From Acidimicrobiia bacterium (GTDB taxonomy: Bacteria; Actinomycetota; Acidimicrobiia; Spongiisociales; ZC4RG35): a stretch of 64,000 bases of DNA. The translations under genes and the position numbers were made by a program. The notes below the pieces were generated by a model. It was not told where the DNA came from. It ran no database searches and saw only the letters and a program-made list of their open reading frames with translations. The stretch is from the NCBI GenBank assembly GCA_965215185.1, contig OZ244034.1:256001-320000 (forward strand). Direction: 5' to 3'. Below, piece by piece: positions 1 to 64,000 of this stretch (position 1 is its first letter; every line of letters starts with the position of its first letter).

Positions 1-38
1 ACGCTGACGGTACAGCCCTCGTCGGTCCCTGAGGACGC

Positions 39-320
39 TCAGTCCTCGACCAGTGACCACACCCGTTTCAAGGGAAGATCCCCGCTCGCAAATCGTCGCT
101 GAGGCTGTGATAGTTGCGTAGCACAGCGTCGATCAGTTGGTCAACTCCCACTCGGACACGGAAGAACTGGCTTCGCATCTCTTGACGTGCGGGCTTGGTC
201 ACTCCCACCCCAAGCGACCAGCAGTCTTGAACAGCAGCCTGGGCACTGAGCACGCCGTTAAGTTCTCGAACTACCTTGACATCAACGGGAGATGGACTGG
301 ACTTGACGGCGGCGCAAGTC
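39..320 (-). pseudogene. Mrr-like (type IV) restriction endonuclease, frameshifted C-terminal remnant
   Basis: Joining minus-strand frames gives VKSSPSPVDVKVVRELNGVLSAQ ... TKPARQEMRSQFFRVR ... LIDAVLRNYHSLSDDLRA ... LPLKRVWSLVED* (TGA at 39-41). This resembles the C-terminus of Mrr_cat restriction system proteins. Several frameshifts and no N-terminus. Confidence 0.6.
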
Positions 321-448
321 GTAATTATCAGCCTTGGCGTAACAGACCAAGAACCCGTGTTTCCAGAGGGTCCCCAAATGCGGAGACCCCTGGGAACCGC
401 TACATCTCCCCAGGTTAGAGGTGGTGGCTAACACTCCACCCACTTCAA

Positions 449-655
449 CTAGATCCTCCTCTCCATCGGAAGTCGAGGTGTCTCTGTCCTTTCTAAACGG
501 CCACCTTCTGCTCCTGGCGGAGGCAACTGTGGGGACTTTGGAGTCCGGTATACGAGAATCTTTCCGGCAGGACCTAGCTTCTCTGGCGAGAAAGACTTCA
601 AGTGCTCTTCTGCCTTTTGCGCTCTCGTAACGAGCCATTTGCCGCGATTCGCCAT
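449..655 (-). CDS. small hypothetical protein (68 aa)
   Basis: ATG preceded by AAGGAG; co-oriented downstream of the deaminase; no recognisable motif. Confidence 0.3.
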   Translation of the reverse strand: MANRGKWLVTRAQKAEEHLKSFSPEKLGPAGKILVYRTPKSPQLPPPGAEGGRLERTETPRLPMERRI

Positions 656-766
656 TACTCTGACTCCTTTTGATTGTCAGTGTTGTCGGGTAGTGTGACA
701 TTAATTGATGCCTTGCTCTTGCGTCTATTTTTGGAAGACGCTCGTAGCGTAGTGAGCGAAAAAATC

Positions 767-2458
767 TCAGCCCACCTTGTCTGATAGTTCATCCTGAGTT
801 GTCCATGGATCCGCTCGGGCGTCCCTCTCTTCAGTTGCGGCGGCGACAGCATCCGTGGCCGAATGCTCAATAAGAACCTTGACCACCCTCAAGATTGCAG
901 CAACGGCTGCTGATTCACGTTCCTCAATTCCGACTTCACTCCATCCCGCAGTCCGAGGGCAGGCGGTTCTTCTGTCAAACGTAACCAAGTGGGCACCCTC
1001 ACGTCGCTCCTCAGCTGTAAAGGCTCGCGAATATCGGCGAGGTGCTATTCCGAGGAACTGGCGGAATGGCACCTTGCCTCCTGCTAGACCCTCCTCTGCG
1101 GAGATAGTTGGCGAAGTCTCGATCATGTCTCGGTAGAGGAGGGCCACAAGGCTTTTCGGGTATGGCTCAATGTAGTGAACTGCAATGACTCCTGCGCCGA
1201 TAATCAACTTGGCGCACTCATGGCAGGGGAAAGTAGTGCTGAAGAGGACAGCGCCCTCTGTGCTAATTCCGGATCGTGCGGCGTTCACGATAGCAGCCTG
1301 TTCCGCGTGCAGGCAACGGGTGAACTCGATCAACGCGTTAATACGGGCCCCCATCAGGAGTGAAGAGCCGGAAATATCAGGCTCATTCGCTTTGATTAGA
1401 AGATCTGAGCCGCTTAGCCCTGCGAATTTCTCCGCCAACCAATGCCGTTCCTGCAGCCGTTCGAGTAACTCCTGAACGACTCGCCGAATGTAGATCGGAT
1501 TAGGGTCCTCTCCCGTCTGAAAATCCCGATAGTCAGGTTCGTCCTCCGTCCAATACTGGCCACCTCCCGGCTTGGGTACTTCATTCGTTCCGGCCACGAC
1601 AGGGGTGCCGATCTTTGGAATGAGTGCTGCGCCGACCTGGCGTCCCGCAGATGCAGAACGCAAAGCTGCGTCTTGAGCGAATCGCATTCCCTCCTCACGG
1701 AACGTAGGAGTAAGGAAGGGATGACCGAAAATGGAATCGACAAACCTGTCAACATCCTTCTGGACGTCTATCCCTCTAGTGGCTGGGATGAACACATCGG
1801 CCATTGAGTAGGTGTCTCGTACGTTCTGGCCAAACTCTAGGTCATCGCGATCCGATTCATCCCTCGCGATCAGACGATCCGCTTCCTCTCGGGTCCTTTC
1901 GAGCGGCGCTAAAGAGTCCATAAGGGCTTCGCTACGCTCTTTAACGCCACAAGCGACTCCCACTAGCGAGAATGCTTCGCCATAAACATGGCGAAGCAAT
2001 TTGGCCTCGTCGGGATGTTTGAGACTCCTGAGCAGAAAGCAGGTCGTGATACTGTCATCAGGTTCGGAGGGCATCTTCGCGATGGCGAGTGCTGCCAACG
2101 CTGCTCCGTTCCCGACTTTAGCCCTTAGCTTGTCGCATGCATCCATTCTCCTTGCGTAATAATCCCGGGAGTCCCGACCAGGCAGTTCTCCCAACAGCTT
2201 GAGATCAAGGTCATCAATCAAACTGGCCAAGTGGATCACCTTCGAGGTGTAGTTGAATTTCTGCATTGACACATCAAACGCTTGCAGGATCGGATCCAAA
2301 GGCGTACCGATTGCTGCGACGAAGCCCAGCACCAAAGGGTGCCTCTGAGGCTCCCTGTTGACTAGCTCGGTGAGAGCCAGACGCGCTGATTCCACCTCCG
2401 AGTCTTCGGCTGCGTCTACCTCTCTCAATTCAGAGCCTTTCACCATAACTTCGATCAT
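767..2458 (-). CDS. anti-phage-type dCTP/dCMP deaminase (N-terminal P-loop-kinase-like domain plus Zn deaminase; AvcD-like)
   Basis: N-terminal LVLGFVAAIGT, SLKHPDE and LIARDE..GQNVRDTY; C-terminal RQVGAAL, GTNEVPK.GGG.YW, LHAEQAAI, TTFPCHECAK and YIEPYPKS, matching the two-domain anti-phage deaminase architecture. Confidence 0.88.
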   Translation of the reverse strand: MIEVMVKGSELREVDAAEDSEVESARLALTELVNREPQRHPLVLGFVAAIGTPLDPILQAFDVSMQKFNYTSKVIHLASLIDDLDLKLLGELPGRDSRDYYARRMDACDKLRAKVGNGAALAALAIAKMPSEPDDSITTCFLLRSLKHPDEAKLLRHVYGEAFSLVGVACGVKERSEALMDSLAPLERTREEADRLIARDESDRDDLEFGQNVRDTYSMADVFIPATRGIDVQKDVDRFVDSIFGHPFLTPTFREEGMRFAQDAALRSASAGRQVGAALIPKIGTPVVAGTNEVPKPGGGQYWTEDEPDYRDFQTGEDPNPIYIRRVVQELLERLQERHWLAEKFAGLSGSDLLIKANEPDISGSSLLMGARINALIEFTRCLHAEQAAIVNAARSGISTEGAVLFSTTFPCHECAKLIIGAGVIAVHYIEPYPKSLVALLYRDMIETSPTISAEEGLAGGKVPFRQFLGIAPRRYSRAFTAEERREGAHLVTFDRRTACPRTAGWSEVGIEERESAAVAAILRVVKVLIEHSATDAVAAATEERDARADPWTTQDELSDKVG

Positions 2459-2522
2459 AACTCTTCTTGCCGTGGTCAGAACGGTATCGTCGACCGAGCT
2501 TATTGTTCTGTGTATCCGCTGA

Positions 2523-2635
2523 TGTTCTTCCCACAGAGGTGTGGGTTACAGGTCGGGTAATGGGTGTTTGGCCTCCGAGTGAGCTGTGTGGTCGGTGGTG
2601 ATTGGAGGTGTGGAGGAACTCGATTAAGGAGGTTC
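2523..2635 (-). mobile_element. IS481-family transposase 3' remnant with probable right end
   Basis: Translation FLHTSNHHRPHSSLGGQTPITR matches the IS481 C-terminal YNHHRPHSxLGGxxP pattern. It ends in ...CCTCTGTGGGAAGAACA (TGT at 2523 on +). Confidence 0.6.
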
Positions 2636-2655
2636 CCAAGAGCATGCACATTTGA

Positions 2656-3284
2656 TCACGTTTCCAGGTAGCGAGCCCACTTTTCCATGATCGGTCGTCG
2701 TGCTTCGAGGAGATCGCTTCTGGCGTAGGCGCCTTCTACGCCTCCCACGATGTGCGCCAATGCCGCCTCGGCTATCTCGCGAGGTACTCCCGAGGCTCTA
2801 CACCAGTCACGGAAGGATGATCGCATCCCGTGTGGAAACGGCATCGATTCCGTTTTCCCGAACCAGTTTGGAGATCGTTGAGTTGGATAGCGGCTTTCCT
2901 GTGGGTGATGGGAATACCAAACCCGTTGCGCCCGTGAGGTCGGCAGCATCGTCGATGATGTGTCGTGCCGGCCTGCTTAGGGGCACCCGATGCGGGCGAC
3001 CCGTTTTGGTCCGGTCGCCAGGAATCTCCCATGTGTCCGTGGTGAGGTCGATCTCGTCCCATGTGGCGTTTCGGACTTCGCCGCTTCTTGTTGCTGTCAG
3101 AGTAAGGATTTTGAAGGCGGCGATGGTTGCCCAATGAGCGTTCGACGCTTTTGATGGCAGCGCCGACGTTGCTGTGGTGCAGGGCTCGCATGTGATTCCG
3201 TCGGGTGCTGTTCTTGCCTAACCCGGCGAGAATGGCCGCGCTGGGATCCGACTCCAAGAAACCCTCCGCGATCGCCCACTTCAT
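2656..3284 (-). pseudogene. P4-type tyrosine integrase, 5'-truncated and frameshifted copy
   Basis: Near-identical DNA to the catalytic half of 25901..27055 and 30647..31630 (MKWAIAEG...HGMRSSFRDW...LAH...AYARSDLLE); broken over several frames. Confidence 0.9.
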
Positions 3285-3375
3285 GATCGCGTCGGAGTTG
3301 GTGGTTCAGCTAGTGCAGCCTTGGCCTTCGCCGTCACGGTCTCGAAATGATTAAACTACTGAAACCTCCCAGTAG

Positions 3376-4323
3376 ATGCAGAAACTTCACATCATTCTCT
3401 CGTGCACCGCCCGCAAGCGTGGGTCAGAGCCTGGGTACCCGCGGTTGCGTAGTGTGGGCCGGGCACCCGTATCGGACCGCGTCGAACAGTGGGCAGCCCT
3501 TGTCTCAGCGGCTTCCCGTTGGTACGTCGCGGCCGACTTGTACGCTGGGGAGTACTGGCAGACTGGAATGGAACTTGCATCTCGCGCCGCGTTGGCAGGG
3601 CAGATCAGTGTCTCCGTTGCTTCGGCTGGTCTCGGTCTCGTTGGCGTCCACGACGAAGTGCCCATATACGGAGCAACCTTCGCTGCTCGCCATCCCGACT
3701 CTGTGCTCGAAACCTTGAGTTCGGCAGCACCCAGCCAGGTGCGGCGTCAATGGTGGGACGAGTTGACGGGCGCCGAGGTCTTGGGTGGACACGGTCCCCA
3801 GCGTCTTGTTGAACTTGAGGAGCATGGATCAGGCACGGGCGTGATCGTATGCCTCGGACGAAGCTACCTCGATGCGGTGGCCACCGACTTGATAGCCTTC
3901 GTAGAGCGTCTCGCTGATCCCGAGCGGGTGATGGTCTTCGCTTCCGGTACGCCCCTGGCCGGGCTTGAGGAGTGCTGGGTGGCGGTCTCCGGAAGCCTGA
4001 GGCTCACCCTCGGTGGTTCGCTGTCCTCGACCAACGTCCGCGCGGCTATGGCCGTACTCGCAGAACTTGGCGCCTCGCCTCCCAATGTTGACAAGGCTCG
4101 TAGTATCGTGGCCACACTGAAGGCGACGGCGGGCGAACTTCCTTCCTTTGATCGGCGGCGGCAGAGCGACGAGGTCATTTTGGACTGGATTCTCGATCAC
4201 TTGGCGGAGGCGCCGAACCCGACCAAGACGGCGGCGCTTCGGTGCTTCCGGGACGGGGGCAATGCCTGCGAGCAGGCCCGGTTCGGCCGGCTCTTCGACG
4301 ATGCTTGGGAGAAGGCAACGTGA
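3376..4323 (+). CDS. YaaA/DUF328/DUF6884-like protein, probable DpdC counterpart
   Basis: HIILSCTARK, AADLYAG and VASAGLGLV...PIYGATF pattern of the YaaA-like fold; first gene of the Dpd operon, GTGA-coupled to the next gene. Confidence 0.6.
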   Translation: MQKLHIILSCTARKRGSEPGYPRLRSVGRAPVSDRVEQWAALVSAASRWYVAADLYAGEYWQTGMELASRAALAGQISVSVASAGLGLVGVHDEVPIYGATFAARHPDSVLETLSSAAPSQVRRQWWDELTGAEVLGGHGPQRLVELEEHGSGTGVIVCLGRSYLDAVATDLIAFVERLADPERVMVFASGTPLAGLEECWVAVSGSLRLTLGGSLSSTNVRAAMAVLAELGASPPNVDKARSIVATLKATAGELPSFDRRRQSDEVILDWILDHLAEAPNPTKTAALRCFRDGGNACEQARFGRLFDDAWEKAT

Positions 4324-5161
4324 AGGTCCTATGTCGTCGGGCACTCGTATCGAGCAGGCGAAGGCCGGACCTATGCACCTCTTTACGCTGCGCGCTGATG
4401 AGGTGTGTCAGGTAGCGGAGATCGTAAGGTTTCAACCGGAGCAATGGCGACGAGTTGGTCGACTATCAGCGCGCAGAGGTTAGAGACCACGTCCAGAACA
4501 TCCTCGAGTACTTGGACCGTGATGACGTGCTATTTCCCAATGCGCTGGTCCTCGGGATGAACGGTACGGTTCCGTTCCGTCGAAGCAGGGGTCCGGCCAA
4601 CGACGATGGCCTCACCAAGGTCGGCATGCTGGAGATCCCGATCGCTGAGCCGGCTACGTTTAAGCCCGCCTGGATAGTCGACGGACAGCAGAGGGCTCGC
4701 CGCTACGCGGACTCATCCGCCGCGCCTCGACCCACGAGGGTGGCGAGCAGTGATTACCGGCACGAGCATCGTTGAGATGCTGTGGGAGAGCCTTAACTCG
4801 CCATCGGGTTGTCTCTTCCCCTATCGGAGAACCTGGCCACCGGCGAAACGGATTTCGAGCCCATCTGGGAGATCCTCGTCGGATACTGGAGTGCTGATCG
4901 CGACGGGTTCCCTGAAGCATGGGGGAGAACTTCCCAGGAGAGCCACCTGATGCGCGGCGTCGGCATCCGCGCGCTGGTACGCTGGTGGACGAGGTGATGG
5001 GCTTACTAAGCGCTACCGAGACGAGCGTACGCGACCATGCGCCGCAGGCGATGGAGCGGATCGCTCCCCATTGCTGGAAAGACCTCGAGAACACAACCCG
5101 GACCCAGCGCCTGCTAGCCAACTACTTGATCCGAGTCTATTTCAATGTCGGGCAGGGGTGA
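4320..5161 (+). pseudogene. DGQHR (DndB/DpdB-like) protein paralog, multiply frameshifted and internally deleted
   Basis: Fragments DYQRAEVRDHV..FPNALVL..PAWIVDGQQR, then SGCLFPYR, EAWG..SHLMRGVGIRAL and TQRLLANYLIR are colinear with the intact 6417..7559 protein. The stop overlaps the dpdA ATG. Confidence 0.85.
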
Positions 5162-6408
5162 TGCAGTTCTACTTTCCCGACAGCCAAGACCAGGTGGACC
5201 CGAGTTTCGACTTCATCACAGAGCAGCGATCAATCCATCGCGTCCGCCAGAGAGACGATCGCTACGCTCATGAAGTCATCGACCCGCTACCCTACGATGG
5301 GCTGCTGATCTCCAAGCCTATCGTGGACGGCCTTCCCGGGGCGACGGCCAAGTACACGGGGGCCCAACGCAACCGGCTCCACCGGGAAGGCGCCAAGCGA
5401 TTCTTCCGGCTCGATCAGAGAGACGCCAATCTCAAGATCATGGGCGATTGTGGCGCGTTCACCTACGTGCGCGAGCACGAACCCGTGTACACCGTCGAGG
5501 AGGTCCTGGATTTCTACGAAGAGTGCGGCTTGGACCTTGGAATCGCGACGGATCATCTGATCTTCGGCTACGACTCTGAGTTGGATACGAAGAGCGCCGC
5601 AGACGTACCGGAGGACTGGAGGTTCCGTCAGGACCTCACCATTGAACTCGCAGCAGAGTTCCTGCAGTTGCACCGGGCACGCAGGTGCCGGTTCGAACCC
5701 ATAGCAGTGGCGCACGGTTGGAGCCCGTTATCCTACGCGAAGGCAGTGACGCAACTACAGGACATTGGGTACAGCCGGATTGCTCTTGGGGGGATGGTAC
5801 CGCTTAAGACCCCCGACATCCTCGATGCGCTCAAGGAGGTCTCGGTAGCGCTTGATCCAGCGGCGCAACTGCACCTTCTTGGTGTCACGCGCACTGCGCA
5901 CGTACAAGACTTTGCAGGGTTCGGTGTGACAAGCTTCGACAGCACATCCCCCTACCGTCAAGCCTTCAAGGACGAGACGGACAACTACCACACGCTGGAT
6001 GGCAGTTTCGTTGCCCTTCGCATCCCTCAAGTCGACGGCAACACCAGAATGCGCAGGCAGGTGGCCGCTGGCCTAGTCGATCAGAGGTCGGCTCGGCGGC
6101 TCGAACGCGATTGTCTCAGCCGGCTGCGAAGCTACGACAAAGGGGGCGCGGACGTGGAGAGTGTCCTCGACGCGATACATGGGTACGCGGAACTGCTCGG
6201 GACAAAAAAGGATCGGAGCATCGACTACCATCGAACGCTCGAGGCGAAGCCGTGGAGGCAATGCAGTTGCACGGTCTGCAGGGAGATCGGGGTCGAGGTG
6301 ATCATCTTTCGAGGGTCCGACCGGAATCGGCGACGAGGATTTCACAATCTCGCCGTGTTCTCCGAGAGACTGCGCCGGGAACTCGACCGGGCCGACGGGA
6401 GGAGTTAG
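5161..6408 (+). CDS. dpdA: DNA-guanine transglycosylase DpdA (TGT paralog)
   Basis: Start MQFYFPDSQDQVDP; TGT motifs MGDCGAF, DHLI, IALGGMVP, HLLGV and SFDSTS; Zn site CSCTVC...H. Confidence 0.92.
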   Translation: MQFYFPDSQDQVDPSFDFITEQRSIHRVRQRDDRYAHEVIDPLPYDGLLISKPIVDGLPGATAKYTGAQRNRLHREGAKRFFRLDQRDANLKIMGDCGAFTYVREHEPVYTVEEVLDFYEECGLDLGIATDHLIFGYDSELDTKSAADVPEDWRFRQDLTIELAAEFLQLHRARRCRFEPIAVAHGWSPLSYAKAVTQLQDIGYSRIALGGMVPLKTPDILDALKEVSVALDPAAQLHLLGVTRTAHVQDFAGFGVTSFDSTSPYRQAFKDETDNYHTLDGSFVALRIPQVDGNTRMRRQVAAGLVDQRSARRLERDCLSRLRSYDKGGADVESVLDAIHGYAELLGTKKDRSIDYHRTLEAKPWRQCSCTVCREIGVEVIIFRGSDRNRRRGFHNLAVFSERLRRELDRADGRS

Positions 6409-6416
6409 TTGGCACC

Positions 6417-7559
6417 ATGGGCGGCGCTTCAAAATACGAACTGCGGTTTCCTGCACTTGAGGTGCGACAGGGCCGTGAACGACGAATCTACACGTTTGCC
6501 GTTGACGGCAAGGAATTGCCGAAGTTCACGACGGTCAGCCGGGTACGGCGCGATGAGCGGCGGATCGCGGGCTACCAGAGACCCGAGGTTCTGGCCCATG
6601 TCGCTGCGATCCGTTCATACATCGAGACAACTTCGCCGATAATCCCCAACGCGATCGTCGTCGCCTTCGATACTCGAGTTCGCTTCGTGCCGACAGAGCC
6701 TGTCACCTCAGCCGATGGCTATGTAGCCACAGGCACGCTGATTGTTCCCGTCGATGAAGACCTACCGGACGAGGACAAGCCTGGTTGGATCGTTGACGGT
6801 CAGCAAAGGTGCGCCGCCGTCCGAGAAGCGGAGGTGGAATCCTTTCCCCTGTGCGTCACAGCGTTCATCACTGCCAGCGAGGGTGAGCAGCGCGCTCAGT
6901 TCATACTCGTGAATTCAACGAAACCACTTCCCAAGGGCCTCATCTATGAGCTACTGCCATCCACAGAGGGCCTACTCCCCCCTGCGTTGATGCGCAAGCG
7001 CTTCCCCTCGTTTGTGGTCGAGCGGCTGAATTTCGACGAGGACTCACCGTTCTACCAGTTGATTCAGACACCAACCATCCCGGACGGAGTGGTTAAGGGG
7101 ACCTCGATCCTCCGCATGGTCGAAAACAGTTTGACCAACGGCTGTCTCTACTACTTCCGCGACCCCAATACGGGAAGGGGCGATATAGAGGAGATGCTGT
7201 TGATCTTGAAGCCGTTCTGGCAAGCGGTTCGGAAGGTCTTCGACGAAGCATGGGGTCTTCCGCCGCGCCGGTCGCGCCTAATGCATGGTGTTGGGATTGC
7301 GAGTTTGGGCTACCTGATGGATGCTATCACCGACGATTACATGACGCGAGGCCTGCTGCCCGGCGAGGCCGACTATGCAGCGGAACTCGAACTTCTGCGT
7401 GAAGAGTGCGCGTGGACTGGCGGCTACTGGTATTTCGGTGATGACTCGCTGCGGCGGTGGAACGAACTCCAGAACACCCACAAGGACATCAAGTTGCTGA
7501 CGGACCACTTGCTGCGCAAGTACCGGAGGCTCTTGAGAATTAAGCCCCGAGGTGCATGA
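6417..7559 (+). CDS. dpdB: DGQHR domain protein DpdB
   Basis: GYQRPEV, IPNAIVV, WIVDGQQR and QFILVNSTKPLP; follows dpdA with a GGAGGAG RBS. Confidence 0.9.
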   Translation: MGGASKYELRFPALEVRQGRERRIYTFAVDGKELPKFTTVSRVRRDERRIAGYQRPEVLAHVAAIRSYIETTSPIIPNAIVVAFDTRVRFVPTEPVTSADGYVATGTLIVPVDEDLPDEDKPGWIVDGQQRCAAVREAEVESFPLCVTAFITASEGEQRAQFILVNSTKPLPKGLIYELLPSTEGLLPPALMRKRFPSFVVERLNFDEDSPFYQLIQTPTIPDGVVKGTSILRMVENSLTNGCLYYFRDPNTGRGDIEEMLLILKPFWQAVRKVFDEAWGLPPRRSRLMHGVGIASLGYLMDAITDDYMTRGLLPGEADYAAELELLREECAWTGGYWYFGDDSLRRWNELQNTHKDIKLLTDHLLRKYRRLLRIKPRGA

Positions 7560-7760
7560 GCAAGGCAGGACAAGGTGGTACAGGACGAAGCATTCGGGAT
7601 ACTTTCAGGCCTTCAGCGGTGATCGAGATGAAGCAACCTAACCTATCGGAACATATCAGAACCCAAAGCCACTCCTACACCCTGTGTGACTTATCCATAA
7701 TCTTGCTAAGCGTGGCGGAGTAGTCCGCTGGGGGTGCGGCGCGGACGACGAGTTGGCGGA

Positions 7761-9248
7761 ATGGCACCGCGGGTGGTTGGTCAATCTGATCTGGGCCGGT
7801 TCGTTGTCGGTAAGCCAGAACTCGGCATCGGGCGCCTCGTAGGCCTTGATAGCACAACAACTCGTATCCGTTACTTCCGAGGACCGGCTACGGATCCCTA
7901 CGTCGAGCGAGAATCAGATATGTTGAAGGTCGCTATCGCTGAGATCCGCGCTCACTCGCGGGTGTACTTCCACGATGGACGTCGCTGGAGAATTGGGCGG
8001 GTCGAGGCTGAGCATCCCGACGGTGATGGGCGGTATCTCGTGGCCCTGCCAAACAACGAAGGTGGGATCCTGTCGAGCGACCAGTTCGACATCCGATGGG
8101 CACTTAGGATTGAGGACCCCTACGAGATTCTCGCCTCGCTCGGTGGCGACAGCCCTCTTGTCTACGAGCCAAGAGCCGATTTGATCGCGTCGTGGTATAC
8201 GCTGCGGGCTGCTGCTGCTGGGGTCAGAGGACTTCTCCTGGGGTCGGTCGAACTCCATGACCACCAACTCACGGTCGTGCGCAGCGTCTCAAACGACCGC
8301 GAACGTCGATACCTCCTGGCCGATGAAGTCGGCCTAGGCAAGACCGTCGAGGCGGGAGCACTCGTCTGGCAGTCGTTGAGCGACTATCCCACCGGCGAGG
8401 TGCTCGTTCTGGCTCCCGACCACCTTCGTCAACAGTGGGCCGAGGAGTTGATCAACAAGTTCCATGTCGATGGGTTCCGCGCAGCCTCGATCCAAATCCG
8501 TGCCCATGAAGAACCGGAGACGTGGCCAGACGTGCCAGTTCAGGTACTCGTAGTCGACGAGGCTCATCACCTCACTCGCTCTGGACCGTTTCCACCAGAG
8601 GTGCTGGAGCGCGTGGCCGGGTTGGCGCACGGCGCGAGCGAAGTTTTCCTCCTTTCGGCGACACCGGTCCGGTCGAACGAGGCGGCGTTCCTTGATCTTT
8701 TGCACTTGCTGGACCCGAAGAACTATCAGCCACAGGATCTCGAAGCGTTCACTCGCCGGGTCGAGATGCGGGACGAACTCGCGCTCATTCACCACTCGCT
8801 CACATGCGACTTGGATGAGTTCGACTTCTCGCTCTACGCTGACCAGTTGCGAACACATTTCTCGGACGATGAGACACTCGTATTGCTCGTCGATCAGGCT
8901 CTTGACTGCACCGACGACCAGCGTCCTGACCGGATTGTGAAAGTCAGAGAGCATCTCTCGGAGACCTACCGGCTACACCACCGACTTCTACGAACGCGCC
9001 GGACCCCACAGATCAGTGCAACCTTCGGCGTTAGAGGCCGTCGCCGTGGTCGGCCTTTCACAGTGGAGATCAGCGACAACAGCGACTACGTTCGCTTCGA
9101 CCTAATCGAGAGCTTCCGGCAACATATCGCCGAACTTGTCGACTCCGAGGAGGTCGAAATTGACCAAGCTACAGAGGCGCTTCGGCTACTCGGCCAAGCT
9201 TGCGGTTCGCTGCCCCATGCAATCCTGGAGTTTCACTGCCGCAGGTGA
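7761..9248 (+). CDS. dpdE: DpdE SNF2/RapA-like helicase, N-terminal part (frameshift-split)
   Basis: YLLADEVGLGKT, VVDEAHH and LLSATP motifs; ends at an apparent +1 frameshift near 9231-9234. Confidence 0.85.
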   Translation: MAPRVVGQSDLGRFVVGKPELGIGRLVGLDSTTTRIRYFRGPATDPYVERESDMLKVAIAEIRAHSRVYFHDGRRWRIGRVEAEHPDGDGRYLVALPNNEGGILSSDQFDIRWALRIEDPYEILASLGGDSPLVYEPRADLIASWYTLRAAAAGVRGLLLGSVELHDHQLTVVRSVSNDRERRYLLADEVGLGKTVEAGALVWQSLSDYPTGEVLVLAPDHLRQQWAEELINKFHVDGFRAASIQIRAHEEPETWPDVPVQVLVVDEAHHLTRSGPFPPEVLERVAGLAHGASEVFLLSATPVRSNEAAFLDLLHLLDPKNYQPQDLEAFTRRVEMRDELALIHHSLTCDLDEFDFSLYADQLRTHFSDDETLVLLVDQALDCTDDQRPDRIVKVREHLSETYRLHHRLLRTRRTPQISATFGVRGRRRGRPFTVEISDNSDYVRFDLIESFRQHIAELVDSEEVEIDQATEALRLLGQACGSLPHAILEFHCRR

Positions 9249-10866
9249 GTCCGACGGGGCGCTCGGGCTTTTATGCCGATGGCTCATGTCTACTGGTAAC
9301 GCCTGGCGACGGGATCTAGGCGCCGTCGCGCCAGTCGTTCTTGATGAGGTCGTCCGTCAGATCGGTGCGATGGCCATATCTAAGGACTGTGGGAAGGTCC
9401 TTGTAGCGAGCGCCTACACAACAGTGGCGGAGGTCGTCACCGCGGCCGTAGCGGACTCCTTCAGGGGGCACCACGTGGCCAAGCACGTGAGTGCTCAATC
9501 GCCGGAGGAGAACGCAGCAAGCGTCGACCGATGGCGGTCTGACATTAGCTGTCGGCTTCTAGTATGCGATGCGAGTGCTGAGGAAGGCATCAACCTCCAG
9601 ACAGCAGATGTGATTGTCCATTTGGACCTCCCATGGGACGTGTTTCGTCTCGAACAGAGGCTCGGCCGTGCCGACAGATTCGTCCGCGGTAAGCCACAGC
9701 CCGTGGAGTCGATGGTGTTCCTTTACGGCGAGCAGATATACGCGCAGGGGTGGTTCCTTTTCGCGGCTGACTCCTGCGGGGTGTTCGACCGGTCGGTCTC
9801 ATCGCTGCAATATGTTCTTGCCGACCTGGAGTCCAAAGTCGTCGGTAAGGCGATCACTGGTGGAGCCGGGGTGTTTGACTCTGAGATCGAGTTGCGACGG
9901 GAGCACCTCCAAGTCGAGGCAGAGCGAATAGCTGCTCACGATTCTCTGGACTCGGTAAGCGGACTCCACCGTGGCCTCAACGAACGCCTTCTTCAGGAGG
10001 ACGATGCCCTGCGACTCGGCGCCGCGCTTAAAACTTGGTTGACCAGTGTCGGGGCGAAGGTGCGGAGTCCTGCTAGAGGCAGCCTTCAGATAGCCAGTCG
10101 ACCGCGTCCTCAAGTTCCCTTTACCCTTGAACTCGCGATGGCGCCGTGGGTCGGTAGCGAACTGGCGCTGTCGCGCCAGGCGTCGGTGGAGCGAAGCGTG
10201 CCGCTCGTGAGGCCCGGTCACGGGTTGGTGGATGAAATCGTGCGTCACCTTCGCGATGATGATCGCGGCGTTGCGTTTGCCTTCATGCGGCCGGAGCGTG
10301 GTTGCTGGCCGCCTATGCCAGTGTTTCGGACAGACTTTCTAGTGCGAGCGTCGACGACGCATGAACTGGATCGCACAGCGCGCGAGCAGGGGGTTACTTC
10401 ATGGCTGCAGATTCAGCGTGAGTCGCTGCTACCCCCTGTGCTCGAGACTGTGTACATGTCCGATCTGGGTGTGGAGATTGAGAGTCCGGCAGCGACGCGT
10501 CCCTACAAGCAGGCGATGGGGGATCGGAACCTAGTCTCACGACCGGGATTATTCGCTGAGGTAACGGCGCACCTCGATTGGGAGGCCGTGTGCGGCCAGG
10601 GTCTCACGAGTGCTAGGAAAATCCTCGACCGCCGTGACTCCGTCGGACCACGAGCGGCCCGCTCGGCGCAGGCCCTTAAGTCCTCGATCGACAGCCATCT
10701 TGTAGCACTTCGCGCTCGGGCTGCGACCGACCTGGAGCCGGTTGACAAACGGATGCAGGCCTTCGAAGCCCTTGCGCTAGCAGTTCCCAACCGCCTGGAG
10801 GTGGTGGTCGACGTGATCGGCAGCGGAGTGATCATTCTGGCGAACCCTGGCCTGATCGGCGAGTGA
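9136..10866 (+). CDS. dpdE: DpdE helicase, C-terminal part (HELICc lobe; true coding begins near 9235)
   Basis: EEGINLQ, HLDLPW and LEQRLGRADR motifs V/VI; continues the upstream ORF in another frame. Confidence 0.82.
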   Translation: MSTPRRSKLTKLQRRFGYSAKLAVRCPMQSWSFTAAGESDGALGLLCRWLMSTGNAWRRDLGAVAPVVLDEVVRQIGAMAISKDCGKVLVASAYTTVAEVVTAAVADSFRGHHVAKHVSAQSPEENAASVDRWRSDISCRLLVCDASAEEGINLQTADVIVHLDLPWDVFRLEQRLGRADRFVRGKPQPVESMVFLYGEQIYAQGWFLFAADSCGVFDRSVSSLQYVLADLESKVVGKAITGGAGVFDSEIELRREHLQVEAERIAAHDSLDSVSGLHRGLNERLLQEDDALRLGAALKTWLTSVGAKVRSPARGSLQIASRPRPQVPFTLELAMAPWVGSELALSRQASVERSVPLVRPGHGLVDEIVRHLRDDDRGVAFAFMRPERGCWPPMPVFRTDFLVRASTTHELDRTAREQGVTSWLQIQRESLLPPVLETVYMSDLGVEIESPAATRPYKQAMGDRNLVSRPGLFAEVTAHLDWEAVCGQGLTSARKILDRRDSVGPRAARSAQALKSSIDSHLVALRARAATDLEPVDKRMQAFEALALAVPNRLEVVVDVIGSGVIILANPGLIGE

Positions 10867-10867
10867 C

Positions 10868-13444
10868 GTGCGCACTGTCCACGACGTTCAGTCGTTGCTC
10901 AACCGTCTCGCCGCCAAGCAGCAGATCGAGGTAACCGACCGGGTCTCGGCAGCGCTGAAACTGGCGACGAGTGGGCGTGGGGGATCAGCGGACGCCGCGG
11001 TGCTGCTTCGTCAGGTGCTTCGCTCCGACGACGTTCGCCGAAGCGCAGGTGTGCCCGGGTCTGACGTTGACGCCGAGTCCAACACGACCTCTGCCTGGCT
11101 CGACGTGCCGCATTCCCAATCATTCCCACCTGGCTTTCGGTGGGCCGACTTTGGGTTCGATTCCCAACCTCGCAACGGAGCGGTGACACGGATTCGTGCT
11201 GCTCCGTGGAGGCCTCGGTGGCTCGACTGCGACTCAGTCCCTGCGGTTGACCACGACGTGTCGGATCTTCGTATTGTGAGACGAGACGAGTCGGTCTACG
11301 GAGATCCATTCCTCCCGCTTGTTGACCAAGACTTCACGACATATCGGACACCTGGGCAGCGGGCGGCTGTTCGGAGCGCCCTTCTCGCCTCTTCGGGCAG
11401 CACGCTCGTCATTAATCTCCCGACGGGTAGCGGGAAGACCCTGGCGATGCTCGCGCCCGCGGTCACCGCTCCAACCAGTGGCTCCGTTTCGGTGATAGTG
11501 GTTCCAACGGTTGCGCTTGCACTCGATCAACAGCGGCGATACGCCAGTCGGTACCCTGAGGCTCCGCCAACCGCCTACCACAGTGGCCTGACATCGGATC
11601 AGAAGGCGGATTTTGTTGGCCGCCTGCGATCCGGCGGCCAACCGATCCTCTTCACGAACCCTGAAGCCTTAGTCACCTCTCTCGCACGGGCCCTCAGTTC
11701 TGCCGCAGCAGGTGGTCGGCTCCGACTGATGGCTATCGACGAGGCGCACGTTGTAGCGTCCTGGGGAGACGCCTTCCGCCCCCACTTCCACGCACTGGCC
11801 GGATTGCGCACTCATCTCCTGCGCGAAGCAACTGCTGCCGGCCATGAGGCATTCAAGACGGTGCTTGCGAGCGCCACTATCACCGAGGATACGTTGCGTC
11901 TCCTTGAGGCCCTCTTCGGCCAGCCAGGCCCGTTTCTGCACGTCGGCGCGCCGGTAGTGCGGCCTGAGCCGAGTTACTGGGCTGCATCCGTATCGCACGC
12001 GGATGAGAGAGACGCCCGACTCATCGAGTCGCTCAGGCACCTTCCGCGGCCGGCGATTGTCTATACGACTCTGCGTGACGAGCGAGTGGCGCGTCCGGGA
12101 ACCCTGACCCCGAAGCGGCTCAGCCGGCTTGCGTCCACACACGGGTTCACCCGCTTCGCGGTAGTGGACGGACAGTCAACGACTTCTCACCGAGAGGCTG
12201 TCCTCCGGAATCTACGTGACTCACCAGAGCGACCCCCACCGATCGATCTTGTGTTCGCCACGTCAGCCTTCGGGCTCGGCCTCGACGTTCCGGATATCCG
12301 TACCATCGTCCACGCGTGCATACCTGAGAGCCTCGACCGCTACTACCAGGAGGTCGGGCGAGGTGGGCGTGACGGGCGACCGATGATCTCTTTGGTCGTC
12401 CCAACGAGATCGGATGAGGATGTCGCTACCGGCATTGCAACTCCGCGCCTACTGACTGCAGACCGTGCGCGGGACCGTTGGACCGCAATGGTCCAGGTTG
12501 CCGAGGCGCTCGGTCCCGACACGATTCGGGTGCCTCTGACGACAGTTCCAGGTAATCTGGAGCAGCACACCGACTACAACGAGCTATGGAATTTGTTCAC
12601 GGTCAGCCTGATGGTACGCGCTGGGGCTCTTGCCTGGGACTTCAGTCTCAACGAGTTGCCGACAGACTCCGGTCCGTTCCTCGACGACCGTGGGTGGTTG
12701 ACTGTCCGCGTTCTTCGCGATCACCAATCGCCGGAGTTCTGGAGCGAAGTCGTTGAGAGCGTTCGAGCCAGGATGGCCGACAGGTCGCGCGAAGGACTCA
12801 CAAGCCTCAGAACAGCACTGTCCGGTCGACAGTGCATGGGCGAACTCGTGGGACTGAACTACTCGATCTTGAGCCCTCACAAGTTTCAGACGGCGTGTTT
12901 GCCGAGTTGTGGGGGATGTGCCTACTGCCGCCGGAACGGCCATAGCCGGCGGTCTTCGCCCTCGCCCAGCCCCAGCGGAGTCGAGGCCGCACCTGTTCCT
13001 GACCCAACCCGGCTCTATCAACTTGCCGCGGAGGGCAGGTGGGGACCGCGGGTGATCGTCGGGACTGATCTCTCGGTCATGCAGTCCCGCCGCAAACTTC
13101 GGCGCGCTATCCGGTCGCTTATCGCTGCCGGGGACCTCCAGGTGATTGTGGTGCCGCAAGACAGGCTTCACATGGTTGAAAACTGGCTGCCGCCACATGA
13201 TCGTGAGCGGCCGCCGCTGATGGTGAATTCGGTGGACGACTTCGATCCGCTCACCGAGGTGGGTGTACCGACGCTCGTGATCGTCGATGAAGGCATTGAT
13301 CCCGGGCCTTTCCTCGACGGGAGTTCGCGATCGAGTCTCTTCGTCGTTCTTGGCCCAAGTGATCTGCCTGTAGGAGCGTCAGGCCTGTCACTAATTGACA
13401 GCGATGCGGCGTTTCGGCTCGACGATCTCAAGCGCATTCTCTAG
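10868..13444 (+). CDS. dpdF: DpdF RecQ-like helicase
   Basis: TPGQRAAV, NLPTGSGKT, IDEAH..SWGDAFRP, ATSAFGLGLD, YYQEVGRGGRDG and CGGCAYC; position after dpdE. Confidence 0.9.
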   Translation: MRTVHDVQSLLNRLAAKQQIEVTDRVSAALKLATSGRGGSADAAVLLRQVLRSDDVRRSAGVPGSDVDAESNTTSAWLDVPHSQSFPPGFRWADFGFDSQPRNGAVTRIRAAPWRPRWLDCDSVPAVDHDVSDLRIVRRDESVYGDPFLPLVDQDFTTYRTPGQRAAVRSALLASSGSTLVINLPTGSGKTLAMLAPAVTAPTSGSVSVIVVPTVALALDQQRRYASRYPEAPPTAYHSGLTSDQKADFVGRLRSGGQPILFTNPEALVTSLARALSSAAAGGRLRLMAIDEAHVVASWGDAFRPHFHALAGLRTHLLREATAAGHEAFKTVLASATITEDTLRLLEALFGQPGPFLHVGAPVVRPEPSYWAASVSHADERDARLIESLRHLPRPAIVYTTLRDERVARPGTLTPKRLSRLASTHGFTRFAVVDGQSTTSHREAVLRNLRDSPERPPPIDLVFATSAFGLGLDVPDIRTIVHACIPESLDRYYQEVGRGGRDGRPMISLVVPTRSDEDVATGIATPRLLTADRARDRWTAMVQVAEALGPDTIRVPLTTVPGNLEQHTDYNELWNLFTVSLMVRAGALAWDFSLNELPTDSGPFLDDRGWLTVRVLRDHQSPEFWSEVVESVRARMADRSREGLTSLRTALSGRQCMGELVGLNYSILSPHKFQTACLPSCGGCAYCRRNGHSRRSSPSPSPSGVEAAPVPDPTRLYQLAAEGRWGPRVIVGTDLSVMQSRRKLRRAIRSLIAAGDLQVIVVPQDRLHMVENWLPPHDRERPPLMVNSVDDFDPLTEVGVPTLVIVDEGIDPGPFLDGSSRSSLFVVLGPSDLPVGASGLSLIDSDAAFRLDDLKRIL

Positions 13445-13455
13445 GAGACGGTGAT

Positions 13456-14355
13456 ATGGCCTTACTCAATCCGCCAGAATTGCGGGCGAGCATGATGAGC
13501 GTCATCATCCTCTACTTGGCCCAGTGTCGAGGTCAGCGTGATGGGCGGACCCGCATCGTCGACGCAATCTCGCCTCCGAGCCTCACGGAGTCGCCGCAGA
13601 GGCACCAACTTGACGCTAGCCGCAATCTGACGAGTGCTGTCGAAATCGGCATTGCGATTCGTGATGGCGACCGAGTACAACTTAGCCCGGAGAGCATCAA
13701 GGCAGCTAGGAAGGGAACCTCAGCGATGGCGGGGCTCATACGTCAGCGCATCCTGTCGGAGGATCTGAACACTGCCCCCTGGGGAAGCCAAGAAGGCGCG
13801 CGTGACCTCACCAACGCCCTCGGTTGGTTCCTCACCTTTGGTCCTACCAATGCACCCGCTCGAATGGAAGGTGATGCGCCGTCGGCGAAGGCCCTGCAAG
13901 AGGCCGACTTCGGCACGCGGTACGGCGACGACGATTCAAGCGGCTGGCCGATCTCCAACAGCACTCGCTGGGTCGCTTTTCAGCGCTGGGCATGCTCCCT
14001 CGGGTTTGCGTGGCGCTCTCCCTCCGGACGTCTAGTCCCGGATCCCGCTCCGGCCGTTCGCGACTCAATTCCTGCGATATTCGAGAGCGAAACGACGCTG
14101 GATGGCCGATCCTTCGTTCTAGCCCTTGGTGCACAACTGCCAGTTTTGGAGTGCGGAGCGTATCGACGGTTCATCGAGGAGAATTGGAGCCGTACGTCAG
14201 AATCCAGTGCGGCTCTCAGCACTGCTACGACGGATGCGTTGCGGCGGCTCGAGGCAAGTGGGCACTTGGCGTTCGAGGACCGGGCGGACGCTCCAAGGGA
14301 AGAACGGGCTGACGGATCGACCTTTTCGCACGTCTCAAGGGGGCGAGCGCGATGA
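13456..14355 (+). CDS. dpdG: DpdG
   Basis: MALLN start, NSTRW..FQRWACSLGF, PDPAPAVRD, LPVLE.G.YR and EDRADA; lies between dpdF and dpdH. Confidence 0.8.
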   Translation: MALLNPPELRASMMSVIILYLAQCRGQRDGRTRIVDAISPPSLTESPQRHQLDASRNLTSAVEIGIAIRDGDRVQLSPESIKAARKGTSAMAGLIRQRILSEDLNTAPWGSQEGARDLTNALGWFLTFGPTNAPARMEGDAPSAKALQEADFGTRYGDDDSSGWPISNSTRWVAFQRWACSLGFAWRSPSGRLVPDPAPAVRDSIPAIFESETTLDGRSFVLALGAQLPVLECGAYRRFIEENWSRTSESSAALSTATTDALRRLEASGHLAFEDRADAPREERADGSTFSHVSRGRAR

Positions 14356-17300
14356 GTGTGATGCGTCAATACGTGTGTTGGACGGACAGAGCAGTGAGGG
14401 CAACTACGCCCCGCGATGCCGCGTCGCTCGAGCCCGGTCACTTCCAGGCCGTGCATCACCCCTTGAAGCTTCGGCAACGGCCGTTGGGCACCCTAACTGG
14501 AGGGAGGTGGGTGGAGGAGACCGAGATCGTCCGAGTGCTTGAAGGCCCGCTCCGGCCTGACGGCTATCTACTCGTGCCGATCGTCGGCGGGTCCGGCACG
14601 GGGAAGTCTCACCTTGTTCGATGGGTGTGGAACCGCACCAAGGACCGCGACAACTGGGAGAGCCGATACCTTGCGAAGAACCGAACCAGCATCCGGCGCG
14701 CTATCGCAATCGTAATCGAAGGTCTAGAGGGCCCTGCTATCAACGATGCACGCGAAGCGCTGCAAAAGGCGCCGGTCCAGTCGGAGAGCGAGCCGGTACT
14801 GGCGGAGCGACTCCTAGATGAACTTGCCTTGATCACGGCAGAGGAATCGGCCATGGAAATCGATGTCACTGACCGCAGGGCAGCGCAGATGGCGGCCAAG
14901 CTTCGCCGCGAACTCCCAGACATCCTCCGCGACCCAGTCGTGCGTCGACGTCTCACAGGGGATGGTGCAGTTATACCTCGTCTCGTAGGACTCGCGAAAC
15001 GAGGCCGCTGTGACGGCGACGGGCTTGACGACGATGCGATCCGAGTCGTCGACGATGACCTGCCGTTAGCGTTTGCAGAGATCGGGGAGGCAAGCAAAGG
15101 CGCCCAGAAACTGTTGACACAGTTGGGGGTGATCCCCTCTCTCAGGTCGGCAGCCCTGGGTATGATCAACGAAGCGCTTCCCTCCGCGGTCAAGCGCGTA
15201 TTCCTGTCGGGCCAAGTCGACCTGATCGAGGTCTTTCGCGAGGTTCGCAGGGAACTTTTCGTCTCCGGTAAGGAGTTGGTCCTCTTCATCGAGGACCTGA
15301 CGGTCCTTCACGGAGTTGAGCGCGAGTTTCTTGATGCGATCATCGAGCCAGCGCGATCGCCCGAAGGCGATCTTTGTGCGTTACGGGTCCTGTTCGCTGT
15401 AACAGAGGGGCATTTCGCCGGACTCGATACTGTGCGCACCCGGTGCGATGACGGCTATCGGCTCGACGCTGCTTACGGTCCGAACGGCGTCGGCCACGAG
15501 GAAGCCATGTCGTTCCTCGGGCGCTACCTCAACGCATGCCGGCAAGACCCGGCGGAGGTCGAGAACCTATGGGCCAATCGGCAGGGCGATGCGTGGATGC
15601 CCAACGCTTGCGACGCTTGCGACCACCAGGTGCACTGTCACGACACATTCGGCCGAAGCGAAGAAGGGTACGGGCTCTACCCGTACAACCCAGCGGCCGT
15701 GGACCGATTCGTGGACTCGCTGTCCAGCGAGCGATTCGATCCGCGAGAGGTAGTCAGGGAACTGGTGAATCGCTTCCTGATAGTGGCGGCGACCGATCTT
15801 CAACGAGGTGACTTCCCATCTGATGAGTTGGTCGGGCCGTTCGACGAGCGAAGCGAAGCACTTGCTCCGCTCGTCGAATCCGAACTCAAGTCGAAGCGTC
15901 CGGCCGACTTCGCGCAGGTCGTGAATTCGATGCGGTACTGGTCAGAGTTTTCCACGGTCGTGGGAGACACCACCCTCGCAGCATTCGGACTTGATGTGCT
16001 TGGGACGCTGCAGGTATCTCCGACACCACGACCACGGGCGAAGGGCAAGTCCACATCGAGTGGAGCATCAGGCCTTTCCAGAGGCGGACCAGTGGCACCG
16101 CGCGAAGCAACGCTCGCATCGCGACTCCGTGCCCCCTGGGCGCGGATATTCAATGAACTGAACACATGGGCGGGCAACCAGCGAGATCTGGGCGCGAGCG
16201 CGACAAACAACTTGAAGAAGCTTATCCATAAATCAATCCTCCAGAACCTCGACTTCAGCGCTCTGCCGATCAACCTTGGCGCAGACTTTGATCAGCAGAA
16301 GCGGTTCGACCAAGGGAAACATCTACACATCGCTGGATCCGTCACAGGCCAGCGTCGAGGCGACCCAATCGTGGCAATCGAACAAGACGCGGATACTGCC
16401 GCAGCACTTCAGGGGTTGATTCTCCTCGCGGAACTCCCAGACGCCGACGACTACCCACGGGCCAACAACTATCGCCGACAAGCAGCGCGGTATCTAGAGG
16501 AGTGGACCCTCTCTGTCACGGCGAGGCTTGAGCAATCGCCCGAACCGGCGGCGACTCAAGCAATCAATGGATTGCTCCTGTGCGCTGTCGTCGCGGGTGC
16601 GTGTGAAAAGGCATCCGACCCGCACGATTATCTCGCTGCACTCTTTGGGGCAGCCAGTTCGGCCGTGGGCCCCCACCGTTCCCAGAAGTGGCAGGCCGTG
16701 GTCGAGGCTGCCGACGCCACCTATCGTCGGCTTCGCCCGGGCGTGGAGGCTCACTTCGGTGAGGCGCGTGGTACCGGTGGGGCCCGGGCTATCAGAGCGG
16801 ACCAGATCCTCACAGTGATCCAGGACTTCACCGAATCGGGTCGTCTCGAGTCAACTGACCCAGCTATCGATCGATTCATGCGGTCCGTGGCGCCGGCTGT
16901 GGAGGGCGAGTGGGAAACCTTGGAGCACCTGGCTACTGGAGCGGCACCTCTCGTTGACCCCAACCGCTCCTGGTCTGACCAGACGAAGCGCGTGCTTGAG
17001 CTAGTTGAGGCCGCCCACCGGTCGGGACGGTTACTCGACCACGACGCAGCGCGCTACCTCAGAGCGCAAGCCTCCTCTCTGGACGAGAACGCGCACAGGC
17101 TTCTGCTAAGGGCCGCCGAACTGGTGCGTTTGAACTCTCCACTCCTCGAGCGGCTTCGAGTAATCGCCAGCAGTCTCCCGGACACCGTGATGACCACTAG
17201 CAGGTTCGTCACACGAGCGAAACAAGCAATGGCTGGGATTGCAAAGGACCTCGATGAGCGCCGAGCCGGTGAGTCAGAGGACGAAACTCTTGAGGACGTT

Positions 17301-17363
17301 GCGTCGGGTGTTCTAGCTGCGGTTGGTCGACTTGCAGAGGCAGTAGAGGAGCTCGAGAAGTGA
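14352..17363 (+). CDS. dpdH: DpdH P-loop ATPase
   Basis: FQAVHHP, Walker A GGSGTGKSHLVRW, Walker B ELVLFIED, CxxC...C cluster and LYPYN. Confidence 0.88.
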   Translation: MSVMRQYVCWTDRAVRATTPRDAASLEPGHFQAVHHPLKLRQRPLGTLTGGRWVEETEIVRVLEGPLRPDGYLLVPIVGGSGTGKSHLVRWVWNRTKDRDNWESRYLAKNRTSIRRAIAIVIEGLEGPAINDAREALQKAPVQSESEPVLAERLLDELALITAEESAMEIDVTDRRAAQMAAKLRRELPDILRDPVVRRRLTGDGAVIPRLVGLAKRGRCDGDGLDDDAIRVVDDDLPLAFAEIGEASKGAQKLLTQLGVIPSLRSAALGMINEALPSAVKRVFLSGQVDLIEVFREVRRELFVSGKELVLFIEDLTVLHGVEREFLDAIIEPARSPEGDLCALRVLFAVTEGHFAGLDTVRTRCDDGYRLDAAYGPNGVGHEEAMSFLGRYLNACRQDPAEVENLWANRQGDAWMPNACDACDHQVHCHDTFGRSEEGYGLYPYNPAAVDRFVDSLSSERFDPREVVRELVNRFLIVAATDLQRGDFPSDELVGPFDERSEALAPLVESELKSKRPADFAQVVNSMRYWSEFSTVVGDTTLAAFGLDVLGTLQVSPTPRPRAKGKSTSSGASGLSRGGPVAPREATLASRLRAPWARIFNELNTWAGNQRDLGASATNNLKKLIHKSILQNLDFSALPINLGADFDQQKRFDQGKHLHIAGSVTGQRRGDPIVAIEQDADTAAALQGLILLAELPDADDYPRANNYRRQAARYLEEWTLSVTARLEQSPEPAATQAINGLLLCAVVAGACEKASDPHDYLAALFGAASSAVGPHRSQKWQAVVEAADATYRRLRPGVEAHFGEARGTGGARAIRADQILTVIQDFTESGRLESTDPAIDRFMRSVAPAVEGEWETLEHLATGAAPLVDPNRSWSDQTKRVLELVEAAHRSGRLLDHDAARYLRAQASSLDENAHRLLLRAAELVRLNSPLLERLRVIASSLPDTVMTTSRFVTRAKQAMAGIAKDLDERRAGESEDETLEDVASGVLAAVGRLAEAVEELEK

Positions 17364-18097
17364 CACTCTTCGAAACCGCTACCGAACTCCAACTCCGACT
17401 TGAATCTGCGACCGCAGCGGATACGGGAGATCAGTTGCTGTCGCGCGGACGAACTGTGCGAACCGACATCGCGTCGGCGGCGGAACACTTTGAGGCCGTT
17501 CAGTCCTACCGAATCACGATTGGTCGGACGGATAGGCCGCCGCTGGCTGCGAAAGAGATCCGCCAAGCCATCGGTCGCTTCCGAGGAACTCTCTCCAACA
17601 GCGGACCCAAGGCAGTTCAGCAGCGGTCGGCAGTCACGCTCCTGAAAGTCCTGGATACACAGATCAAGCGTGTGGATCGCTGGGTCAAATCCACGTGGCA
17701 AGAGAACTTTGCCGCTTCTCAGGAACTGCTGGAGCGTGCGGACTCGGGGGACCTGCACGGGTCGCCGGTAAACAGGATTAGGGCGCTAAACCGTGCCAGG
17801 AGGGTTAAGGTCCTTCGGAACACAGATCCGGTCAGGGAACGAGCGGCTTTGGAAGAACTCCTCAAGGTAAAAGGTCTGAAGGCCTGTCTCGAAAAAGCCA
17901 ACGAGCTAATCGACGACCTTCGCGATGCGATCGCGGCGATCGATAGAGAACAGGCTGCAATGACGCCACAGGTACGGGCGGTTCTTCAGCGCGCAGCATC
18001 TGGTGATGGTCTACCCCTTGGGGAGGTGACGCCCGAACTCTTGGTCGCGCTCCAGTCAGGTGGCGTGCTGGATGACCTCGTAGTGCGTCGGTTATGA
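17360..18097 (+). CDS. dpdI: helical protein in the dpdI position
   Basis: Coupled by overlapping start/stop codons between dpdH and dpdJ; about 245 aa and helical. Assigned by synteny only. Confidence 0.6.
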   Translation: MTLFETATELQLRLESATAADTGDQLLSRGRTVRTDIASAAEHFEAVQSYRITIGRTDRPPLAAKEIRQAIGRFRGTLSNSGPKAVQQRSAVTLLKVLDTQIKRVDRWVKSTWQENFAASQELLERADSGDLHGSPVNRIRALNRARRVKVLRNTDPVRERAALEELLKVKGLKACLEKANELIDDLRDAIAAIDREQAAMTPQVRAVLQRAASGDGLPLGEVTPELLVALQSGGVLDDLVVRRL

Positions 18098-21000
18098 CTG
18101 ATCCAGGTCTCGTTGACGTACTCAACGAACTGGAGGCGCGCGAACTGCCCCTCCTCACCTGGGGTGTGACGAGTGGCGCATACGACGAGGACGAGATCCT
18201 CGGCTTGCTGGAATCGGCAAGGCCCGAGAAGGATCCCGAGGATCTCCTGGAACGCCTTCTCGCAACTGGATTCGTCTTCGAACGTGGTCTCACCGGGAAT
18301 CGATTTCGGACGCGCATGGCGGAGACAGTTCGCCTTGCGCGGCACTTGAGGCAGTGGTTCCACGGCCCCCGGAGCGACTGGCGAACAGCCAAGACGCTCG
18401 TCTCCGACATGCGCTTTCTTGCCCGACCACGTGTTGTTCCTGTCCGAGAAGTCAATGAGCATGAGTTGACGAGCCGTCTCAGCGCCGCTCTGAACGAGCG
18501 GTGGACGACGAGCCATGAGGCAACTCTGAAAGCAGTCCTCGGTGGGCGATTGGTGTCCGAGTTTCAGGCGAAATCAGCTGAGAGACTCCTGAGTTCGGTT
18601 GGCAACCGTGGCGGGACGTGCGTTACGGCCGGCACCGGAGCGGGCAAGACGCTGGCCTTCTACCTTCCCGCGCTGACTCATGCGCTCAGCGTGCCTGGGC
18701 CTCGGGGGATTCCCCGCATCGTGGCCATATACCCGCGTGTCGAGCTACTTCGTGACCAACTTCGCACCATCCTGAAGTTGGTCACGGACTTGGAGGCCCG
18801 TGATGCAGGACGCCTGCGAGTGGGTGTCCTCTACGGAGCGACCCCGCACCATCGGGCGGATGCGCAGCGGGACGTGCGCAAAGGGTGGCGCTCAACGGCG
18901 GATGGACTCACATCACCGATAGTCGATTCTTGCCTGAGGGAAGGGTGCTCCGGCGATCTCATTTGGCCGACCGGCGACGCGGAGGGCCGCCTTCTTCGGT
19001 GCGTCAGATGCGGGTCCGAATTGGAGTCGCTCGTGTTCTCTCGCCGGACGCTGACCTCCCAACCCCCAGAGATACTCTTCACGACAACAGAGATGGTGAA
19101 CCGGCTGCTCGGAATACCCCGCATGCGGCGATTGCTCGTCGGGGACTCGAGCAGTTCCCCAGACTTCGTTCTGCTCGATGAGATACACAGCTACTCCGGA
19201 ACCCACGGCGCGCAGGTAGCTCATCTGATTCGCCGATGGCGCGGTGAGATGGTGTCCCCGAGCCATGTGGTCGGGCTGTCCGCGACGCTTGCCGACCCCA
19301 AGGGGTTCTTCTCCCAACTGATAGGAGCAGGCACCGGGAACGTCGCGGTGGTCGCTCCGAACGACGCAGAGATGCGCGAGTCTGGTCGGGAGTACTTCAT
19401 GGCACTCCGTGGAGACCCCGCCTCGCAGACTTCCCTTCTCTCGACAACTATCCAAACGGCGATGCTGATGCGTCGCATGCTTGATCGCGAGCCCGGTATA
19501 CCGAGCGGCGGGACGTTCGGGACCCGTCTCTTTGCATTCACGGACAAACTCGACGTGGTCAACCGGCTCCACTCCCAACTACAAGATGCCGAAGGCTGGC
19601 AGCCAGGGGGAGTGGACCGTAAGCGAGAGGGAAGCCTGGCAGTCCTTCGGGCCTCCGGTGCCGACAACGGTCCCCGAGACGACGTCGGTCAACTCTGGGA
19701 CGCCGCCGAGGAGTTGGGCACGCTGACCCGCCGAGTAGTTGTTGACCGGACAACATCGCAGGACGCTGGCATCGGCAGTTCCAGTGACGTGGTTGTCGCC
19801 ACCGCCTCCCTGGAAGTGGGATTCGACGATCCAAACGTCGGCGCAGTGCTCCAGCACAAGGCTCCGCGCGACGCGGCGCAGTTCCTTCAGCGTCGCGGTC
19901 GAGCAGGTCGCAATCCAGCGATGCGGCCCTGGACAGCCGTGGTCCTGTCTGACTACGGGCGAGACCGCCTCGCATTCCAGGCCTACGAGGCGCTGTTCGA
20001 CCCCAAGGTTCAACCCGCCCACTTGCCGATCAGGAATCGGGTCATCCTCAAGATGCAGGCCACGTGGTGGCTGGTCGACTACCTCACGCGAGCATCGGGT
20101 GGAACACCGCTGCGATCCGTGCTCGCGTCGCGGTGGCTCCGCAACCCTGACCGCCAGGTCCGTGCAGCACGCGATGCGTTGGTCGCTGCCAGGAACCTGC
20201 TAACCGACGAAGGGCTTGGCAAACTCGAGAGCGGGCTCAAGTGGTCGCTCCGAATCAGCGAGGACGACGCGCGATCGGTTCTCTTCGACCATCCGCGTGC
20301 CATTGCGACGACAGTCCTGCCGACGATCATCCGGCGGCTCGAAGGCGTAGTTGGCCAACACAAATTGCCTAGCCACTTTCGATGGAGCGATCCTCTCCTT
20401 GACTTCGTTCCGAGTTCGCTCTTTGCCCCACTGCAGACCCCTGAGGTGCGGGTCGAACTTCCCCTCGCTGGGCAATTCCAACCCGAGCCTCACACTGAGC
20501 CGATCGCACAGTCGATGCGCGAGTTTGCGCCCGGAAGGGTCAGCTACAGGTTCGCGCTCCGAGGTAAACGCGAGCGCATGTGGGTCAACCCGCCAGCGTC
20601 AACGGAACCAAACCTCGACCTCGAAACCTTCTGCTCGGACTATCTGCAGTTGACGCGTCCACCTGGGTTACAGGAGCCCGTGGTCCAACCCCGTTCGATT
20701 CAGTTGTCGCGTCCCACTACGCGAGTGCCCGACTCGTCGTACGGCAGATGGAACTGGGAGGTGTTCTTCCGAGTCAACGGCGTGCCGGCCGAGTTGGACG
20801 TTCCGTCCGGCAGTCCATGGACGAAGTGGGTTCGATCAGTCGCTGTGATGACGCACCACGTCCGAGCACCTCTAACCGTCTGGCGGATAGCACGGACTGC
20901 GGAGGTCGAACGACAAGTCTCGTCCGAGCCGTCAACAACGCAACACCGCGTGCGCCTCGCAGGAAGCAACGCCGCGATCGGATTCGCGATGGAGGTCGAC

Positions 21001-22449
21001 GGACTCCGGATCGACGTGTCGCTACCGGAGCAAGTGCCTTCCCAAACCGGGACCAAACTCGATCGCGCTCTGCGCACCACCTACTTTGAGCATCTTGTCC
21101 TCACCGACTCAACGCTAGCACGACTTCCGTCCTCATTCCTTCGCGAATGGATGGCGCAACTCTCTCTGTGCGCTGTGGTGATGGCCTCTGTTGACGCCGG
21201 ATCAGACCTCGCTGAACTCTCCGACGCAGGTCTGTCAGCGGGGATGGTCCAGGCCGCTCGAGCAGTATTCGGCGCCGAAGGGCCGTCAGATGACCCAACT
21301 GTGCCAATCCACGACCCTGGCCTGGTCACTGACGTGGAGGGCGCTCTCCACGACGGGGAGATCGTGACCGCACTCCAACGATGCCTGGCGAATCTGCGCG
21401 GGCCACTGCCAGCAGAGTCACTCACATGGGTGCACGAGCGCTACGCATCTACGGTTGCGGCTGGGTTCATCGGAGCCATGCAGGCAATGTGCCCCGACCT
21501 CGATGTCGACGATCTGCGAGCGGACTTCGAACTCCGGTCGTCGGATGACGACGAGCCGTTCGCTCGGATCACGATTTCAGAGGATCAACCCGGAGGGACC
21601 GGCGTAGTGGAGACAGCGGTGGAGCGGATAGTCCAGGACCCACGGGCGTTCTGGTCTGTAGTGACGAGCGTCCTCGGCCCATGCGATGGCGAACGCATCG
21701 ACGAGGCGCTTCGACGTTTCTTAGGAGACCGCGCCGATGGACGCCTCGCCCGCGAGGTTGACCAAGTTCGAGCGTCATCGACTCTCGCCGCCACGACGAT
21801 GGCATGGGCGTCGCTTCGGGAGAGGATGTTCCGAAGCGGGATGGATGCGGATCCGACAGTGATCAGCGCACTGGCGACCCGACTTCTCCGGCCAGGCAGT
21901 GACGCGACCGTCGAGCAACTGTGTCGGGACCTGCTCGGCCGCTGGGACGCGCTGGAGGACAATCTTGGACTTGAAGTGGATCTCCGCGTGTTTGCCTACA
22001 TCGCGGCTCGACATGACGAGACTCGTCGGTCTCTGGCCGCCATCACGTCTTGGACCAACCAGGATTCAGAGTGGCTCGTCGGGCAGATCGTGGGGTTGCT
22101 CTGGTCCCGCGGGAGCAAACTCCGTGCAACGAGCCTCGAGAATTACAACCCGTACTGTCAGGCGCCGAACACCGAGCGTCTGCTCGTCGAGCCCATCACA
22201 CGAGCACCAATCACCACCGTGCAGTACGGCACCGCCGGCTGGAGGACCAACCTCGATGACCAGTTGAGCCTCGACGGCATCGCTCAGATCGCATGCTCAG
22301 ACGAGGCGGAAGCAGTGCACGCCCTGCGTCAATTAATGACAGTGCCGACTGTAGTTGGAGTTTTGGAGTTTCATCCCCGGGTGGTTGGCGTGGAGCGGCC
22401 GAACGCCGAAATCACACTGACTGTGGACATCCGAGAGGCACAACAGTGA
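18094..22449 (+). CDS. dpdJ: DpdJ DEAD/DEAH-box (Lhr-like) helicase
   Basis: AGTGAGKTLAFY, IYPRVELL.DQ, Zn motif, LLDEIH, GLSATL, ATASLEVGFDD and QRRGRAGR. Confidence 0.92.
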   Translation: MTDPGLVDVLNELEARELPLLTWGVTSGAYDEDEILGLLESARPEKDPEDLLERLLATGFVFERGLTGNRFRTRMAETVRLARHLRQWFHGPRSDWRTAKTLVSDMRFLARPRVVPVREVNEHELTSRLSAALNERWTTSHEATLKAVLGGRLVSEFQAKSAERLLSSVGNRGGTCVTAGTGAGKTLAFYLPALTHALSVPGPRGIPRIVAIYPRVELLRDQLRTILKLVTDLEARDAGRLRVGVLYGATPHHRADAQRDVRKGWRSTADGLTSPIVDSCLREGCSGDLIWPTGDAEGRLLRCVRCGSELESLVFSRRTLTSQPPEILFTTTEMVNRLLGIPRMRRLLVGDSSSSPDFVLLDEIHSYSGTHGAQVAHLIRRWRGEMVSPSHVVGLSATLADPKGFFSQLIGAGTGNVAVVAPNDAEMRESGREYFMALRGDPASQTSLLSTTIQTAMLMRRMLDREPGIPSGGTFGTRLFAFTDKLDVVNRLHSQLQDAEGWQPGGVDRKREGSLAVLRASGADNGPRDDVGQLWDAAEELGTLTRRVVVDRTTSQDAGIGSSSDVVVATASLEVGFDDPNVGAVLQHKAPRDAAQFLQRRGRAGRNPAMRPWTAVVLSDYGRDRLAFQAYEALFDPKVQPAHLPIRNRVILKMQATWWLVDYLTRASGGTPLRSVLASRWLRNPDRQVRAARDALVAARNLLTDEGLGKLESGLKWSLRISEDDARSVLFDHPRAIATTVLPTIIRRLEGVVGQHKLPSHFRWSDPLLDFVPSSLFAPLQTPEVRVELPLAGQFQPEPHTEPIAQSMREFAPGRVSYRFALRGKRERMWVNPPASTEPNLDLETFCSDYLQLTRPPGLQEPVVQPRSIQLSRPTTRVPDSSYGRWNWEVFFRVNGVPAELDVPSGSPWTKWVRSVAVMTHHVRAPLTVWRIARTAEVERQVSSEPSTTQHRVRLAGSNAAIGFAMEVDGLRIDVSLPEQVPSQTGTKLDRALRTTYFEHLVLTDSTLARLPSSFLREWMAQLSLCAVVMASVDAGSDLAELSDAGLSAGMVQAARAVFGAEGPSDDPTVPIHDPGLVTDVEGALHDGEIVTALQRCLANLRGPLPAESLTWVHERYASTVAAGFIGAMQAMCPDLDVDDLRADFELRSSDDDEPFARITISEDQPGGTGVVETAVERIVQDPRAFWSVVTSVLGPCDGERIDEALRRFLGDRADGRLAREVDQVRASSTLAATTMAWASLRERMFRSGMDADPTVISALATRLLRPGSDATVEQLCRDLLGRWDALEDNLGLEVDLRVFAYIAARHDETRRSLAAITSWTNQDSEWLVGQIVGLLWSRGSKLRATSLENYNPYCQAPNTERLLVEPITRAPITTVQYGTAGWRTNLDDQLSLDGIAQIACSDEAEAVHALRQLMTVPTVVGVLEFHPRVVGVERPNAEITLTVDIREAQQ

Positions 22450-22973
22450 CAACTCGAAGCCTCCGTACGAAGGCCTTCGCTTCTCGCGTGGAGTTGGCGG
22501 ATGCACTGCAGTGTTTGTTCGTCTCCGAGGTTCTTGTGCCCAGCACGCCTCTTTGGATCGTTACGCCGTGGATCTCTGATGTTCCGATCGTCGATAACCG
22601 AGCGGGCCGATTCAAAGGGTTGGTCCCGGCGCTCCCAGAACGCTGGATTCGACTTGGCGAGATTATCGAACAGCAGTTGGTTCGGGGTGGATCCCTAGTG
22701 GTCGCCTGTCGCCCCGACGACCACAACCGATCCTTCACCGACCAGATCCAGCGGAGAGGTAGGGAGATCGGTCGTGAACAGCGCGTGCGCGTCAGATTGT
22801 CTCCCGAACTGCACGAGAAGGGGATCCTGTCTGCAACCGCCTTTATCAGCGGGTCGATGAACATGACCTACAACGGGCTGCGAAAACTTGAGGAAGTAAT
22901 TCATCTCACGGATGAGAGCGACGCGGTGGCACGCGCGCGGGCTGCTTATCAAGACAGGTGGGGCGAGCCATGA
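22446..22973 (+). CDS. dpdK: DpdK phospholipase D-like nuclease
   Basis: LWIVTPWISDVP and LHEKG....GSMNMTYNG (HxK PLD motif); GTGA overlap with dpdJ. Confidence 0.9.
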   Translation: MTTRSLRTKAFASRVELADALQCLFVSEVLVPSTPLWIVTPWISDVPIVDNRAGRFKGLVPALPERWIRLGEIIEQQLVRGGSLVVACRPDDHNRSFTDQIQRRGREIGREQRVRVRLSPELHEKGILSATAFISGSMNMTYNGLRKLEEVIHLTDESDAVARARAAYQDRWGEP

Positions 22974-25153
22974 GGGATATCGACCCTCGCGTGAGCACGC
23001 TCTACGACGCGCCCAACGAGATAGATATCAGTTCCCTTGGCGGGGAGGCTGCAGATCTAATCCAGGTTCTCCTGGGCCGGTTCGTGGAGGGCAAGCGGAC
23101 ATTGCTTCCGGCCAGAGTCAACAATTCGACGAGGTGGTACGGGATCGCCGGGTCTGATCGTGACGGCCGGCTTCTGACAGAGGAGATGGCCTCGTGGCTC
23201 GGTTCTCCCCTGTGCGACCGGACAACTGTCGTCGAGAAGCCCGAGGATGTGGTTGATGAAAGGGCAGCACTGCTGACCAGCAACGGGATCCTCTTGCGGA
23301 CGCGTGTTACGGCCGGCTGGCAGGGCGAAGCGCGCGAGAACGTTCGCTCATTGGTCGATGTGTGGACGTTCACCCCGGAGCGCGCTCATGACGCGCCGCG
23401 ACCCGTTGGCAGAGTCCTACGGCACTTCTACGAAGGGATCGCGGCGAGAGATCGAGCCTCGGCGACGGATGCACTCGAGGAGATCCGCGCAGGTGGCTTG
23501 CTGTCGGCGACGAACATCAGGTTCCTCCGTGTCGAACTGCTTGCTCGCCTCGGGACGCCAGAAGAACTCCGGAGCGACCCCCTCCTCGCGGACATCGCGC
23601 TGGTGAGGCGACCCCCGGCCGTCAGCGATCATCTCGCTCGTGCCGCCGATGCCCTCTATGTCCCTCCGAGCGCGGAGAAATCAGGGCGCGACAACTGGCG
23701 GTCAATGGCGTCGGACATTGAGCAGGGGTGGCCTGGGCTAGTAGCGCACCCGAGTCAGATTCGGTCTGTACATGGCGCGAGGTGCCTCGCTCTGACCGAA
23801 CTCCTCGCTGAGCTTCCAAGGAGCGGGGTGATCGACGCCCTTCGATCGAACTGGAATGAGGACGTCTTGGTGGCAGGCGTTGTGGCTGCCCTCGAATCCG
23901 AGTCGAAGCGAGTCCCCGGGGAGGCTGGAGTTCCAGACGGTATCTCCGCGGTCCGGGGTCACTACCAGCGTGGGGAGTTCGAACTGGCACTCGATGCCGC
24001 CGAGCGGGTGAAGCCAGATCGAGGCGTGGCGACCGCGGTCATGCATGCCGCGCTCAATCTGGGCGATGCCGTCGCCGCGGCGCGTGCGGTCGCCCTTGTC
24101 GATCGACTGCCGGAACTCGACCGCGACGCGCTGCTCTCGCAAGCTGTTGGCGGCGTGTTCTACACACAGTTGGTCGATCGCAATCAGGGCACTCAGGTTC
24201 CCGACGGCTGGATCGACTGGCTGCGTGGCGAATGGCCCGACCGTCCAGACCTTCTCAACGACTGGTCTTCAACTTGGGGGAGTGACGATCCCGTAGCGGA
24301 TGAGGCGGCCGACGTGCTCGCTGGCGAACTGCTCGATGCCCTGAACGACAATCGTCGGGGCCGCGTGCGGAATGGTCTTCCAGCCCTGGTGCGGTGGCTC
24401 GTGACAGAGGACGGTCTTCTGCCATCGTCCATGCCGCTGGCCGTCACGATCTTGGACATCATGCTTGGCAGCGATCCCGGTCGAGCGGAGAGGAGCGCCG
24501 CTCTCGACCTGCTCGGCGAGGTCCTTCTCACGGGTTGCTCACTTGACGAGTATCGGACCGCCGTAGCCGCTCTGAGCGACCAACTGGTCCGCCTTGGCCC
24601 ACGCGAGGTCGACTGGTTGACAGGGATGTTGGACCTTCAGTTGCTCAGTACCGTCCCAGATACCCGCTTGCGCGACGAGTTGTTTGCCAATGCACTCGGC
24701 GTTGTGGTCTCCTGGTTCGGGCGGATCGAAGATACCGAAGCGATCGTGCTGCGGAAACTGTTCATGGACGTAGGCATCGACTTGGACCCGCCGCTGACAG
24801 ATCACCCTGACCCCCAAACCTCTCGAAGGATCAAGACTTTCAAGCGCGTTGGGATCTATTCGTTGGCAGAGTCTGCAGCCAACAAGGCCGCACACTGGAT
24901 CCGTGATGAGTGGCCCAGCGTTGAAGTGCGGCTATCGCACGCTCACTCGAACAACTCTGAGTTGGATGGTCTCGTGCGCAGTTCGGACGTCGTCCTTATG
25001 CAAACGAGCCATGCGAAGCACGCAGCCACCATCGCGATCGAGCGCTCGATCGAGACAACGCGTCTGGTGCGTGTGAACGGACGTGGTGCCACGTCCCTCT
25101 TTCGCGGTCTGCTGGAATGGGCTACGATCGGTCGCCGCCGCGCATGGTCATGA
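22970..25153 (+). CDS. dpdD: DpdD (C-terminal DUF2325-like domain)
   Basis: LSATNIRFL, GWIDWL and C-terminal VGIYSL.E...SDVVL...HAKHAAT...GRGATSL; last gene of the cluster. Confidence 0.85.
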   Translation: MRDIDPRVSTLYDAPNEIDISSLGGEAADLIQVLLGRFVEGKRTLLPARVNNSTRWYGIAGSDRDGRLLTEEMASWLGSPLCDRTTVVEKPEDVVDERAALLTSNGILLRTRVTAGWQGEARENVRSLVDVWTFTPERAHDAPRPVGRVLRHFYEGIAARDRASATDALEEIRAGGLLSATNIRFLRVELLARLGTPEELRSDPLLADIALVRRPPAVSDHLARAADALYVPPSAEKSGRDNWRSMASDIEQGWPGLVAHPSQIRSVHGARCLALTELLAELPRSGVIDALRSNWNEDVLVAGVVAALESESKRVPGEAGVPDGISAVRGHYQRGEFELALDAAERVKPDRGVATAVMHAALNLGDAVAAARAVALVDRLPELDRDALLSQAVGGVFYTQLVDRNQGTQVPDGWIDWLRGEWPDRPDLLNDWSSTWGSDDPVADEAADVLAGELLDALNDNRRGRVRNGLPALVRWLVTEDGLLPSSMPLAVTILDIMLGSDPGRAERSAALDLLGEVLLTGCSLDEYRTAVAALSDQLVRLGPREVDWLTGMLDLQLLSTVPDTRLRDELFANALGVVVSWFGRIEDTEAIVLRKLFMDVGIDLDPPLTDHPDPQTSRRIKTFKRVGIYSLAESAANKAAHWIRDEWPSVEVRLSHAHSNNSELDGLVRSSDVVLMQTSHAKHAATIAIERSIETTRLVRVNGRGATSLFRGLLEWATIGRRRAWS

Positions 25154-25900
25154 CTAGGCGCACCACTTCCCAGTCTCGATCACTGAAATCCACTCATGGT
25201 GGGTGTGCCCCGCTTCTTAGGGGAACTCGACCTGTCAGTTCGGCTTCTTCTCGGTGAACGCAGGCCAAATCATGTTGTGAGCAGGCGGATCGTTCTGGCT
25301 AGGCTCGAGATCACTGGCGCTGTATTTGCTGGAATCGATGAGGGTCAGGTGAGCCTCCGCAGCATCTGAGAGTGACCATCGCGCGACCGCGATCGACCAG
25401 AGCGGTTCGATCAGCACACAGGTCATATCCCGGATCTTGCTGGTCTCACCGAACCTGATACATTGTGTCTCGACAGTCCAGTACGCATGTTCTCGGTTTC
25501 ACTTGACCCGACGGGCTGCTCTTGACAGTTGGTGTGGGTAGGAAAGCGATGCTCGGACCGTGGCCGATGTCCACAAGATCCTCGCCGACCGGCCGACGCT
25601 ATACACAGCGTTGCTCTGCGTTACAAGTGGGTCAGAGGTCTTCTATTGGGTCGGGGGCCTGGCCAGTTCATTGAGTTCTTAGAAGACATTGGATCATCCA
25701 CACCTGGACAGGGGTCAGTTTGATCCTGACCTGGCACAGCAGTGACAGGCATTCCGCCACCAAATGCTGGAAAGAGACCGATCCTGCCGATCCAACAACG
25801 AACCCTCACAAGGGTGTTTTACGAACAGCGGCCGCTCTTTGGTAACTGAAGATCAGGCGGTTGCGAACAACAACGAGCCGTAGGGGGCATGCACATTCGA

Positions 25901-27055
25901 TCACGTTTCCAGGTAGTGAGCCCATTTTTTCATGACCGGTCGGCGTGCTTCGAGGAGGTCGCTTCTGGCGTAGGCGCCTTCTACGCCTCCCACGATGTGC
26001 GCCAGTGCTGCTTCTGCTATCTCGCGGGGCACTCCCGAGTCTCTACACCAGTCACGGAAGGATGATCGCATTCCGTGTGGAACGGCTTCGATCCCGTTTT
26101 CGCGGACCAGTTTGGAGATCGTTGAGTTGGATAGCGGCTTTCCTGTGGGTGATGGGAACACCAGCCCAGTTGCGTCTGTGAGGTGGGCAGCATTGTCGAT
26201 GATGTTCCGTGCCGGCCTGCTTAGGGGCACTCGATGCGGGCGACCGGTTTTGGTTCGTTCGCCGGGTATTTCCCATGTGTCCGTGGTGAGGTCGATCTCG
26301 TTCCATGTGGCGTTTCGGACTTCGCCGCTTCTGGTTGCTGTGAGAGTAAGGATTTTGAAGGCGGCGATGGTTGCCCAATGGGCGTTTGACGATTCGATGG
26401 TTTTGATGGCAGCGCCTACTTGGCTGTGGTGCAGGGCTCGCATGTGGTTGCGTTGGGTGCTGTTTTTGCCTAATCCGGCGAGAATGGCTGAGGTGGGATC
26501 CGACTCCAAGAAACCCTCTGCGATTGCCCATTTCATGATGGTGCCGGTTCGCTGTTGGACTCTTCGGGCTGTTTCGGGTTTGGTGTGCCATATGGGCGTG
26601 AGGCATTTCATGATGTCTTTGCTGGTGACCTCGTCGACCTGTTTGCGTCCGATGTGGGGGAACACATAGGTTTGCAGGCTTGATTCCCAGATGTTTCGGC
26701 TTCGGCTTCCCGGTCGCCATTTTCCGGAGTGCAGTTCGATCACTTTGGCGGCCGCTTGTTGGAAGGTGGGTGTTCGGCCTGATCGCGGGTTGTGGCCTTC
26801 TTCAACGGACTGCCGGTTCCTGAGGGCTCGTCTTCGGGCTTCGGCCAGTGTGACGGCGGGGTAGCTTCCTAGTCCCAGGTTGGTTTCCCGCCCGTTGATG
26901 CGGAGTCGCTGACTCCAGGTCTTCGACAATCGAACCTGGATGTTGGTGGTTTTGACCAGTAGACTCAGCCCATGGCCGCCTCTGCCGTCTCCGTATCGTC
27001 CTGGTTGCCGGACTGTCTTGACGAAGGAGGCCGACAGGGTTTTCGGTCTTTTCAC
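25901..27055 (-). CDS. P4-type (IntA-like) tyrosine integrase, intact
   Basis: Arm-binding N-terminus (GRYGDG..GLSL..LGLGSYPAVTLAEAR); catalytic R (TATRSGE), K (TKTG), HGMR, LAH and AYARS. Confidence 0.95.
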   Translation of the reverse strand: MKRPKTLSASFVKTVRQPGRYGDGRGGHGLSLLVKTTNIQVRLSKTWSQRLRINGRETNLGLGSYPAVTLAEARRRALRNRQSVEEGHNPRSGRTPTFQQAAAKVIELHSGKWRPGSRSRNIWESSLQTYVFPHIGRKQVDEVTSKDIMKCLTPIWHTKPETARRVQQRTGTIMKWAIAEGFLESDPTSAILAGLGKNSTQRNHMRALHHSQVGAAIKTIESSNAHWATIAAFKILTLTATRSGEVRNATWNEIDLTTDTWEIPGERTKTGRPHRVPLSRPARNIIDNAAHLTDATGLVFPSPTGKPLSNSTISKLVRENGIEAVPHGMRSSFRDWCRDSGVPREIAEAALAHIVGGVEGAYARSDLLEARRPVMKKWAHYLET

Positions 27056-27174
27056 ATCTCTGTTTCCAATTGTTTCCTCTTAGGCTATCCGGGCGATTAT
27101 CAGTTGCTATCAGTATAGGGGTGGGTTCCTATGGTCGTCAGTGGAACACCATGAGAGGGCTAATCTGTGGCATG

Positions 27175-27220
27175 ACCTGGGATGATAGGGATCTCATGGG
27201 TTTTCCCTGGCATCCCAGGT
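27175..27220. repeat. inverted repeat upstream of the integrase
   Basis: ACCTGGGATG (27175-27184) and CATCCCAGGT (27211-27220) are perfect 10-bp arms, with inner AGGGA/TCCCT pairing. Confidence 0.6.
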
Positions 27221-27580
27221 AAAGTGGACGTTGGTTGCCCGCACCTCCACTGCACCCACAGAGAACTATTACCTAGGCGGAATCAAGATGCGTGACTTGG
27301 CCCAAACGAAGTTGGCCACGGCCCTCTAGACAGGAGAGCCCTGTGACGGTTGCTTCGACGAATGGCAGTCCTCAGAGTGGAGATGCGATTTGAGGCGGTT
27401 GTGGGTTTCGGTTGGAGCTATGGCTGCTGTCCTTTCTTATTAGGGACTGTCCGGTGCTTGCCGCTAGCTCTTCGGTAATCTTGCCGCTGTCGATCCCACC
27501 GGATGTTCCCCCACGGTGTTGAAGTTGAATTGGAGGACGACCCGAGGCCTAGGATTTCTGGTTTGGAGGTGAGACCGACA

Positions 27581-28735
27581 GTGACGGGCGACCCGGTTCC
27601 TTCCTATGAGGGCGACAATTTGGTGAATCTTCTAGCCGAGTTGGAGATCCGTCTCACCGGTCGGTCTCCGACCAGGGGGCTCCGCTCTGACCTGGCTGAC
27701 CTGATTCCCCACAAACGCAACTATGTGCTAGTGATCAACGACGGTCTTGGCGCACGGCAACTGGCTCATTCCGGTGCCGGTAGGTTACGCCGATTTCCAG
27801 CGGGCTGTTCTGAAGGCACCGTTTCCAACAACGACTGTGGTCGGTCTCTCTTCGGTAGCCACAGCAATGGCACCCATGCAACATGGACTGATCGGCTTCA
27901 CCCAATGGCTACCCGCCCTGCAAAGGGTGGTGAACATGATGTTCTGGGAAGACTTAGAAGGTAACCAGGTGGACTACGACCCGGCTGGTTTCCTTCCAAC
28001 TCCCAACCTTTGGGAACGCCTCACCGCCGCTGGGGTCAACGCCTTCATAGTCCGCCCATCACGCTTTCTGCACGACTCGCCTCTTAGCAACATGCTGTAC
28101 CGGGGAGCCCAACGACACGGATACTCGTCTCTGGCCGATATCAACCCGTCAGCATTGTTAAATGACACCACCCGCACCCTGGTGGTGGTCTACCTTTCAC
28201 CAGTGGACCGAGCCGCTCACCAGCATGGACAACAGTCGGTGGAACACCGCAAAGCACTGAAAGAAACCAGTCGCCTCTGGAAGCGCCTCACACGTTCTAT
28301 CCCGTCCGAGACCGCGCTGATCGGCACAGCTGACCACGGTCACTGCGACATCCCCCAAAACGGCAAGACAAGGCTAGGTACACATCTCACCCAAGGAGTC
28401 GTCTACTGGGGCGAGGGGCGAGTGCTCATGTTTCGTGGACCCACCGAACAGATATGCCGCATTGCTGAACAAACCGGTGCCCTGTACGTGGACCCTGATC
28501 GGCTCCGGGAGTGGCTAGGAGGAGGAGACCCCCACCCCGCTTTAGAGGAATTCCCGACCGCCGCGTTACTAGCGCCACGGGAGGAGGAGACCCCCACCCC
28601 GCTTTAGAGGAATTCCCGACCGCCGCGTTACTAGCGCCACCGGGCACTGTCATTCTCCACATTTATCCTCACGAGATCGGACATCACGGAGGGATCACCC
28701 CCCAAGAACTGCTCATCCCCCTAATCATTGCGTAA
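27581..28735 (+). pseudogene. alkaline phosphatase superfamily / nucleotide pyrophosphatase, frameshifted
   Basis: VLVINDGLG, APFPTTT, HGLIGF, VDRAAHQHG, TADHGH and GHHGGITPQE; frameshift near 27795 plus a 62-bp duplication. Confidence 0.85.
28518..28640 (+). repeat. tandem duplication, 61-bp unit x2 (period 62)
   Basis: GGAGGAGGAGACCCCCACCCCGCTTTAGAGGAATTCCCGACCGCCGCGTTACTAGCGCCAC occurs at 28518 and 28580. Confidence 0.95.
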
Positions 28736-28979
28736 AGCCCAGCCTCGAACTGCTCGGAGGAGCGTTCTTCGATCTTGGTGGTTAGTTCCCGGCGTCGGGT
28801 TTGGGGTTCGTTCCCGATGCCGAAAACGATCGGTATGACGGATGCTCTGTGAAAGGTGTGGGCTTCAAAGCGACCTAGGATGGCTGCGGAGAAACACGGG
28901 GCCGGCAGCGGCGTCGCCTTCCGCCCACAAAGGGTAGCAATCGACACCCCACCCGTCTGGTGGGTGGATGCCTTTACCG

Positions 28980-30125
28980 TTAGTTTTCGATGTAGGTGCT
29001 CCAGTTTTCCATGAGTTGGCGGCGTCGTTCTAGGAGGTCTGTTCTGGCATAGGCTCTTTCTACAGAGTTTCGGATTTCGTGGCCGAGGGCTTGTTCTGCC
29101 ACTTCGCGGGCTATTCCGGTTTCTCCGCACCAGTCCCTAAAGCTGCTTCTCATTCCGTGTGGCACACAGCCCACGTTGTTTTCCTTGCATAGTTTGCTCA
29201 TGGTGGCATTGCTCAGCGGTCGCCCGGTAGGCGACGGGAACACCAAGCTCTTGCCGTTTGACTGTCGGCGCGCTGTCTCGAGAACCGCCAAAGCACCAGT
29301 GCTGAGTGGCACCCGATGCTCTTGTCCGGCTTTTGTGTGGTCTGGCGGGATTGTCCACGTCTGCGTTGCAGGATCTATTTCGTCCCAGGTGGCGTTCCTG
29401 ACCTCGCCGCTCCGTGTCGCTGTGAGAGTCAGGAACTTGAACGCGGCGATGGTCGCCCAGTGCGCATCGGTGGCTTCGACCGCTCGAACCGCGGCGGCGA
29501 CCTTGCTGTGGGGTAGCGCCTTCATGTGCTGGGGGCGTTGTTTGTTGGTACCCAGCGCGGCGGTGATGCGATCGTCGGCAGGGTTGTCTTCTCGGTATCC
29601 CTGGGCGATGGACCACTTCATCACCGAAGAGATCCTCTGTTTCACCCGGCTAGCGGTTTCAGGGATCTCAAGCCATATAGGAGAAAGACAAGCCATGACA
29701 TCCCCCGAAGTGACCAGGTCCACCCGCTTGTTCCCAAACCGCGGATACGCATAGGTCCGCAGACTCGACCGCCAATGCTCCTCAGACCTACCACCCGACT
29801 TCCACTTCGCGGAATAAAGGCGGATAACTCTCTCGGTAGCCTGACAAAAAGTGGGCACTCTGCGAGCGCGGGGATTGCGCCCTTCCTCGACGGCCCGTCG
29901 GTTGCGAAGAGCCCGCCGGCGGGCCTCCGCCAACGTAACAGCCGGGTAGCTACCCAACCCGAGGTTTGTTTCCCTTCCGCTGATCCGGATTCTCTGCACC
30001 CAGACCTTCGAAAGCCGTCCCTTAATCTTGGTCGGTCTAACCACCAGGCTCAGACCATGACCGCCCCTACCGAGTCGGGTTACGCCCTTAACGAAGGCGG
30101 GTGAGAGTGTCTTGGGCCTCTTCAC
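28980..30125 (-). CDS. second P4-type tyrosine integrase (divergent paralog)
   Basis: TATRSGE, HTKAG, PHGMRSSFRDW, LGH and AYARTD; lacks the RYGDG segment found in the arm domain of 25901..27055. Confidence 0.92.
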   Translation of the reverse strand: MKRPKTLSPAFVKGVTRLGRGGHGLSLVVRPTKIKGRLSKVWVQRIRISGRETNLGLGSYPAVTLAEARRRALRNRRAVEEGRNPRARRVPTFCQATERVIRLYSAKWKSGGRSEEHWRSSLRTYAYPRFGNKRVDLVTSGDVMACLSPIWLEIPETASRVKQRISSVMKWSIAQGYREDNPADDRITAALGTNKQRPQHMKALPHSKVAAAVRAVEATDAHWATIAAFKFLTLTATRSGEVRNATWDEIDPATQTWTIPPDHTKAGQEHRVPLSTGALAVLETARRQSNGKSLVFPSPTGRPLSNATMSKLCKENNVGCVPHGMRSSFRDWCGETGIAREVAEQALGHEIRNSVERAYARTDLLERRRQLMENWSTYIEN

Positions 30126-30646
30126 TTATTTCATCTCCCTGTGCTAAGATTTGGAAGGCTAGTTCATCGGTGTCGATTGTCCCTGTGAGGTGTCGGAACC
30201 TGTACCCGTTTCTGTACCGTTATTGTAAGTGCCCTTCAGTGACGCCTCCTGCCACCGCATGACACAACCCCCACCACAAACACACCGCTAACAGGGCAAA
30301 CAAAGACCCATAGAGACGAAATAGCACGGGAAACAGCTAGCGCGCGCGTACTCCCTCTCCGCTCAACCCGGCGCGGTTCACTGGCACTCGAAACACCAGT
30401 TAGGAGTGCCTGTTCAACGCCTCTGGCGTAGGGCAGGGGACAGTTTCATGCTCCGGATGCTGGGACGTGTCGGGAATGAATCGATGGCAACACGTTTCCG
30501 TTCTTGTATCCTCCATCCGGAATTGGGCGATGCGGCTGTTGAAGCCATCCGGCAGATCAACAATTCGTATCTCGCCTTAGGATGTCCTATTTCTGAGATG
30601 TAGCGACACCTCGGTCACCAACTGGACCAAGAGCATGCACATTTGA

Positions 30647-31630
30647 TCACGGTTTTAGGTAGTGAGCCCATTGTTCCATGATCGGTCGTTGTGCTTCGAG
30701 GAGGTCGCTTCTGGCGTAGGCGCCTTCTACGCCTCCCACGGTGTGTGCCAGTGCCGCCTCGGCTATCTCGCGAGGCACTCCCGAGTCTCTACACCAGTCA
30801 CGGAAGGATGATCGCATTCCGTGTGGAACGGCTTCGATCCCGTTTTCATGAACCAGTTTGGAGATCGTTGAGTTGGATAGTGGCTTTCCTGTGGGTGATG
30901 GGAATACCAACCCGGTTGCGTCTGTGAGGTCGGCAGCATCGTTGATGATGTTCCGTGCCGGCCTGCTTAGGGGCACCCGATGCGGGCGACCGGTTTTGGT
31001 TCGTTTGCTGGGAATTTCCCATGTGTCCGTGGTGAGGTTGATCTCGTTCCATGTGGCGTTTCGGACTTCGCCGCTTCTGGTTGCTGTCAGGGTCAGGATT
31101 TTGAAGGCGGCGATGGTTGCCCAATGGGCGTTTGACGCTTCGATGGTTTTGATGGCGGCGCCGACGTTGCTGTGGTGCAGGGCTCGCATGTGGTTGCGGC
31201 GGGTGCTGTTCTTGCCTAGCCCGGCGAGAATGGCCGCGCTGGGATCCGACTCCGAGAAACCCTCCGCGATCGCCCATTTCATGATGTCTTTGCTGGTGAC
31301 CTCGTCGACCTGTTTGCGTCCGATGTGGGGGAACACATAGGTTTGCAGGCTCGATTCCCAGATTCTTCGGCTCCGGCTTCCCGGTCGCCATTTTCCGGAG
31401 TGCAGTTCGATCACTTTGGCGGCTGCTTGTTGGAAGGTCGGTGTTCGGCCTGATCGCGGGTTGTGGCCTTCTTCAACGGACTGCCGGTTTCTCAGGGCCC
31501 GTCTTCGGGCTTCGGCCAGTGTGACGGCGGGATAGCTGCCTAGTCCCAGGTTGGTTTCCCGCCCGTTGATGCGTATTCGCTGGCTCCAGGTCTTCGAGAA
31601 CCGACCCCCGATGTTGGTGGTTTTGACCAG
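30647..31630 (-). pseudogene. P4-type integrase copy, 5'-truncated with an in-frame internal deletion
   Basis: Near-identical to 25901..27055 but lacks the first ~33 codons and the segment CLTPIW...RTGTIMK. Confidence 0.9.
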
Positions 31631-31890
31631 CACCTCATCCAGATAACTCAGGCGCCAGGTGGTACGTTGGGCGCGCCACCAGGAACCGGAACACTCCATC
31701 CCAAGCATCCCGGTCCACCAACCCGCCCATCACCGGTGAGGCGGACCCGCCTCACCGGTTGAAGGCCAGGGAAAAATGCCGCTTGGCTGGGCCACCCTCG
31801 GGAGTGAAGTGGATCCGCGGGAAGAGACCTAGCACCAGGGAGGGTGACGCTCCGACCATGGCGGCGGCTACCGCGGCGAGCCCCGCGGCA
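31631..31890 (-). pseudogene. fused remnants of a nucleoside phosphorylase and an MFS transporter paralogous to 40635..42655
   Basis: 31631-31687 matches 41274-41330 (GSWWRAQRTxWRLSYLDEV); 31688-31890 matches about 41536-41745 (SLVLGLFPRI...LAFN..GGSASPVMGGLVDRDAWDGV). Confidence 0.85.
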
Positions 31891-31959
31891 AAGTTAGGTG
31901 TTTGGAATAGGCCTGAATGGAACGGGAAGAACGCTTTCACCACGACTGGGGTTGGGGTC

Positions 31960-32277
31960 TCAGTGTGCAGGTCCGGTGAGGGCGCTCTCGATGATTTCGG
32001 TCGCAACCGTATTTTCGCATTCCCGCCAGTCTGTGTAGTTGAGCTTGCGGAGTCGGGACCAGTGGTTTTCGAGTTGCTCGAGATCGGGGAAGGTCCAGAT
32101 TTCCAGATGCTCTTGTCGGGACTGGCCGCGGATGGAGAGAGGGCCCATACGAGTGGCGCCGGTATCGATTGAATCGGAGGCGGTTTTCTCCCAACTGGCG
32201 AGCATCTGGTCGCGTGCCGGCCGGGTCTGCTGGTACCAGCCGGGGCGTGGACGGTAGGTGTGTAGCCAGGTGATCAC
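31960..32277 (-). CDS. small hypothetical protein, chlorite dismutase/darcynin-like ferredoxin-fold pattern
   Basis: GTG overlaps the upstream TGA; YRPRPGWYQQTRPARDQM and EIWTFPDLEQL pattern. Confidence 0.6.
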   Translation of the reverse strand: MITWLHTYRPRPGWYQQTRPARDQMLASWEKTASDSIDTGATRMGPLSIRGQSRQEHLEIWTFPDLEQLENHWSRLRKLNYTDWRECENTVATEIIESALTGPAH

Positions 32278-32930
32278 GAGAGCTTTGCCTCCAATCGGTC
32301 GAGGGCGATCGGACGCCCGATGAGATGGTATGAGGTGGTGAACATGAAATCGTCCTGGATTTCGTGGCCGTGCATGGCTTTGGTGAGGGTATGCAAGTCC
32401 GGCACTTCCCACAACGCAGCATGGTCCCAGTCTGACGTTGCCCCGACGTCGAAGCGGCCGAAGATGTCGCATCCCAGTTCGACGTCGTACTCGAAGGCGA
32501 CGTCGCAGTCGAGATCGTAGGCGGCGCGCTCGTCGGTTGATGCCCTGTGCCAGGCATCGTTCCAATCCCAGAGGGCGAGGAATCCGAGGCCTTGATCGAA
32601 CGGCCCATCTCCCAGGGACGGGGGGATGTCGCGGGGGCCCACGATCCACTGGGTTCGTTCGAACATCTGCCCCCAATCCGCTTCCATGAGTTCGGTGATT
32701 CCGCGGTGGGCTTCGTCGAGATTCGGAGCTTCGAACAGGCCGAACGCCGCCGCCTTGTGGAACGGCTCGGACCAGTAGATGGTGGGTGTGCTCGCTTGCC
32801 GGCGACCGGCGATGTGTTGGGGATCGAGCAGCCAACCGGCATCGCCGAGACCCTCGAGAGTTCGTGATAGGTGGCGGGCAGTGGCCGGGAACCGTAGTTC
32901 GTCGGCTATGAAAGTTACACCTGTCGTCAT
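32274..32930 (-). CDS. hypothetical protein with duplicated DABB/chlorite-dismutase-like pattern
   Basis: ATGA overlap with the permease stop; repeated GLFEAPNL / ALWEVPDL and WNDAWHRASTDERAAY. Confidence 0.65.
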   Translation of the reverse strand: MTTGVTFIADELRFPATARHLSRTLEGLGDAGWLLDPQHIAGRRQASTPTIYWSEPFHKAAAFGLFEAPNLDEAHRGITELMEADWGQMFERTQWIVGPRDIPPSLGDGPFDQGLGFLALWDWNDAWHRASTDERAAYDLDCDVAFEYDVELGCDIFGRFDVGATSDWDHAALWEVPDLHTLTKAMHGHEIQDDFMFTTSYHLIGRPIALDRLEAKLS

Positions 32931-33763
32931 TTGAGAGATCCTTCCGTTCTGTTCCGGATCAAATACCGTTCCAGCATGATCCCGAGGACCGCTGCCGGAA
33001 TCAGATTGGTGAGGGTGAGGGCGGAGAGCTGGTCCCATTGGGCTCCGAATGAAGTGATGCGTGAGGCCAGAAGCAGGGGAACGGTGGTGGCTCCCTGGAA
33101 GGTGAGCATCAGGGCAAAAAGATATTCGTTCCAGGCGAAGACGAAAGCGAACAACAGTGACCCGACCAGGCCGGGAACGGCCAGTGGAAGCGAGATGCGA
33201 AAGAAGGTGTCGGCGGCGGATGCGCCGTCCACCGCCGCGCTCTCATCCAACTCCAGCGGCACCTGGGCAAAGGCGTCGCGCATGATCCAGACGGTGAATG
33301 GGATGGCGAAACCGGTATAGGCGATGGTGAGCCCCAGTTGTGTGTCCAACAGCGAAAGCCATCGGAACATTAGGAGGAATGCCAGCACGATCGCTACCGG
33401 TGGGAGCATGCGCTGGGAGATGAACCAGAAGGCGATGTCCTCGTTCTTCCAGAATCGCCACCGGTACTCAAAGCGCGTCAGGCCATATCCTGCCCCGGCG
33501 CCCAGCAGGGTGGCGATGAGGGCACTGCCCCCGGAAACTATCAGGCTGTTGACGAGTGCTCTGATGACGTCCGCCCTTGCTTCGGACAGCAACCAGCGCC
33601 AGCCATCGAGGGTGGGGAGGAAGTCCACCCACGGCAGGTAGGTGGGATTGACGCTGATATCGAGTTGGGTTTTGAAAGAAGTGATCACGATCCAGTAGAG
33701 GGGGAACAGGGTGATGAACGCCGCCACTGCTATGAACGCCCGTGTGATCCAATGACCCTTCAT
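32927..33763 (-). CDS. carbohydrate ABC transporter permease (MalG-like)
   Basis: PLYWIVITSFK, RMLPP, EAA loop ELDESAAVDGAS and FAWNEYLFA. Confidence 0.93.
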   Translation of the reverse strand: MKGHWITRAFIAVAAFITLFPLYWIVITSFKTQLDISVNPTYLPWVDFLPTLDGWRWLLSEARADVIRALVNSLIVSGGSALIATLLGAGAGYGLTRFEYRWRFWKNEDIAFWFISQRMLPPVAIVLAFLLMFRWLSLLDTQLGLTIAYTGFAIPFTVWIMRDAFAQVPLELDESAAVDGASAADTFFRISLPLAVPGLVGSLLFAFVFAWNEYLFALMLTFQGATTVPLLLASRITSFGAQWDQLSALTLTNLIPAAVLGIMLERYLIRNRTEGSLK

Positions 33764-34683
33764 GTGTATCGCTCTGATACGCGGCGACTGATATATAGTG
33801 CTGCGAAGCTGACTGCGATCACGACGAACAGCAGTACGTAGGCGGCCGAAGCCGCATAGGCCAGGTCTCCTTGCTTGGCGCCGATGTTGTAGACATAGGC
33901 AGTCACCGATTCGGTGGCGCGGCCTGGACCGCCGCCGGTCACCACCCGGATGATGTCGATGATCTTGAATGCTTCCAGGGCCCGGATCAGTATCGCGGTG
34001 ACGCTGATCGGGAGCAGAAGCGGGAAAACAATGAAACGGAAGATCTGCCATTCGCTGGCGCCGTCGGCCCGGGCCGCTTCGAGCGGCTCGGAAGGGATGC
34101 CCTGCAGACCGGCCAGTATCAGGAGCATCACCAGTGGTGTCCATTGCCATGTATCGACCAGGATGATGGTCACCTTCGCCATGGTGGGGGAGGTGACCCA
34201 CGCGACGGCTGGTAGGCCCACCGCCTGGAGAATGTCGTTGACCGGTCCGAAGCCTTCGCTGAACACCATCCGGCCGATGATGAAGCCCACGGCGATCGGG
34301 CTGACCATCATCGGCAGGAGAAAGAGGATTCGCATCAAACGCTGTTCCCGCAGTCCTCGGTTGAGCGCCACCGCCAATGCCAGGCCGAACACGTATTGCA
34401 GCGCCACGCCGCCACCCACGAAGATCATGGTGTTGAGCAGCGTTACCCGCAGGGCCTCGTCCGAGAGGATCCGCTCCCAATTCTGCAGACCGATGAAGCG
34501 AAGCGGGACTCGCCGGAAGAGATTGACGTTGGTGAATGTGATACCCAGCGAGAAGACAAGCGGGAAGATGCTCAGGGCGAGCACCGCTGTCGTCGCGGGC
34601 GAGATGAACCAGCGTGGCGCGTTACCGGTCCGTCCCAGCGGTGTGCTGGGACGGACCGGTGCGCGAGTGGTTGTTGTCGTCAG
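33760..34683 (-). CDS. carbohydrate ABC transporter permease (MalF-like); start uncertain (CTG 34683 or GTG 34584)
   Basis: FIGLQNW, LLPMMVSP, DTWQWTP, LEAARADGAS and TGGGPG. Confidence 0.9.
   Translation of the reverse strand: MTTTTTRAPVRPSTPLGRTGNAPRWFISPATTAVLALSIFPLVFSLGITFTNVNLFRRVPLRFIGLQNWERILSDEALRVTLLNTMIFVGGGVALQYVFGLALAVALNRGLREQRLMRILFLLPMMVSPIAVGFIIGRMVFSEGFGPVNDILQAVGLPAVAWVTSPTMAKVTIILVDTWQWTPLVMLLILAGLQGIPSEPLEAARADGASEWQIFRFIVFPLLLPISVTAILIRALEAFKIIDIIRVVTGGGPGRATESVTAYVYNIGAKQGDLAYAASAAYVLLFVVIAVSFAALYISRRVSERYT
34624..34660. repeat. perfect 16-bp hairpin just downstream of the SBP gene
   Basis: ACCGGTCCGTCCCAGC-ggtgt-GCTGGGACGGACCGGT. Confidence 0.85.
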
Positions 34684-36176
34684 CCGGTGATACCCAAGGA
34701 CTCGCGGTAGATCCGCAGTTGCTCATCACGATCGAAGCGGTCGGTGATGGCTTCCCACTCCGCCGCGGCCTTGTCGAGTGCTGCTTGGGCGCTGGCCTGA
34801 CCGGAGAGGGCCTCCGACACTGCCAGCTCCAATGCGTCCTTGTATTCGGGGAACCCGGGCAGCCTCATGTCGAACACCGCGTTGGGATGATCGAGCGATG
34901 CCCGGATGGCATCGGTATAGGCCTTTGCCTCTGCTTCGGGCCATCCTGCGTTCACCCAGAGCGAAGGCTCGAGCGTGGCCGTCGTCCCCGGATTGACTCC
35001 GGTTCCGGCCGTCACCGCCGCCTCGCCGAGGACCTCGGGGCTTCCCAGGAAGGATGCCAGGTCGAAAGCGGCAGCAAGGTTGTTGGACGTATTGGGAACC
35101 AGGTTGAACCATCCACCAAAGCCGAGGAACGGGGCCTTGTTCGGTCCGGAACCCGCAACCCATTGCCCGGCGGCGGGATCCCAGTATTCGTCAGCGCCGG
35201 GGGCGATGCCATATCCGACCGCGCCTTCCACAACTGACGCCTCGGGGTCCTTGGACATGGGGCCGATGTCGCCCCACTGGATGTCCTGGGCAGCGATACC
35301 GCCCACAAAACTCAGGGCGTTTTCGATCCAGCCAAAGTTGAGCATTCCCGGTGGCCCGTACTGTATGACGGCGTCCCAATCTTCGAGTGCACGGACAAAG
35401 CCTGGGTTGTTGATACGAGCGTTCATTGTCTCGGGATCAAAGAAGAAACCCGGATCGGTAGGAGCTTTGGCGTATCCCGCTGCTCGAGTCATGAAACCGT
35501 TCCAACCTTGGTTGTTGCGCATGGGCAACTCCACCAGGCCGTATGCGTCGCCTTGAGCGGACCATGCGGTTTCGGTGAAGAACTTGGCGATGGAGGCGTA
35601 CTCACTCCAAGAGTCAGCCGGCTCGAGAGCCTGGCCGGTGGCCGCCTGGTACTCATCGGCGTACTCCTCGAATGCATCGGCGCGCCAGTAATACATGAGA
35701 ACGTCGCCGTCCCAGGGCATCCCGTAGGCGACCCCGCCGAACGACAGCTGATTTGACCGGAAGATCGGCAGGATGCCTTCCCAGTCGGCACGCTGCTGAG
35801 CCCACTCCGGAGCGGGAGCCATAAACCCGCCGCCCATCAGATCACCGCCCAGGTTCGAGCCGATGTTTATCACATCGGCGATGAAGGTATCGGTGGCGAG
35901 CGCGGCCAGCACTTTGTCGTTGAGTTCGCCAAACGGGATCTCGTCGACCCGGACGGTGGCGCCGGTCTCGGCCGCCCATACGTCCGCCTTCTCCTTCATG
36001 TAGCCGAGCTGGCCGGCAGGACCGGCTACGACCACTTCGACGCCATCGAAGCGCCCTTGCTCGGTGCCCGGATCGTCGATCTCGCCGCCGGCGTCGCTAT
36101 CTGAGTCGCCGCATGATGCGGCGACTCAGAGCCAGGATGGCAATTAGTGCGGTTACAACCGCAGATTACGTTTCAC
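34680..36176 (-). pseudogene. sugar ABC transporter substrate-binding lipoprotein with a frameshifted signal peptide (mature part intact)
   Basis: SBP_bac_1-like body (YGMPWDGD..YWRAD, FGGW). GTG 36176 with AAAGGAG RBS is in frame with the body but is interrupted by TAA/TAA/TGA in the signal region. Confidence 0.8.
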
Positions 36177-36200
36177 TGTTTTTCTCCTTTGTCTTGTTTT

Positions 36201-37046
36201 TCACGTTCTATTCCTTACACTCCGCACGACCTCCATCAGCCTCTTGGCTATTGCAAGGTCGACCGGGTTCCACCAAACGCCTCCGGTTTTCAGCGAACTG
36301 CCCACAATTGCACCGTCCGCGACCGAGAGCAATTCGGCTGCGTTATCCACATCCAGGCCACTTCCCACGATGACCGGAAGTGAGGTGCCCGCCTGGATGG
36401 CGCGAACCTCGCCGGTCTCGGTTGGTGATCCGGTGCGCTGGCCGCTGGCGATCAGTAGATCGGCATCGAAGAACTCGGCGTCACGGGCCTGCTCTTCAAC
36501 CGCCCGATCGGCGGTGATGGCATGCGCTCCGAACTTGACGTGGACATCGGCGAAGACGGCCACGTCGCGGGCGCCGATCGCTGACCGATAACGAAGAGCG
36601 GCCCCGGCAGGGCCGTTGAGGATCCCTTCGTTGGCCACGTAGGCGTTGACCCACTGGTTCGCTCGAATCCAGCGAGCACCAACTGCTTTGGCGATGGCCA
36701 GGGCAGGTATGACCCCGTTGGCAACGCATGTGATCCCGATCGGGAGGTCCACGGCATCGCCAACCCGCAGACAGGCCGCAGTCAAGGCAGCGACCGTCTC
36801 GGGTCCGATCGACTCGGGCCGAGCGAAGGGAAGGTCGAAGGCGTTCTCGACGATGATTCCGTCGATGCCGGCTTCAGACATGGTTCGTGCGTCGGCGACC
36901 CCTGCTGCGTAGATGTCTTCGACCGGTTGTCCGTCGTATCGGGGTGCACCGGGAAGCGGCGCGAGATGGATCATCCCGATGATCGGTTTCGGTTGATCGA
37001 AGATAGCTGCCAGGGGATCAGGCTTTTGGGGTAGCAAAGAACTCAC
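36201..37046 (-). CDS. BtpA/SgcQ family TIM-barrel protein
   Basis: IIGMIHLAPLPGAP, IVEN.FD.PF, ADVHVK, SGQRTG, VGSG and DGAIVGSSLK. Confidence 0.92.
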   Translation of the reverse strand: MSSLLPQKPDPLAAIFDQPKPIIGMIHLAPLPGAPRYDGQPVEDIYAAGVADARTMSEAGIDGIIVENAFDLPFARPESIGPETVAALTAACLRVGDAVDLPIGITCVANGVIPALAIAKAVGARWIRANQWVNAYVANEGILNGPAGAALRYRSAIGARDVAVFADVHVKFGAHAITADRAVEEQARDAEFFDADLLIASGQRTGSPTETGEVRAIQAGTSLPVIVGSGLDVDNAAELLSVADGAIVGSSLKTGGVWWNPVDLAIAKRLMEVVRSVRNRT

Positions 37047-37945
37047 GAGATGCCCCTGCGCTGGGTCCGCAGCAACGGATCGATCTCATCTCGGTGTGGA
37101 AACGATGCGAGTGCCCCCAGCGTTCGGCATGCCAGCGCTGCGACGAGAACTCCGACTTCCAGTGCTTCGACGACCGTTGAGCCCGTGGTTCGAGCCCAGA
37201 TGTATCCAGCGGCAAAGCCGTCGCCGGCACCGGTCGTATCGACCGCGTCGACAGGGTGGGCAGGGATCCGTCCCGAATTCCCCTCCGACCGGAAGACGAT
37301 ACCCCCAGATCCCTCGGTGACCACTGCGTGACGACCGCCAAGTGGCCCGGACAGCACATCGAGAGCACCCTCGGCAGAGTCAGCCAGCAGATCCCTGGTC
37401 CGGGCATTGGCGATCAGCGTGTCAGCGCCCTTGGTCACCGCGGCGATGTCGGTCGGATCGGAGGGAAGGCACGCCGGCTCGAGATCAACCGAGAACGGGA
37501 CCCCCAGCGACCGCCACCGGCCGGTGACCTGCGCCGCAGCAGCCAGATCGAAGGGAACCGTGTGACCCCACTCGCTTAGGCCCAGTGTGGCTTTTTCGGG
37601 GTAGAGGCCGGGTGTCACCGCCACCACCATCCGTTTTTCAGGTGAGTCGTCGGTGATCAGCGACATTGTGAAATAGGTAGAGATTGAGGTGTCGACCACA
37701 ACGCTAGTGGCTTCCACGGCTTCGCGCCCCAGTGTCTCCAGGATCATCGAACCGAATGCGTCTTGACCGATGCGGGCGTGGAGCGCCACTTGCGAACCCA
37801 GCCGGGCCAGGGCGACCGCCACGTTGAGCGCCACCCCTCCCGGGCTCACGACCACCTGTTGAGTGTGCACCTTCTGGTCCGGTTCCGGCACGGCAGGAAC
37901 CGACAGGACCAAGTCGACACAAGCGTCTCCCACCACGTCGATCAT
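37043..37945 (-). CDS. PfkB family carbohydrate kinase
   Basis: PGGVALNVAVALARLG, IGQDAFG and VDTTGAGDGFAAG; ATGA overlap with GntR. Confidence 0.92.
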   Translation of the reverse strand: MIDVVGDACVDLVLSVPAVPEPDQKVHTQQVVVSPGGVALNVAVALARLGSQVALHARIGQDAFGSMILETLGREAVEATSVVVDTSISTYFTMSLITDDSPEKRMVVAVTPGLYPEKATLGLSEWGHTVPFDLAAAAQVTGRWRSLGVPFSVDLEPACLPSDPTDIAAVTKGADTLIANARTRDLLADSAEGALDVLSGPLGGRHAVVTEGSGGIVFRSEGNSGRIPAHPVDAVDTTGAGDGFAAGYIWARTTGSTVVEALEVGVLVAALACRTLGALASFPHRDEIDPLLRTQRRGIS

Positions 37946-38688
37946 GGGCGCTGCAACTCCACTCGGAAGCGATACCGGTCGGCTCGGTACCACAGGCGAA
38001 CCCATTCAACTGGCCTCTGGGACCGATCGAGGGACAGGCGGGTCGCCCGGAGGAGAGGTGATCCCTCCGCCACCTCCAGCAGGCCGGCACGGATGTGATC
38101 GGCGGGAACGGCTTCGATGGTCTCCTCCGCCGTGGCTGGATGGGAGGCCGTCCGTTCCTCCATCGTCTTGTAGAGCGACTTGTTGTGGAGGTCGGTGGCG
38201 GTGAACTCCTCGTTTCCCATCACCCAGATAGGCAGATATCCGTGTTGAACCGCCATCGGGGTGTTGTCGGCGAGGAGGAGACGCTGGACCTCCATCAGGT
38301 CCTCGCCTTCGGCGCCCAGGGCCGACGCAACGTCCGAGGGTCCAGAAACGATCCGCACTGAGAGGGTGTGCGCGGAAGGGATGAAGCCCCGGCTGGCCAT
38401 GTCCTCGTGGAAACCTGCCAGACGGGTGACTGGCCGCTCGAAGCTACGTTGGGCGACGAAGGTGCCCCGTCCTGGGATCCGTTCGACCAAGCCCTGGTCA
38501 CCCAGCCGTTCGAAGGCGGTGCGGACCGTGATCCGGCTGACACCAAAGAATTCGGTGAGTTCGTTTTCGGTCGGCAGTTGCTCACCTGGCGCCCACTCTC
38601 CCAGGTCGATAGCGTGTCGGAGTTGCTCTTTGATCTGGAACCACAGTGGAAGGGGGCCGCGTTGGAGATGCCGATCGAGGTGACCAAT
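37942..38688 (-). CDS. GntR family regulator (HutC/UTRA); no canonical in-frame start for the HTH part
   Basis: The frame is open upstream of 38490, giving PLWFQIKEQL..QLPTENELTEFFGVSRITVRTA, then GRGTFV and a UTRA domain. The first candidate start is ATT at 38688. Confidence 0.85.
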   Translation of the reverse strand: MGHLDRHLQRGPLPLWFQIKEQLRHAIDLGEWAPGEQLPTENELTEFFGVSRITVRTAFERLGDQGLVERIPGRGTFVAQRSFERPVTRLAGFHEDMASRGFIPSAHTLSVRIVSGPSDVASALGAEGEDLMEVQRLLLADNTPMAVQHGYLPIWVMGNEEFTATDLHNKSLYKTMEERTASHPATAEETIEAVPADHIRAGLLEVAEGSPLLRATRLSLDRSQRPVEWVRLWYRADRYRFRVELQRP

Positions 38689-38691
38689 GAA

Positions 38692-38707
38692 GTCATTATA
38701 TTATGAC
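38692..38707. promoter_or_regulatory. putative HutC-type GntR operator overlapping a TATAAT -10 box
   Basis: Near-palindrome GTCATTATATTATGAC; minus-strand TATAAT at 38700-38695. Confidence 0.6.
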
Positions 38708-39176
38708 AAATAGGTTTTCAACAAGCGGCAGTCGCCTTGAAAGCGCTGAATGCCGGGGCTTCCCACCGTTAGTTGCCCAACACTAGGTTGCCCCCGGCCC
38801 GGGCCAGTAGCGACATTGATTCGGATGCTGAGGCTCTGCCAGTCTGGATTTCGGGGAGGGCATTCTCCTACTCTGAGCCTTACTTCTTCCAGATGGCGTT
38901 GAGCTTCTCCGCTTGAGATCCTCGAAGCACTTGCCTGGCGGAGGCCAGACACACTCGAAGCCGTCCACCTAACAGTTGTTTCACTTGCTGGCAGAAACCC
39001 ACCGCAGGCCCTGGTTGGTGATGCTTTTCCTTGTTTGACCGGGGGGTGTCGTGTCCGCTGTTTGGGGAGTAGGCTTGGCGTTCGATGCCATACGATGACC
39101 CGGCCAGCCTCGCCACGTCAGCGGCAACTTTGACTGCCTTGGTTCTGACCGCCTACTAAGAGGTCCGAGCCGAATA

Positions 39177-40598
39177 ATGTTGGATCTGGTCATTCGGGGT
39201 GGGGAAGTTGTTACACCGATGGGTGTTGGGGTGTGGGACGTGGCGGTTAGGGGGGAAAAGATCGTGGCCGTGACCGAGCCGGGTGTTTTGGTTGGCGAAG
39301 TCGGTCGGGTCATTGACGCGTCGGGGATGGTGGTGGTGCCCGGTGGCATCGAACCACACGCTCACATCGCCGCTCCCATTATCGGCCACGGCGATGGTCG
39401 GACGGCTCCTCCTGAGCAGGTCAGCCGCGCTGCGCTGTTCGGCGGCACTACTACTTTGTTGGATTTCGCGGTCCTATATCCAGGGGTCGACATTCCCCAG
39501 GCCATTGAGGAGCGGACCGGCGTCTGGAAGGGCAATTCCTATGCCGACTATTCCCACCATGTGATGCTTTTGGGTGACATTCCGCCCGAGATCATCGGCT
39601 CGATTCACGAGGCGGTGGAGGATGGCTTCCCCACCTTCAAGGTTTTTACGACCGAGGTGCGTCCGCCTACCGCAGGCGACGTACCCCGCATGGTCCGCAC
39701 CGGGCACCTGCGCGACCTTATGAGCCAAATCCAGGAGTTGGATGCCATGTTGTTGGTTCATGCCGAAGAGGACGACATGGTACAGCATATGCACCAAAAG
39801 CTGATCCGGGAAGGGCGCACCGAGTGGCCCAATATGCCGTTGGTGCATAGCGCCGAATCAGAAGACATTTCGTTTCGGCGGGTGCTGCGGGTGGCCGAGT
39901 GGACCGGCGCTCCGGTCTATTTCGTTCACGTCAGCGCCCGGTCGGGCGTGCAGGCTATCGCTGAGGCCCGGGCCGACGGCCGCCCGGTCTACGGCGAGAC
40001 ACTCCACAACTACTGCTGTTTCAGCGAGGCTAACTATCAGGAGGAGTTCGGGATGAAATACCACACCTACCCCTCTTTGAAGTCCGAGGACGACCGGGCG
40101 GGGCTGTGGAAGGGCATCATCGGGGGCGACCTTCAGACGATGGCCACCGACGAGTACTGCACATCGTGGGAGACGAAGACAGCGGGGCGGACCATCTTAG
40201 ATGTCACCGGCGGCCACAACGGGGTCGAGACGCGGATGGGCATCACTTTTAGTGAGGGGGTGTCCCGGCAGGGAATGGGATTGGAGCGGTTCGTGGATGT
40301 CACGTCAACCAACGCCGCCAAGATCATGGGTCTTTATCCACGCAAAGGTGTGCTGGCGCCGGGCAGCGACGCTGACATCTGCCTAATCGACCCGAGTGTC
40401 AAGCGGAAGCTGACCGCCGACGACTTTCACATCTCCGACTACAGCATTTGGGATGGATACGACATTGAAGGCTGGCCGGTGACCACCATCCTGCGCGGCG
40501 AGGTGGTGGTGTCTCACGGTGCCTTCAGCGCCGCTCCCGCTGGCCGGCTACTGCCCCGCAAGATCGATCACGGGGTAACCATCCGTCCTGCCTGCTGA
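39177..40598 (+). CDS. cyclic amidohydrolase (dihydropyrimidinase/hydantoinase-like)
   Basis: PGGIEPHAH, GGTTT, TFKVF, VHAE, FVHVS, MATD, NAAKIMGLYPRKG and GSDADI. Confidence 0.88.
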   Translation: MLDLVIRGGEVVTPMGVGVWDVAVRGEKIVAVTEPGVLVGEVGRVIDASGMVVVPGGIEPHAHIAAPIIGHGDGRTAPPEQVSRAALFGGTTTLLDFAVLYPGVDIPQAIEERTGVWKGNSYADYSHHVMLLGDIPPEIIGSIHEAVEDGFPTFKVFTTEVRPPTAGDVPRMVRTGHLRDLMSQIQELDAMLLVHAEEDDMVQHMHQKLIREGRTEWPNMPLVHSAESEDISFRRVLRVAEWTGAPVYFVHVSARSGVQAIAEARADGRPVYGETLHNYCCFSEANYQEEFGMKYHTYPSLKSEDDRAGLWKGIIGGDLQTMATDEYCTSWETKTAGRTILDVTGGHNGVETRMGITFSEGVSRQGMGLERFVDVTSTNAAKIMGLYPRKGVLAPGSDADICLIDPSVKRKLTADDFHISDYSIWDGYDIEGWPVTTILRGEVVVSHGAFSAAPAGRLLPRKIDHGVTIRPAC

Positions 40599-40634
40599 TC
40601 CCTTCCCGGCGCCGAACTCGACTTAACCCATCCT

Positions 40635-41441
40635 CTATGCGGTTGGCCGGACTGGTGGCTGGCAGGAATCGAGAGTGATCTCCAATGCTGCTTCCCATAC
40701 GGTGGTGTTGGCCGCATCGAGACGGGTTTGTTCTCCGGGGGAGAGTGGGTCCAGGAAGCTGCGGTCGGCGTCGAGTTGGTCCCACACGGCCAGCAGGGCG
40801 GTGGCGGCGAAGCCGAAGTGTTGGGCGACGGCGTAGAGGGTGGCGGCTTCCATGTCGACCGATCCGTAGCCACGTTCCCGCCAGTCTTCGACCATGGCGC
40901 CGCTTTGGGCGAAGATCGAACTCCAGGTCAGATGCAGGGAGTCGGCAGCCGTCACGCCTCTCTTCTCGAGGGCGGTTCGTCCGAGTTGGGTGAGGTGCGG
41001 GTCGGCGAGGACGATGCCGGTGTGTTCGGCGACTCCTTTGTACAGGTGGGCAACCCCTTCCCGTGCGACCGCTTGGGATGGTACGAGCACATCGCCGGTG
41101 GCCAATCGGGGGTCGAGAGCGCCGCAGGTGCCGATCATCACCATCCTGGGTGTGCCGAGCACGCCGAACAGGTGGGCCAATTCGACGGCTCGCGGCGCCC
41201 CGTAGACGCATGAGTACACGATGGGTGATCCTTGCCACAGACCGTAGAACATGTCGGGAAAGGCCAGTTCCCTCACCTCGTCCAGATAACTAAGGCGCCA
41301 GGCGGTGCGTTGGGCTCGCCACCAGGAACCTTCCATGATCACTGCCTTCGGGATGTCTGCCGTGTCCATTCCCAGGGCATTCAGCCACTCGCCGCGATTG
41401 AGGTCCATCACTGCTTTGTGTCTGGATTGGGGTTCGGTCAT
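40635..41441 (-). CDS. nucleoside phosphorylase (PNP/UDP_1 family)
   Basis: VYGAP, MIGTCGAL, GDVLVP...REG, VDMEAA and AVWD. Confidence 0.82.
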   Translation of the reverse strand: MTEPQSRHKAVMDLNRGEWLNALGMDTADIPKAVIMEGSWWRAQRTAWRLSYLDEVRELAFPDMFYGLWQGSPIVYSCVYGAPRAVELAHLFGVLGTPRMVMIGTCGALDPRLATGDVLVPSQAVAREGVAHLYKGVAEHTGIVLADPHLTQLGRTALEKRGVTAADSLHLTWSSIFAQSGAMVEDWRERGYGSVDMEAATLYAVAQHFGFAATALLAVWDQLDADRSFLDPLSPGEQTRLDAANTTVWEAALEITLDSCQPPVRPTA

Positions 41442-42655
41442 CAGACGGTTTCCTCGGTCGGGAAGTGAGAGCGCGCCCAGAGATACCAGCCGAGGGTCCA
41501 GAGCGCTCCGACCAGGACCAGCCCGGCCAACAACAGGAACACCCCATCCCACGCATCCCGGTCCACCAGCCCGCCCATCACCGGTGAAGCGGACCCGCCT
41601 CCCAGGTTAAAGGCCAGGGCATAAATGCCGCTGACCAGGGCCACCCTGGGGGGCGAGGTGATCCGGGGGAAGAGACCCAGAACCAGGGACGATGACGCTC
41701 CGACCAGGGCGGTGGCGGCGGCTACCGCGGTGAACCCTGCGCCCAGACCCGAAACCTGGCTGACCATCGCCAGGGCGATCGAAGTGGCCACCAGCACCAT
41801 TCCGCCTTTCCAGGCGGAACCCGGACCGGATGATTGTTGGAACCAGCGTCCTAGTGTGATGGTGGCCCCAATGGCGATGGCGGGCAGCGCCGCGGAGAGC
41901 AAACCGGATCTCCCCATCGTTTCATTGTGGACCTCAACGAAGTAGGTCGGCGTCCACACTATCAGAGCGACATAGGCGGCCCCGATGGCCACGGCCGCAG
42001 GTAATAGCCACAGCGACCGGACGATCGAACCGTCCGAGGGCTCGGCAACAGGGGATGCCTTGATCGGATCCCGGGCGCCGATCCACCAGGCAATGCCCAC
42101 CGGTATCAGCACCGCGGCGGCGGCCATGAACAGAGCCTCGACCCCGTTTCGTTCGACGATGAACCCCCCGATGGCGAAGGTGAGAGCGGTACCGGCCACG
42201 AAGCAGGAGCCGAACGAGGCGATCACCCGACCTGATCCCTTGTCTTGTACCCATCGGCCCACGGCGCCGATCAGCGGCGTCCATCCCATCGCCTGGAACA
42301 TTCCGTTGGCCGACCAGAACACCAGGGACAGGGCGAAGTTCTGGATGGACAGGATGAACAGGACGTTCATGATCCCGCTTCCCACCAAGCCCAGTCCGAC
42401 CAGCAGGCGAGCGCCGATCCGGTCGGCCAGACGCCCGATCAGTACCGCGGAGAGGGAGTAGACCCAGAAGAACCCGGCCGCCAAGGCGCCGATCTTGGTG
42501 GCTTCCAAACCCTGCTCCTCCCCGAGCCCCGGCACCGCCACCGAGAAGTTCACCCTCCCGAGGTAGTAGATGGCGTAGACGGACCATCCGGAGATGATCA
42601 GACCCCACCGGGCCTCCGATCCACAGATGGCAGCCGATGGGCCGGGGCGGGTCAA
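41441..42655 (-). CDS. MFS transporter (OPA/GlpT-like)
   Basis: YLGRVNFSVA, GRLADRIGAR and NGMFQAMGWTP; about 12 hydrophobic segments. Confidence 0.9.
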   Translation of the reverse strand: MTRPGPSAAICGSEARWGLIISGWSVYAIYYLGRVNFSVAVPGLGEEQGLEATKIGALAAGFFWVYSLSAVLIGRLADRIGARLLVGLGLVGSGIMNVLFILSIQNFALSLVFWSANGMFQAMGWTPLIGAVGRWVQDKGSGRVIASFGSCFVAGTALTFAIGGFIVERNGVEALFMAAAAVLIPVGIAWWIGARDPIKASPVAEPSDGSIVRSLWLLPAAVAIGAAYVALIVWTPTYFVEVHNETMGRSGLLSAALPAIAIGATITLGRWFQQSSGPGSAWKGGMVLVATSIALAMVSQVSGLGAGFTAVAAATALVGASSSLVLGLFPRITSPPRVALVSGIYALAFNLGGGSASPVMGGLVDRDAWDGVFLLLAGLVLVGALWTLGWYLWARSHFPTEETV

Positions 42656-42662
42656 GCGCCGG

Positions 42663-43742
42663 CTACCCGTTGGAATCCGAGCCGACCGGTTGCCCTGTGG
42701 AATTGGCTTCCAGGACCCAGATCTTGTCGGGGTGGAACTTCACCGCCACGGCGTCACCGTCGGTGAACAACTTGACTTGTCCGGGATCGGTTATCGCTTC
42801 GATCTCCGTCTCGCCGATCGTCACCCGAAATCGAGCGTAGCGTCCCGCATAGACGTGAGAGCGGATGGTCCCCTGGACGCTGTTGTGGCCTTCGACGCCC
42901 AGTTCGATCGCTTCCGGGCGGATGCTGAGCATCGCATCTCCGGCCTCAATCGCCGAGTGTGGCGCGGTAAACCTGCCAACGGCAGTGGTTATCTCACCAT
43001 CCTGGTAATGGCCGGGTATGAAGTTGGTGCCGCCGAAAAAGGTAGCGATTTCCATGGTTTCGGGTTTGTCGTAGAAGGCATCAGGCACATCGAACTGCTG
43101 CAATTTGCCGTCAAACAGCAGGGCAACTTTGTCGGCCAGCACCACCGCCTCTTCCTGATCGTGGGTGACGAAGACGGTGGTGATCTCCATTTCGGTCTGA
43201 ATGCCGCGGATCAGTTCACGCATTTCGTCTCGCAGGTGGGCGTCGAGGTTGCTGAGCGGCTCGTCGAGGAGGAGGACATTTGGCTCAACTATCAAGGCCC
43301 GGGCCAGGGCGATGCGTTGCTGCTGTCCGCCCGACAGTTGCTTGGGTTTGCGATCCTCGAAGCCGGGCAACTGGACCAGGTCGAGCATGTCGGTCACCCG
43401 CGATCTGATCTCCTTGCGGTTGACTTTGCGCATCTTCAGACCGAATCCGATGTTGTCGGCGATGCTCATGTACGGAAACAGCAGGTAGTTTTGGAACACC
43501 ATCACCGCCCCACGTTCCTCGGGCTTGATGTTGAGAATGGAGTCGCCGTCGAAGAGAATGTCGCCGGCGGTGGGCCGCAACAGTCCGGAGATCATCTTCA
43601 TGGTGGTGGTCTTGCCGCACCCAGAGGGTCCGAGCAGGGCGGTGAGTTTTCCGGATTCGATCTCCAGATCCAGATGGTCCACAGCAGGATTCGATTTGGC
43701 GTCGAATATCTTGGTCAGACCGCTAAGTGTCAGTTGGGTCAT
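42663..43742 (-). CDS. ABC transporter ATP-binding protein (PotA/MalK-like, TOBE)
   Basis: GPSGCGKTT, LSGGQQQR and LLLDEPLSNLD. Confidence 0.95.
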   Translation of the reverse strand: MTQLTLSGLTKIFDAKSNPAVDHLDLEIESGKLTALLGPSGCGKTTTMKMISGLLRPTAGDILFDGDSILNIKPEERGAVMVFQNYLLFPYMSIADNIGFGLKMRKVNRKEIRSRVTDMLDLVQLPGFEDRKPKQLSGGQQQRIALARALIVEPNVLLLDEPLSNLDAHLRDEMRELIRGIQTEMEITTVFVTHDQEEAVVLADKVALLFDGKLQQFDVPDAFYDKPETMEIATFFGGTNFIPGHYQDGEITTAVGRFTAPHSAIEAGDAMLSIRPEAIELGVEGHNSVQGTIRSHVYAGRYARFRVTIGETEIEAITDPGQVKLFTDGDAVAVKFHPDKIWVLEANSTGQPVGSDSNG

Positions 43743-44270
43743 ATGTTGCCGATACCTCCTACTGCGGCACTGTCACCGGACAGATACTTTGAACTCAAGA
43801 GCAATACCACTATCCCCGGCAGGACGAAAACCACGCTCAGCGCGCCTGCGATGGCAGGTTCGGAGCGGGCGAAATTGAACAACAGAATCGGCAGGGTCTC
43901 CACTTGGCCGTCCCCGATCAGCAGGGTCAGGATGTATTGACTCCACGAGATCAGGAAGGTGAACAAGGCGCCCACCACCACCCCGGGGAAAACGGCCGGC
44001 AGGGTGACAAACCGCTGCGTGGCCCAGCGTCCTGCTCCCAGGGACCGGGCCTGTAGCTCGTAGTCGACGTCGTAATTGGAGTACACCCCCGACATCACCA
44101 ACGTCATGTAGGGGAGGGTGGGGACCAGATGAACCAGGGCCACCCCGTACACGCTTCCGGAGAGCCCGTAGCGAATGAACAGGGTGTCGATCCCCAGGAC
44201 CACCGCCAGGCCGGGAACGATGATCGGGGCCAGGATCATTATCTCGACTATCCGTTTTCGGCGGACTCCC
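43739..44270 (-). pseudogene. ABC permease (PotC-like), N-terminally truncated
   Basis: LAPIIVPG, ELQARSLGA, FLISWSQY and TLPI. The upstream ~35 codons of the ORF are hydrophilic and non-homologous; no partner permease or SBP upstream. Confidence 0.75.
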
Positions 44271-44450
44271 TGACTGGAGGGCTGCTTTGAGACGACGCCT
44301 CTTGAGCGGGTCGTGGGAGAACACGGGCGGTTCGAGGCGGTCGTCCAGCGTTCCGACCTGATGCAAACCATCGTTCAGGCGCGCTCCTGGTATCTGGCGA
44401 GGCTGGACGGCTGACAGGTGCGGCCGGCGGTTGCGCGGCCTGTGGAGGTG

Positions 44451-46115
44451 TCAGACGATGGGAAGGGGGGCAATCGCTTCGATATCGGTTACGACATCGA
44501 CGATGACAGGACACCCCGCCGCAAATGCCCGTTCCAGGGCAGGGCGGAGGTGGTCGGGTCTCTCCACCCGGATGCCCATCGCCCCCATTCCCTCGGCGAG
44601 TCGGGCGAAGTCCACGTCGGTAAAGGTCCAGAGGCGGCGTCCCTCTGGGGTCTGCTGTCCGCCGTAGGCGCGATCGAAGCCAATGGTCGACTGGTTGCCC
44701 GAGGAGTTGTTGTTGACCACGGTGACGGTGTTGATGCCCCATCGAACCGCGGTCTCGACCTCGGCTATGTGGTACCAGAACCCCCCGTCGCCGGTGAAGC
44801 AGACTACGGGGCGATCCGGCGCGGCGCATTTGGCGCCAAGAGAGGCCGGGAAAGCCCAGCCCAGGTGACCGGCGCTGCGCAGGTAGCTCTGCTCGGGTGT
44901 ACGGGTGTCGAACATGCCGCCCATCCACATGCCGGCGTGCCCGGTGTCGACCACGACACACGCGTTGTCCGGCACGTGGGTGGTCAGCTCCGAGCAGATC
45001 CGCTCCGGGCGGATGGGCACCGCATCGGATTCGAGATGGCGCTGGTGCTGTTCTCGCCAGCCGGTGACCTCCCGGCGTACTTCAGCCAGCCACTCTTTCC
45101 GGCCTGGATCCCGCGGGCCAGCCTGTTCCAGGAGGGCGGCGAGGGTCAAGCGGGCATCGGCGTTGATAGGCACCTGCAGAGGGTAGTTACGGCCCAACAT
45201 TTCCGGGTTGATGTCGACCTGGATGGCGGTTACTCCCGGTGCCGGAACCTGCCAGAAATGGGTGGTCATGCTGCCGGTGCTCGAACCGACGAAGCACGCC
45301 AGGTCGGCCCGGTTCGCGACCCGGTTGGCGGCGCTACGAGAGTAGGTACCGACCACACCGACGGCCAGCGGATGGGTACCGGGGATGGTGTCCTTCCCGT
45401 TGAGGGAGGTCACCACCGGAATGGAGAGACGTTCGGCCAGGGCCACCAGTTGGCTCGAAGCACGGGAGGTCCGGACCCCTCCTCCCGCCACAATCACGGG
45501 CCGCTCGGCGCGGTCGAGCAGGTCCAGAGCCGCCGCCACGTCTTCGGGGTCGGGGAGGGGCCGCACCGCAGGTACAGAGGCGAATCCTTTGCCGACCCAC
45601 GGGTCGAGATCGCTCTCCTCGAGGTCGATCTGTCCCTCGTTGCCCGCGAACTGGACATGGGCCGGTCCCGGACAGCCCGACACGGCGGATCGGAAGGCCT
45701 GCCGGATCGAGTCGGGGATCCGCTCCACCCGGTCGACGGACGTGTTGAACTTGGTGACGTTGACGAAGGCGGGCAGATCGTCGACCTCCTGATAGACGCC
45801 CCTGCCGGCCATCCGCGGATGGAGGCCTCCCGTGAGAGCGACTACCGGGGAGTTGGCCAGGTATGCGTCACGCAACCCGGCCGCCAGGTTGAGCGCACCC
45901 ACCGCCTGGGCCATGCACACGCCGGGCCGGCCCGCCATCCTGGCGTAGCCGTCGGCCATGTAGGCGGCTGATTTCTCGCCATGCGTGTGGATGCGCTGCA
46001 CCCCGAACTTCTCTAGTTCCACCAAAGTGCGCCGCAGGACCGCAGGGACCATGAAGACGTGGGTCACCCCGTACCCGTCAAGCATTTCGGCGAGCGCCTG
46101 GGCGCCGGTCATCAT
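44451..46115 (-). CDS. thiamine pyrophosphate-dependent enzyme (acetolactate synthase-like)
   Basis: TGAQALAE, HGEKSAAYMADGYAR and TPP motif GDGG...NN. Confidence 0.92.
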   Translation of the reverse strand: MMTGAQALAEMLDGYGVTHVFMVPAVLRRTLVELEKFGVQRIHTHGEKSAAYMADGYARMAGRPGVCMAQAVGALNLAAGLRDAYLANSPVVALTGGLHPRMAGRGVYQEVDDLPAFVNVTKFNTSVDRVERIPDSIRQAFRSAVSGCPGPAHVQFAGNEGQIDLEESDLDPWVGKGFASVPAVRPLPDPEDVAAALDLLDRAERPVIVAGGGVRTSRASSQLVALAERLSIPVVTSLNGKDTIPGTHPLAVGVVGTYSRSAANRVANRADLACFVGSSTGSMTTHFWQVPAPGVTAIQVDINPEMLGRNYPLQVPINADARLTLAALLEQAGPRDPGRKEWLAEVRREVTGWREQHQRHLESDAVPIRPERICSELTTHVPDNACVVVDTGHAGMWMGGMFDTRTPEQSYLRSAGHLGWAFPASLGAKCAAPDRPVVCFTGDGGFWYHIAEVETAVRWGINTVTVVNNNSSGNQSTIGFDRAYGGQQTPEGRRLWTFTDVDFARLAEGMGAMGIRVERPDHLRPALERAFAAGCPVIVDVVTDIEAIAPLPIV

Positions 46116-46566
46116 ACTGGAAGACTCTAACAGCCGCCTTCCATGTTGGGGATGACAGATCTACCCTATCCCAACATCCCGACCGCGTGGGTACGGGGTT
46201 CCAAATGGTACCTCTTCCTATATTGTCAGCGCAGCCAGGCGCCCTTGCATCTGAGCCCAAAATTGCACAACCGGGGATGGTGGCCCCTCGAACGACGCGG
46301 TTTCGGGGTAGGAGCAAGTGAGCGACACAGCTGTTCGCGCTGACGACCTTTCCGTTCTGCCTCTTGGTGGCAACACTCGAGGCCACACCAATCTTGTCTG
46401 AGCATTTACGAAGATTTGCCGGGGAGAGCAGTCGGGGTGGGAGAGTTCCGTGACGCGCCTCAGCCCGTTCTTGCCGGAGCAGATGCGGTACGGAGACCCA
46501 GGGGCTGTCCGGAGGCAGCCATCTACGCTGCTCTTAACCTGCCCGGTATCTTTTGACCGGCCTCGG

Positions 46567-47808
46567 CTACGAGGTTGGCGGTTCACTCCGGTTGGGTTTC
46601 TTATGACTCAGGTGGAGCAGGTAGGCCACTCGTGCTGAGCTGATGGTTATCGGAACGAACATCTTCTGCACGGCCAGAGGGATGCTGGGTCGTTCCACGA
46701 ACCGGTAGATGGTGAAGAGGGCGAATGCACCGTGGAAGGTCGTTAATGCCATCCACATCCCGTCTGGTCCCACCAAAGTCATCAGGCCGGCGCTCAGGAC
46801 CGGGCCGGCTATGGCCCCCAACCCCATCAACGTAACCAAAGCAGCCATTCCCGGGACGAGTTGTTCGGGCGCCAGCAAGTCGTTCATATGGCTCATCGAC
46901 AAGGCGTAAACCGGGAAGGTCAGGGACCCGTAGACGAGCATCACCCCCGCGAACAGGAAGGGGTCGGTCGGGCCGATGGACATCAGCAGAGAAACCAGGG
47001 CTGAGCCGAGGGTGATGGCCAGGATTACCCGTCGGCGGGGGATGCGGTCAGACAGCCGCCCCAAGGGGATCATGTTCACCATAGCGCCGACCAACAAGGC
47101 GCTCATCACCCACCCGATCTGGGTGCTGCTCAGGCCTACCTGGGTGCCGTACACCGGGCCCATGGTGAGAATGGAACTGTGGGTGAGTCCCGCCGCCACC
47201 GCGCCGACGGCGGCCAGTGGAGTGGTTCGATACACGGCGGCGATGTTGGCCTTGCGCCGTGGTGGGATTTCCGGGGGATTGGTACGGGTGAGAGAAAGCG
47301 GCACCAGCGAGATCGAGAACAGCACGGAGACCAAAATGAATAGCCCGAATCCACCCGGGTCGTCGACGCCGATCAGAATCTGCCCGAACGCGGCCCCTCC
47401 CATTCCCATCACCATGTAGGTGCCGAGAATGCGACCTCGGTTACGGTTGTCTACTTTGTTGTGCAGCCAACTGTCAGAGGTAATGAATATGCCCGACATG
47501 CAGAATCCGGTTGCCAGGCGCAGAGCGAACCAGATCGTGGGGGTTAGGAACAGGCCATGCAGAAGGGTGGCCGACGAGGCCAGGGAGGCAAGCCCGGCGA
47601 ACACCCGGATGTGTCCAACGTTGGCCAGCAGATCACCGACGAACCGGCTACCCAACAAGAAGCCGACGTAATAGCCGGCCAGCGAGATTCCGACGGCCAG
47701 GGGCGAGAAATCCTCGATGGTGGCGCGGATTCCCAACAGGGAAGTTCCCAGGCCATTACCCATCCCCAAGAGGCACATCGACGCAAAAAGCGCGGTGAGG
47801 TGTTTCAT
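46567..47808 (-). CDS. MFS transporter (YcaD-like), paralog 1
   Basis: GNGL, VGHIRVFAGLAS, RGRILGTYM and GRLSDRIPRR. Confidence 0.92.
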   Translation of the reverse strand: MKHLTALFASMCLLGMGNGLGTSLLGIRATIEDFSPLAVGISLAGYYVGFLLGSRFVGDLLANVGHIRVFAGLASLASSATLLHGLFLTPTIWFALRLATGFCMSGIFITSDSWLHNKVDNRNRGRILGTYMVMGMGGAAFGQILIGVDDPGGFGLFILVSVLFSISLVPLSLTRTNPPEIPPRRKANIAAVYRTTPLAAVGAVAAGLTHSSILTMGPVYGTQVGLSSTQIGWVMSALLVGAMVNMIPLGRLSDRIPRRRVILAITLGSALVSLLMSIGPTDPFLFAGVMLVYGSLTFPVYALSMSHMNDLLAPEQLVPGMAALVTLMGLGAIAGPVLSAGLMTLVGPDGMWMALTTFHGAFALFTIYRFVERPSIPLAVQKMFVPITISSARVAYLLHLSHKKPNRSEPPTS

Positions 47809-47961
47809 TGTGTCACAGGCGGTCAGTCGTGCGGCGGGTGGTGAAATACATCCGAAGAGGTAGCTCCCTAGGGGGGTGATCGATCTTGAGGGGTGCGGGT
47901 CCCGCTGGGAGGCATCCTCTCCTTTAAAGTCTATTGAGAAAATGAAGCTGTGTTGGAGGGG

Positions 47962-49248
47962 TTAATGTCTCTCAGGCGGTTGTGGGCTTTGACGACTTTC
48001 CGACTCGGGGAGGTCGGCTATGTCGCCGGGCTTGTCCCGTCCGCGGCCGATGATGAGGAGGGCAAAGCGAGCCGTGCTCCGGAAGGGGACCGGGACGAAG
48101 ACCTTTTGCAGGGCAACAGGAATGCGGGGTCGTTCCATGAACCGGTGAATGATGTAGAGGGCAAAGATGCCGTGGATGGAGGCCAAGACTATCCACATCC
48201 CATCTGGTCCTACCAGGGTAATCACACCGGCGCACAGCACCGGGCCGGCTATGGCGCCCGACCCCTTGAAGGTGACCAGGGCAGTGGCCCCCGGGATGAT
48301 CTGCTCCGTCGGCAACAGATCATTCATGTGGCTCATCGACAAGGCGTACAGGGGTAGGGCGAGGGCGCCGTACACAAGCATCGCGAGGGTCAGTAACAAG
48401 GGGCTGGCTGCTGCGGTGATCATCAGCGCCGTTACCAAGGTCGATCCGAGGGTGATGGCCAGGATTACCCGTCGGCGGGGGACGCGGTCGGAGAGCCGCC
48501 CCAGCGGAATCATGTTCGCCACGGCGCCAAACAGGAGGGCTCCCATCATCAACCCCACCTGAGCGTTGGTCAGACCTACCAGTGTGCCATAGACCGGTCC
48601 CATGGTGATTATGGCGCTGTGGGTGAGTCCCGCTACTGTGGCGCCAACCAGAGCCAGTGGGGCGGTTTTGAACACCGCGATCGCGTCGGCTTTCCGTCGG
48701 GGCTGGACCAGCGGTGGATTGGTGCGAGTGAGAGACAAAGGAACCAGGGAGATCGAGAAAAGCACCGATACCAGAACGAACAGGCCAAAACCACCGGGAT
48801 TGTCAAAGCTAATCAATAACTGTCCGATAGTGGCGCCCCCCATAACCATCACCATGTAGGTGGAGAGCAACCGACCCCGGCTTCGGTTGCTAGCCAGATT
48901 GTTCAGCCAACTCTCGGCAGTGATGAAGATGCCTGACATGCAAAGACCGGTCAACAATCGCAGGGCGAACCAGATCGAAGGGGTCAGGAACAGGCCGTGC
49001 ATAAGGATGGCCGATGAGGCCAGGGAAGCGAGCCCGGCGAATACCCGAACATGCCCCACATTGGCCAGGAGGCCGCCGATTACCCGGCTTCCCACCAAGA
49101 AGCCCACGTAGTAGCCGGCCAGGGATATTCCCGCTGCCAGCGAGGAGAAGTCCTCGATAGTGGAGCGGATTCCCAACAGGGAAGTTCCCAGGCCGTTGCC
49201 GATCCCCAGGAGGCACATCGACGCAAATAGCGCCGCTACCTGCTTCAC
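47962..49248 (-). CDS. MFS transporter (YcaD-like), paralog 2
   Basis: Colinear paralog of 46567..47808 (VGHVRVFAGLAS, ESWLN, GRLSDRVPRR). Confidence 0.92.
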   Translation of the reverse strand: MKQVAALFASMCLLGIGNGLGTSLLGIRSTIEDFSSLAAGISLAGYYVGFLVGSRVIGGLLANVGHVRVFAGLASLASSAILMHGLFLTPSIWFALRLLTGLCMSGIFITAESWLNNLASNRSRGRLLSTYMVMVMGGATIGQLLISFDNPGGFGLFVLVSVLFSISLVPLSLTRTNPPLVQPRRKADAIAVFKTAPLALVGATVAGLTHSAIITMGPVYGTLVGLTNAQVGLMMGALLFGAVANMIPLGRLSDRVPRRRVILAITLGSTLVTALMITAAASPLLLTLAMLVYGALALPLYALSMSHMNDLLPTEQIIPGATALVTFKGSGAIAGPVLCAGVITLVGPDGMWIVLASIHGIFALYIIHRFMERPRIPVALQKVFVPVPFRSTARFALLIIGRGRDKPGDIADLPESESRQSPQPPERH

Positions 49249-49468
49249 TCTATTGGCGCTTTACGGCAAGAGTCGCCGATCCCGTCTTCGGGTAGTAGGA
49301 GCCCATCGAAACCTGGTATGGCGGACGGTTCTTTGACCTCGAGCGGTCTTGGTTTCTCCGTCTCTGCCACATCTGTTCCTAAGGGTATATACGGGACCCC
49401 TACCGATCAGGGGGTTTGATTTCGTGTCCCGAGGTCGGTGGGGGAGAGGGCTAGCTCAAAAGGGGCTG

Positions 49469-50251
49469 CTAAGCGCCCTTCCAGCGTGGAGGGCGCTTCT
49501 CGGCGAAGGCCTGGGGGCCCTCTACTGCATCGGAGGAGTCGAGGGCCGCTCGGTAGGACGCCACTTTACCGGTCCTGATGTGAGCCAGAGCTTCAGCCAC
49601 CCCCATATGGGTGGTGGCCCGGATCATGTCTAAGATCGCCTGCACGGCCAGCGGCGCGGCTTGGGAGATGCGTTCGGCCAGCTGGCGGGTGGTGTCCATT
49701 AGTTCGACGGAAGTCACGACCTTGTTCACTAGCCCCCATTGCTGGGCTTCCTCCACCCCCATGTGTCGTCCGGTCAAGAGCATTTCTTTGGCTACCAACG
49801 GTGGGATTTGTCTGGGTAAACGCACGGTGCCGATATCGGGGGGAAAGCCCAGGGAGGCCTCGGGAAGCAGGAACCGGGCATTGTCGGCGGCCACCACCAG
49901 ATCGGCGGCCAGCACCATCTCGAAACCTCCTCCGGCGGCTATTCCGTTGACCGCACAGATAACCGGCTTGTTCAGACCCTCCAATTCCGTGAATCCGCCG
50001 AACCCACCCACTCCCCAATCCGCTTCGTAGGACTCGCCCTCCGAAGCGGCGCTCAAGTCCCAGCCGGCGGAGAAAAACCGTTCCCCGGCGCCGGTCAGGA
50101 TGGCTACCCGGTAGGCGGGGTCGTCGCGGAAGGCTTCAAATACCTCACCCATCAAGCGGCTGGTTGCGGCGTCTATGGCGTTGGCCTTGGGACGGTCCAT
50201 CACCACCTCCAACACGGGAGGTGTTCTGGCTATTCGCAGACCTTTACCCAT
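49469..50251 (-). CDS. enoyl-CoA hydratase/isomerase, carnitinyl-CoA dehydratase (CaiD)-like
   Basis: DRPKANAIDA, FFSAGWDL, GGFGG, AVNG.AAGGGFE and EGPQAFAEKR. Confidence 0.88.
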   Translation of the reverse strand: MGKGLRIARTPPVLEVVMDRPKANAIDAATSRLMGEVFEAFRDDPAYRVAILTGAGERFFSAGWDLSAASEGESYEADWGVGGFGGFTELEGLNKPVICAVNGIAAGGGFEMVLAADLVVAADNARFLLPEASLGFPPDIGTVRLPRQIPPLVAKEMLLTGRHMGVEEAQQWGLVNKVVTSVELMDTTRQLAERISQAAPLAVQAILDMIRATTHMGVAEALAHIRTGKVASYRAALDSSDAVEGPQAFAEKRPPRWKGA

Positions 50252-50346
50252 AAGTGTTTCAGTGTAAGGAGGACTTCCAGGGCGTGCCTCTAACAGCCGG
50301 CGCCCTCCTGGTACTTGGCCGCCAGTAGTAATAGTTACCAGTCATG

Positions 50347-51624
50347 TCAATTGGCCCCTCGGGCCGCTTCGAGCCATTGATCTACGCTGTCTTGGTTGGC
50401 GGCTATCCAGTCGGCGACATGGTTGTGGACGTCTTCATCGGTGTTTTCCCCGAGGCTGTATTTCACGTTTTGTAGAGCCACATCGATGGGGCTGATCACC
50501 ACCAGTTCCAACAGTCGGGCGGCGCCTGGGTGGGCGGCGAGGAAGTCCTTGTTGGCGGTGACTCTGATGTCGGCTGTGTCCCACCCCAGGTTGCACGGGT
50601 CAGCTGAGCATTGGCCTGCCTCTAGCCTTGATGGGCCTTGCACCTGCATCGGTGATATGGACTCGTCCGAAGTGGACAGCCAGGTCGCGTTGTCGCCGGG
50701 TCGCAGGTCAGCCACATAGGAACTGGGACCCCATGTAAATACGATGTACGGGAGGCCGGCGGAGTCCTTGGATAGGGCTTCAGCAAACAGGGCGTCGTAG
50801 GAACCCGCCTCCACCTGTACGACGGTAGCCCAGCCGGCGTCCTCGATCATAGAGTTGATATTTAGGTGACATCCCCAACCTTCAGGACACCCCAACAATT
50901 GAAGGATGCCGTCCTTGGGGATGCTGTCGGTGGCGTCGTAAATGGCGAACAACGCAGGATCATTGACGATCTGATCAAGGGTCCTGATGCCGTACTCTTC
51001 CACCAGACTCTTGTTGGTGACCATCCCCTGCAAACCGCCGGCACGCATTTGCCAACCGAGGGTGGTGACGTGGTCGCTTACCAATGAACCGTCGGGCATC
51101 CCTGCGGCTAGGAACTGGTTGTGGTTGGGGAACCACGAGTTGACCCAGAAGTCGAACTCGCCGTTGGCCATCGCCACGAAGGCGTTGGACGGGGCCAGTT
51201 CCAGATCAGCAGGGTGGCTCGCCTCATAGCCGAGCTCGGCCAGCAACGCCGCATAAATAGCGGCCTGCATATAACCGGTCGACCAGTTCCCCCTGGCCAT
51301 CCTCACCGTTATACCCTTACCCGGAAGCATCATCTTGGCCCCCACATCAGTTGACCTTTCATCCTTTTCATCTACCGGGGTGTTTCCGGTGTCGGTTGGA
51401 GGGGCGGTCGTGGAAAGAGGGGCCGTTCCTCCGGCTGTGTCTTGTGGGTCATCTGTTGAGACTCCACATGCTGATAGAAGAGCGACTATTGCAACAACAA
51501 GCACACCATTGATCTGCGCTCGGCCTAGCCGCTTGTTTCCCGTCCCAATGATTGAAGAGTCGGAGTCTTGGGTTGCTTCCCGCGGTGTGGAGTGATGGCG
51601 GTTGAAAACCTGCGCCGCTCTCAT
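50347..51624 (-). CDS. glycine betaine-type ABC substrate-binding lipoprotein (ProX-like); start may be downstream
   Basis: LLSAC lipobox, NWSTG, GCPEGWGC and FTWGPS. Confidence 0.88.
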   Translation of the reverse strand: MRAAQVFNRHHSTPREATQDSDSSIIGTGNKRLGRAQINGVLVVAIVALLSACGVSTDDPQDTAGGTAPLSTTAPPTDTGNTPVDEKDERSTDVGAKMMLPGKGITVRMARGNWSTGYMQAAIYAALLAELGYEASHPADLELAPSNAFVAMANGEFDFWVNSWFPNHNQFLAAGMPDGSLVSDHVTTLGWQMRAGGLQGMVTNKSLVEEYGIRTLDQIVNDPALFAIYDATDSIPKDGILQLLGCPEGWGCHLNINSMIEDAGWATVVQVEAGSYDALFAEALSKDSAGLPYIVFTWGPSSYVADLRPGDNATWLSTSDESISPMQVQGPSRLEAGQCSADPCNLGWDTADIRVTANKDFLAAHPGAARLLELVVISPIDVALQNVKYSLGENTDEDVHNHVADWIAANQDSVDQWLEAARGAN

Positions 51625-51710
51625 GAGGGTCGGGTAATAGCTAGGAAGCGGCTCAACTCACTGTAAGAGATAGTCCGGCAGGTCGGACCCGCTTTCGCTT
51701 GGAGAAAACA

Positions 51711-51744
51711 AAGGGGGAGGGCGCCGGTTGGCGCCCTCCCCCTT
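51711..51744 (-). terminator. rho-independent terminator after the double-domain SBP
   Basis: 15-bp arms AAGGGGGAGGGCGCC / GGCGCCCTCCCCCTT, followed on the minus strand by TGTTTT. Confidence 0.85.
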
Positions 51745-51766
51745 CAGGGTTTAGCTGGATATTTAC

Positions 51767-53965
51767 TTAGGAGGCTAGACGGGAGGCGTGGAGCCAGGCG
51801 TCGACGGTGTCGCGGTTGTCCGCGATCCATTCAGCGGCGTGGCGGCGGACGTCTTCCTCGGTGTTCTCCCCGAGGCCGTAGGCCACGTTCTGGAGGGTCA
51901 CGTCTACGGGATTGACCGTTACCAACTCGAACAACCGAGCGGCGGCCGGGTTGGCAGCCAGGAAGTCGTTGTTCCCGGTGACGCGGATATCAGCCGCGTC
52001 CCAGCCCAGGTTGCAGTTTTCGGTGGTGCACTGGTCACCAAGTGACTTCGGACCTTCTATCTGGGTGTCCGAGATCGCTCCGTCGTGAATGGACAGCCAT
52101 ACCGAGTTGTCGCCCGGACGCAGATCCTTCACATAGTGACTGGGCGCCCATGTGTAGACGAGGTAAGGTTCCCCGGCTGCATCACGAGCGATGGCATCGG
52201 CGATCAAGGCGTCATAGCCGCCAATGTCGAACTGTTCGACGTTGGTCCAGCCGGCGTTCGCGATCCACGAGTCGATGTTGACCCGGCAACCCCATCCTTC
52301 CGGACAACCCATTATCTGAAGGACGCCGTCGCCTGGTGAGACGTCAGCGGCTTCATAGGCGGCGAACTGGGCGGGATCGGACAGCAGGGCGTCGAGGGTG
52401 GTCACTCCGTTCTCTTCGGCGAATGCCTTGTTGGTGATCAGGCCCTGTACACCCGACCGGGGCATTTCGTAACCCAAGGTGGTGACATGTTCACTGACCA
52501 ACGAACCGTCAGGCATCGGAGCGGCCAGGAACTGGTTGTGGTTGGGGAACCACGAGTTGACCCAGAAGTCGAACTCGCCGTTGGCCATCGCCACAAAGGC
52601 GTTGGACGGCGCCAACTCCAGATCAGCTGGGTCAGACACGTCATAGCCCAACTCGGCCAGCAACGCCGCATAAATAGCGGCCTGCATATAACCGGTCGAC
52701 CAGTTAGCCCGCGCCATCATGGTCGACACATCCTCACCCGGAGTCATGTTGATCGGCTGTTGGGCGGCGTGGAGCCAGGCGTCGATGGTGTCGCGGTTGT
52801 CTGCGATCCATTCAGCGGCGTGGCGGCGGACGTCTTCCTCGGTGTTCTCCCCGAGGCTGTAGGCCACGTTTTGGAGGGTCACGTCTACGGGATTGATCGT
52901 TACCAATTCGAACAACCGAGCGGCGGCCGGGTTGGCAGCCAGGAAGTCGTTGTTCCCGGTGACGCGGATATCAGCCGCGTCCCAGCCCAGGTTGCAGTTT
53001 TCGGTGGTGCACTGGTCACCAAGTGACTTGGGACCTTCTATCTGGGTGGGCGAGATCGCCTCGTCAGAGATGGAGAGCCATACCGAGTTGTCGCCCGGAC
53101 GGAGATCCTTCACGTAGTGGCTGGGCCCCCATGTGTAGACGAGGTAAGGTTCCCCGGCTGCATCACGAGCGATGGCATCGGCGATCAAGGCGTCATAGCC
53201 GCCAATGTCGAACTGCTCGACGTTGGTCCAGCCAGCGTTCTCGATCCACGAGTCGATGTTGACTCGGCAACCCCATCCTTCCGGACAACCCATTATTTGA
53301 AGGATGCCGTCGCCCGGCGAGACGTCAGCCGCTTCATACGCGGCGAACTGGGCGGGATCGGAGAGGAGAGCGTCGAGGGTGGTTACCCCGTTCGCTTCGG
53401 CGAAGGCCTTGTTGGTGATCAGTCCCTGTACACCGGACCGGCGCATCTCGTAACCCAAGGTGGTGACGTGTTCACTGACCAATGAACCATCGGGCATCGG
53501 AGCGGCCAGGAACTGGTTGTGGTTGGGGAACCAGGAGCTGACCCAGAAGTCGAACTCGCCGTTGGCCATCGCCACGAAGGCGTTGGATGGCGCCAGCTCC
53601 AGATCAGCTGGGTCAGACACGTCATAGCCAAACTCGGCCAGCAACGCCGCGTAAATAGCGGCCTGCATATAACTGGTCGACCAGTTAGCCCGCGCCATCG
53701 TCACCGACACACCCTCACCCGGGAGCGCCATGTCGTCCATGTCGTCCATGTCGTCGGTGTCGTCGGTGTCGTCGGTGTCGTCGGTGTCGTCCATGTCGTC
53801 GGTGTCGTCCATGGTGTCGTCGGCCGTGTCAGCCGGGGCGGTGGTCGCCGTGGGTTCCTCAGGCGCCACTGTTGCATCGTCCCCGTCGCCTCCGCATGCC
53901 GCCGCTAAAAGCGCCAGCACCGTAAGCAAGGCGATCAGATGCTTGAAGTGTGTTTTTTTCCTCAT
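51767..53965 (-). CDS. proX: glycine betaine-type SBP lipoprotein with two tandem ProX-like domains
   Basis: LAAAC lipobox, acidic linker, and two near-identical ~327-aa domains each with NWST, GCPEGWGC and YTW.PS. Confidence 0.9.
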   Translation of the reverse strand: MRKKTHFKHLIALLTVLALLAAACGGDGDDATVAPEEPTATTAPADTADDTMDDTDDMDDTDDTDDTDDTDDMDDMDDMALPGEGVSVTMARANWSTSYMQAAIYAALLAEFGYDVSDPADLELAPSNAFVAMANGEFDFWVSSWFPNHNQFLAAPMPDGSLVSEHVTTLGYEMRRSGVQGLITNKAFAEANGVTTLDALLSDPAQFAAYEAADVSPGDGILQIMGCPEGWGCRVNIDSWIENAGWTNVEQFDIGGYDALIADAIARDAAGEPYLVYTWGPSHYVKDLRPGDNSVWLSISDEAISPTQIEGPKSLGDQCTTENCNLGWDAADIRVTGNNDFLAANPAAARLFELVTINPVDVTLQNVAYSLGENTEEDVRRHAAEWIADNRDTIDAWLHAAQQPINMTPGEDVSTMMARANWSTGYMQAAIYAALLAELGYDVSDPADLELAPSNAFVAMANGEFDFWVNSWFPNHNQFLAAPMPDGSLVSEHVTTLGYEMPRSGVQGLITNKAFAEENGVTTLDALLSDPAQFAAYEAADVSPGDGVLQIMGCPEGWGCRVNIDSWIANAGWTNVEQFDIGGYDALIADAIARDAAGEPYLVYTWAPSHYVKDLRPGDNSVWLSIHDGAISDTQIEGPKSLGDQCTTENCNLGWDAADIRVTGNNDFLAANPAAARLFELVTVNPVDVTLQNVAYGLGENTEEDVRRHAAEWIADNRDTVDAWLHASRLAS
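51785..53720. repeat. intragenic tandem duplication, period 981 bp
   Basis: For example GGCGTGGAGCCAGGCGTCGA at 51785 and 52766; matching shadow ORFs are offset by 981. Confidence 0.9.
53728..53823 (-). repeat. 9-bp minisatellite encoding a (DDT/DDM)n linker
   Basis: About ten TGTCGTCCA / TGTCGTCGG units. Confidence 0.9.
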
Positions 53966-54069
53966 TCAGTTCTCCTTATTCCGTCGTTTTTCCTCGGTGT
54001 TCCTTAGTGTCTTGGAGAGTTCCCCTGACTATCCGTCCACCTCATAGCAATCAAGTCACTTTCTTTGGT

Positions 54070-56214
54070 CTATCTTCCTTTCGCTTCCACTTGGTCTATC
54101 AGCCCTGCGTCTCCGGCATAGATCTTGGTCCGTCGAAACTCTTTCACCACACCCCGCGAGGAGATGAGCAGGAAGAACCCTGCCAACAGGCACAGGAACG
54201 AACCGGGTCCGCTGACGAAATTGGGATCGGAAGATCGGACCAGCGCGGCGATCCAGCCAGCCGCGGCCAAAATCACTCCCACCCCCAACGCTGAGGAGGC
54301 TACACTCCACATCCAACGCCGCCGCTCGCCGCCGCCGAAAAGGCCAGCGGCCGGAAGGCTGAAGATGACGCCCACCAATCCCAACAAAAGGGTCAGGAGC
54401 CCCAGGCCGGGCCCCGCATCGGAGAAGCCGTCCGTGGCAACGGGATTCTTACGTTGCGCCTCGGCGACCAGGGTCGCAATGGTGATGGCATTCTGCCCAG
54501 CTATGGTCGTGTCTTGTCGGGCCTCCTGGTCCAATTGGTCAATCCTGGCCTGCAGTTCGGGGGTGATCACCGACTCTGTCCGGGCGTCCACAAACCACGG
54601 CGAAAGACCTGCAACCACCAGCACGCCCACGATGAACACGGAAATGACGATGCGGCTGATTGAGACGTTGATCTTCAGGGGACGAAGGGGGCTGTAGGGA
54701 GCGTTTCGTATCCATATCACCGCGCCAACGACGGTGATAACCCCGGCTGCCAATGCCACCCACACCCCGACCCCGTCCTGGTGGGAAATGGCCTCAAGGG
54801 GGGATCCGATCCACCGGTAGGCAACTGCGGAGATCAGCCCGCCCACGGCGAACAACAGGGCTCCATCGGCGCCGAACCACCGCGCGATCCGGCCAGGTCT
54901 CATCAGGGTGGTGAGGGCTGAGCCCAGCACCATGAGACTCATTCCCAGCACGGCGATGCCCAGAAAAGTGCCCCCTTCGGCGGCCAGCCCGTTGGCGCTC
55001 AAGCCTGCCAGGTCCAAGTCAGAGGCGCGTCCGTAACCTGAAATCAGTCCCGAATCCAGACTCCACGGCAGAAACACCGAGACGATCCCTAGGACCGCGC
55101 CGGCCAAGGCTATCAACACCCCGGTCCGCTCGGCGGCGCCCACCGGGGCGGGTCTTCCTTCAGAATCGGTGTCTGGTGCGGCAATATCGGTGTCTGCCTC
55201 GGCGTGGTCGTCTTCTTTTGCCAGCAGCGCCTGGGGATCGCTGCGGTGCGCCCATGCCCGATAGATGCGAGTGAACAGGTTGGCGCCCTCATCGGCTTCG
55301 GTCTGGGAGATACGATCCAGCACCACGGCCACAATGAACAAGGCCAGCCCCGCCGAGGCCGACAACGGGGTGTCGATATTCACTACCGCCCGGAACACCA
55401 GGAGGCCCAGCCCGGAAGCGCCCATGATGGCGGCGATGCCGATCATCGAAATGGATAGGAGAAGGGTCTGGTTGAGGCCGGTCATTATGGCGGCACGGGC
55501 CAGCGGTAGTTGTACGTCGAGCAGCACTCTCCACTCTGAAGCTCCATAGGCGCGGCTAGCCTCCACCACGTCAGCGGGGACTTGGCGGATGCCCAGGTTG
55601 GTGAGGCGTATCAGCGGCGGTATAGAGAACACCATGGTTACCATGGTTGCCGGCTCCGGTCCCAAGCCGAAAAAGAAGATGACGGGGATGATGTAGACGA
55701 AGGCGTGTACCACCTGCATGGCGTCGAGCGCTGGTCGCACCGCGTTCCACACCCCGTCGAAACGCCCGCACAGCACGCCCAGGGGGATGCCAACGATGGC
55801 GCAGATCACCACCGCCACCACGATCAGCCCGATGGTGATGGAGGTCTCCTCCCAGAAAGCGTTGCCCAGCAGTCCGCATACGGCCAGCAGCAGGGCCAGA
55901 CCCACCCCCACCTTGAAGGTGCGGGTGATGGTTGCCACCACCAGCACTCCGGCGCACACCAGCACCCACGGCATGTCGGTGATTTCCCACCACGGGTGGT
56001 ATTCGTGGCTGACCACGAAGTTGCGGAACAGGAATGTAAACGGCCATTCTATGACATCGAGCAGGGTTTCCAGGTTGGCGACTATCCACGACACCATCTC
56101 ATCGATCCAAGACCCGAAAGGGATCTCCCATGAGTCGAGGAACGCGTTGTCCCAAAAACGCAGGGGAGCCTCTGTCTCCGAGGTCTGGGCGAGGAAGGAT
56201 CCCTGGGCGCTCAC
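54070..56214 (-). CDS. proW: glycine betaine/proline ABC permease (ProW-like) with a long membrane C-terminal extension
   Basis: GIPLG, LDAMQ, PPLIRLTNLGIRQV, EASRAYGAS and VLDRISQ, followed by about 400 extra residues. Confidence 0.88.
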   Translation of the reverse strand: MSAQGSFLAQTSETEAPLRFWDNAFLDSWEIPFGSWIDEMVSWIVANLETLLDVIEWPFTFLFRNFVVSHEYHPWWEITDMPWVLVCAGVLVVATITRTFKVGVGLALLLAVCGLLGNAFWEETSITIGLIVVAVVICAIVGIPLGVLCGRFDGVWNAVRPALDAMQVVHAFVYIIPVIFFFGLGPEPATMVTMVFSIPPLIRLTNLGIRQVPADVVEASRAYGASEWRVLLDVQLPLARAAIMTGLNQTLLLSISMIGIAAIMGASGLGLLVFRAVVNIDTPLSASAGLALFIVAVVLDRISQTEADEGANLFTRIYRAWAHRSDPQALLAKEDDHAEADTDIAAPDTDSEGRPAPVGAAERTGVLIALAGAVLGIVSVFLPWSLDSGLISGYGRASDLDLAGLSANGLAAEGGTFLGIAVLGMSLMVLGSALTTLMRPGRIARWFGADGALLFAVGGLISAVAYRWIGSPLEAISHQDGVGVWVALAAGVITVVGAVIWIRNAPYSPLRPLKINVSISRIVISVFIVGVLVVAGLSPWFVDARTESVITPELQARIDQLDQEARQDTTIAGQNAITIATLVAEAQRKNPVATDGFSDAGPGLGLLTLLLGLVGVIFSLPAAGLFGGGERRRWMWSVASSALGVGVILAAAGWIAALVRSSDPNFVSGPGSFLCLLAGFFLLISSRGVVKEFRRTKIYAGDAGLIDQVEAKGR

Positions 56215-57434
56215 ATGAACACCTCGCGCTCGTAGTTGTCGATGAGCTGTTCGACTCTACCCATCTCCTCCATTATTCTTCGGGGGTCGAGGTTGCCAAT
56301 CAGCCTGCCCTTGGTATCAACCACCGCCATGGGCAAGCCGCGGCCCGCCGCCGCGTAAGCATCGTTCAGGTGAGTTTCCGACGCAACGGTATCGAAGTCT
56401 TGGCGCAGCGCCGGGTTCAGCTCGGTCGTCCCCATGCCGGCGGCTCTCAGTCCGTCTCCAATGGTCAGAAGGTGGGTGGGCCGTCCTTTATCGTCCACCG
56501 CAAAGGCCCCGGCGTGTTCATCTATGTGGGTGATGGCTGCAGGCAGAGACATGCTTAGGTTGATGGCGTTAGGAGGGTCCATTACCTCGTCGACTTTGAT
56601 CACTCTGCCCTGATCGACATCCTGGACAAACTCGGCGACGTAGCCGGTGGCTGGCTTGGTGAGTATCTCATCCGGGGTTCCTATCTGAACCACTGCGCCG
56701 TCTTTCATGATGCACACTCGGTCACCGATGCGCAATGCCTCGTTCAGGTCGTGGGTGATGAACAGGATCGTCTTGCGAAGCTCGTTTTGGATCTCCATCA
56801 TCTCATCCTGCATCTGGCGCCGAATAAGGGGATCCAGGGCGGAGAAGGCTTCGTCCATCAGCAGGATGTCGGGATCGGAGGCCAGGGCCCGGGCTAATCC
56901 CACCCGCTGCTGCATCCCGCCGGACAGTTCCCTGGGGTAGTAGTTTGCGTAAGCCTTCAGCCCTACCAGGGATAGGGCCCTCATTGCGGCGGCATCTCTC
57001 TCCGTTCGAGGAGTTTTCTGTATCTTGAGCCCGTACCCGACATTTTCGATGACGCTCCGGTGGGGGAACAGGGCAAAGTGTTGAAACACCATGCCCATCT
57101 TCTCCCGCCTGAAGGTTTGTAGCTCTCTACCGTCGAGGCTCTGCACGTCTGTTCCGGCTACCCAAACGTGCCCGGAGGTGGCTGTGAAGAGCTTGTTCAC
57201 GGTACGCAGGGCGGTGGACTTACCGGACCCGGACAGGCCCATCACCACGAAAATCTCGCCTTGCTGAACAGAGAAATTCACATTGTTGAGACCGACAACA
57301 TGACCGGAGTGACGCAATACCTCTTCCTTGGTGAGGCCTGACTTGGTCAGTTCGAATGCTCTTCCAGTGGGCTGGGGCCCGAATATCTTGTATACGTTCT
57401 CCAGGCGGATCAGCCCGTCAGATGTGGCGGTCAT
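56211..57434 (-). CDS. proV: glycine betaine/proline ABC ATPase (ProV/OpuAA-like, CBS domains)
   Basis: VMGLSGSGKST, LSGGMQQRVGLARAL and MDEAFSALDPLIR. Confidence 0.93.
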   Translation of the reverse strand: MTATSDGLIRLENVYKIFGPQPTGRAFELTKSGLTKEEVLRHSGHVVGLNNVNFSVQQGEIFVVMGLSGSGKSTALRTVNKLFTATSGHVWVAGTDVQSLDGRELQTFRREKMGMVFQHFALFPHRSVIENVGYGLKIQKTPRTERDAAAMRALSLVGLKAYANYYPRELSGGMQQRVGLARALASDPDILLMDEAFSALDPLIRRQMQDEMMEIQNELRKTILFITHDLNEALRIGDRVCIMKDGAVVQIGTPDEILTKPATGYVAEFVQDVDQGRVIKVDEVMDPPNAINLSMSLPAAITHIDEHAGAFAVDDKGRPTHLLTIGDGLRAAGMGTTELNPALRQDFDTVASETHLNDAYAAAGRGLPMAVVDTKGRLIGNLDPRRIMEEMGRVEQLIDNYEREVFM

Positions 57435-57608
57435 GTGACTCCTTCCGGTCCACTATCGATTAGCAAAGCACGAACCGTGCGGCCTGAGGTGCAGACCCTT
57501 ACCGCTGACTAGATTTGTCACAAGGCTGCCTACTTCACAGATCTCCCTGACGTGCAAGTCAAATAAGCCGTCAACGAAGGGACTGGAGATATTCATACTT
57601 GTCTTAAA

Positions 57609-57625
57609 GTTAACAGATTGTCAAC
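57609..57625. promoter_or_regulatory. putative operator GTTnACA-N3-TGTnAAC, copy 1
   Basis: GTTAACAGATTGTCAAC in the AT-rich region upstream of proV. Confidence 0.5.
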
Positions 57626-57728
57626 TATAGAGTTCTGAAAAGACGGAACTAAATAGTTCCACCTGGTGGAAATCAACGAAGGCGCCCGGTTCAGACCACT
57701 GGCCCCTGTGTTGTGGTCGTTGCCTAGG

Positions 57729-58706
57729 TCATGCTCTGCGGGCTTTGAGTTCGGAAATCACCGCCGCCAGAACCTCGTGAAGGTCCCCGATCACGGCGTA
57801 ATCTGCCTTGGTAACCAGGGGGGCCTCGGGGTCGGTGTTAATGGCCAGGATCTGCTTTGACGCCATGCAGCCCACCCAATGCTGGACGGCGCCGGAGATG
57901 CCGCAGGCAATGTAGAGATCAGGAGCGATCCGGGTGCCGGTTTGCCCGACTTGGTCCGAATGGGGCCTCCATCCGTTGTTGGTGGCGACGCGAGAGCATC
58001 CCACCACTCCTCCCAACAGGTCGGCCAACTCTTCGAGGATGGCGAAGTTTTCGGCGCTGCCCACGCCTCTTCCCCCGCTGACAACCACCGGGGCGGTGGC
58101 CAGGGTGATGCCCTCCGCCAGTTGGACCCGTTCCACCACCCGGGTGCGGGCGAGGTAGTCGGGGAGGTCGGGAACAAAGGTATTGGCCATCACCGGAGCG
58201 CCGAGCGCAGATTCCGGGGGTGAAAAGGCATGGGGTGCGATGGTCAGCAGTTTCCGAGATGAACAAAGCCGGGCTTTCTCCAAGAGACTCCCTCCCCATC
58301 TCACCCGGATCATTTGCCAGTCATCGCCCGGTTCTTGCGAGACCTGCACTATCTCGGCTACGTTGGCCATTAGGGGCTCGTCCAGCACCGCCGCGGTGTG
58401 AGCCATGACCTCGGCTCCACGATCGTCGCCCACTGACATCAGCACCGAGGCGCCGGTGCTGTTCACCAATTGCGCCAGTGCCTCGCCATAGGCTTCCGGC
58501 GCGTAGTCGGACAATATGGGATGGGAAACCACATATCCGGGCAGGCCCACCGATTCCAAAGCCGCTTGGCCGTCCTCGCCGATGGTCGCCACTTCCAAGA
58601 CGGCGCCCAGTGTCTCGGCCAGAGAAAGGGCCGGAGCGAGGACTTCGGGTCCGGAAACGGAGAACGATCCACGATCGTTGTCCAAGAACACCAGTATTCG
58701 GCTCAT
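57729..58706 (-). CDS. etfA: electron transfer flavoprotein alpha subunit
   Basis: VVSGGRGVG, QVGQTG, YIACGISGAVQH and AINTDPEAP. Confidence 0.95.
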   Translation of the reverse strand: MSRILVFLDNDRGSFSVSGPEVLAPALSLAETLGAVLEVATIGEDGQAALESVGLPGYVVSHPILSDYAPEAYGEALAQLVNSTGASVLMSVGDDRGAEVMAHTAAVLDEPLMANVAEIVQVSQEPGDDWQMIRVRWGGSLLEKARLCSSRKLLTIAPHAFSPPESALGAPVMANTFVPDLPDYLARTRVVERVQLAEGITLATAPVVVSGGRGVGSAENFAILEELADLLGGVVGCSRVATNNGWRPHSDQVGQTGTRIAPDLYIACGISGAVQHWVGCMASKQILAINTDPEAPLVTKADYAVIGDLHEVLAAVISELKARRA

Positions 58707-59464
58707 ATCAGGCCCACTTCCTCCAGAAGCCGCACCACTTGGGGAGCAGCCTCGGTGCCATGGCCGAGAATCACTGTCTCCGTGACTTCCTCCGCCGGTT
58801 TCAGCAGGTGAACGATCTTCTGGCCTCCGGGTGTGATGTCGGCCGGAACATTCTCTATTTGCGCTCTCCTGGACTTGAGACGGCCGGGAAGGGTGGGATA
58901 GCGAGGCAGGGTGATGCCTTCCTTGGCCGCGGCCAAGGCCGGTAGGGGAAGGCGGTAGACCTCGAAGCCCCCGTCGGTTTCTCTGCGACCCACCATTTGC
59001 CCACCATCGATCTCTATTCCCTTCAGACCGCTGATAATGGGACGACCCAAAGCCCGCGCCACTCTGATTCCCACCTGATACCCACCGGAGTCGGCAGACT
59101 CATTGCCAAACAGGATCAGATCAAAGGGGGATTGGTTCTCAAGTGCCCTTATCGCTTCCACCAGGGCGGAAGCGGTGGCCTGTGGGTCCAATTCGGTGGT
59201 GTCGGCCGGTACCAATACCGCCTGATCGGCCCCGACCGAGATGGAGTAGCGCAGTTGTTCCACCGCCTCGGGCGGTCCCAGGGTGAGCACGGTGGTTGTT
59301 CCGCCGTGCTTTTCCTTCAACTGGACGGCGGCTTCCACTGCGCACTCCTCGTGAGGACTGGTGGTGAACCCGAGGTGTCGAGCGTCTATGGTCATCCCGT
59401 CGTCGGTGAGGACGATCCGGGCGCCGGGGGCGGGCACCCGTTTAACACACACCAGGATGTTCAT
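58703..59464 (-). CDS. etfB: electron transfer flavoprotein beta subunit
   Basis: ILVCVKRVP, AVEAA, GNESAD..GYQVG and PRYPTL. Confidence 0.95.
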   Translation of the reverse strand: MNILVCVKRVPAPGARIVLTDDGMTIDARHLGFTTSPHEECAVEAAVQLKEKHGGTTTVLTLGPPEAVEQLRYSISVGADQAVLVPADTTELDPQATASALVEAIRALENQSPFDLILFGNESADSGGYQVGIRVARALGRPIISGLKGIEIDGGQMVGRRETDGGFEVYRLPLPALAAAKEGITLPRYPTLPGRLKSRRAQIENVPADITPGGQKIVHLLKPAEEVTETVILGHGTEAAPQVVRLLEEVGLI

Positions 59465-59465
59465 C

Positions 59466-61985
59466 TCAGGACTTCATCCGTTCATTGTCGGGGTCAAAGA
59501 GGGGAGTGCTGCCTGCCACCGCCACGGTCACCGGATAGGTTTGGTTTATGTACATCACGGCCAATCCTTCACCGACCACCGCATGAGAGGGAGGCAGATA
59601 GGCCAAGAGCAGGTATTTGCCCACCGAGGGGCCATTGCCGGCGCTGGTGACATAGGAGGGTCGGCCATGGCCGTCCACGATACGCTCCCCATCAGCGGTA
59701 AGGATCGGCTCATTGCCGCTCATGTAACGCTTGATACCGGAAGCCGATGTGTGATCCTCCACGGTCAGGGTGCACAGAATCGCCGCCGGGTCCTGTTGGC
59801 GGGCAGCCAGGTAGGGGGTCTTGCCGATGAAGTCGGCCGCTTTCACCTTAGGTCGAGCCAGTCCAGCCTCGACCGGATTGTATTCGGACTCCAATTCGGC
59901 GCCCATCAGCCGATAACCCTTCTCCAAGCGTCCGGTGGTGCCGTATACCCCGATCCCAACCGGGACGATGCCCCAGTCTTGTCCGGCCTCCCACAACATG
60001 TCCCATAGCCGGAGCCCCTGTTCCATGGGGACCGAGATCTCCCATCCCAACTCTCCCACATAGGAGATGCGCAGCATCAGAGTGTCGATCCCGCCCAGGT
60101 TCACATGTTTCACCCATCCGTAGCGGAAGCCCTCGTTGGAGACGTCGTCGGTGGTCAAACTTTCTATCACCCGGCGGGCGTTGGGACCCCACAGACCCAC
60201 CGTGGAGATGGCGGAGGTACGGTCCACGAATGTGACCGATCCGTCGTTGGGAACGTGCTTGCGGAACCAGTACCGGTCCCGAGCGCCATCGCCCCCACCA
60301 CTGATCACCCGGTAGTGTTCCTCTCCGAGCCGAAGAATGGTGAGATCGGCCCGAAAGCCCCCGGTCTCGGTCAGAAGCGGGGTGTAAACCGCCCGACCCA
60401 CCGCCACATCGCACTGGTTGACAGCCATCTTCTGGATGTAGTCCACTGTCCCGGGACCGGTGACGTCGAAAATGGCGAAGGCGGTTAGGTCCACCATCCC
60501 GACGTTTTCCCGCATGGCGAGATGCTCGGCGTTGATGACTGGTGACCACCACCGAGCGTCCCACTCGTGGTCTCGTCCCAGGACGCCATACTTTTCCACC
60601 AGTGGGGCGTTGACTTCGTACCATTGGGGCCTTTCCCATCCGCCTCCCTCAAAGAAGACGGCGCCCAGCTCCACCTGGCGGGGGTAGGCGGGCACGGTTC
60701 GAACCATCCGATTGGATTCCCACTGCTCGCGGGGATGGACGATGCCGTAGGTCTTGTTGAAATGCTCGGAGCAGCGGGCGTATATGTGGTATTCGCTGCG
60801 GGCGTAACGGTAGAAGCGGGCGATGTCGGAGGAATGCGGATCGATTTCGGGGTATCCCTGGGTCATCCACTGGGCGACCATTTTCCCCACACCCGGTCCT
60901 TCCTTGATCCAAACCGCTGCCGCTGACCACAGGTTCTTGACCTCCACAGTTTCCCCCAGTAGCGGCATGGCGTCGGGAGTAAGGGACAGGAGTCCGTTGA
61001 TGGCGTAACGAATCTCGGCCTGAGCGAGAATCTCCGGCATCAGTTCCAGGGCGTGTTCCATCTGCAAGTCAAAGTCTTCGTCTGTGAACGGAAGTTCGGT
61101 GGGGGAGAGCAGTGATTCCCCCAGAGAGGGGATCTGATCAGGATGATGGAAGATCGGGCGGTGGGCGTACGATCCCACCTCCATGGAACCGGCGGTCTGC
61201 CGCTCGTACATGTAGGTGTCCATGTCGCGTACGATCGGGTAGCCGATCTCGGACCGGGTGTCCTGTAGAACCGGAATGGGTCCGACATCAATCATCTGGT
61301 GTACGGCGGGGGTAAGGGGGATAGTCGCCCCGGCCATTCGGGCCATCTGTGGGCTCCACACCCCGCAGGCGATAACCACGTAGTCGGTTTCAATCCGGCC
61401 CCGGTCGGTAATCACAGCCCGTATTGCGCCACCTACCACCTCCATGCCCAGCACCTCGGTGTTGGGAACAACAGTGAGAGCATCCCGGGTCTGGGCCCGC
61501 TCGCGCATGATGGTTCCCGCCCGCAGGGAGTCGACCACCGTCACTCCAGGGCTGTAGAAGCCACCCAGAACCACATCCTGGTTGATGAAGGGAACCAATT
61601 TCTTGACTTCGGCGGGAGAGATGAGGTATGACTCGACTCCCCAGGCGGTGGCAGATGTCATCCGTCGCCGAAACTCTTCCATACGCTCGGGGGTGCGCGC
61701 CACTTCGATTCCCCCCGAGACCGTCATCACTCCCATCTCCCGATACTGGGAGGTGGAGTCGAGGGTCAGCATGGTCATTTCTTTGGAGTGGTCGACCGGA
61801 AAACAAAAGTTGGAGGCATGGCCGGTTGAACCACCGGGGTTGGGCAGAGGGCCTTTGTCGATCTGCACGATGTCCCTCCAACCCATCTCGGCCAGGTGTC
61901 CAACCAACGAGTTTCCTGCTATGCCGGCCCCAATGACTATGACCTGGGCGCTGGTGGGAAAGTCCATATCTTCACTCCCTATCAT
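59466..61985 (-). CDS. GcvT-family FAD-dependent dehydrogenase (dimethylglycine/sarcosine dehydrogenase-like)
   Basis: GAGIAG, GGSTGHA, TPDAMPLLG, GWERP, RISYVGELGWE and RLEKGYR. Confidence 0.92.
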   Translation of the reverse strand: MIGSEDMDFPTSAQVIVIGAGIAGNSLVGHLAEMGWRDIVQIDKGPLPNPGGSTGHASNFCFPVDHSKEMTMLTLDSTSQYREMGVMTVSGGIEVARTPERMEEFRRRMTSATAWGVESYLISPAEVKKLVPFINQDVVLGGFYSPGVTVVDSLRAGTIMRERAQTRDALTVVPNTEVLGMEVVGGAIRAVITDRGRIETDYVVIACGVWSPQMARMAGATIPLTPAVHQMIDVGPIPVLQDTRSEIGYPIVRDMDTYMYERQTAGSMEVGSYAHRPIFHHPDQIPSLGESLLSPTELPFTDEDFDLQMEHALELMPEILAQAEIRYAINGLLSLTPDAMPLLGETVEVKNLWSAAAVWIKEGPGVGKMVAQWMTQGYPEIDPHSSDIARFYRYARSEYHIYARCSEHFNKTYGIVHPREQWESNRMVRTVPAYPRQVELGAVFFEGGGWERPQWYEVNAPLVEKYGVLGRDHEWDARWWSPVINAEHLAMRENVGMVDLTAFAIFDVTGPGTVDYIQKMAVNQCDVAVGRAVYTPLLTETGGFRADLTILRLGEEHYRVISGGGDGARDRYWFRKHVPNDGSVTFVDRTSAISTVGLWGPNARRVIESLTTDDVSNEGFRYGWVKHVNLGGIDTLMLRISYVGELGWEISVPMEQGLRLWDMLWEAGQDWGIVPVGIGVYGTTGRLEKGYRLMGAELESEYNPVEAGLARPKVKAADFIGKTPYLAARQQDPAAILCTLTVEDHTSASGIKRYMSGNEPILTADGERIVDGHGRPSYVTSAGNGPSVGKYLLLAYLPPSHAVVGEGLAVMYINQTYPVTVAVAGSTPLFDPDNERMKS

Positions 61986-62026
61986 GGATTTGGTTCTTGT
62001 GGCTAGTCGACGCGGTTGCGCGAGGC

Positions 62027-62043
62027 GTTTACAATGTGTAAAC
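62027..62043. promoter_or_regulatory. putative operator GTTnACA-N3-TGTnAAC, copy 2 (perfect palindrome) in the divergent promoter
   Basis: GTTTACA-ATG-TGTAAAC. Confidence 0.55.
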
Positions 62044-62138
62044 TTTACTCGAATCTTAGGTAAAGTTCTTCTCTTGAGTTCTCACCGTAAGATCTCTTGT
62101 CCATCGGCAGCGGCCATCACCTTCCAATAGGAGAAATC

Positions 62139-62825
62139 ATGAGCGAAGATTTCGACTTGGGGTCCCTCGACGACGAGGAACTCGTCTATCAAATGCATGA
62201 CGATCTCTACGACGGCCTAGCCGATGAGATCGCCGCAGGAACCCTAATTCTACTGGGTCGTTCGTGGGAGGCCCAAAGGGTGCTGAATGATGCGCTTGTG
62301 GAGGGCATGCGCATCGTGGGAATAGATTTCCGCGACGGGATCCTCTTCGTACCTGAGGTGCTCTTGGCCGCCAGAGCCATGAAGGCCGGTATGGAGATAC
62401 TGCGACCCATACTGTCCGCCTCGGGCGTGGAGGCGGTCGGCAAAGTGGTGATCGGAACGGTCAAGGGAGATATTCACGACATCGGGAAGAATCTGGTGGG
62501 GATGATGTTGGAGGGCGCCGGATTCGAGGTGTTCGACCTGGGCATCAATACCGACGCTGCGGAGTTTCTGGAGGCCCTTGAGGAACATGAACCCGACATT
62601 CTGGGGATGTCGGCGCTGCTGACCACCACTATGCCCTACATGAAAGTGGTGATCGACGCTCTCAAGGATCGGGAAATCCGGGAGGAATACATCGTCTTGG
62701 TGGGCGGTGCGCCCCTCAACGAGGAATTCGGGGAGGCGGTGGGTGCCGATGCCTACTGTCGGGACGCAGCCATTGCTGCTGAGACAGCCCAGACCCTGAT
62801 TGCCAAGAAGCGCGCCAATGCCTAG
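62139..62825 (+). CDS. corrinoid (B12-binding) methyltransferase protein
   Basis: FVPEVLLAA cap, GTVKGDIHDIGKNLV (DxHxxG), MSALLTTTM and VGGAP; AGGAG RBS. Confidence 0.95.
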   Translation: MSEDFDLGSLDDEELVYQMHDDLYDGLADEIAAGTLILLGRSWEAQRVLNDALVEGMRIVGIDFRDGILFVPEVLLAARAMKAGMEILRPILSASGVEAVGKVVIGTVKGDIHDIGKNLVGMMLEGAGFEVFDLGINTDAAEFLEALEEHEPDILGMSALLTTTMPYMKVVIDALKDREIREEYIVLVGGAPLNEEFGEAVGADAYCRDAAIAAETAQTLIAKKRANA

Positions 62826-62840
62826 CACGGGAATCCGGAG

Positions 62841-63764
62841 ATGACCGAAACGGTTGTCTCCTCTGCCACTCGGGAGTGGGTGATTGGACCGAATCGCCCC
62901 TTCACGATCATCGGCGAGCGGATCAACCCCACCGGAAGGAAACTGTTGGCCGCCGAGATGAAGAGCGGAGACTTCAGCAGGGTGGAGGCTGACGCCCTAG
63001 CTCAGGTGCAAGGTGGCGCCCACATGTTGGATGTGAATGCCGGGATACCACTGGCCGACGAGCCCGCCATCCTGGCCGAGGCCATAAAGCTGGTGCAGTC
63101 GCTTACCGATGTTCCTCTTTCCATCGACTCGTCCATAGTGGAGGCGCTGGAGGCAGGATTGGGGGTCTATCAGGGGAAGGCCCTGGTCAACTCGGTGACG
63201 GGCGAGGACGAGGTGATGGAGAGGGTGTTGCCGCTGGTGGCCAAACATGGAGCGGCGGTGGTGGCCATCTCCAACGACGAGACCGGTATCTCCGAGGATC
63301 CGGATGTCCGCTTTGAGGTGGCAAAAAAGATCGTGTCCCGCGCGTCGGACTACGGGATTCCGGCACGGGATGTGGTGGTTGACCCATTGGTGATGCCGAT
63401 CGGTGCGCTGGCCAACGCCGGCCGACAGGTCTTCCACATCCTGGGTCGCCTCAGAGACGAACTGGGCGTCAACTCCACCTGCGGAGCATCCAACGTCAGC
63501 TTTGGGCTCCCCAACCGGGCGGCTATCCACTCGGCTTTCCTGACCATGGCGATCAGCGCCGGACTCACTTCAGCTATCACCAATCCACTTCACGCTGAAG
63601 TTCGCACCGCGGTGATGGCAGCCGATGTGATGATGGCCAATGATCCGGAGTGTGCTCGATGGATCCGGGCCTACCGCGCTCCCCTCGCTTCGGGTAGGGG
63701 CTCTTCTCGAAGGGGAGGTGGTCGTCGGCGGACCGGACAAGGCGCCGATGACCGAAACGGTTGA
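62841..63764 (+). CDS. methyltetrahydrofolate:corrinoid methyltransferase (pterin-binding domain)
   Basis: IIGERINPTG, LDVNAG, SIDSS, LVNSV, VDPL and GASNVSFGLP. Confidence 0.92.
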   Translation: MTETVVSSATREWVIGPNRPFTIIGERINPTGRKLLAAEMKSGDFSRVEADALAQVQGGAHMLDVNAGIPLADEPAILAEAIKLVQSLTDVPLSIDSSIVEALEAGLGVYQGKALVNSVTGEDEVMERVLPLVAKHGAAVVAISNDETGISEDPDVRFEVAKKIVSRASDYGIPARDVVVDPLVMPIGALANAGRQVFHILGRLRDELGVNSTCGASNVSFGLPNRAAIHSAFLTMAISAGLTSAITNPLHAEVRTAVMAADVMMANDPECARWIRAYRAPLASGRGSSRRGGGRRRTGQGADDRNG

Positions 63765-64000
63765 ACCCCGGATAATCTTCACGCCTTCGGGGCGGAGGGG
63801 TCGGGTACCCCGGGGGACGACGGTGCTGGAGGCGGCGCGGTCGGTGGGCGCCGACCTCGCTTCCTTGTGTGGGGGGAGGGGGATCTGTGGTCGGTGTCAG
63901 ATGACTCCGGTTTTGGGGGAGTTCGCCAAGCACGGGATCTCGGTGGGACCGGAGGCGCTGAGCGAGTGGTCGGAGACCGAGTCTTCCTACCGGGAGCGTC
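63748..64000 (+). CDS. RACo/ASKHA corrinoid reductive activator, N-terminal 2Fe-2S domain (partial, runs off the window)
   Basis: MTETVEPRIIFTPSGRRG...TVLEAARSVG...CGGRGICGRC; context next to corrinoid genes. Confidence 0.8.
   Translation, partial: MTETVEPRIIFTPSGRRGRVPRGTTVLEAARSVGADLASLCGGRGICGRCQMTPVLGEFAKHGISVGPEALSEWSETESSYRER

Follow-up and report, generated by a model that had tools for sequence, protein, structure and literature searches.

The tightly packed, co-oriented gene cluster at positions 3376–25153 of the window (the whole 64,000-nucleotide stretch of Acidimicrobiia DNA analysed here) is, judged from its sequence, a Dpd 7-deazaguanine restriction-modification island and not a variant architecture. 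It is very probably an integrase-borne island that holds every canonical Dpd gene (dpdI by position only) and whose preQ0 is imported via a carrier. The gene set, the gene order, the duplicated dpdB and the absence of linked preQ0 genes are already known or common for Dpd systems, and the less ordinary point appears to be the host genome, which lacks the genes making the modified base. A preliminary description of this DNA had correctly recognised the Dpd system, its coordinates and its compact, single-strand layout, but had read the locus as a little-described variant.

Gene content of the island

All eleven Dpd gene families are represented in the cluster, with dpdI assigned by position only (Table 1). 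A search with Dpd profiles, which the preliminary description had proposed, placed eight families (DpdA, B, F, G, H, J, K and D) over the curated NCBIfam equivalog cut-offs, and PADLOC models matched DpdA, DpdB and DpdC. DpdA (NCBIfam cut-off 200) matched the Salmonella Montevideo enzyme (PDB 7UI4) at E 1.8e-129, with conservation of all ten catalytic and pocket residues named for that protein (D95, F99, D130, H181, G182, G206, G207, L236, D256 and F265) and the same GGMVPLKT loop. DpdB, which begins 9 nt downstream of the end of dpdA, covered profile positions 1–352 of 352 (NCBIfam 475.1 bits, cut-off 300; PADLOC 485 bits). Among the restriction genes, scores were 676.9 bits for DpdF (cut-off 550), 157.3 for DpdG (80), 571.1 for DpdH (450; profile 1–1008 of 1014), 1377.1 for DpdJ (800; profile 1–1482 of 1482), 333.4 for DpdD (300) and 179.3 for DpdK (100; profile 1–167 of 167, matched from residue 55 of an ORF opening at 22293). 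The full dpdE–K/D module of the preliminary description was therefore confirmed for D, F, G, H, J and K, with E present in two frames, but not for DpdI, which matched its NCBIfam profile weakly (26.8 bits, cut-off 150), had no PADLOC match and aligned with the same-position gene on NZ_CP086409 over 25 C-terminal residues only, although its slot between dpdH and dpdJ has the right place and size.

Table 1 Features of the Dpd island and its flanks, in window coordinates
Feature	Position	Strand	Evidence
Tyrosine integrase pseudogene, shortened and frameshifted, left flank of island	2659..3302	-	tblastn with the window's three intact integrases
dpdC, 315 aa, DUF6884/YaaA superfamily	3376..4323	+	PADLOC DpdC PDLC02817
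dpdB' pseudogene, remnant of second DGQHR paralogue	about 4349..5140	+	tblastn with intact B' of locus L011
dpdA, predicted DNA-guanine transglycosylase	5161..6408	+	NCBIfam 570.6 bits, PADLOC 577.5 bits
dpdB, predicted DGQHR/ParB-like ATPase, DpdA partner	6417..7559 (start codon approximate)	+	NCBIfam, PADLOC
dpdE, SNF2-type helicase, two frames in window	7734..10866	+	NCBIfam DpdE
dpdF, DEAD/RecQ-like helicase	10868..13444	+	NCBIfam DpdF; Pfam DEAD, Helicase_C
dpdG	13456..14355	+	NCBIfam DpdG
dpdH	14352..17363	+	NCBIfam DpdH
dpdI, by position	17360..18097	+	NCBIfam DpdI below cut-off
dpdJ, large DEAD/DEAH helicase	18094..22449	+	NCBIfam DpdJ
dpdK, phospholipase D-like nuclease candidate	22455..22973 (start inferred from start of profile match)	+	NCBIfam DpdK; Pfam PLDc_2
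dpdD	22958..25153	+	NCBIfam DpdD
P4-type tyrosine integrase, intact, right end of island	25901..27055	-	Pfam Arm-DNA-bind_3, Phage_int_M, Phage_integrase

The dpdE gene is divided in the window sequence, as previously described, into frames at 7734–9248 (NCBIfam profile 1–485, 442 bits) and 9136–10866 (profile 541–1012, 271.2 bits), each below the cut-off of 500. A single surplus T in the run at 9231–9233 causes the frame change. Contigs from all four other runs lacked the extra base at 9231 (at a low depth of 2–3.8, and with one run possibly being the window's source sample), and the split is thus probably an assembly error in a gene that is most likely whole; dpdE reads as one gene on those contigs, and in a genome of the same genus (G006) it is one ORF of 1030 aa. 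Each of the other dpd genes, apart from the dpdB' remnant, occupies one ORF and covers nearly the whole of its profile, and dN/dS was 0.085–0.329 in 28 of 28 gene comparisons between the window's island and four related islands, pointing to a complete restriction-modification system under purifying selection. The integrase pseudogene on the left flank matched residues of about 173–384 of integrase Int1 by tblastn, with 86–92% identity across three frames. The same stretch is part of repeat families D1, D2 and D4.

The lead gene is predicted to encode DpdC

No Pfam or NCBIfam profile matched the lead ORF, and PF03883 and PF21818 gave no HMM match to its protein even at E 10. Ten PADLOC DpdC models nevertheless matched the protein, the best of them (PDLC02817) at E 1.8e-63 and 212.7 bits over residues 1–313 (model 1–296 of 299), and BLASTP against the gene upstream of dpdA on NZ_CP086409 gave E 3e-28. 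C10-x3-K14 and S83-A84-G85-x-G87 are invariant in 18 homologues of the lead protein, corresponding to the CxxxK and SAGxG motifs described in PMC11701544; the CxxxK and LSAxxG-like motifs of DUF6884 are likewise invariant in DpdC homologues, and the Pfam DUF6884 model matches distant DpdC homologues at or below threshold. The closest PDB match to the AF2 model of the protein (pLDDT 89.6) was YaaA 5caj (Foldseek probability 0.99; VIA Z 8.3, rmsd 5.5, 181 residues), while PF03883 (YaaA/DUF328) had no match at E 1 anywhere in the host genome. The protein is therefore predicted to be YaaA-like in fold and not a member of the YaaA family. The preliminary description had taken a YaaA-like lead gene as a departure from the known system, a view that does not hold given the full-length match to DpdC and the accounts in PMC5699537 and PMC11888242 of the characterised system's DpdC as itself a DUF328/DUF6884 (YaaA-like) protein.

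Gene order and the second DGQHR gene

The layout was compared across 61 related loci, found with the DpdC alignment. DpdC homologues directly precede dpdA or dpdB' in 56 of these, with dpdA and dpdB following in each case as dpdC-dpdB'-dpdA-dpdB (C-B'-A-B, the commonest layout, 39 loci), C-A-B (16 loci, including the Enterobacter cloacae-like form) or a split form (one locus). The different architecture previously proposed is thus not upheld, since the lead gene is DpdC, the order is that found on an E. cloacae plasmid and a second DGQHR gene occurs in 39 of the 61 loci; the cluster largely matches a characterised Dpd subtype.

The DGQHR fragment at 4455–4775 covers only positions 45–127 of the DpdB profile (NCBIfam, 86.4 bits) and lies within a larger degraded gene. 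In tblastn with the intact B' of locus L011 as query, residues 4–32 aligned in frame 2, 31–126 in frame 3 (80% identity) and 241–295 in frame 3 (78%), with about 220 nt missing in addition to the frame changes. The piecewise amino-acid identity of 76–80% indicates orthology to that intact gene, and the indel structure is identical on contig X4. The fragment is the decayed remnant of a second DpdB paralogue that is placed between dpdC and dpdA in most Dpd clusters. dpdB' has also been lost in seven of the eight other members of the window's DpdA clade.

Supply of the modified base

A source of preQ0 is a supply requirement of Dpd systems and not a defining gene. The preliminary description had seen no preQ0 genes linked to the island, and none of the que or fol genes was found within it; one survey reports the same of about 73% of dpd islands (PMC11888242). 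The genome search that it had suggested, for queC/D/E and yhhQ/queT, found none of them in the closed host genome (no QueC over cut-off, no QueD, YhhQ or QueT), and QueF was absent too; tblastn at E 0.01 with the QueC, QueE and QueD of a sister island also gave no match there. The genome does contain queA and tgt (queA-tgt), and among 61 relatives QueA was found in 59 and QueC over cut-off in one. Like its whole order, the host keeps queA-tgt without genes for preQ0/preQ1 synthesis or a known 7-deazaguanine transporter. QueC was absent from all 12 genomes with the window's island type (completeness not stated for 10 of the 12) and present in all 23 other Dpd-bearing genomes tested. One of the 12 (G093) carries YhhQ and QueD on another contig. 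No transporter genes were found in the island or adjoining queA-tgt, and searches for preQ1-I and preQ1-II riboswitches gave no matches.

Because the host lacks queC/D/E/F and QueC is missing in 12 of 12 genomes of the island type, the DNA base is most likely preQ0, imported by some carrier. Of the two sources previously suggested, salvage survives, whereas the host queuosine pathway is excluded by the absence of queC, queD, queE and queF from the genome; alternatively, the host may have a non-homologous preQ0 pathway. The broader proposition, that this island type depends wholly on imported 7-deazaguanine and occurs in at least twelve species-level genomes of a preQ0-less Acidimicrobiia lineage without YhhQ/QueT, is one to which we give an even chance.

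Proposed mechanism and alternative readings

By analogy with S. Montevideo, preQ0 reaching the host from outside by a carrier would be exchanged for guanine in DNA by DpdA, with ATP hydrolysis by DpdB, and DpdC would convert the preQ0 nitrile in DNA to the amide (dADG), while DpdD–K, which comprise three helicases, one nuclease of the PLD type and further proteins whose fold is unknown, would restrict unmarked DNA. The DpdA, DpdB and DpdC roles are transferred at identities of ~50% for DpdA and 27% for DpdC, the latter measured against an E. cloacae proxy.

A different product had previously been thought possible. The host has queA-tgt and lacks queF and queC, and its tRNA would therefore require preQ1 and not preQ0; together with the lack of a known preQ0 transporter, this could mean that the clade's DpdA inserts another salvaged 7-deazaguanine, such as preQ1 imported for tRNA queuosine, giving a product other than dPreQ0/dADG. 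However, D95, D130, H181, G182, G206, G207, D256 and the GGMVPLKT loop are shared with the S. Montevideo DpdA, which, as argued in PMC10164549, must select preQ0 over preQ1, and the pocket motifs are identical in QueC-less islands and in QueC-bearing sister islands that carry queC/E/D, with no clade-specific change. In addition, DpdC, which acts on the preQ0 nitrile, is retained with invariant motifs and a dN/dS of 0.19–0.23 (against related islands). There is accordingly no sign of a different product, and preQ1 insertion is improbable. Somewhat less so, yet still unlikely, is that the island is a decaying relic in which modification fails for want of preQ0, the dpdE frameshift has knocked out restriction and the island is drifting towards gene loss. 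The dpdB' pseudogene, the shortened left-flank integrase, the frameshift in the window sequence and the genome without preQ0 genes would fit decay, but the extra dpdE base is confined to the window among the runs compared, the remaining genes are intact and constrained, the island is kept by twelve QueC-less genomes, and the absence of dpdB' from 16 of the 61 loci, including the E. cloacae-like form, indicates that its loss is tolerated. Least probable is the preliminary view of a little-described variant, in which a YaaA-like protein replaces DpdC beside two DGQHR proteins. It draws on a lead gene left unnamed by Pfam and NCBIfam and on the DGQHR fragment between that gene and dpdA; against it stand the ten DpdC model matches, the definition of DpdC as a DUF328/DUF6884 protein (PMC5699537, PMC11888242), the prevalence of C-B'-A-B and the description of extra dpdB copies as the commonest duplication (PMC11888242). 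A canonical island supplied with imported preQ0 remains the preferred reading.

Significance

As a Dpd island the locus adds little, and its host context weighs more: a complete restriction-modification system, apparently under purifying selection in genomes without a route to the modifying base, offers a clean natural case. It touches two questions in the Dpd literature, namely which transporters besides YhhQ take up preQ0 and how a Dpd host escapes self-restriction when the base is scarce. If import dependence is true, self-protection would hinge on a base from other organisms and on an undescribed transporter family, and the QueC-less genomes would provide a comparative-genomics handle for finding that transporter. 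The locus also calls for caution in annotation, as DpdC and DpdI receive no name from PGAP-type and Pfam models, and ordinary Dpd clusters can thereby be mistaken for variants.

Comparison with known systems

The S. Montevideo Dpd system (DpdA PDB 7UI4; PMC10164549) is alike in all eleven gene families (dpdI here by position), in a DGQHR DpdB and in a DUF6884/YaaA-like DpdC. It differs in that its host makes preQ0 and is reported to carry duplicated preQ0 genes in the island (PMC5699537), whereas the window's genome is without preQ0 synthesis genes; the genes of the present island, moreover, all share a single strand and include a dpdB' remnant, and DpdC and DpdI are far diverged. DpdC itself resembles E. 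coli YaaA (DUF328, 5caj) in fold and shares the motifs of Pfam DUF6884, but has an extra C-terminal helical part containing an invariant ACEQxRF motif, and matches neither PF03883 nor PF21818. On E. cloacae plasmid pPOL9A (NZ_CP086409.1, annotated by PGAP), the shared order is a hypothetical gene (DpdC), dpdA and dpdB, then dpdE-F-G-H, a second hypothetical gene (DpdI), dpdJ, dpdK and dpdD, again with DpdC and DpdI unnamed and no adjoining que genes; in contrast to the window, its restriction genes are on the opposite strand, and its DpdA and DpdC are 50% and 27% identical, respectively. The C-B'-A-B clusters, among them those of Kineococcus (L053), Mycobacterium (L029), Myxococcus (L028) and Mesorhizobium (L069), have the second DGQHR paralogue between dpdC and dpdA. 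B' is broken in the window, and QueC is present in every tested genome with a C-B'-A-B cluster that falls outside the Acidimicrobiia clade.

An integrase-borne Dpd island of ordinary order and content

The window's genome is a single 3.12-Mb contig (95.4% complete), and between 3376 and 25153 the window carries twelve reading frames in one orientation, separated by gaps of no more than ~200 nt or joined by small overlaps. Genes were named with NCBIfam equivalog models at their curated cut-offs, with PADLOC models in addition, and DpdA, DpdB, DpdF, DpdG, DpdH, DpdJ, DpdK and DpdD all scored above their thresholds, which bears out the preliminary description of the island as a 7-deazaguanine DNA modification-restriction (Dpd) system. 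The gene between dpdH and dpdJ is assigned to dpdI by position only, as it scores 26.8 bits on the NCBIfam DpdI model (cut-off 150), matches no PADLOC model and has just 25 C-terminal residues in common with its positional counterpart on an Enterobacter cloacae plasmid. Against four related islands (L010, L011, L013 and L017), dpdC, dpdA, dpdB, the two dpdE halves, dpdF and dpdG gave dN/dS values of 0.085-0.329 in 28 of 28 comparisons, which fits purifying selection and argues against a relic.

The island is flanked by a truncated, frameshifted integrase copy on the left and an intact P4-type tyrosine integrase on the right, the latter belonging to three intact paralogous tyrosine integrases in tandem (25901-31708, minus strand, 61-86% mutual identity). 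Together with the truncated left copy and an N-terminal remnant farther right, these suggest a site of repeated integration. The window has no tRNA gene as a possible attachment site, and a direct-repeat search of the window returned integrase copies only, with no clear att pair. The dCTPase match places a second defence gene just left of the island.

Features of the Dpd island, its surroundings and the comparison loci (positions are those of the window unless a genome or locus is named)
Feature	Position	Strand	Details
dCTPase gene	767-2458	-	563 aa; PADLOC 'dCTPase' (dCTP deaminase anti-phage) E 4.1e-125; Pfam dCMP_cyt_deam_1
Integrase copy	2659-3302	-	truncated, frameshifted; left of island
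dpdC (lead gene)	3376-4323		315 aa; PADLOC DpdC models
dpdA			NCBIfam 570.6 bits, cut-off 200
dpdB			NCBIfam 475.1 bits, cut-off 300
dpdE, 5' part	7734-9248		NCBIfam DpdE positions 1-485
dpdE, 3' part	9136-10866		NCBIfam DpdE positions 541-1012
dpdF			NCBIfam 676.9 bits, cut-off 550
dpdG			NCBIfam 157.3 bits, cut-off 80
dpdH			NCBIfam 571.1 bits, cut-off 450
dpdJ			NCBIfam 1377.1 bits, cut-off 800
dpdK			NCBIfam 179.3 bits, cut-off 100
dpdD			NCBIfam 333.4 bits, cut-off 300
P4-type tyrosine integrase	25901-27055	-	intact; right end of island
Phosphodiesterase-like ORF	27747-28607
Tandem repeat	28518-28641		62-nt unit, two copies, 98% identical, around end of phosphodiesterase-like ORF
Second integrase	28980-30125	-	intact
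Third integrase	30647-31708	-	intact
Integrase N-terminal remnant	41274-41330	-	19 residues
Insert of sister island L018	L018 13213-17090		HNH endonuclease, third DndB-like gene, queC, radical-SAM queE, queD
QueC-like matches	G012:C1:2569569-2570123; G065:C1:1837241-1837789		sub-threshold
Extra DGQHR/DpdB-like matches	L011 8482-9282; L012 8806-9648; L014 8878-9657; L017 8868-9647		24-26% identity

The lead gene is DpdC

The lead ORF had been described as YaaA-like. Neither Pfam nor NCBIfam matched it, even at E 10, and the YaaA profile (PF03883) found nothing across the whole genome at E 1. Ten PADLOC DpdC models match it (best PDLC02817, E 1.8e-63, 212.7 bits, whole length), and by BLASTP its product is related to that of an unnamed gene immediately upstream of dpdA on the E. 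cloacae plasmid NZ_CP086409 (E 3e-28, 27% over 257 residues). The PADLOC matches together with the locus context settle that the lead gene is DpdC. Residues C10, R13, K14, S83, A84, G85, G87 and L88 are invariant in 18 aligned homologues and match the CxxxK and LSAxxG motifs listed by the Pfam curators for DUF6884, which they describe as a distant relative of YaaA (PMC11701544); distant homologues score no higher than threshold on DUF6884 and just faintly on YaaA. When the fold was predicted with AlphaFold2 (mean pLDDT 89.6), the top PDB match of the model was E. coli YaaA (5caj; Foldseek E 3e-3, probability 0.99), and this was the sole chain with Z of at least 8 in VIA-align (Z 8.3, rmsd 5.5, 181 residues). 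The earlier reading was thus right about the fold but did not see DpdC, which the literature describes as a DUF328 protein in the characterised system (PMC5699537) or as a DUF6884 protein (PMC11888242); as the normal third modification gene, it is not a variant component.

The second DGQHR gene and the split dpdE

Two DGQHR genes had also been taken as a variant feature, and a split dpdE had been noted. A DpdC alignment scan with one genome per species yielded 61 loci, onto which the window's Dpd proteins were mapped by tblastn. A second DGQHR paralogue (dpdB') between dpdC and dpdA proved to be the rule, the order dpdC-dpdB'-dpdA-dpdB occurring at 39 of the 61 loci and, with both B genes in pieces, at one more (L050). 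The order dpdC-dpdA-dpdB was found at 16 loci, dpdC-dpdB followed by a contig end at three and dpdC alone at two (L033 and L065); a plasmid locus (L071) also has dpdC-dpdA-dpdB. Among dpd genes, dpdB is duplicated most often according to GATOR-GC (n=801; PMC11888242). With just 35-40% identity to the window's DpdB, DpdB' is an old paralogue. Alongside these orders, a lone dpdC homologue (L033) lies ~25 kb from a full dpdC-dpdB'-dpdA-dpdB set (L045) on one actinomycete contig, and at L035 dpdC-like genes flank dpdB'-dpdA-dpdB on either side. Four close relatives have a weak extra DGQHR/DpdB-like match 350-720 nt upstream of dpdC, which has no counterpart in the window.

The island with the DpdA closest to that of the window (L011, 93%) has an intact dpdB', to which the window's DGQHR fragment is orthologous as judged from its pieces, which lie in two frames, lack ~220 nt and are 76-80% identical in amino acids. 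The broken state of dpdB' is not an assembly artefact, since an independently assembled contig of 11,936 nt (X4) spans 3300-11000 with 36 substitutions and its single gap outside the dpdB' region.

The split in dpdE reads differently. In a same-genus genome (G006) DpdE is a single ORF of 1030 aa, relative to which the window has one extra base within a TTT run at 9231-9233. This base is missing at 9231 in contigs of four of four runs from four studies, namely X9 (898 nt, no other differences), X5 (489 nt, one), X8 (1999 nt, three) and X4 (11,936 nt, 36), although depth was low (2-3.8) in these contigs and the window's source sample may be among the runs. The extra base may be a private mutation, but the four contigs agree with each other and with an open frame, so that dpdE is probably whole and its split probably a homopolymer error of the assembly.

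Supply of preQ0

No preQ0 genes are linked to the island, as the preliminary description had noted, and it had suggested the host queuosine pathway or salvage as the source of the base. Across the window's genome, no QueC match exceeded the cut-off (best 23.7 bits versus 150.3), the QueD/PTPS, YhhQ, QueF and QueT profiles found nothing, and neither did tblastn (E 0.01) with QueC, QueE and QueD of the sister island L018. With QueC, QueD, QueE and QueF all searched, the host would appear unable to make the base, which argues against the pathway and leaves salvage as the presumed source. The genome does retain tgt and queA, in the context ruvCAB-queA-tgt-secDF, and this retention without preQ0 synthesis implies that tRNA modification in the lineage already depends on an imported queuosine precursor. 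No candidate preQ0 importer was found in the island, in the queA-tgt neighbourhood (just ruvCAB, secDF, relA and hisS there, no transporter) or via the preQ1-I (RF00522) and preQ1-II (RF01054) riboswitches, for which the genome gave no match at E 1.

Among 61 genomes of the order, the window's own included, QueA was present in 59, QueC above cut-off in one and DpdA in two (57, one and two of 59 without the unpublished G039 and G050). In about 15 of the related genomes (among G017-G058) the main queA is accompanied by a more divergent QueA-like match (190-264 bits); the window's genome has just one QueA. Two related genomes (G012 and G065) contain full-length QueC-like matches of ~75 bits (cut-off 150.3), which may be QueC-like proteins of another system.

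Genomes with a DpdC-type locus encoded QueC in 23 of 28 tested, the exceptions being G068, G070, G090, G092 and G093, which with the window's genome, G006 and G061-G065 make twelve QueC-less Dpd-bearing genomes. Completeness figures are lacking for ten of the twelve, though several are recorded as one large contig or as a closed chromosome. Tgt was found in eleven of them, QueD in one (G093), YhhQ in one (G093, on another contig) and QueT in none of seven tested. In a quick DpdA tree (SH-aLRT support only; the careful maximum-likelihood search is unfinished), nine of the twelve form a clade with support 100, all nine without QueC, and the other three (L021, L025 and L063) form a second group, to which the QueC-bearing L024 is sister. 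The closest outgroup is L018, the nearest sister island with QueC, whose insert with queC, queE and queD lies between dpdB and dpdE.

A different product had been suggested for the window's system, and the DpdA pocket does not point that way. Aligned with the Salmonella Montevideo DpdA structure 7UI4 (E 1.8e-129), the protein retains all of D95, F99, D130, H181, G182, G206, G207, L236, D256 and F265 (native numbering; the 7UI4 chain adds 20), the residues named in PMC10164549, as well as the CxCxxC stretch, so that the catalytic and pocket set is intact. In a set of 58 DpdA sequences, QueC-less islands have the same pocket motifs as their QueC-bearing sisters L018, L019, L020 and L023. The window's DpdA therefore looks like a preQ0 enzyme, with nothing in its sequence indicating another substrate or product. 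At the H181 position, many DpdA of other phyla have Q (AQGW or IQGW), in contrast to the H shared by S. Montevideo, the E. cloacae plasmid and the window clade.

Proposed function and comparison with known systems

In S. Montevideo, DpdA and the ATP-hydrolysing DpdB exchange guanine for preQ0, DpdC makes ADG from the inserted preQ0 without needing DpdA or DpdB, and DpdD-K restrict DNA without the modification (PMC10164549). By analogy, DpdA and DpdB of the window island would exchange guanine for preQ0 in DNA, DpdC would convert it to ADG independently of both, and DpdD-K would restrict unmodified DNA, with preQ0 most plausibly supplied by import. Salvage, along with further unknown transporter families, is expected in the Dpd literature (PMC5699537; PMC11888242), in which ~27% of dpd islands have linked preQ0 genes and ~9% have YhhQ (PMC11888242). 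Our search found no newer Dpd-specific literature on DpdD, DpdJ or DpdK, and in the literature consulted we found no mention of Dpd hosts that lack preQ0 synthesis genome-wide and throughout their lineage, an observation for which we claim no novelty.

All of the supposedly variant features prove to be either usual for Dpd loci or probable artefacts, and the claimed variant architecture gives way to an island whose order and content, as far as gene families can tell, equal the known Dpd system. In the PGAP annotation of the E. cloacae plasmid, the cluster runs hypothetical-dpdA-dpdB, with dpdE-F-G-H-hypothetical-J-K-D on the opposite strand; the window has the same gene order but all on one strand, and dpdE-F co-oriented after dpdB recurs at many loci besides, L042, L049, L054 and L069 among them.
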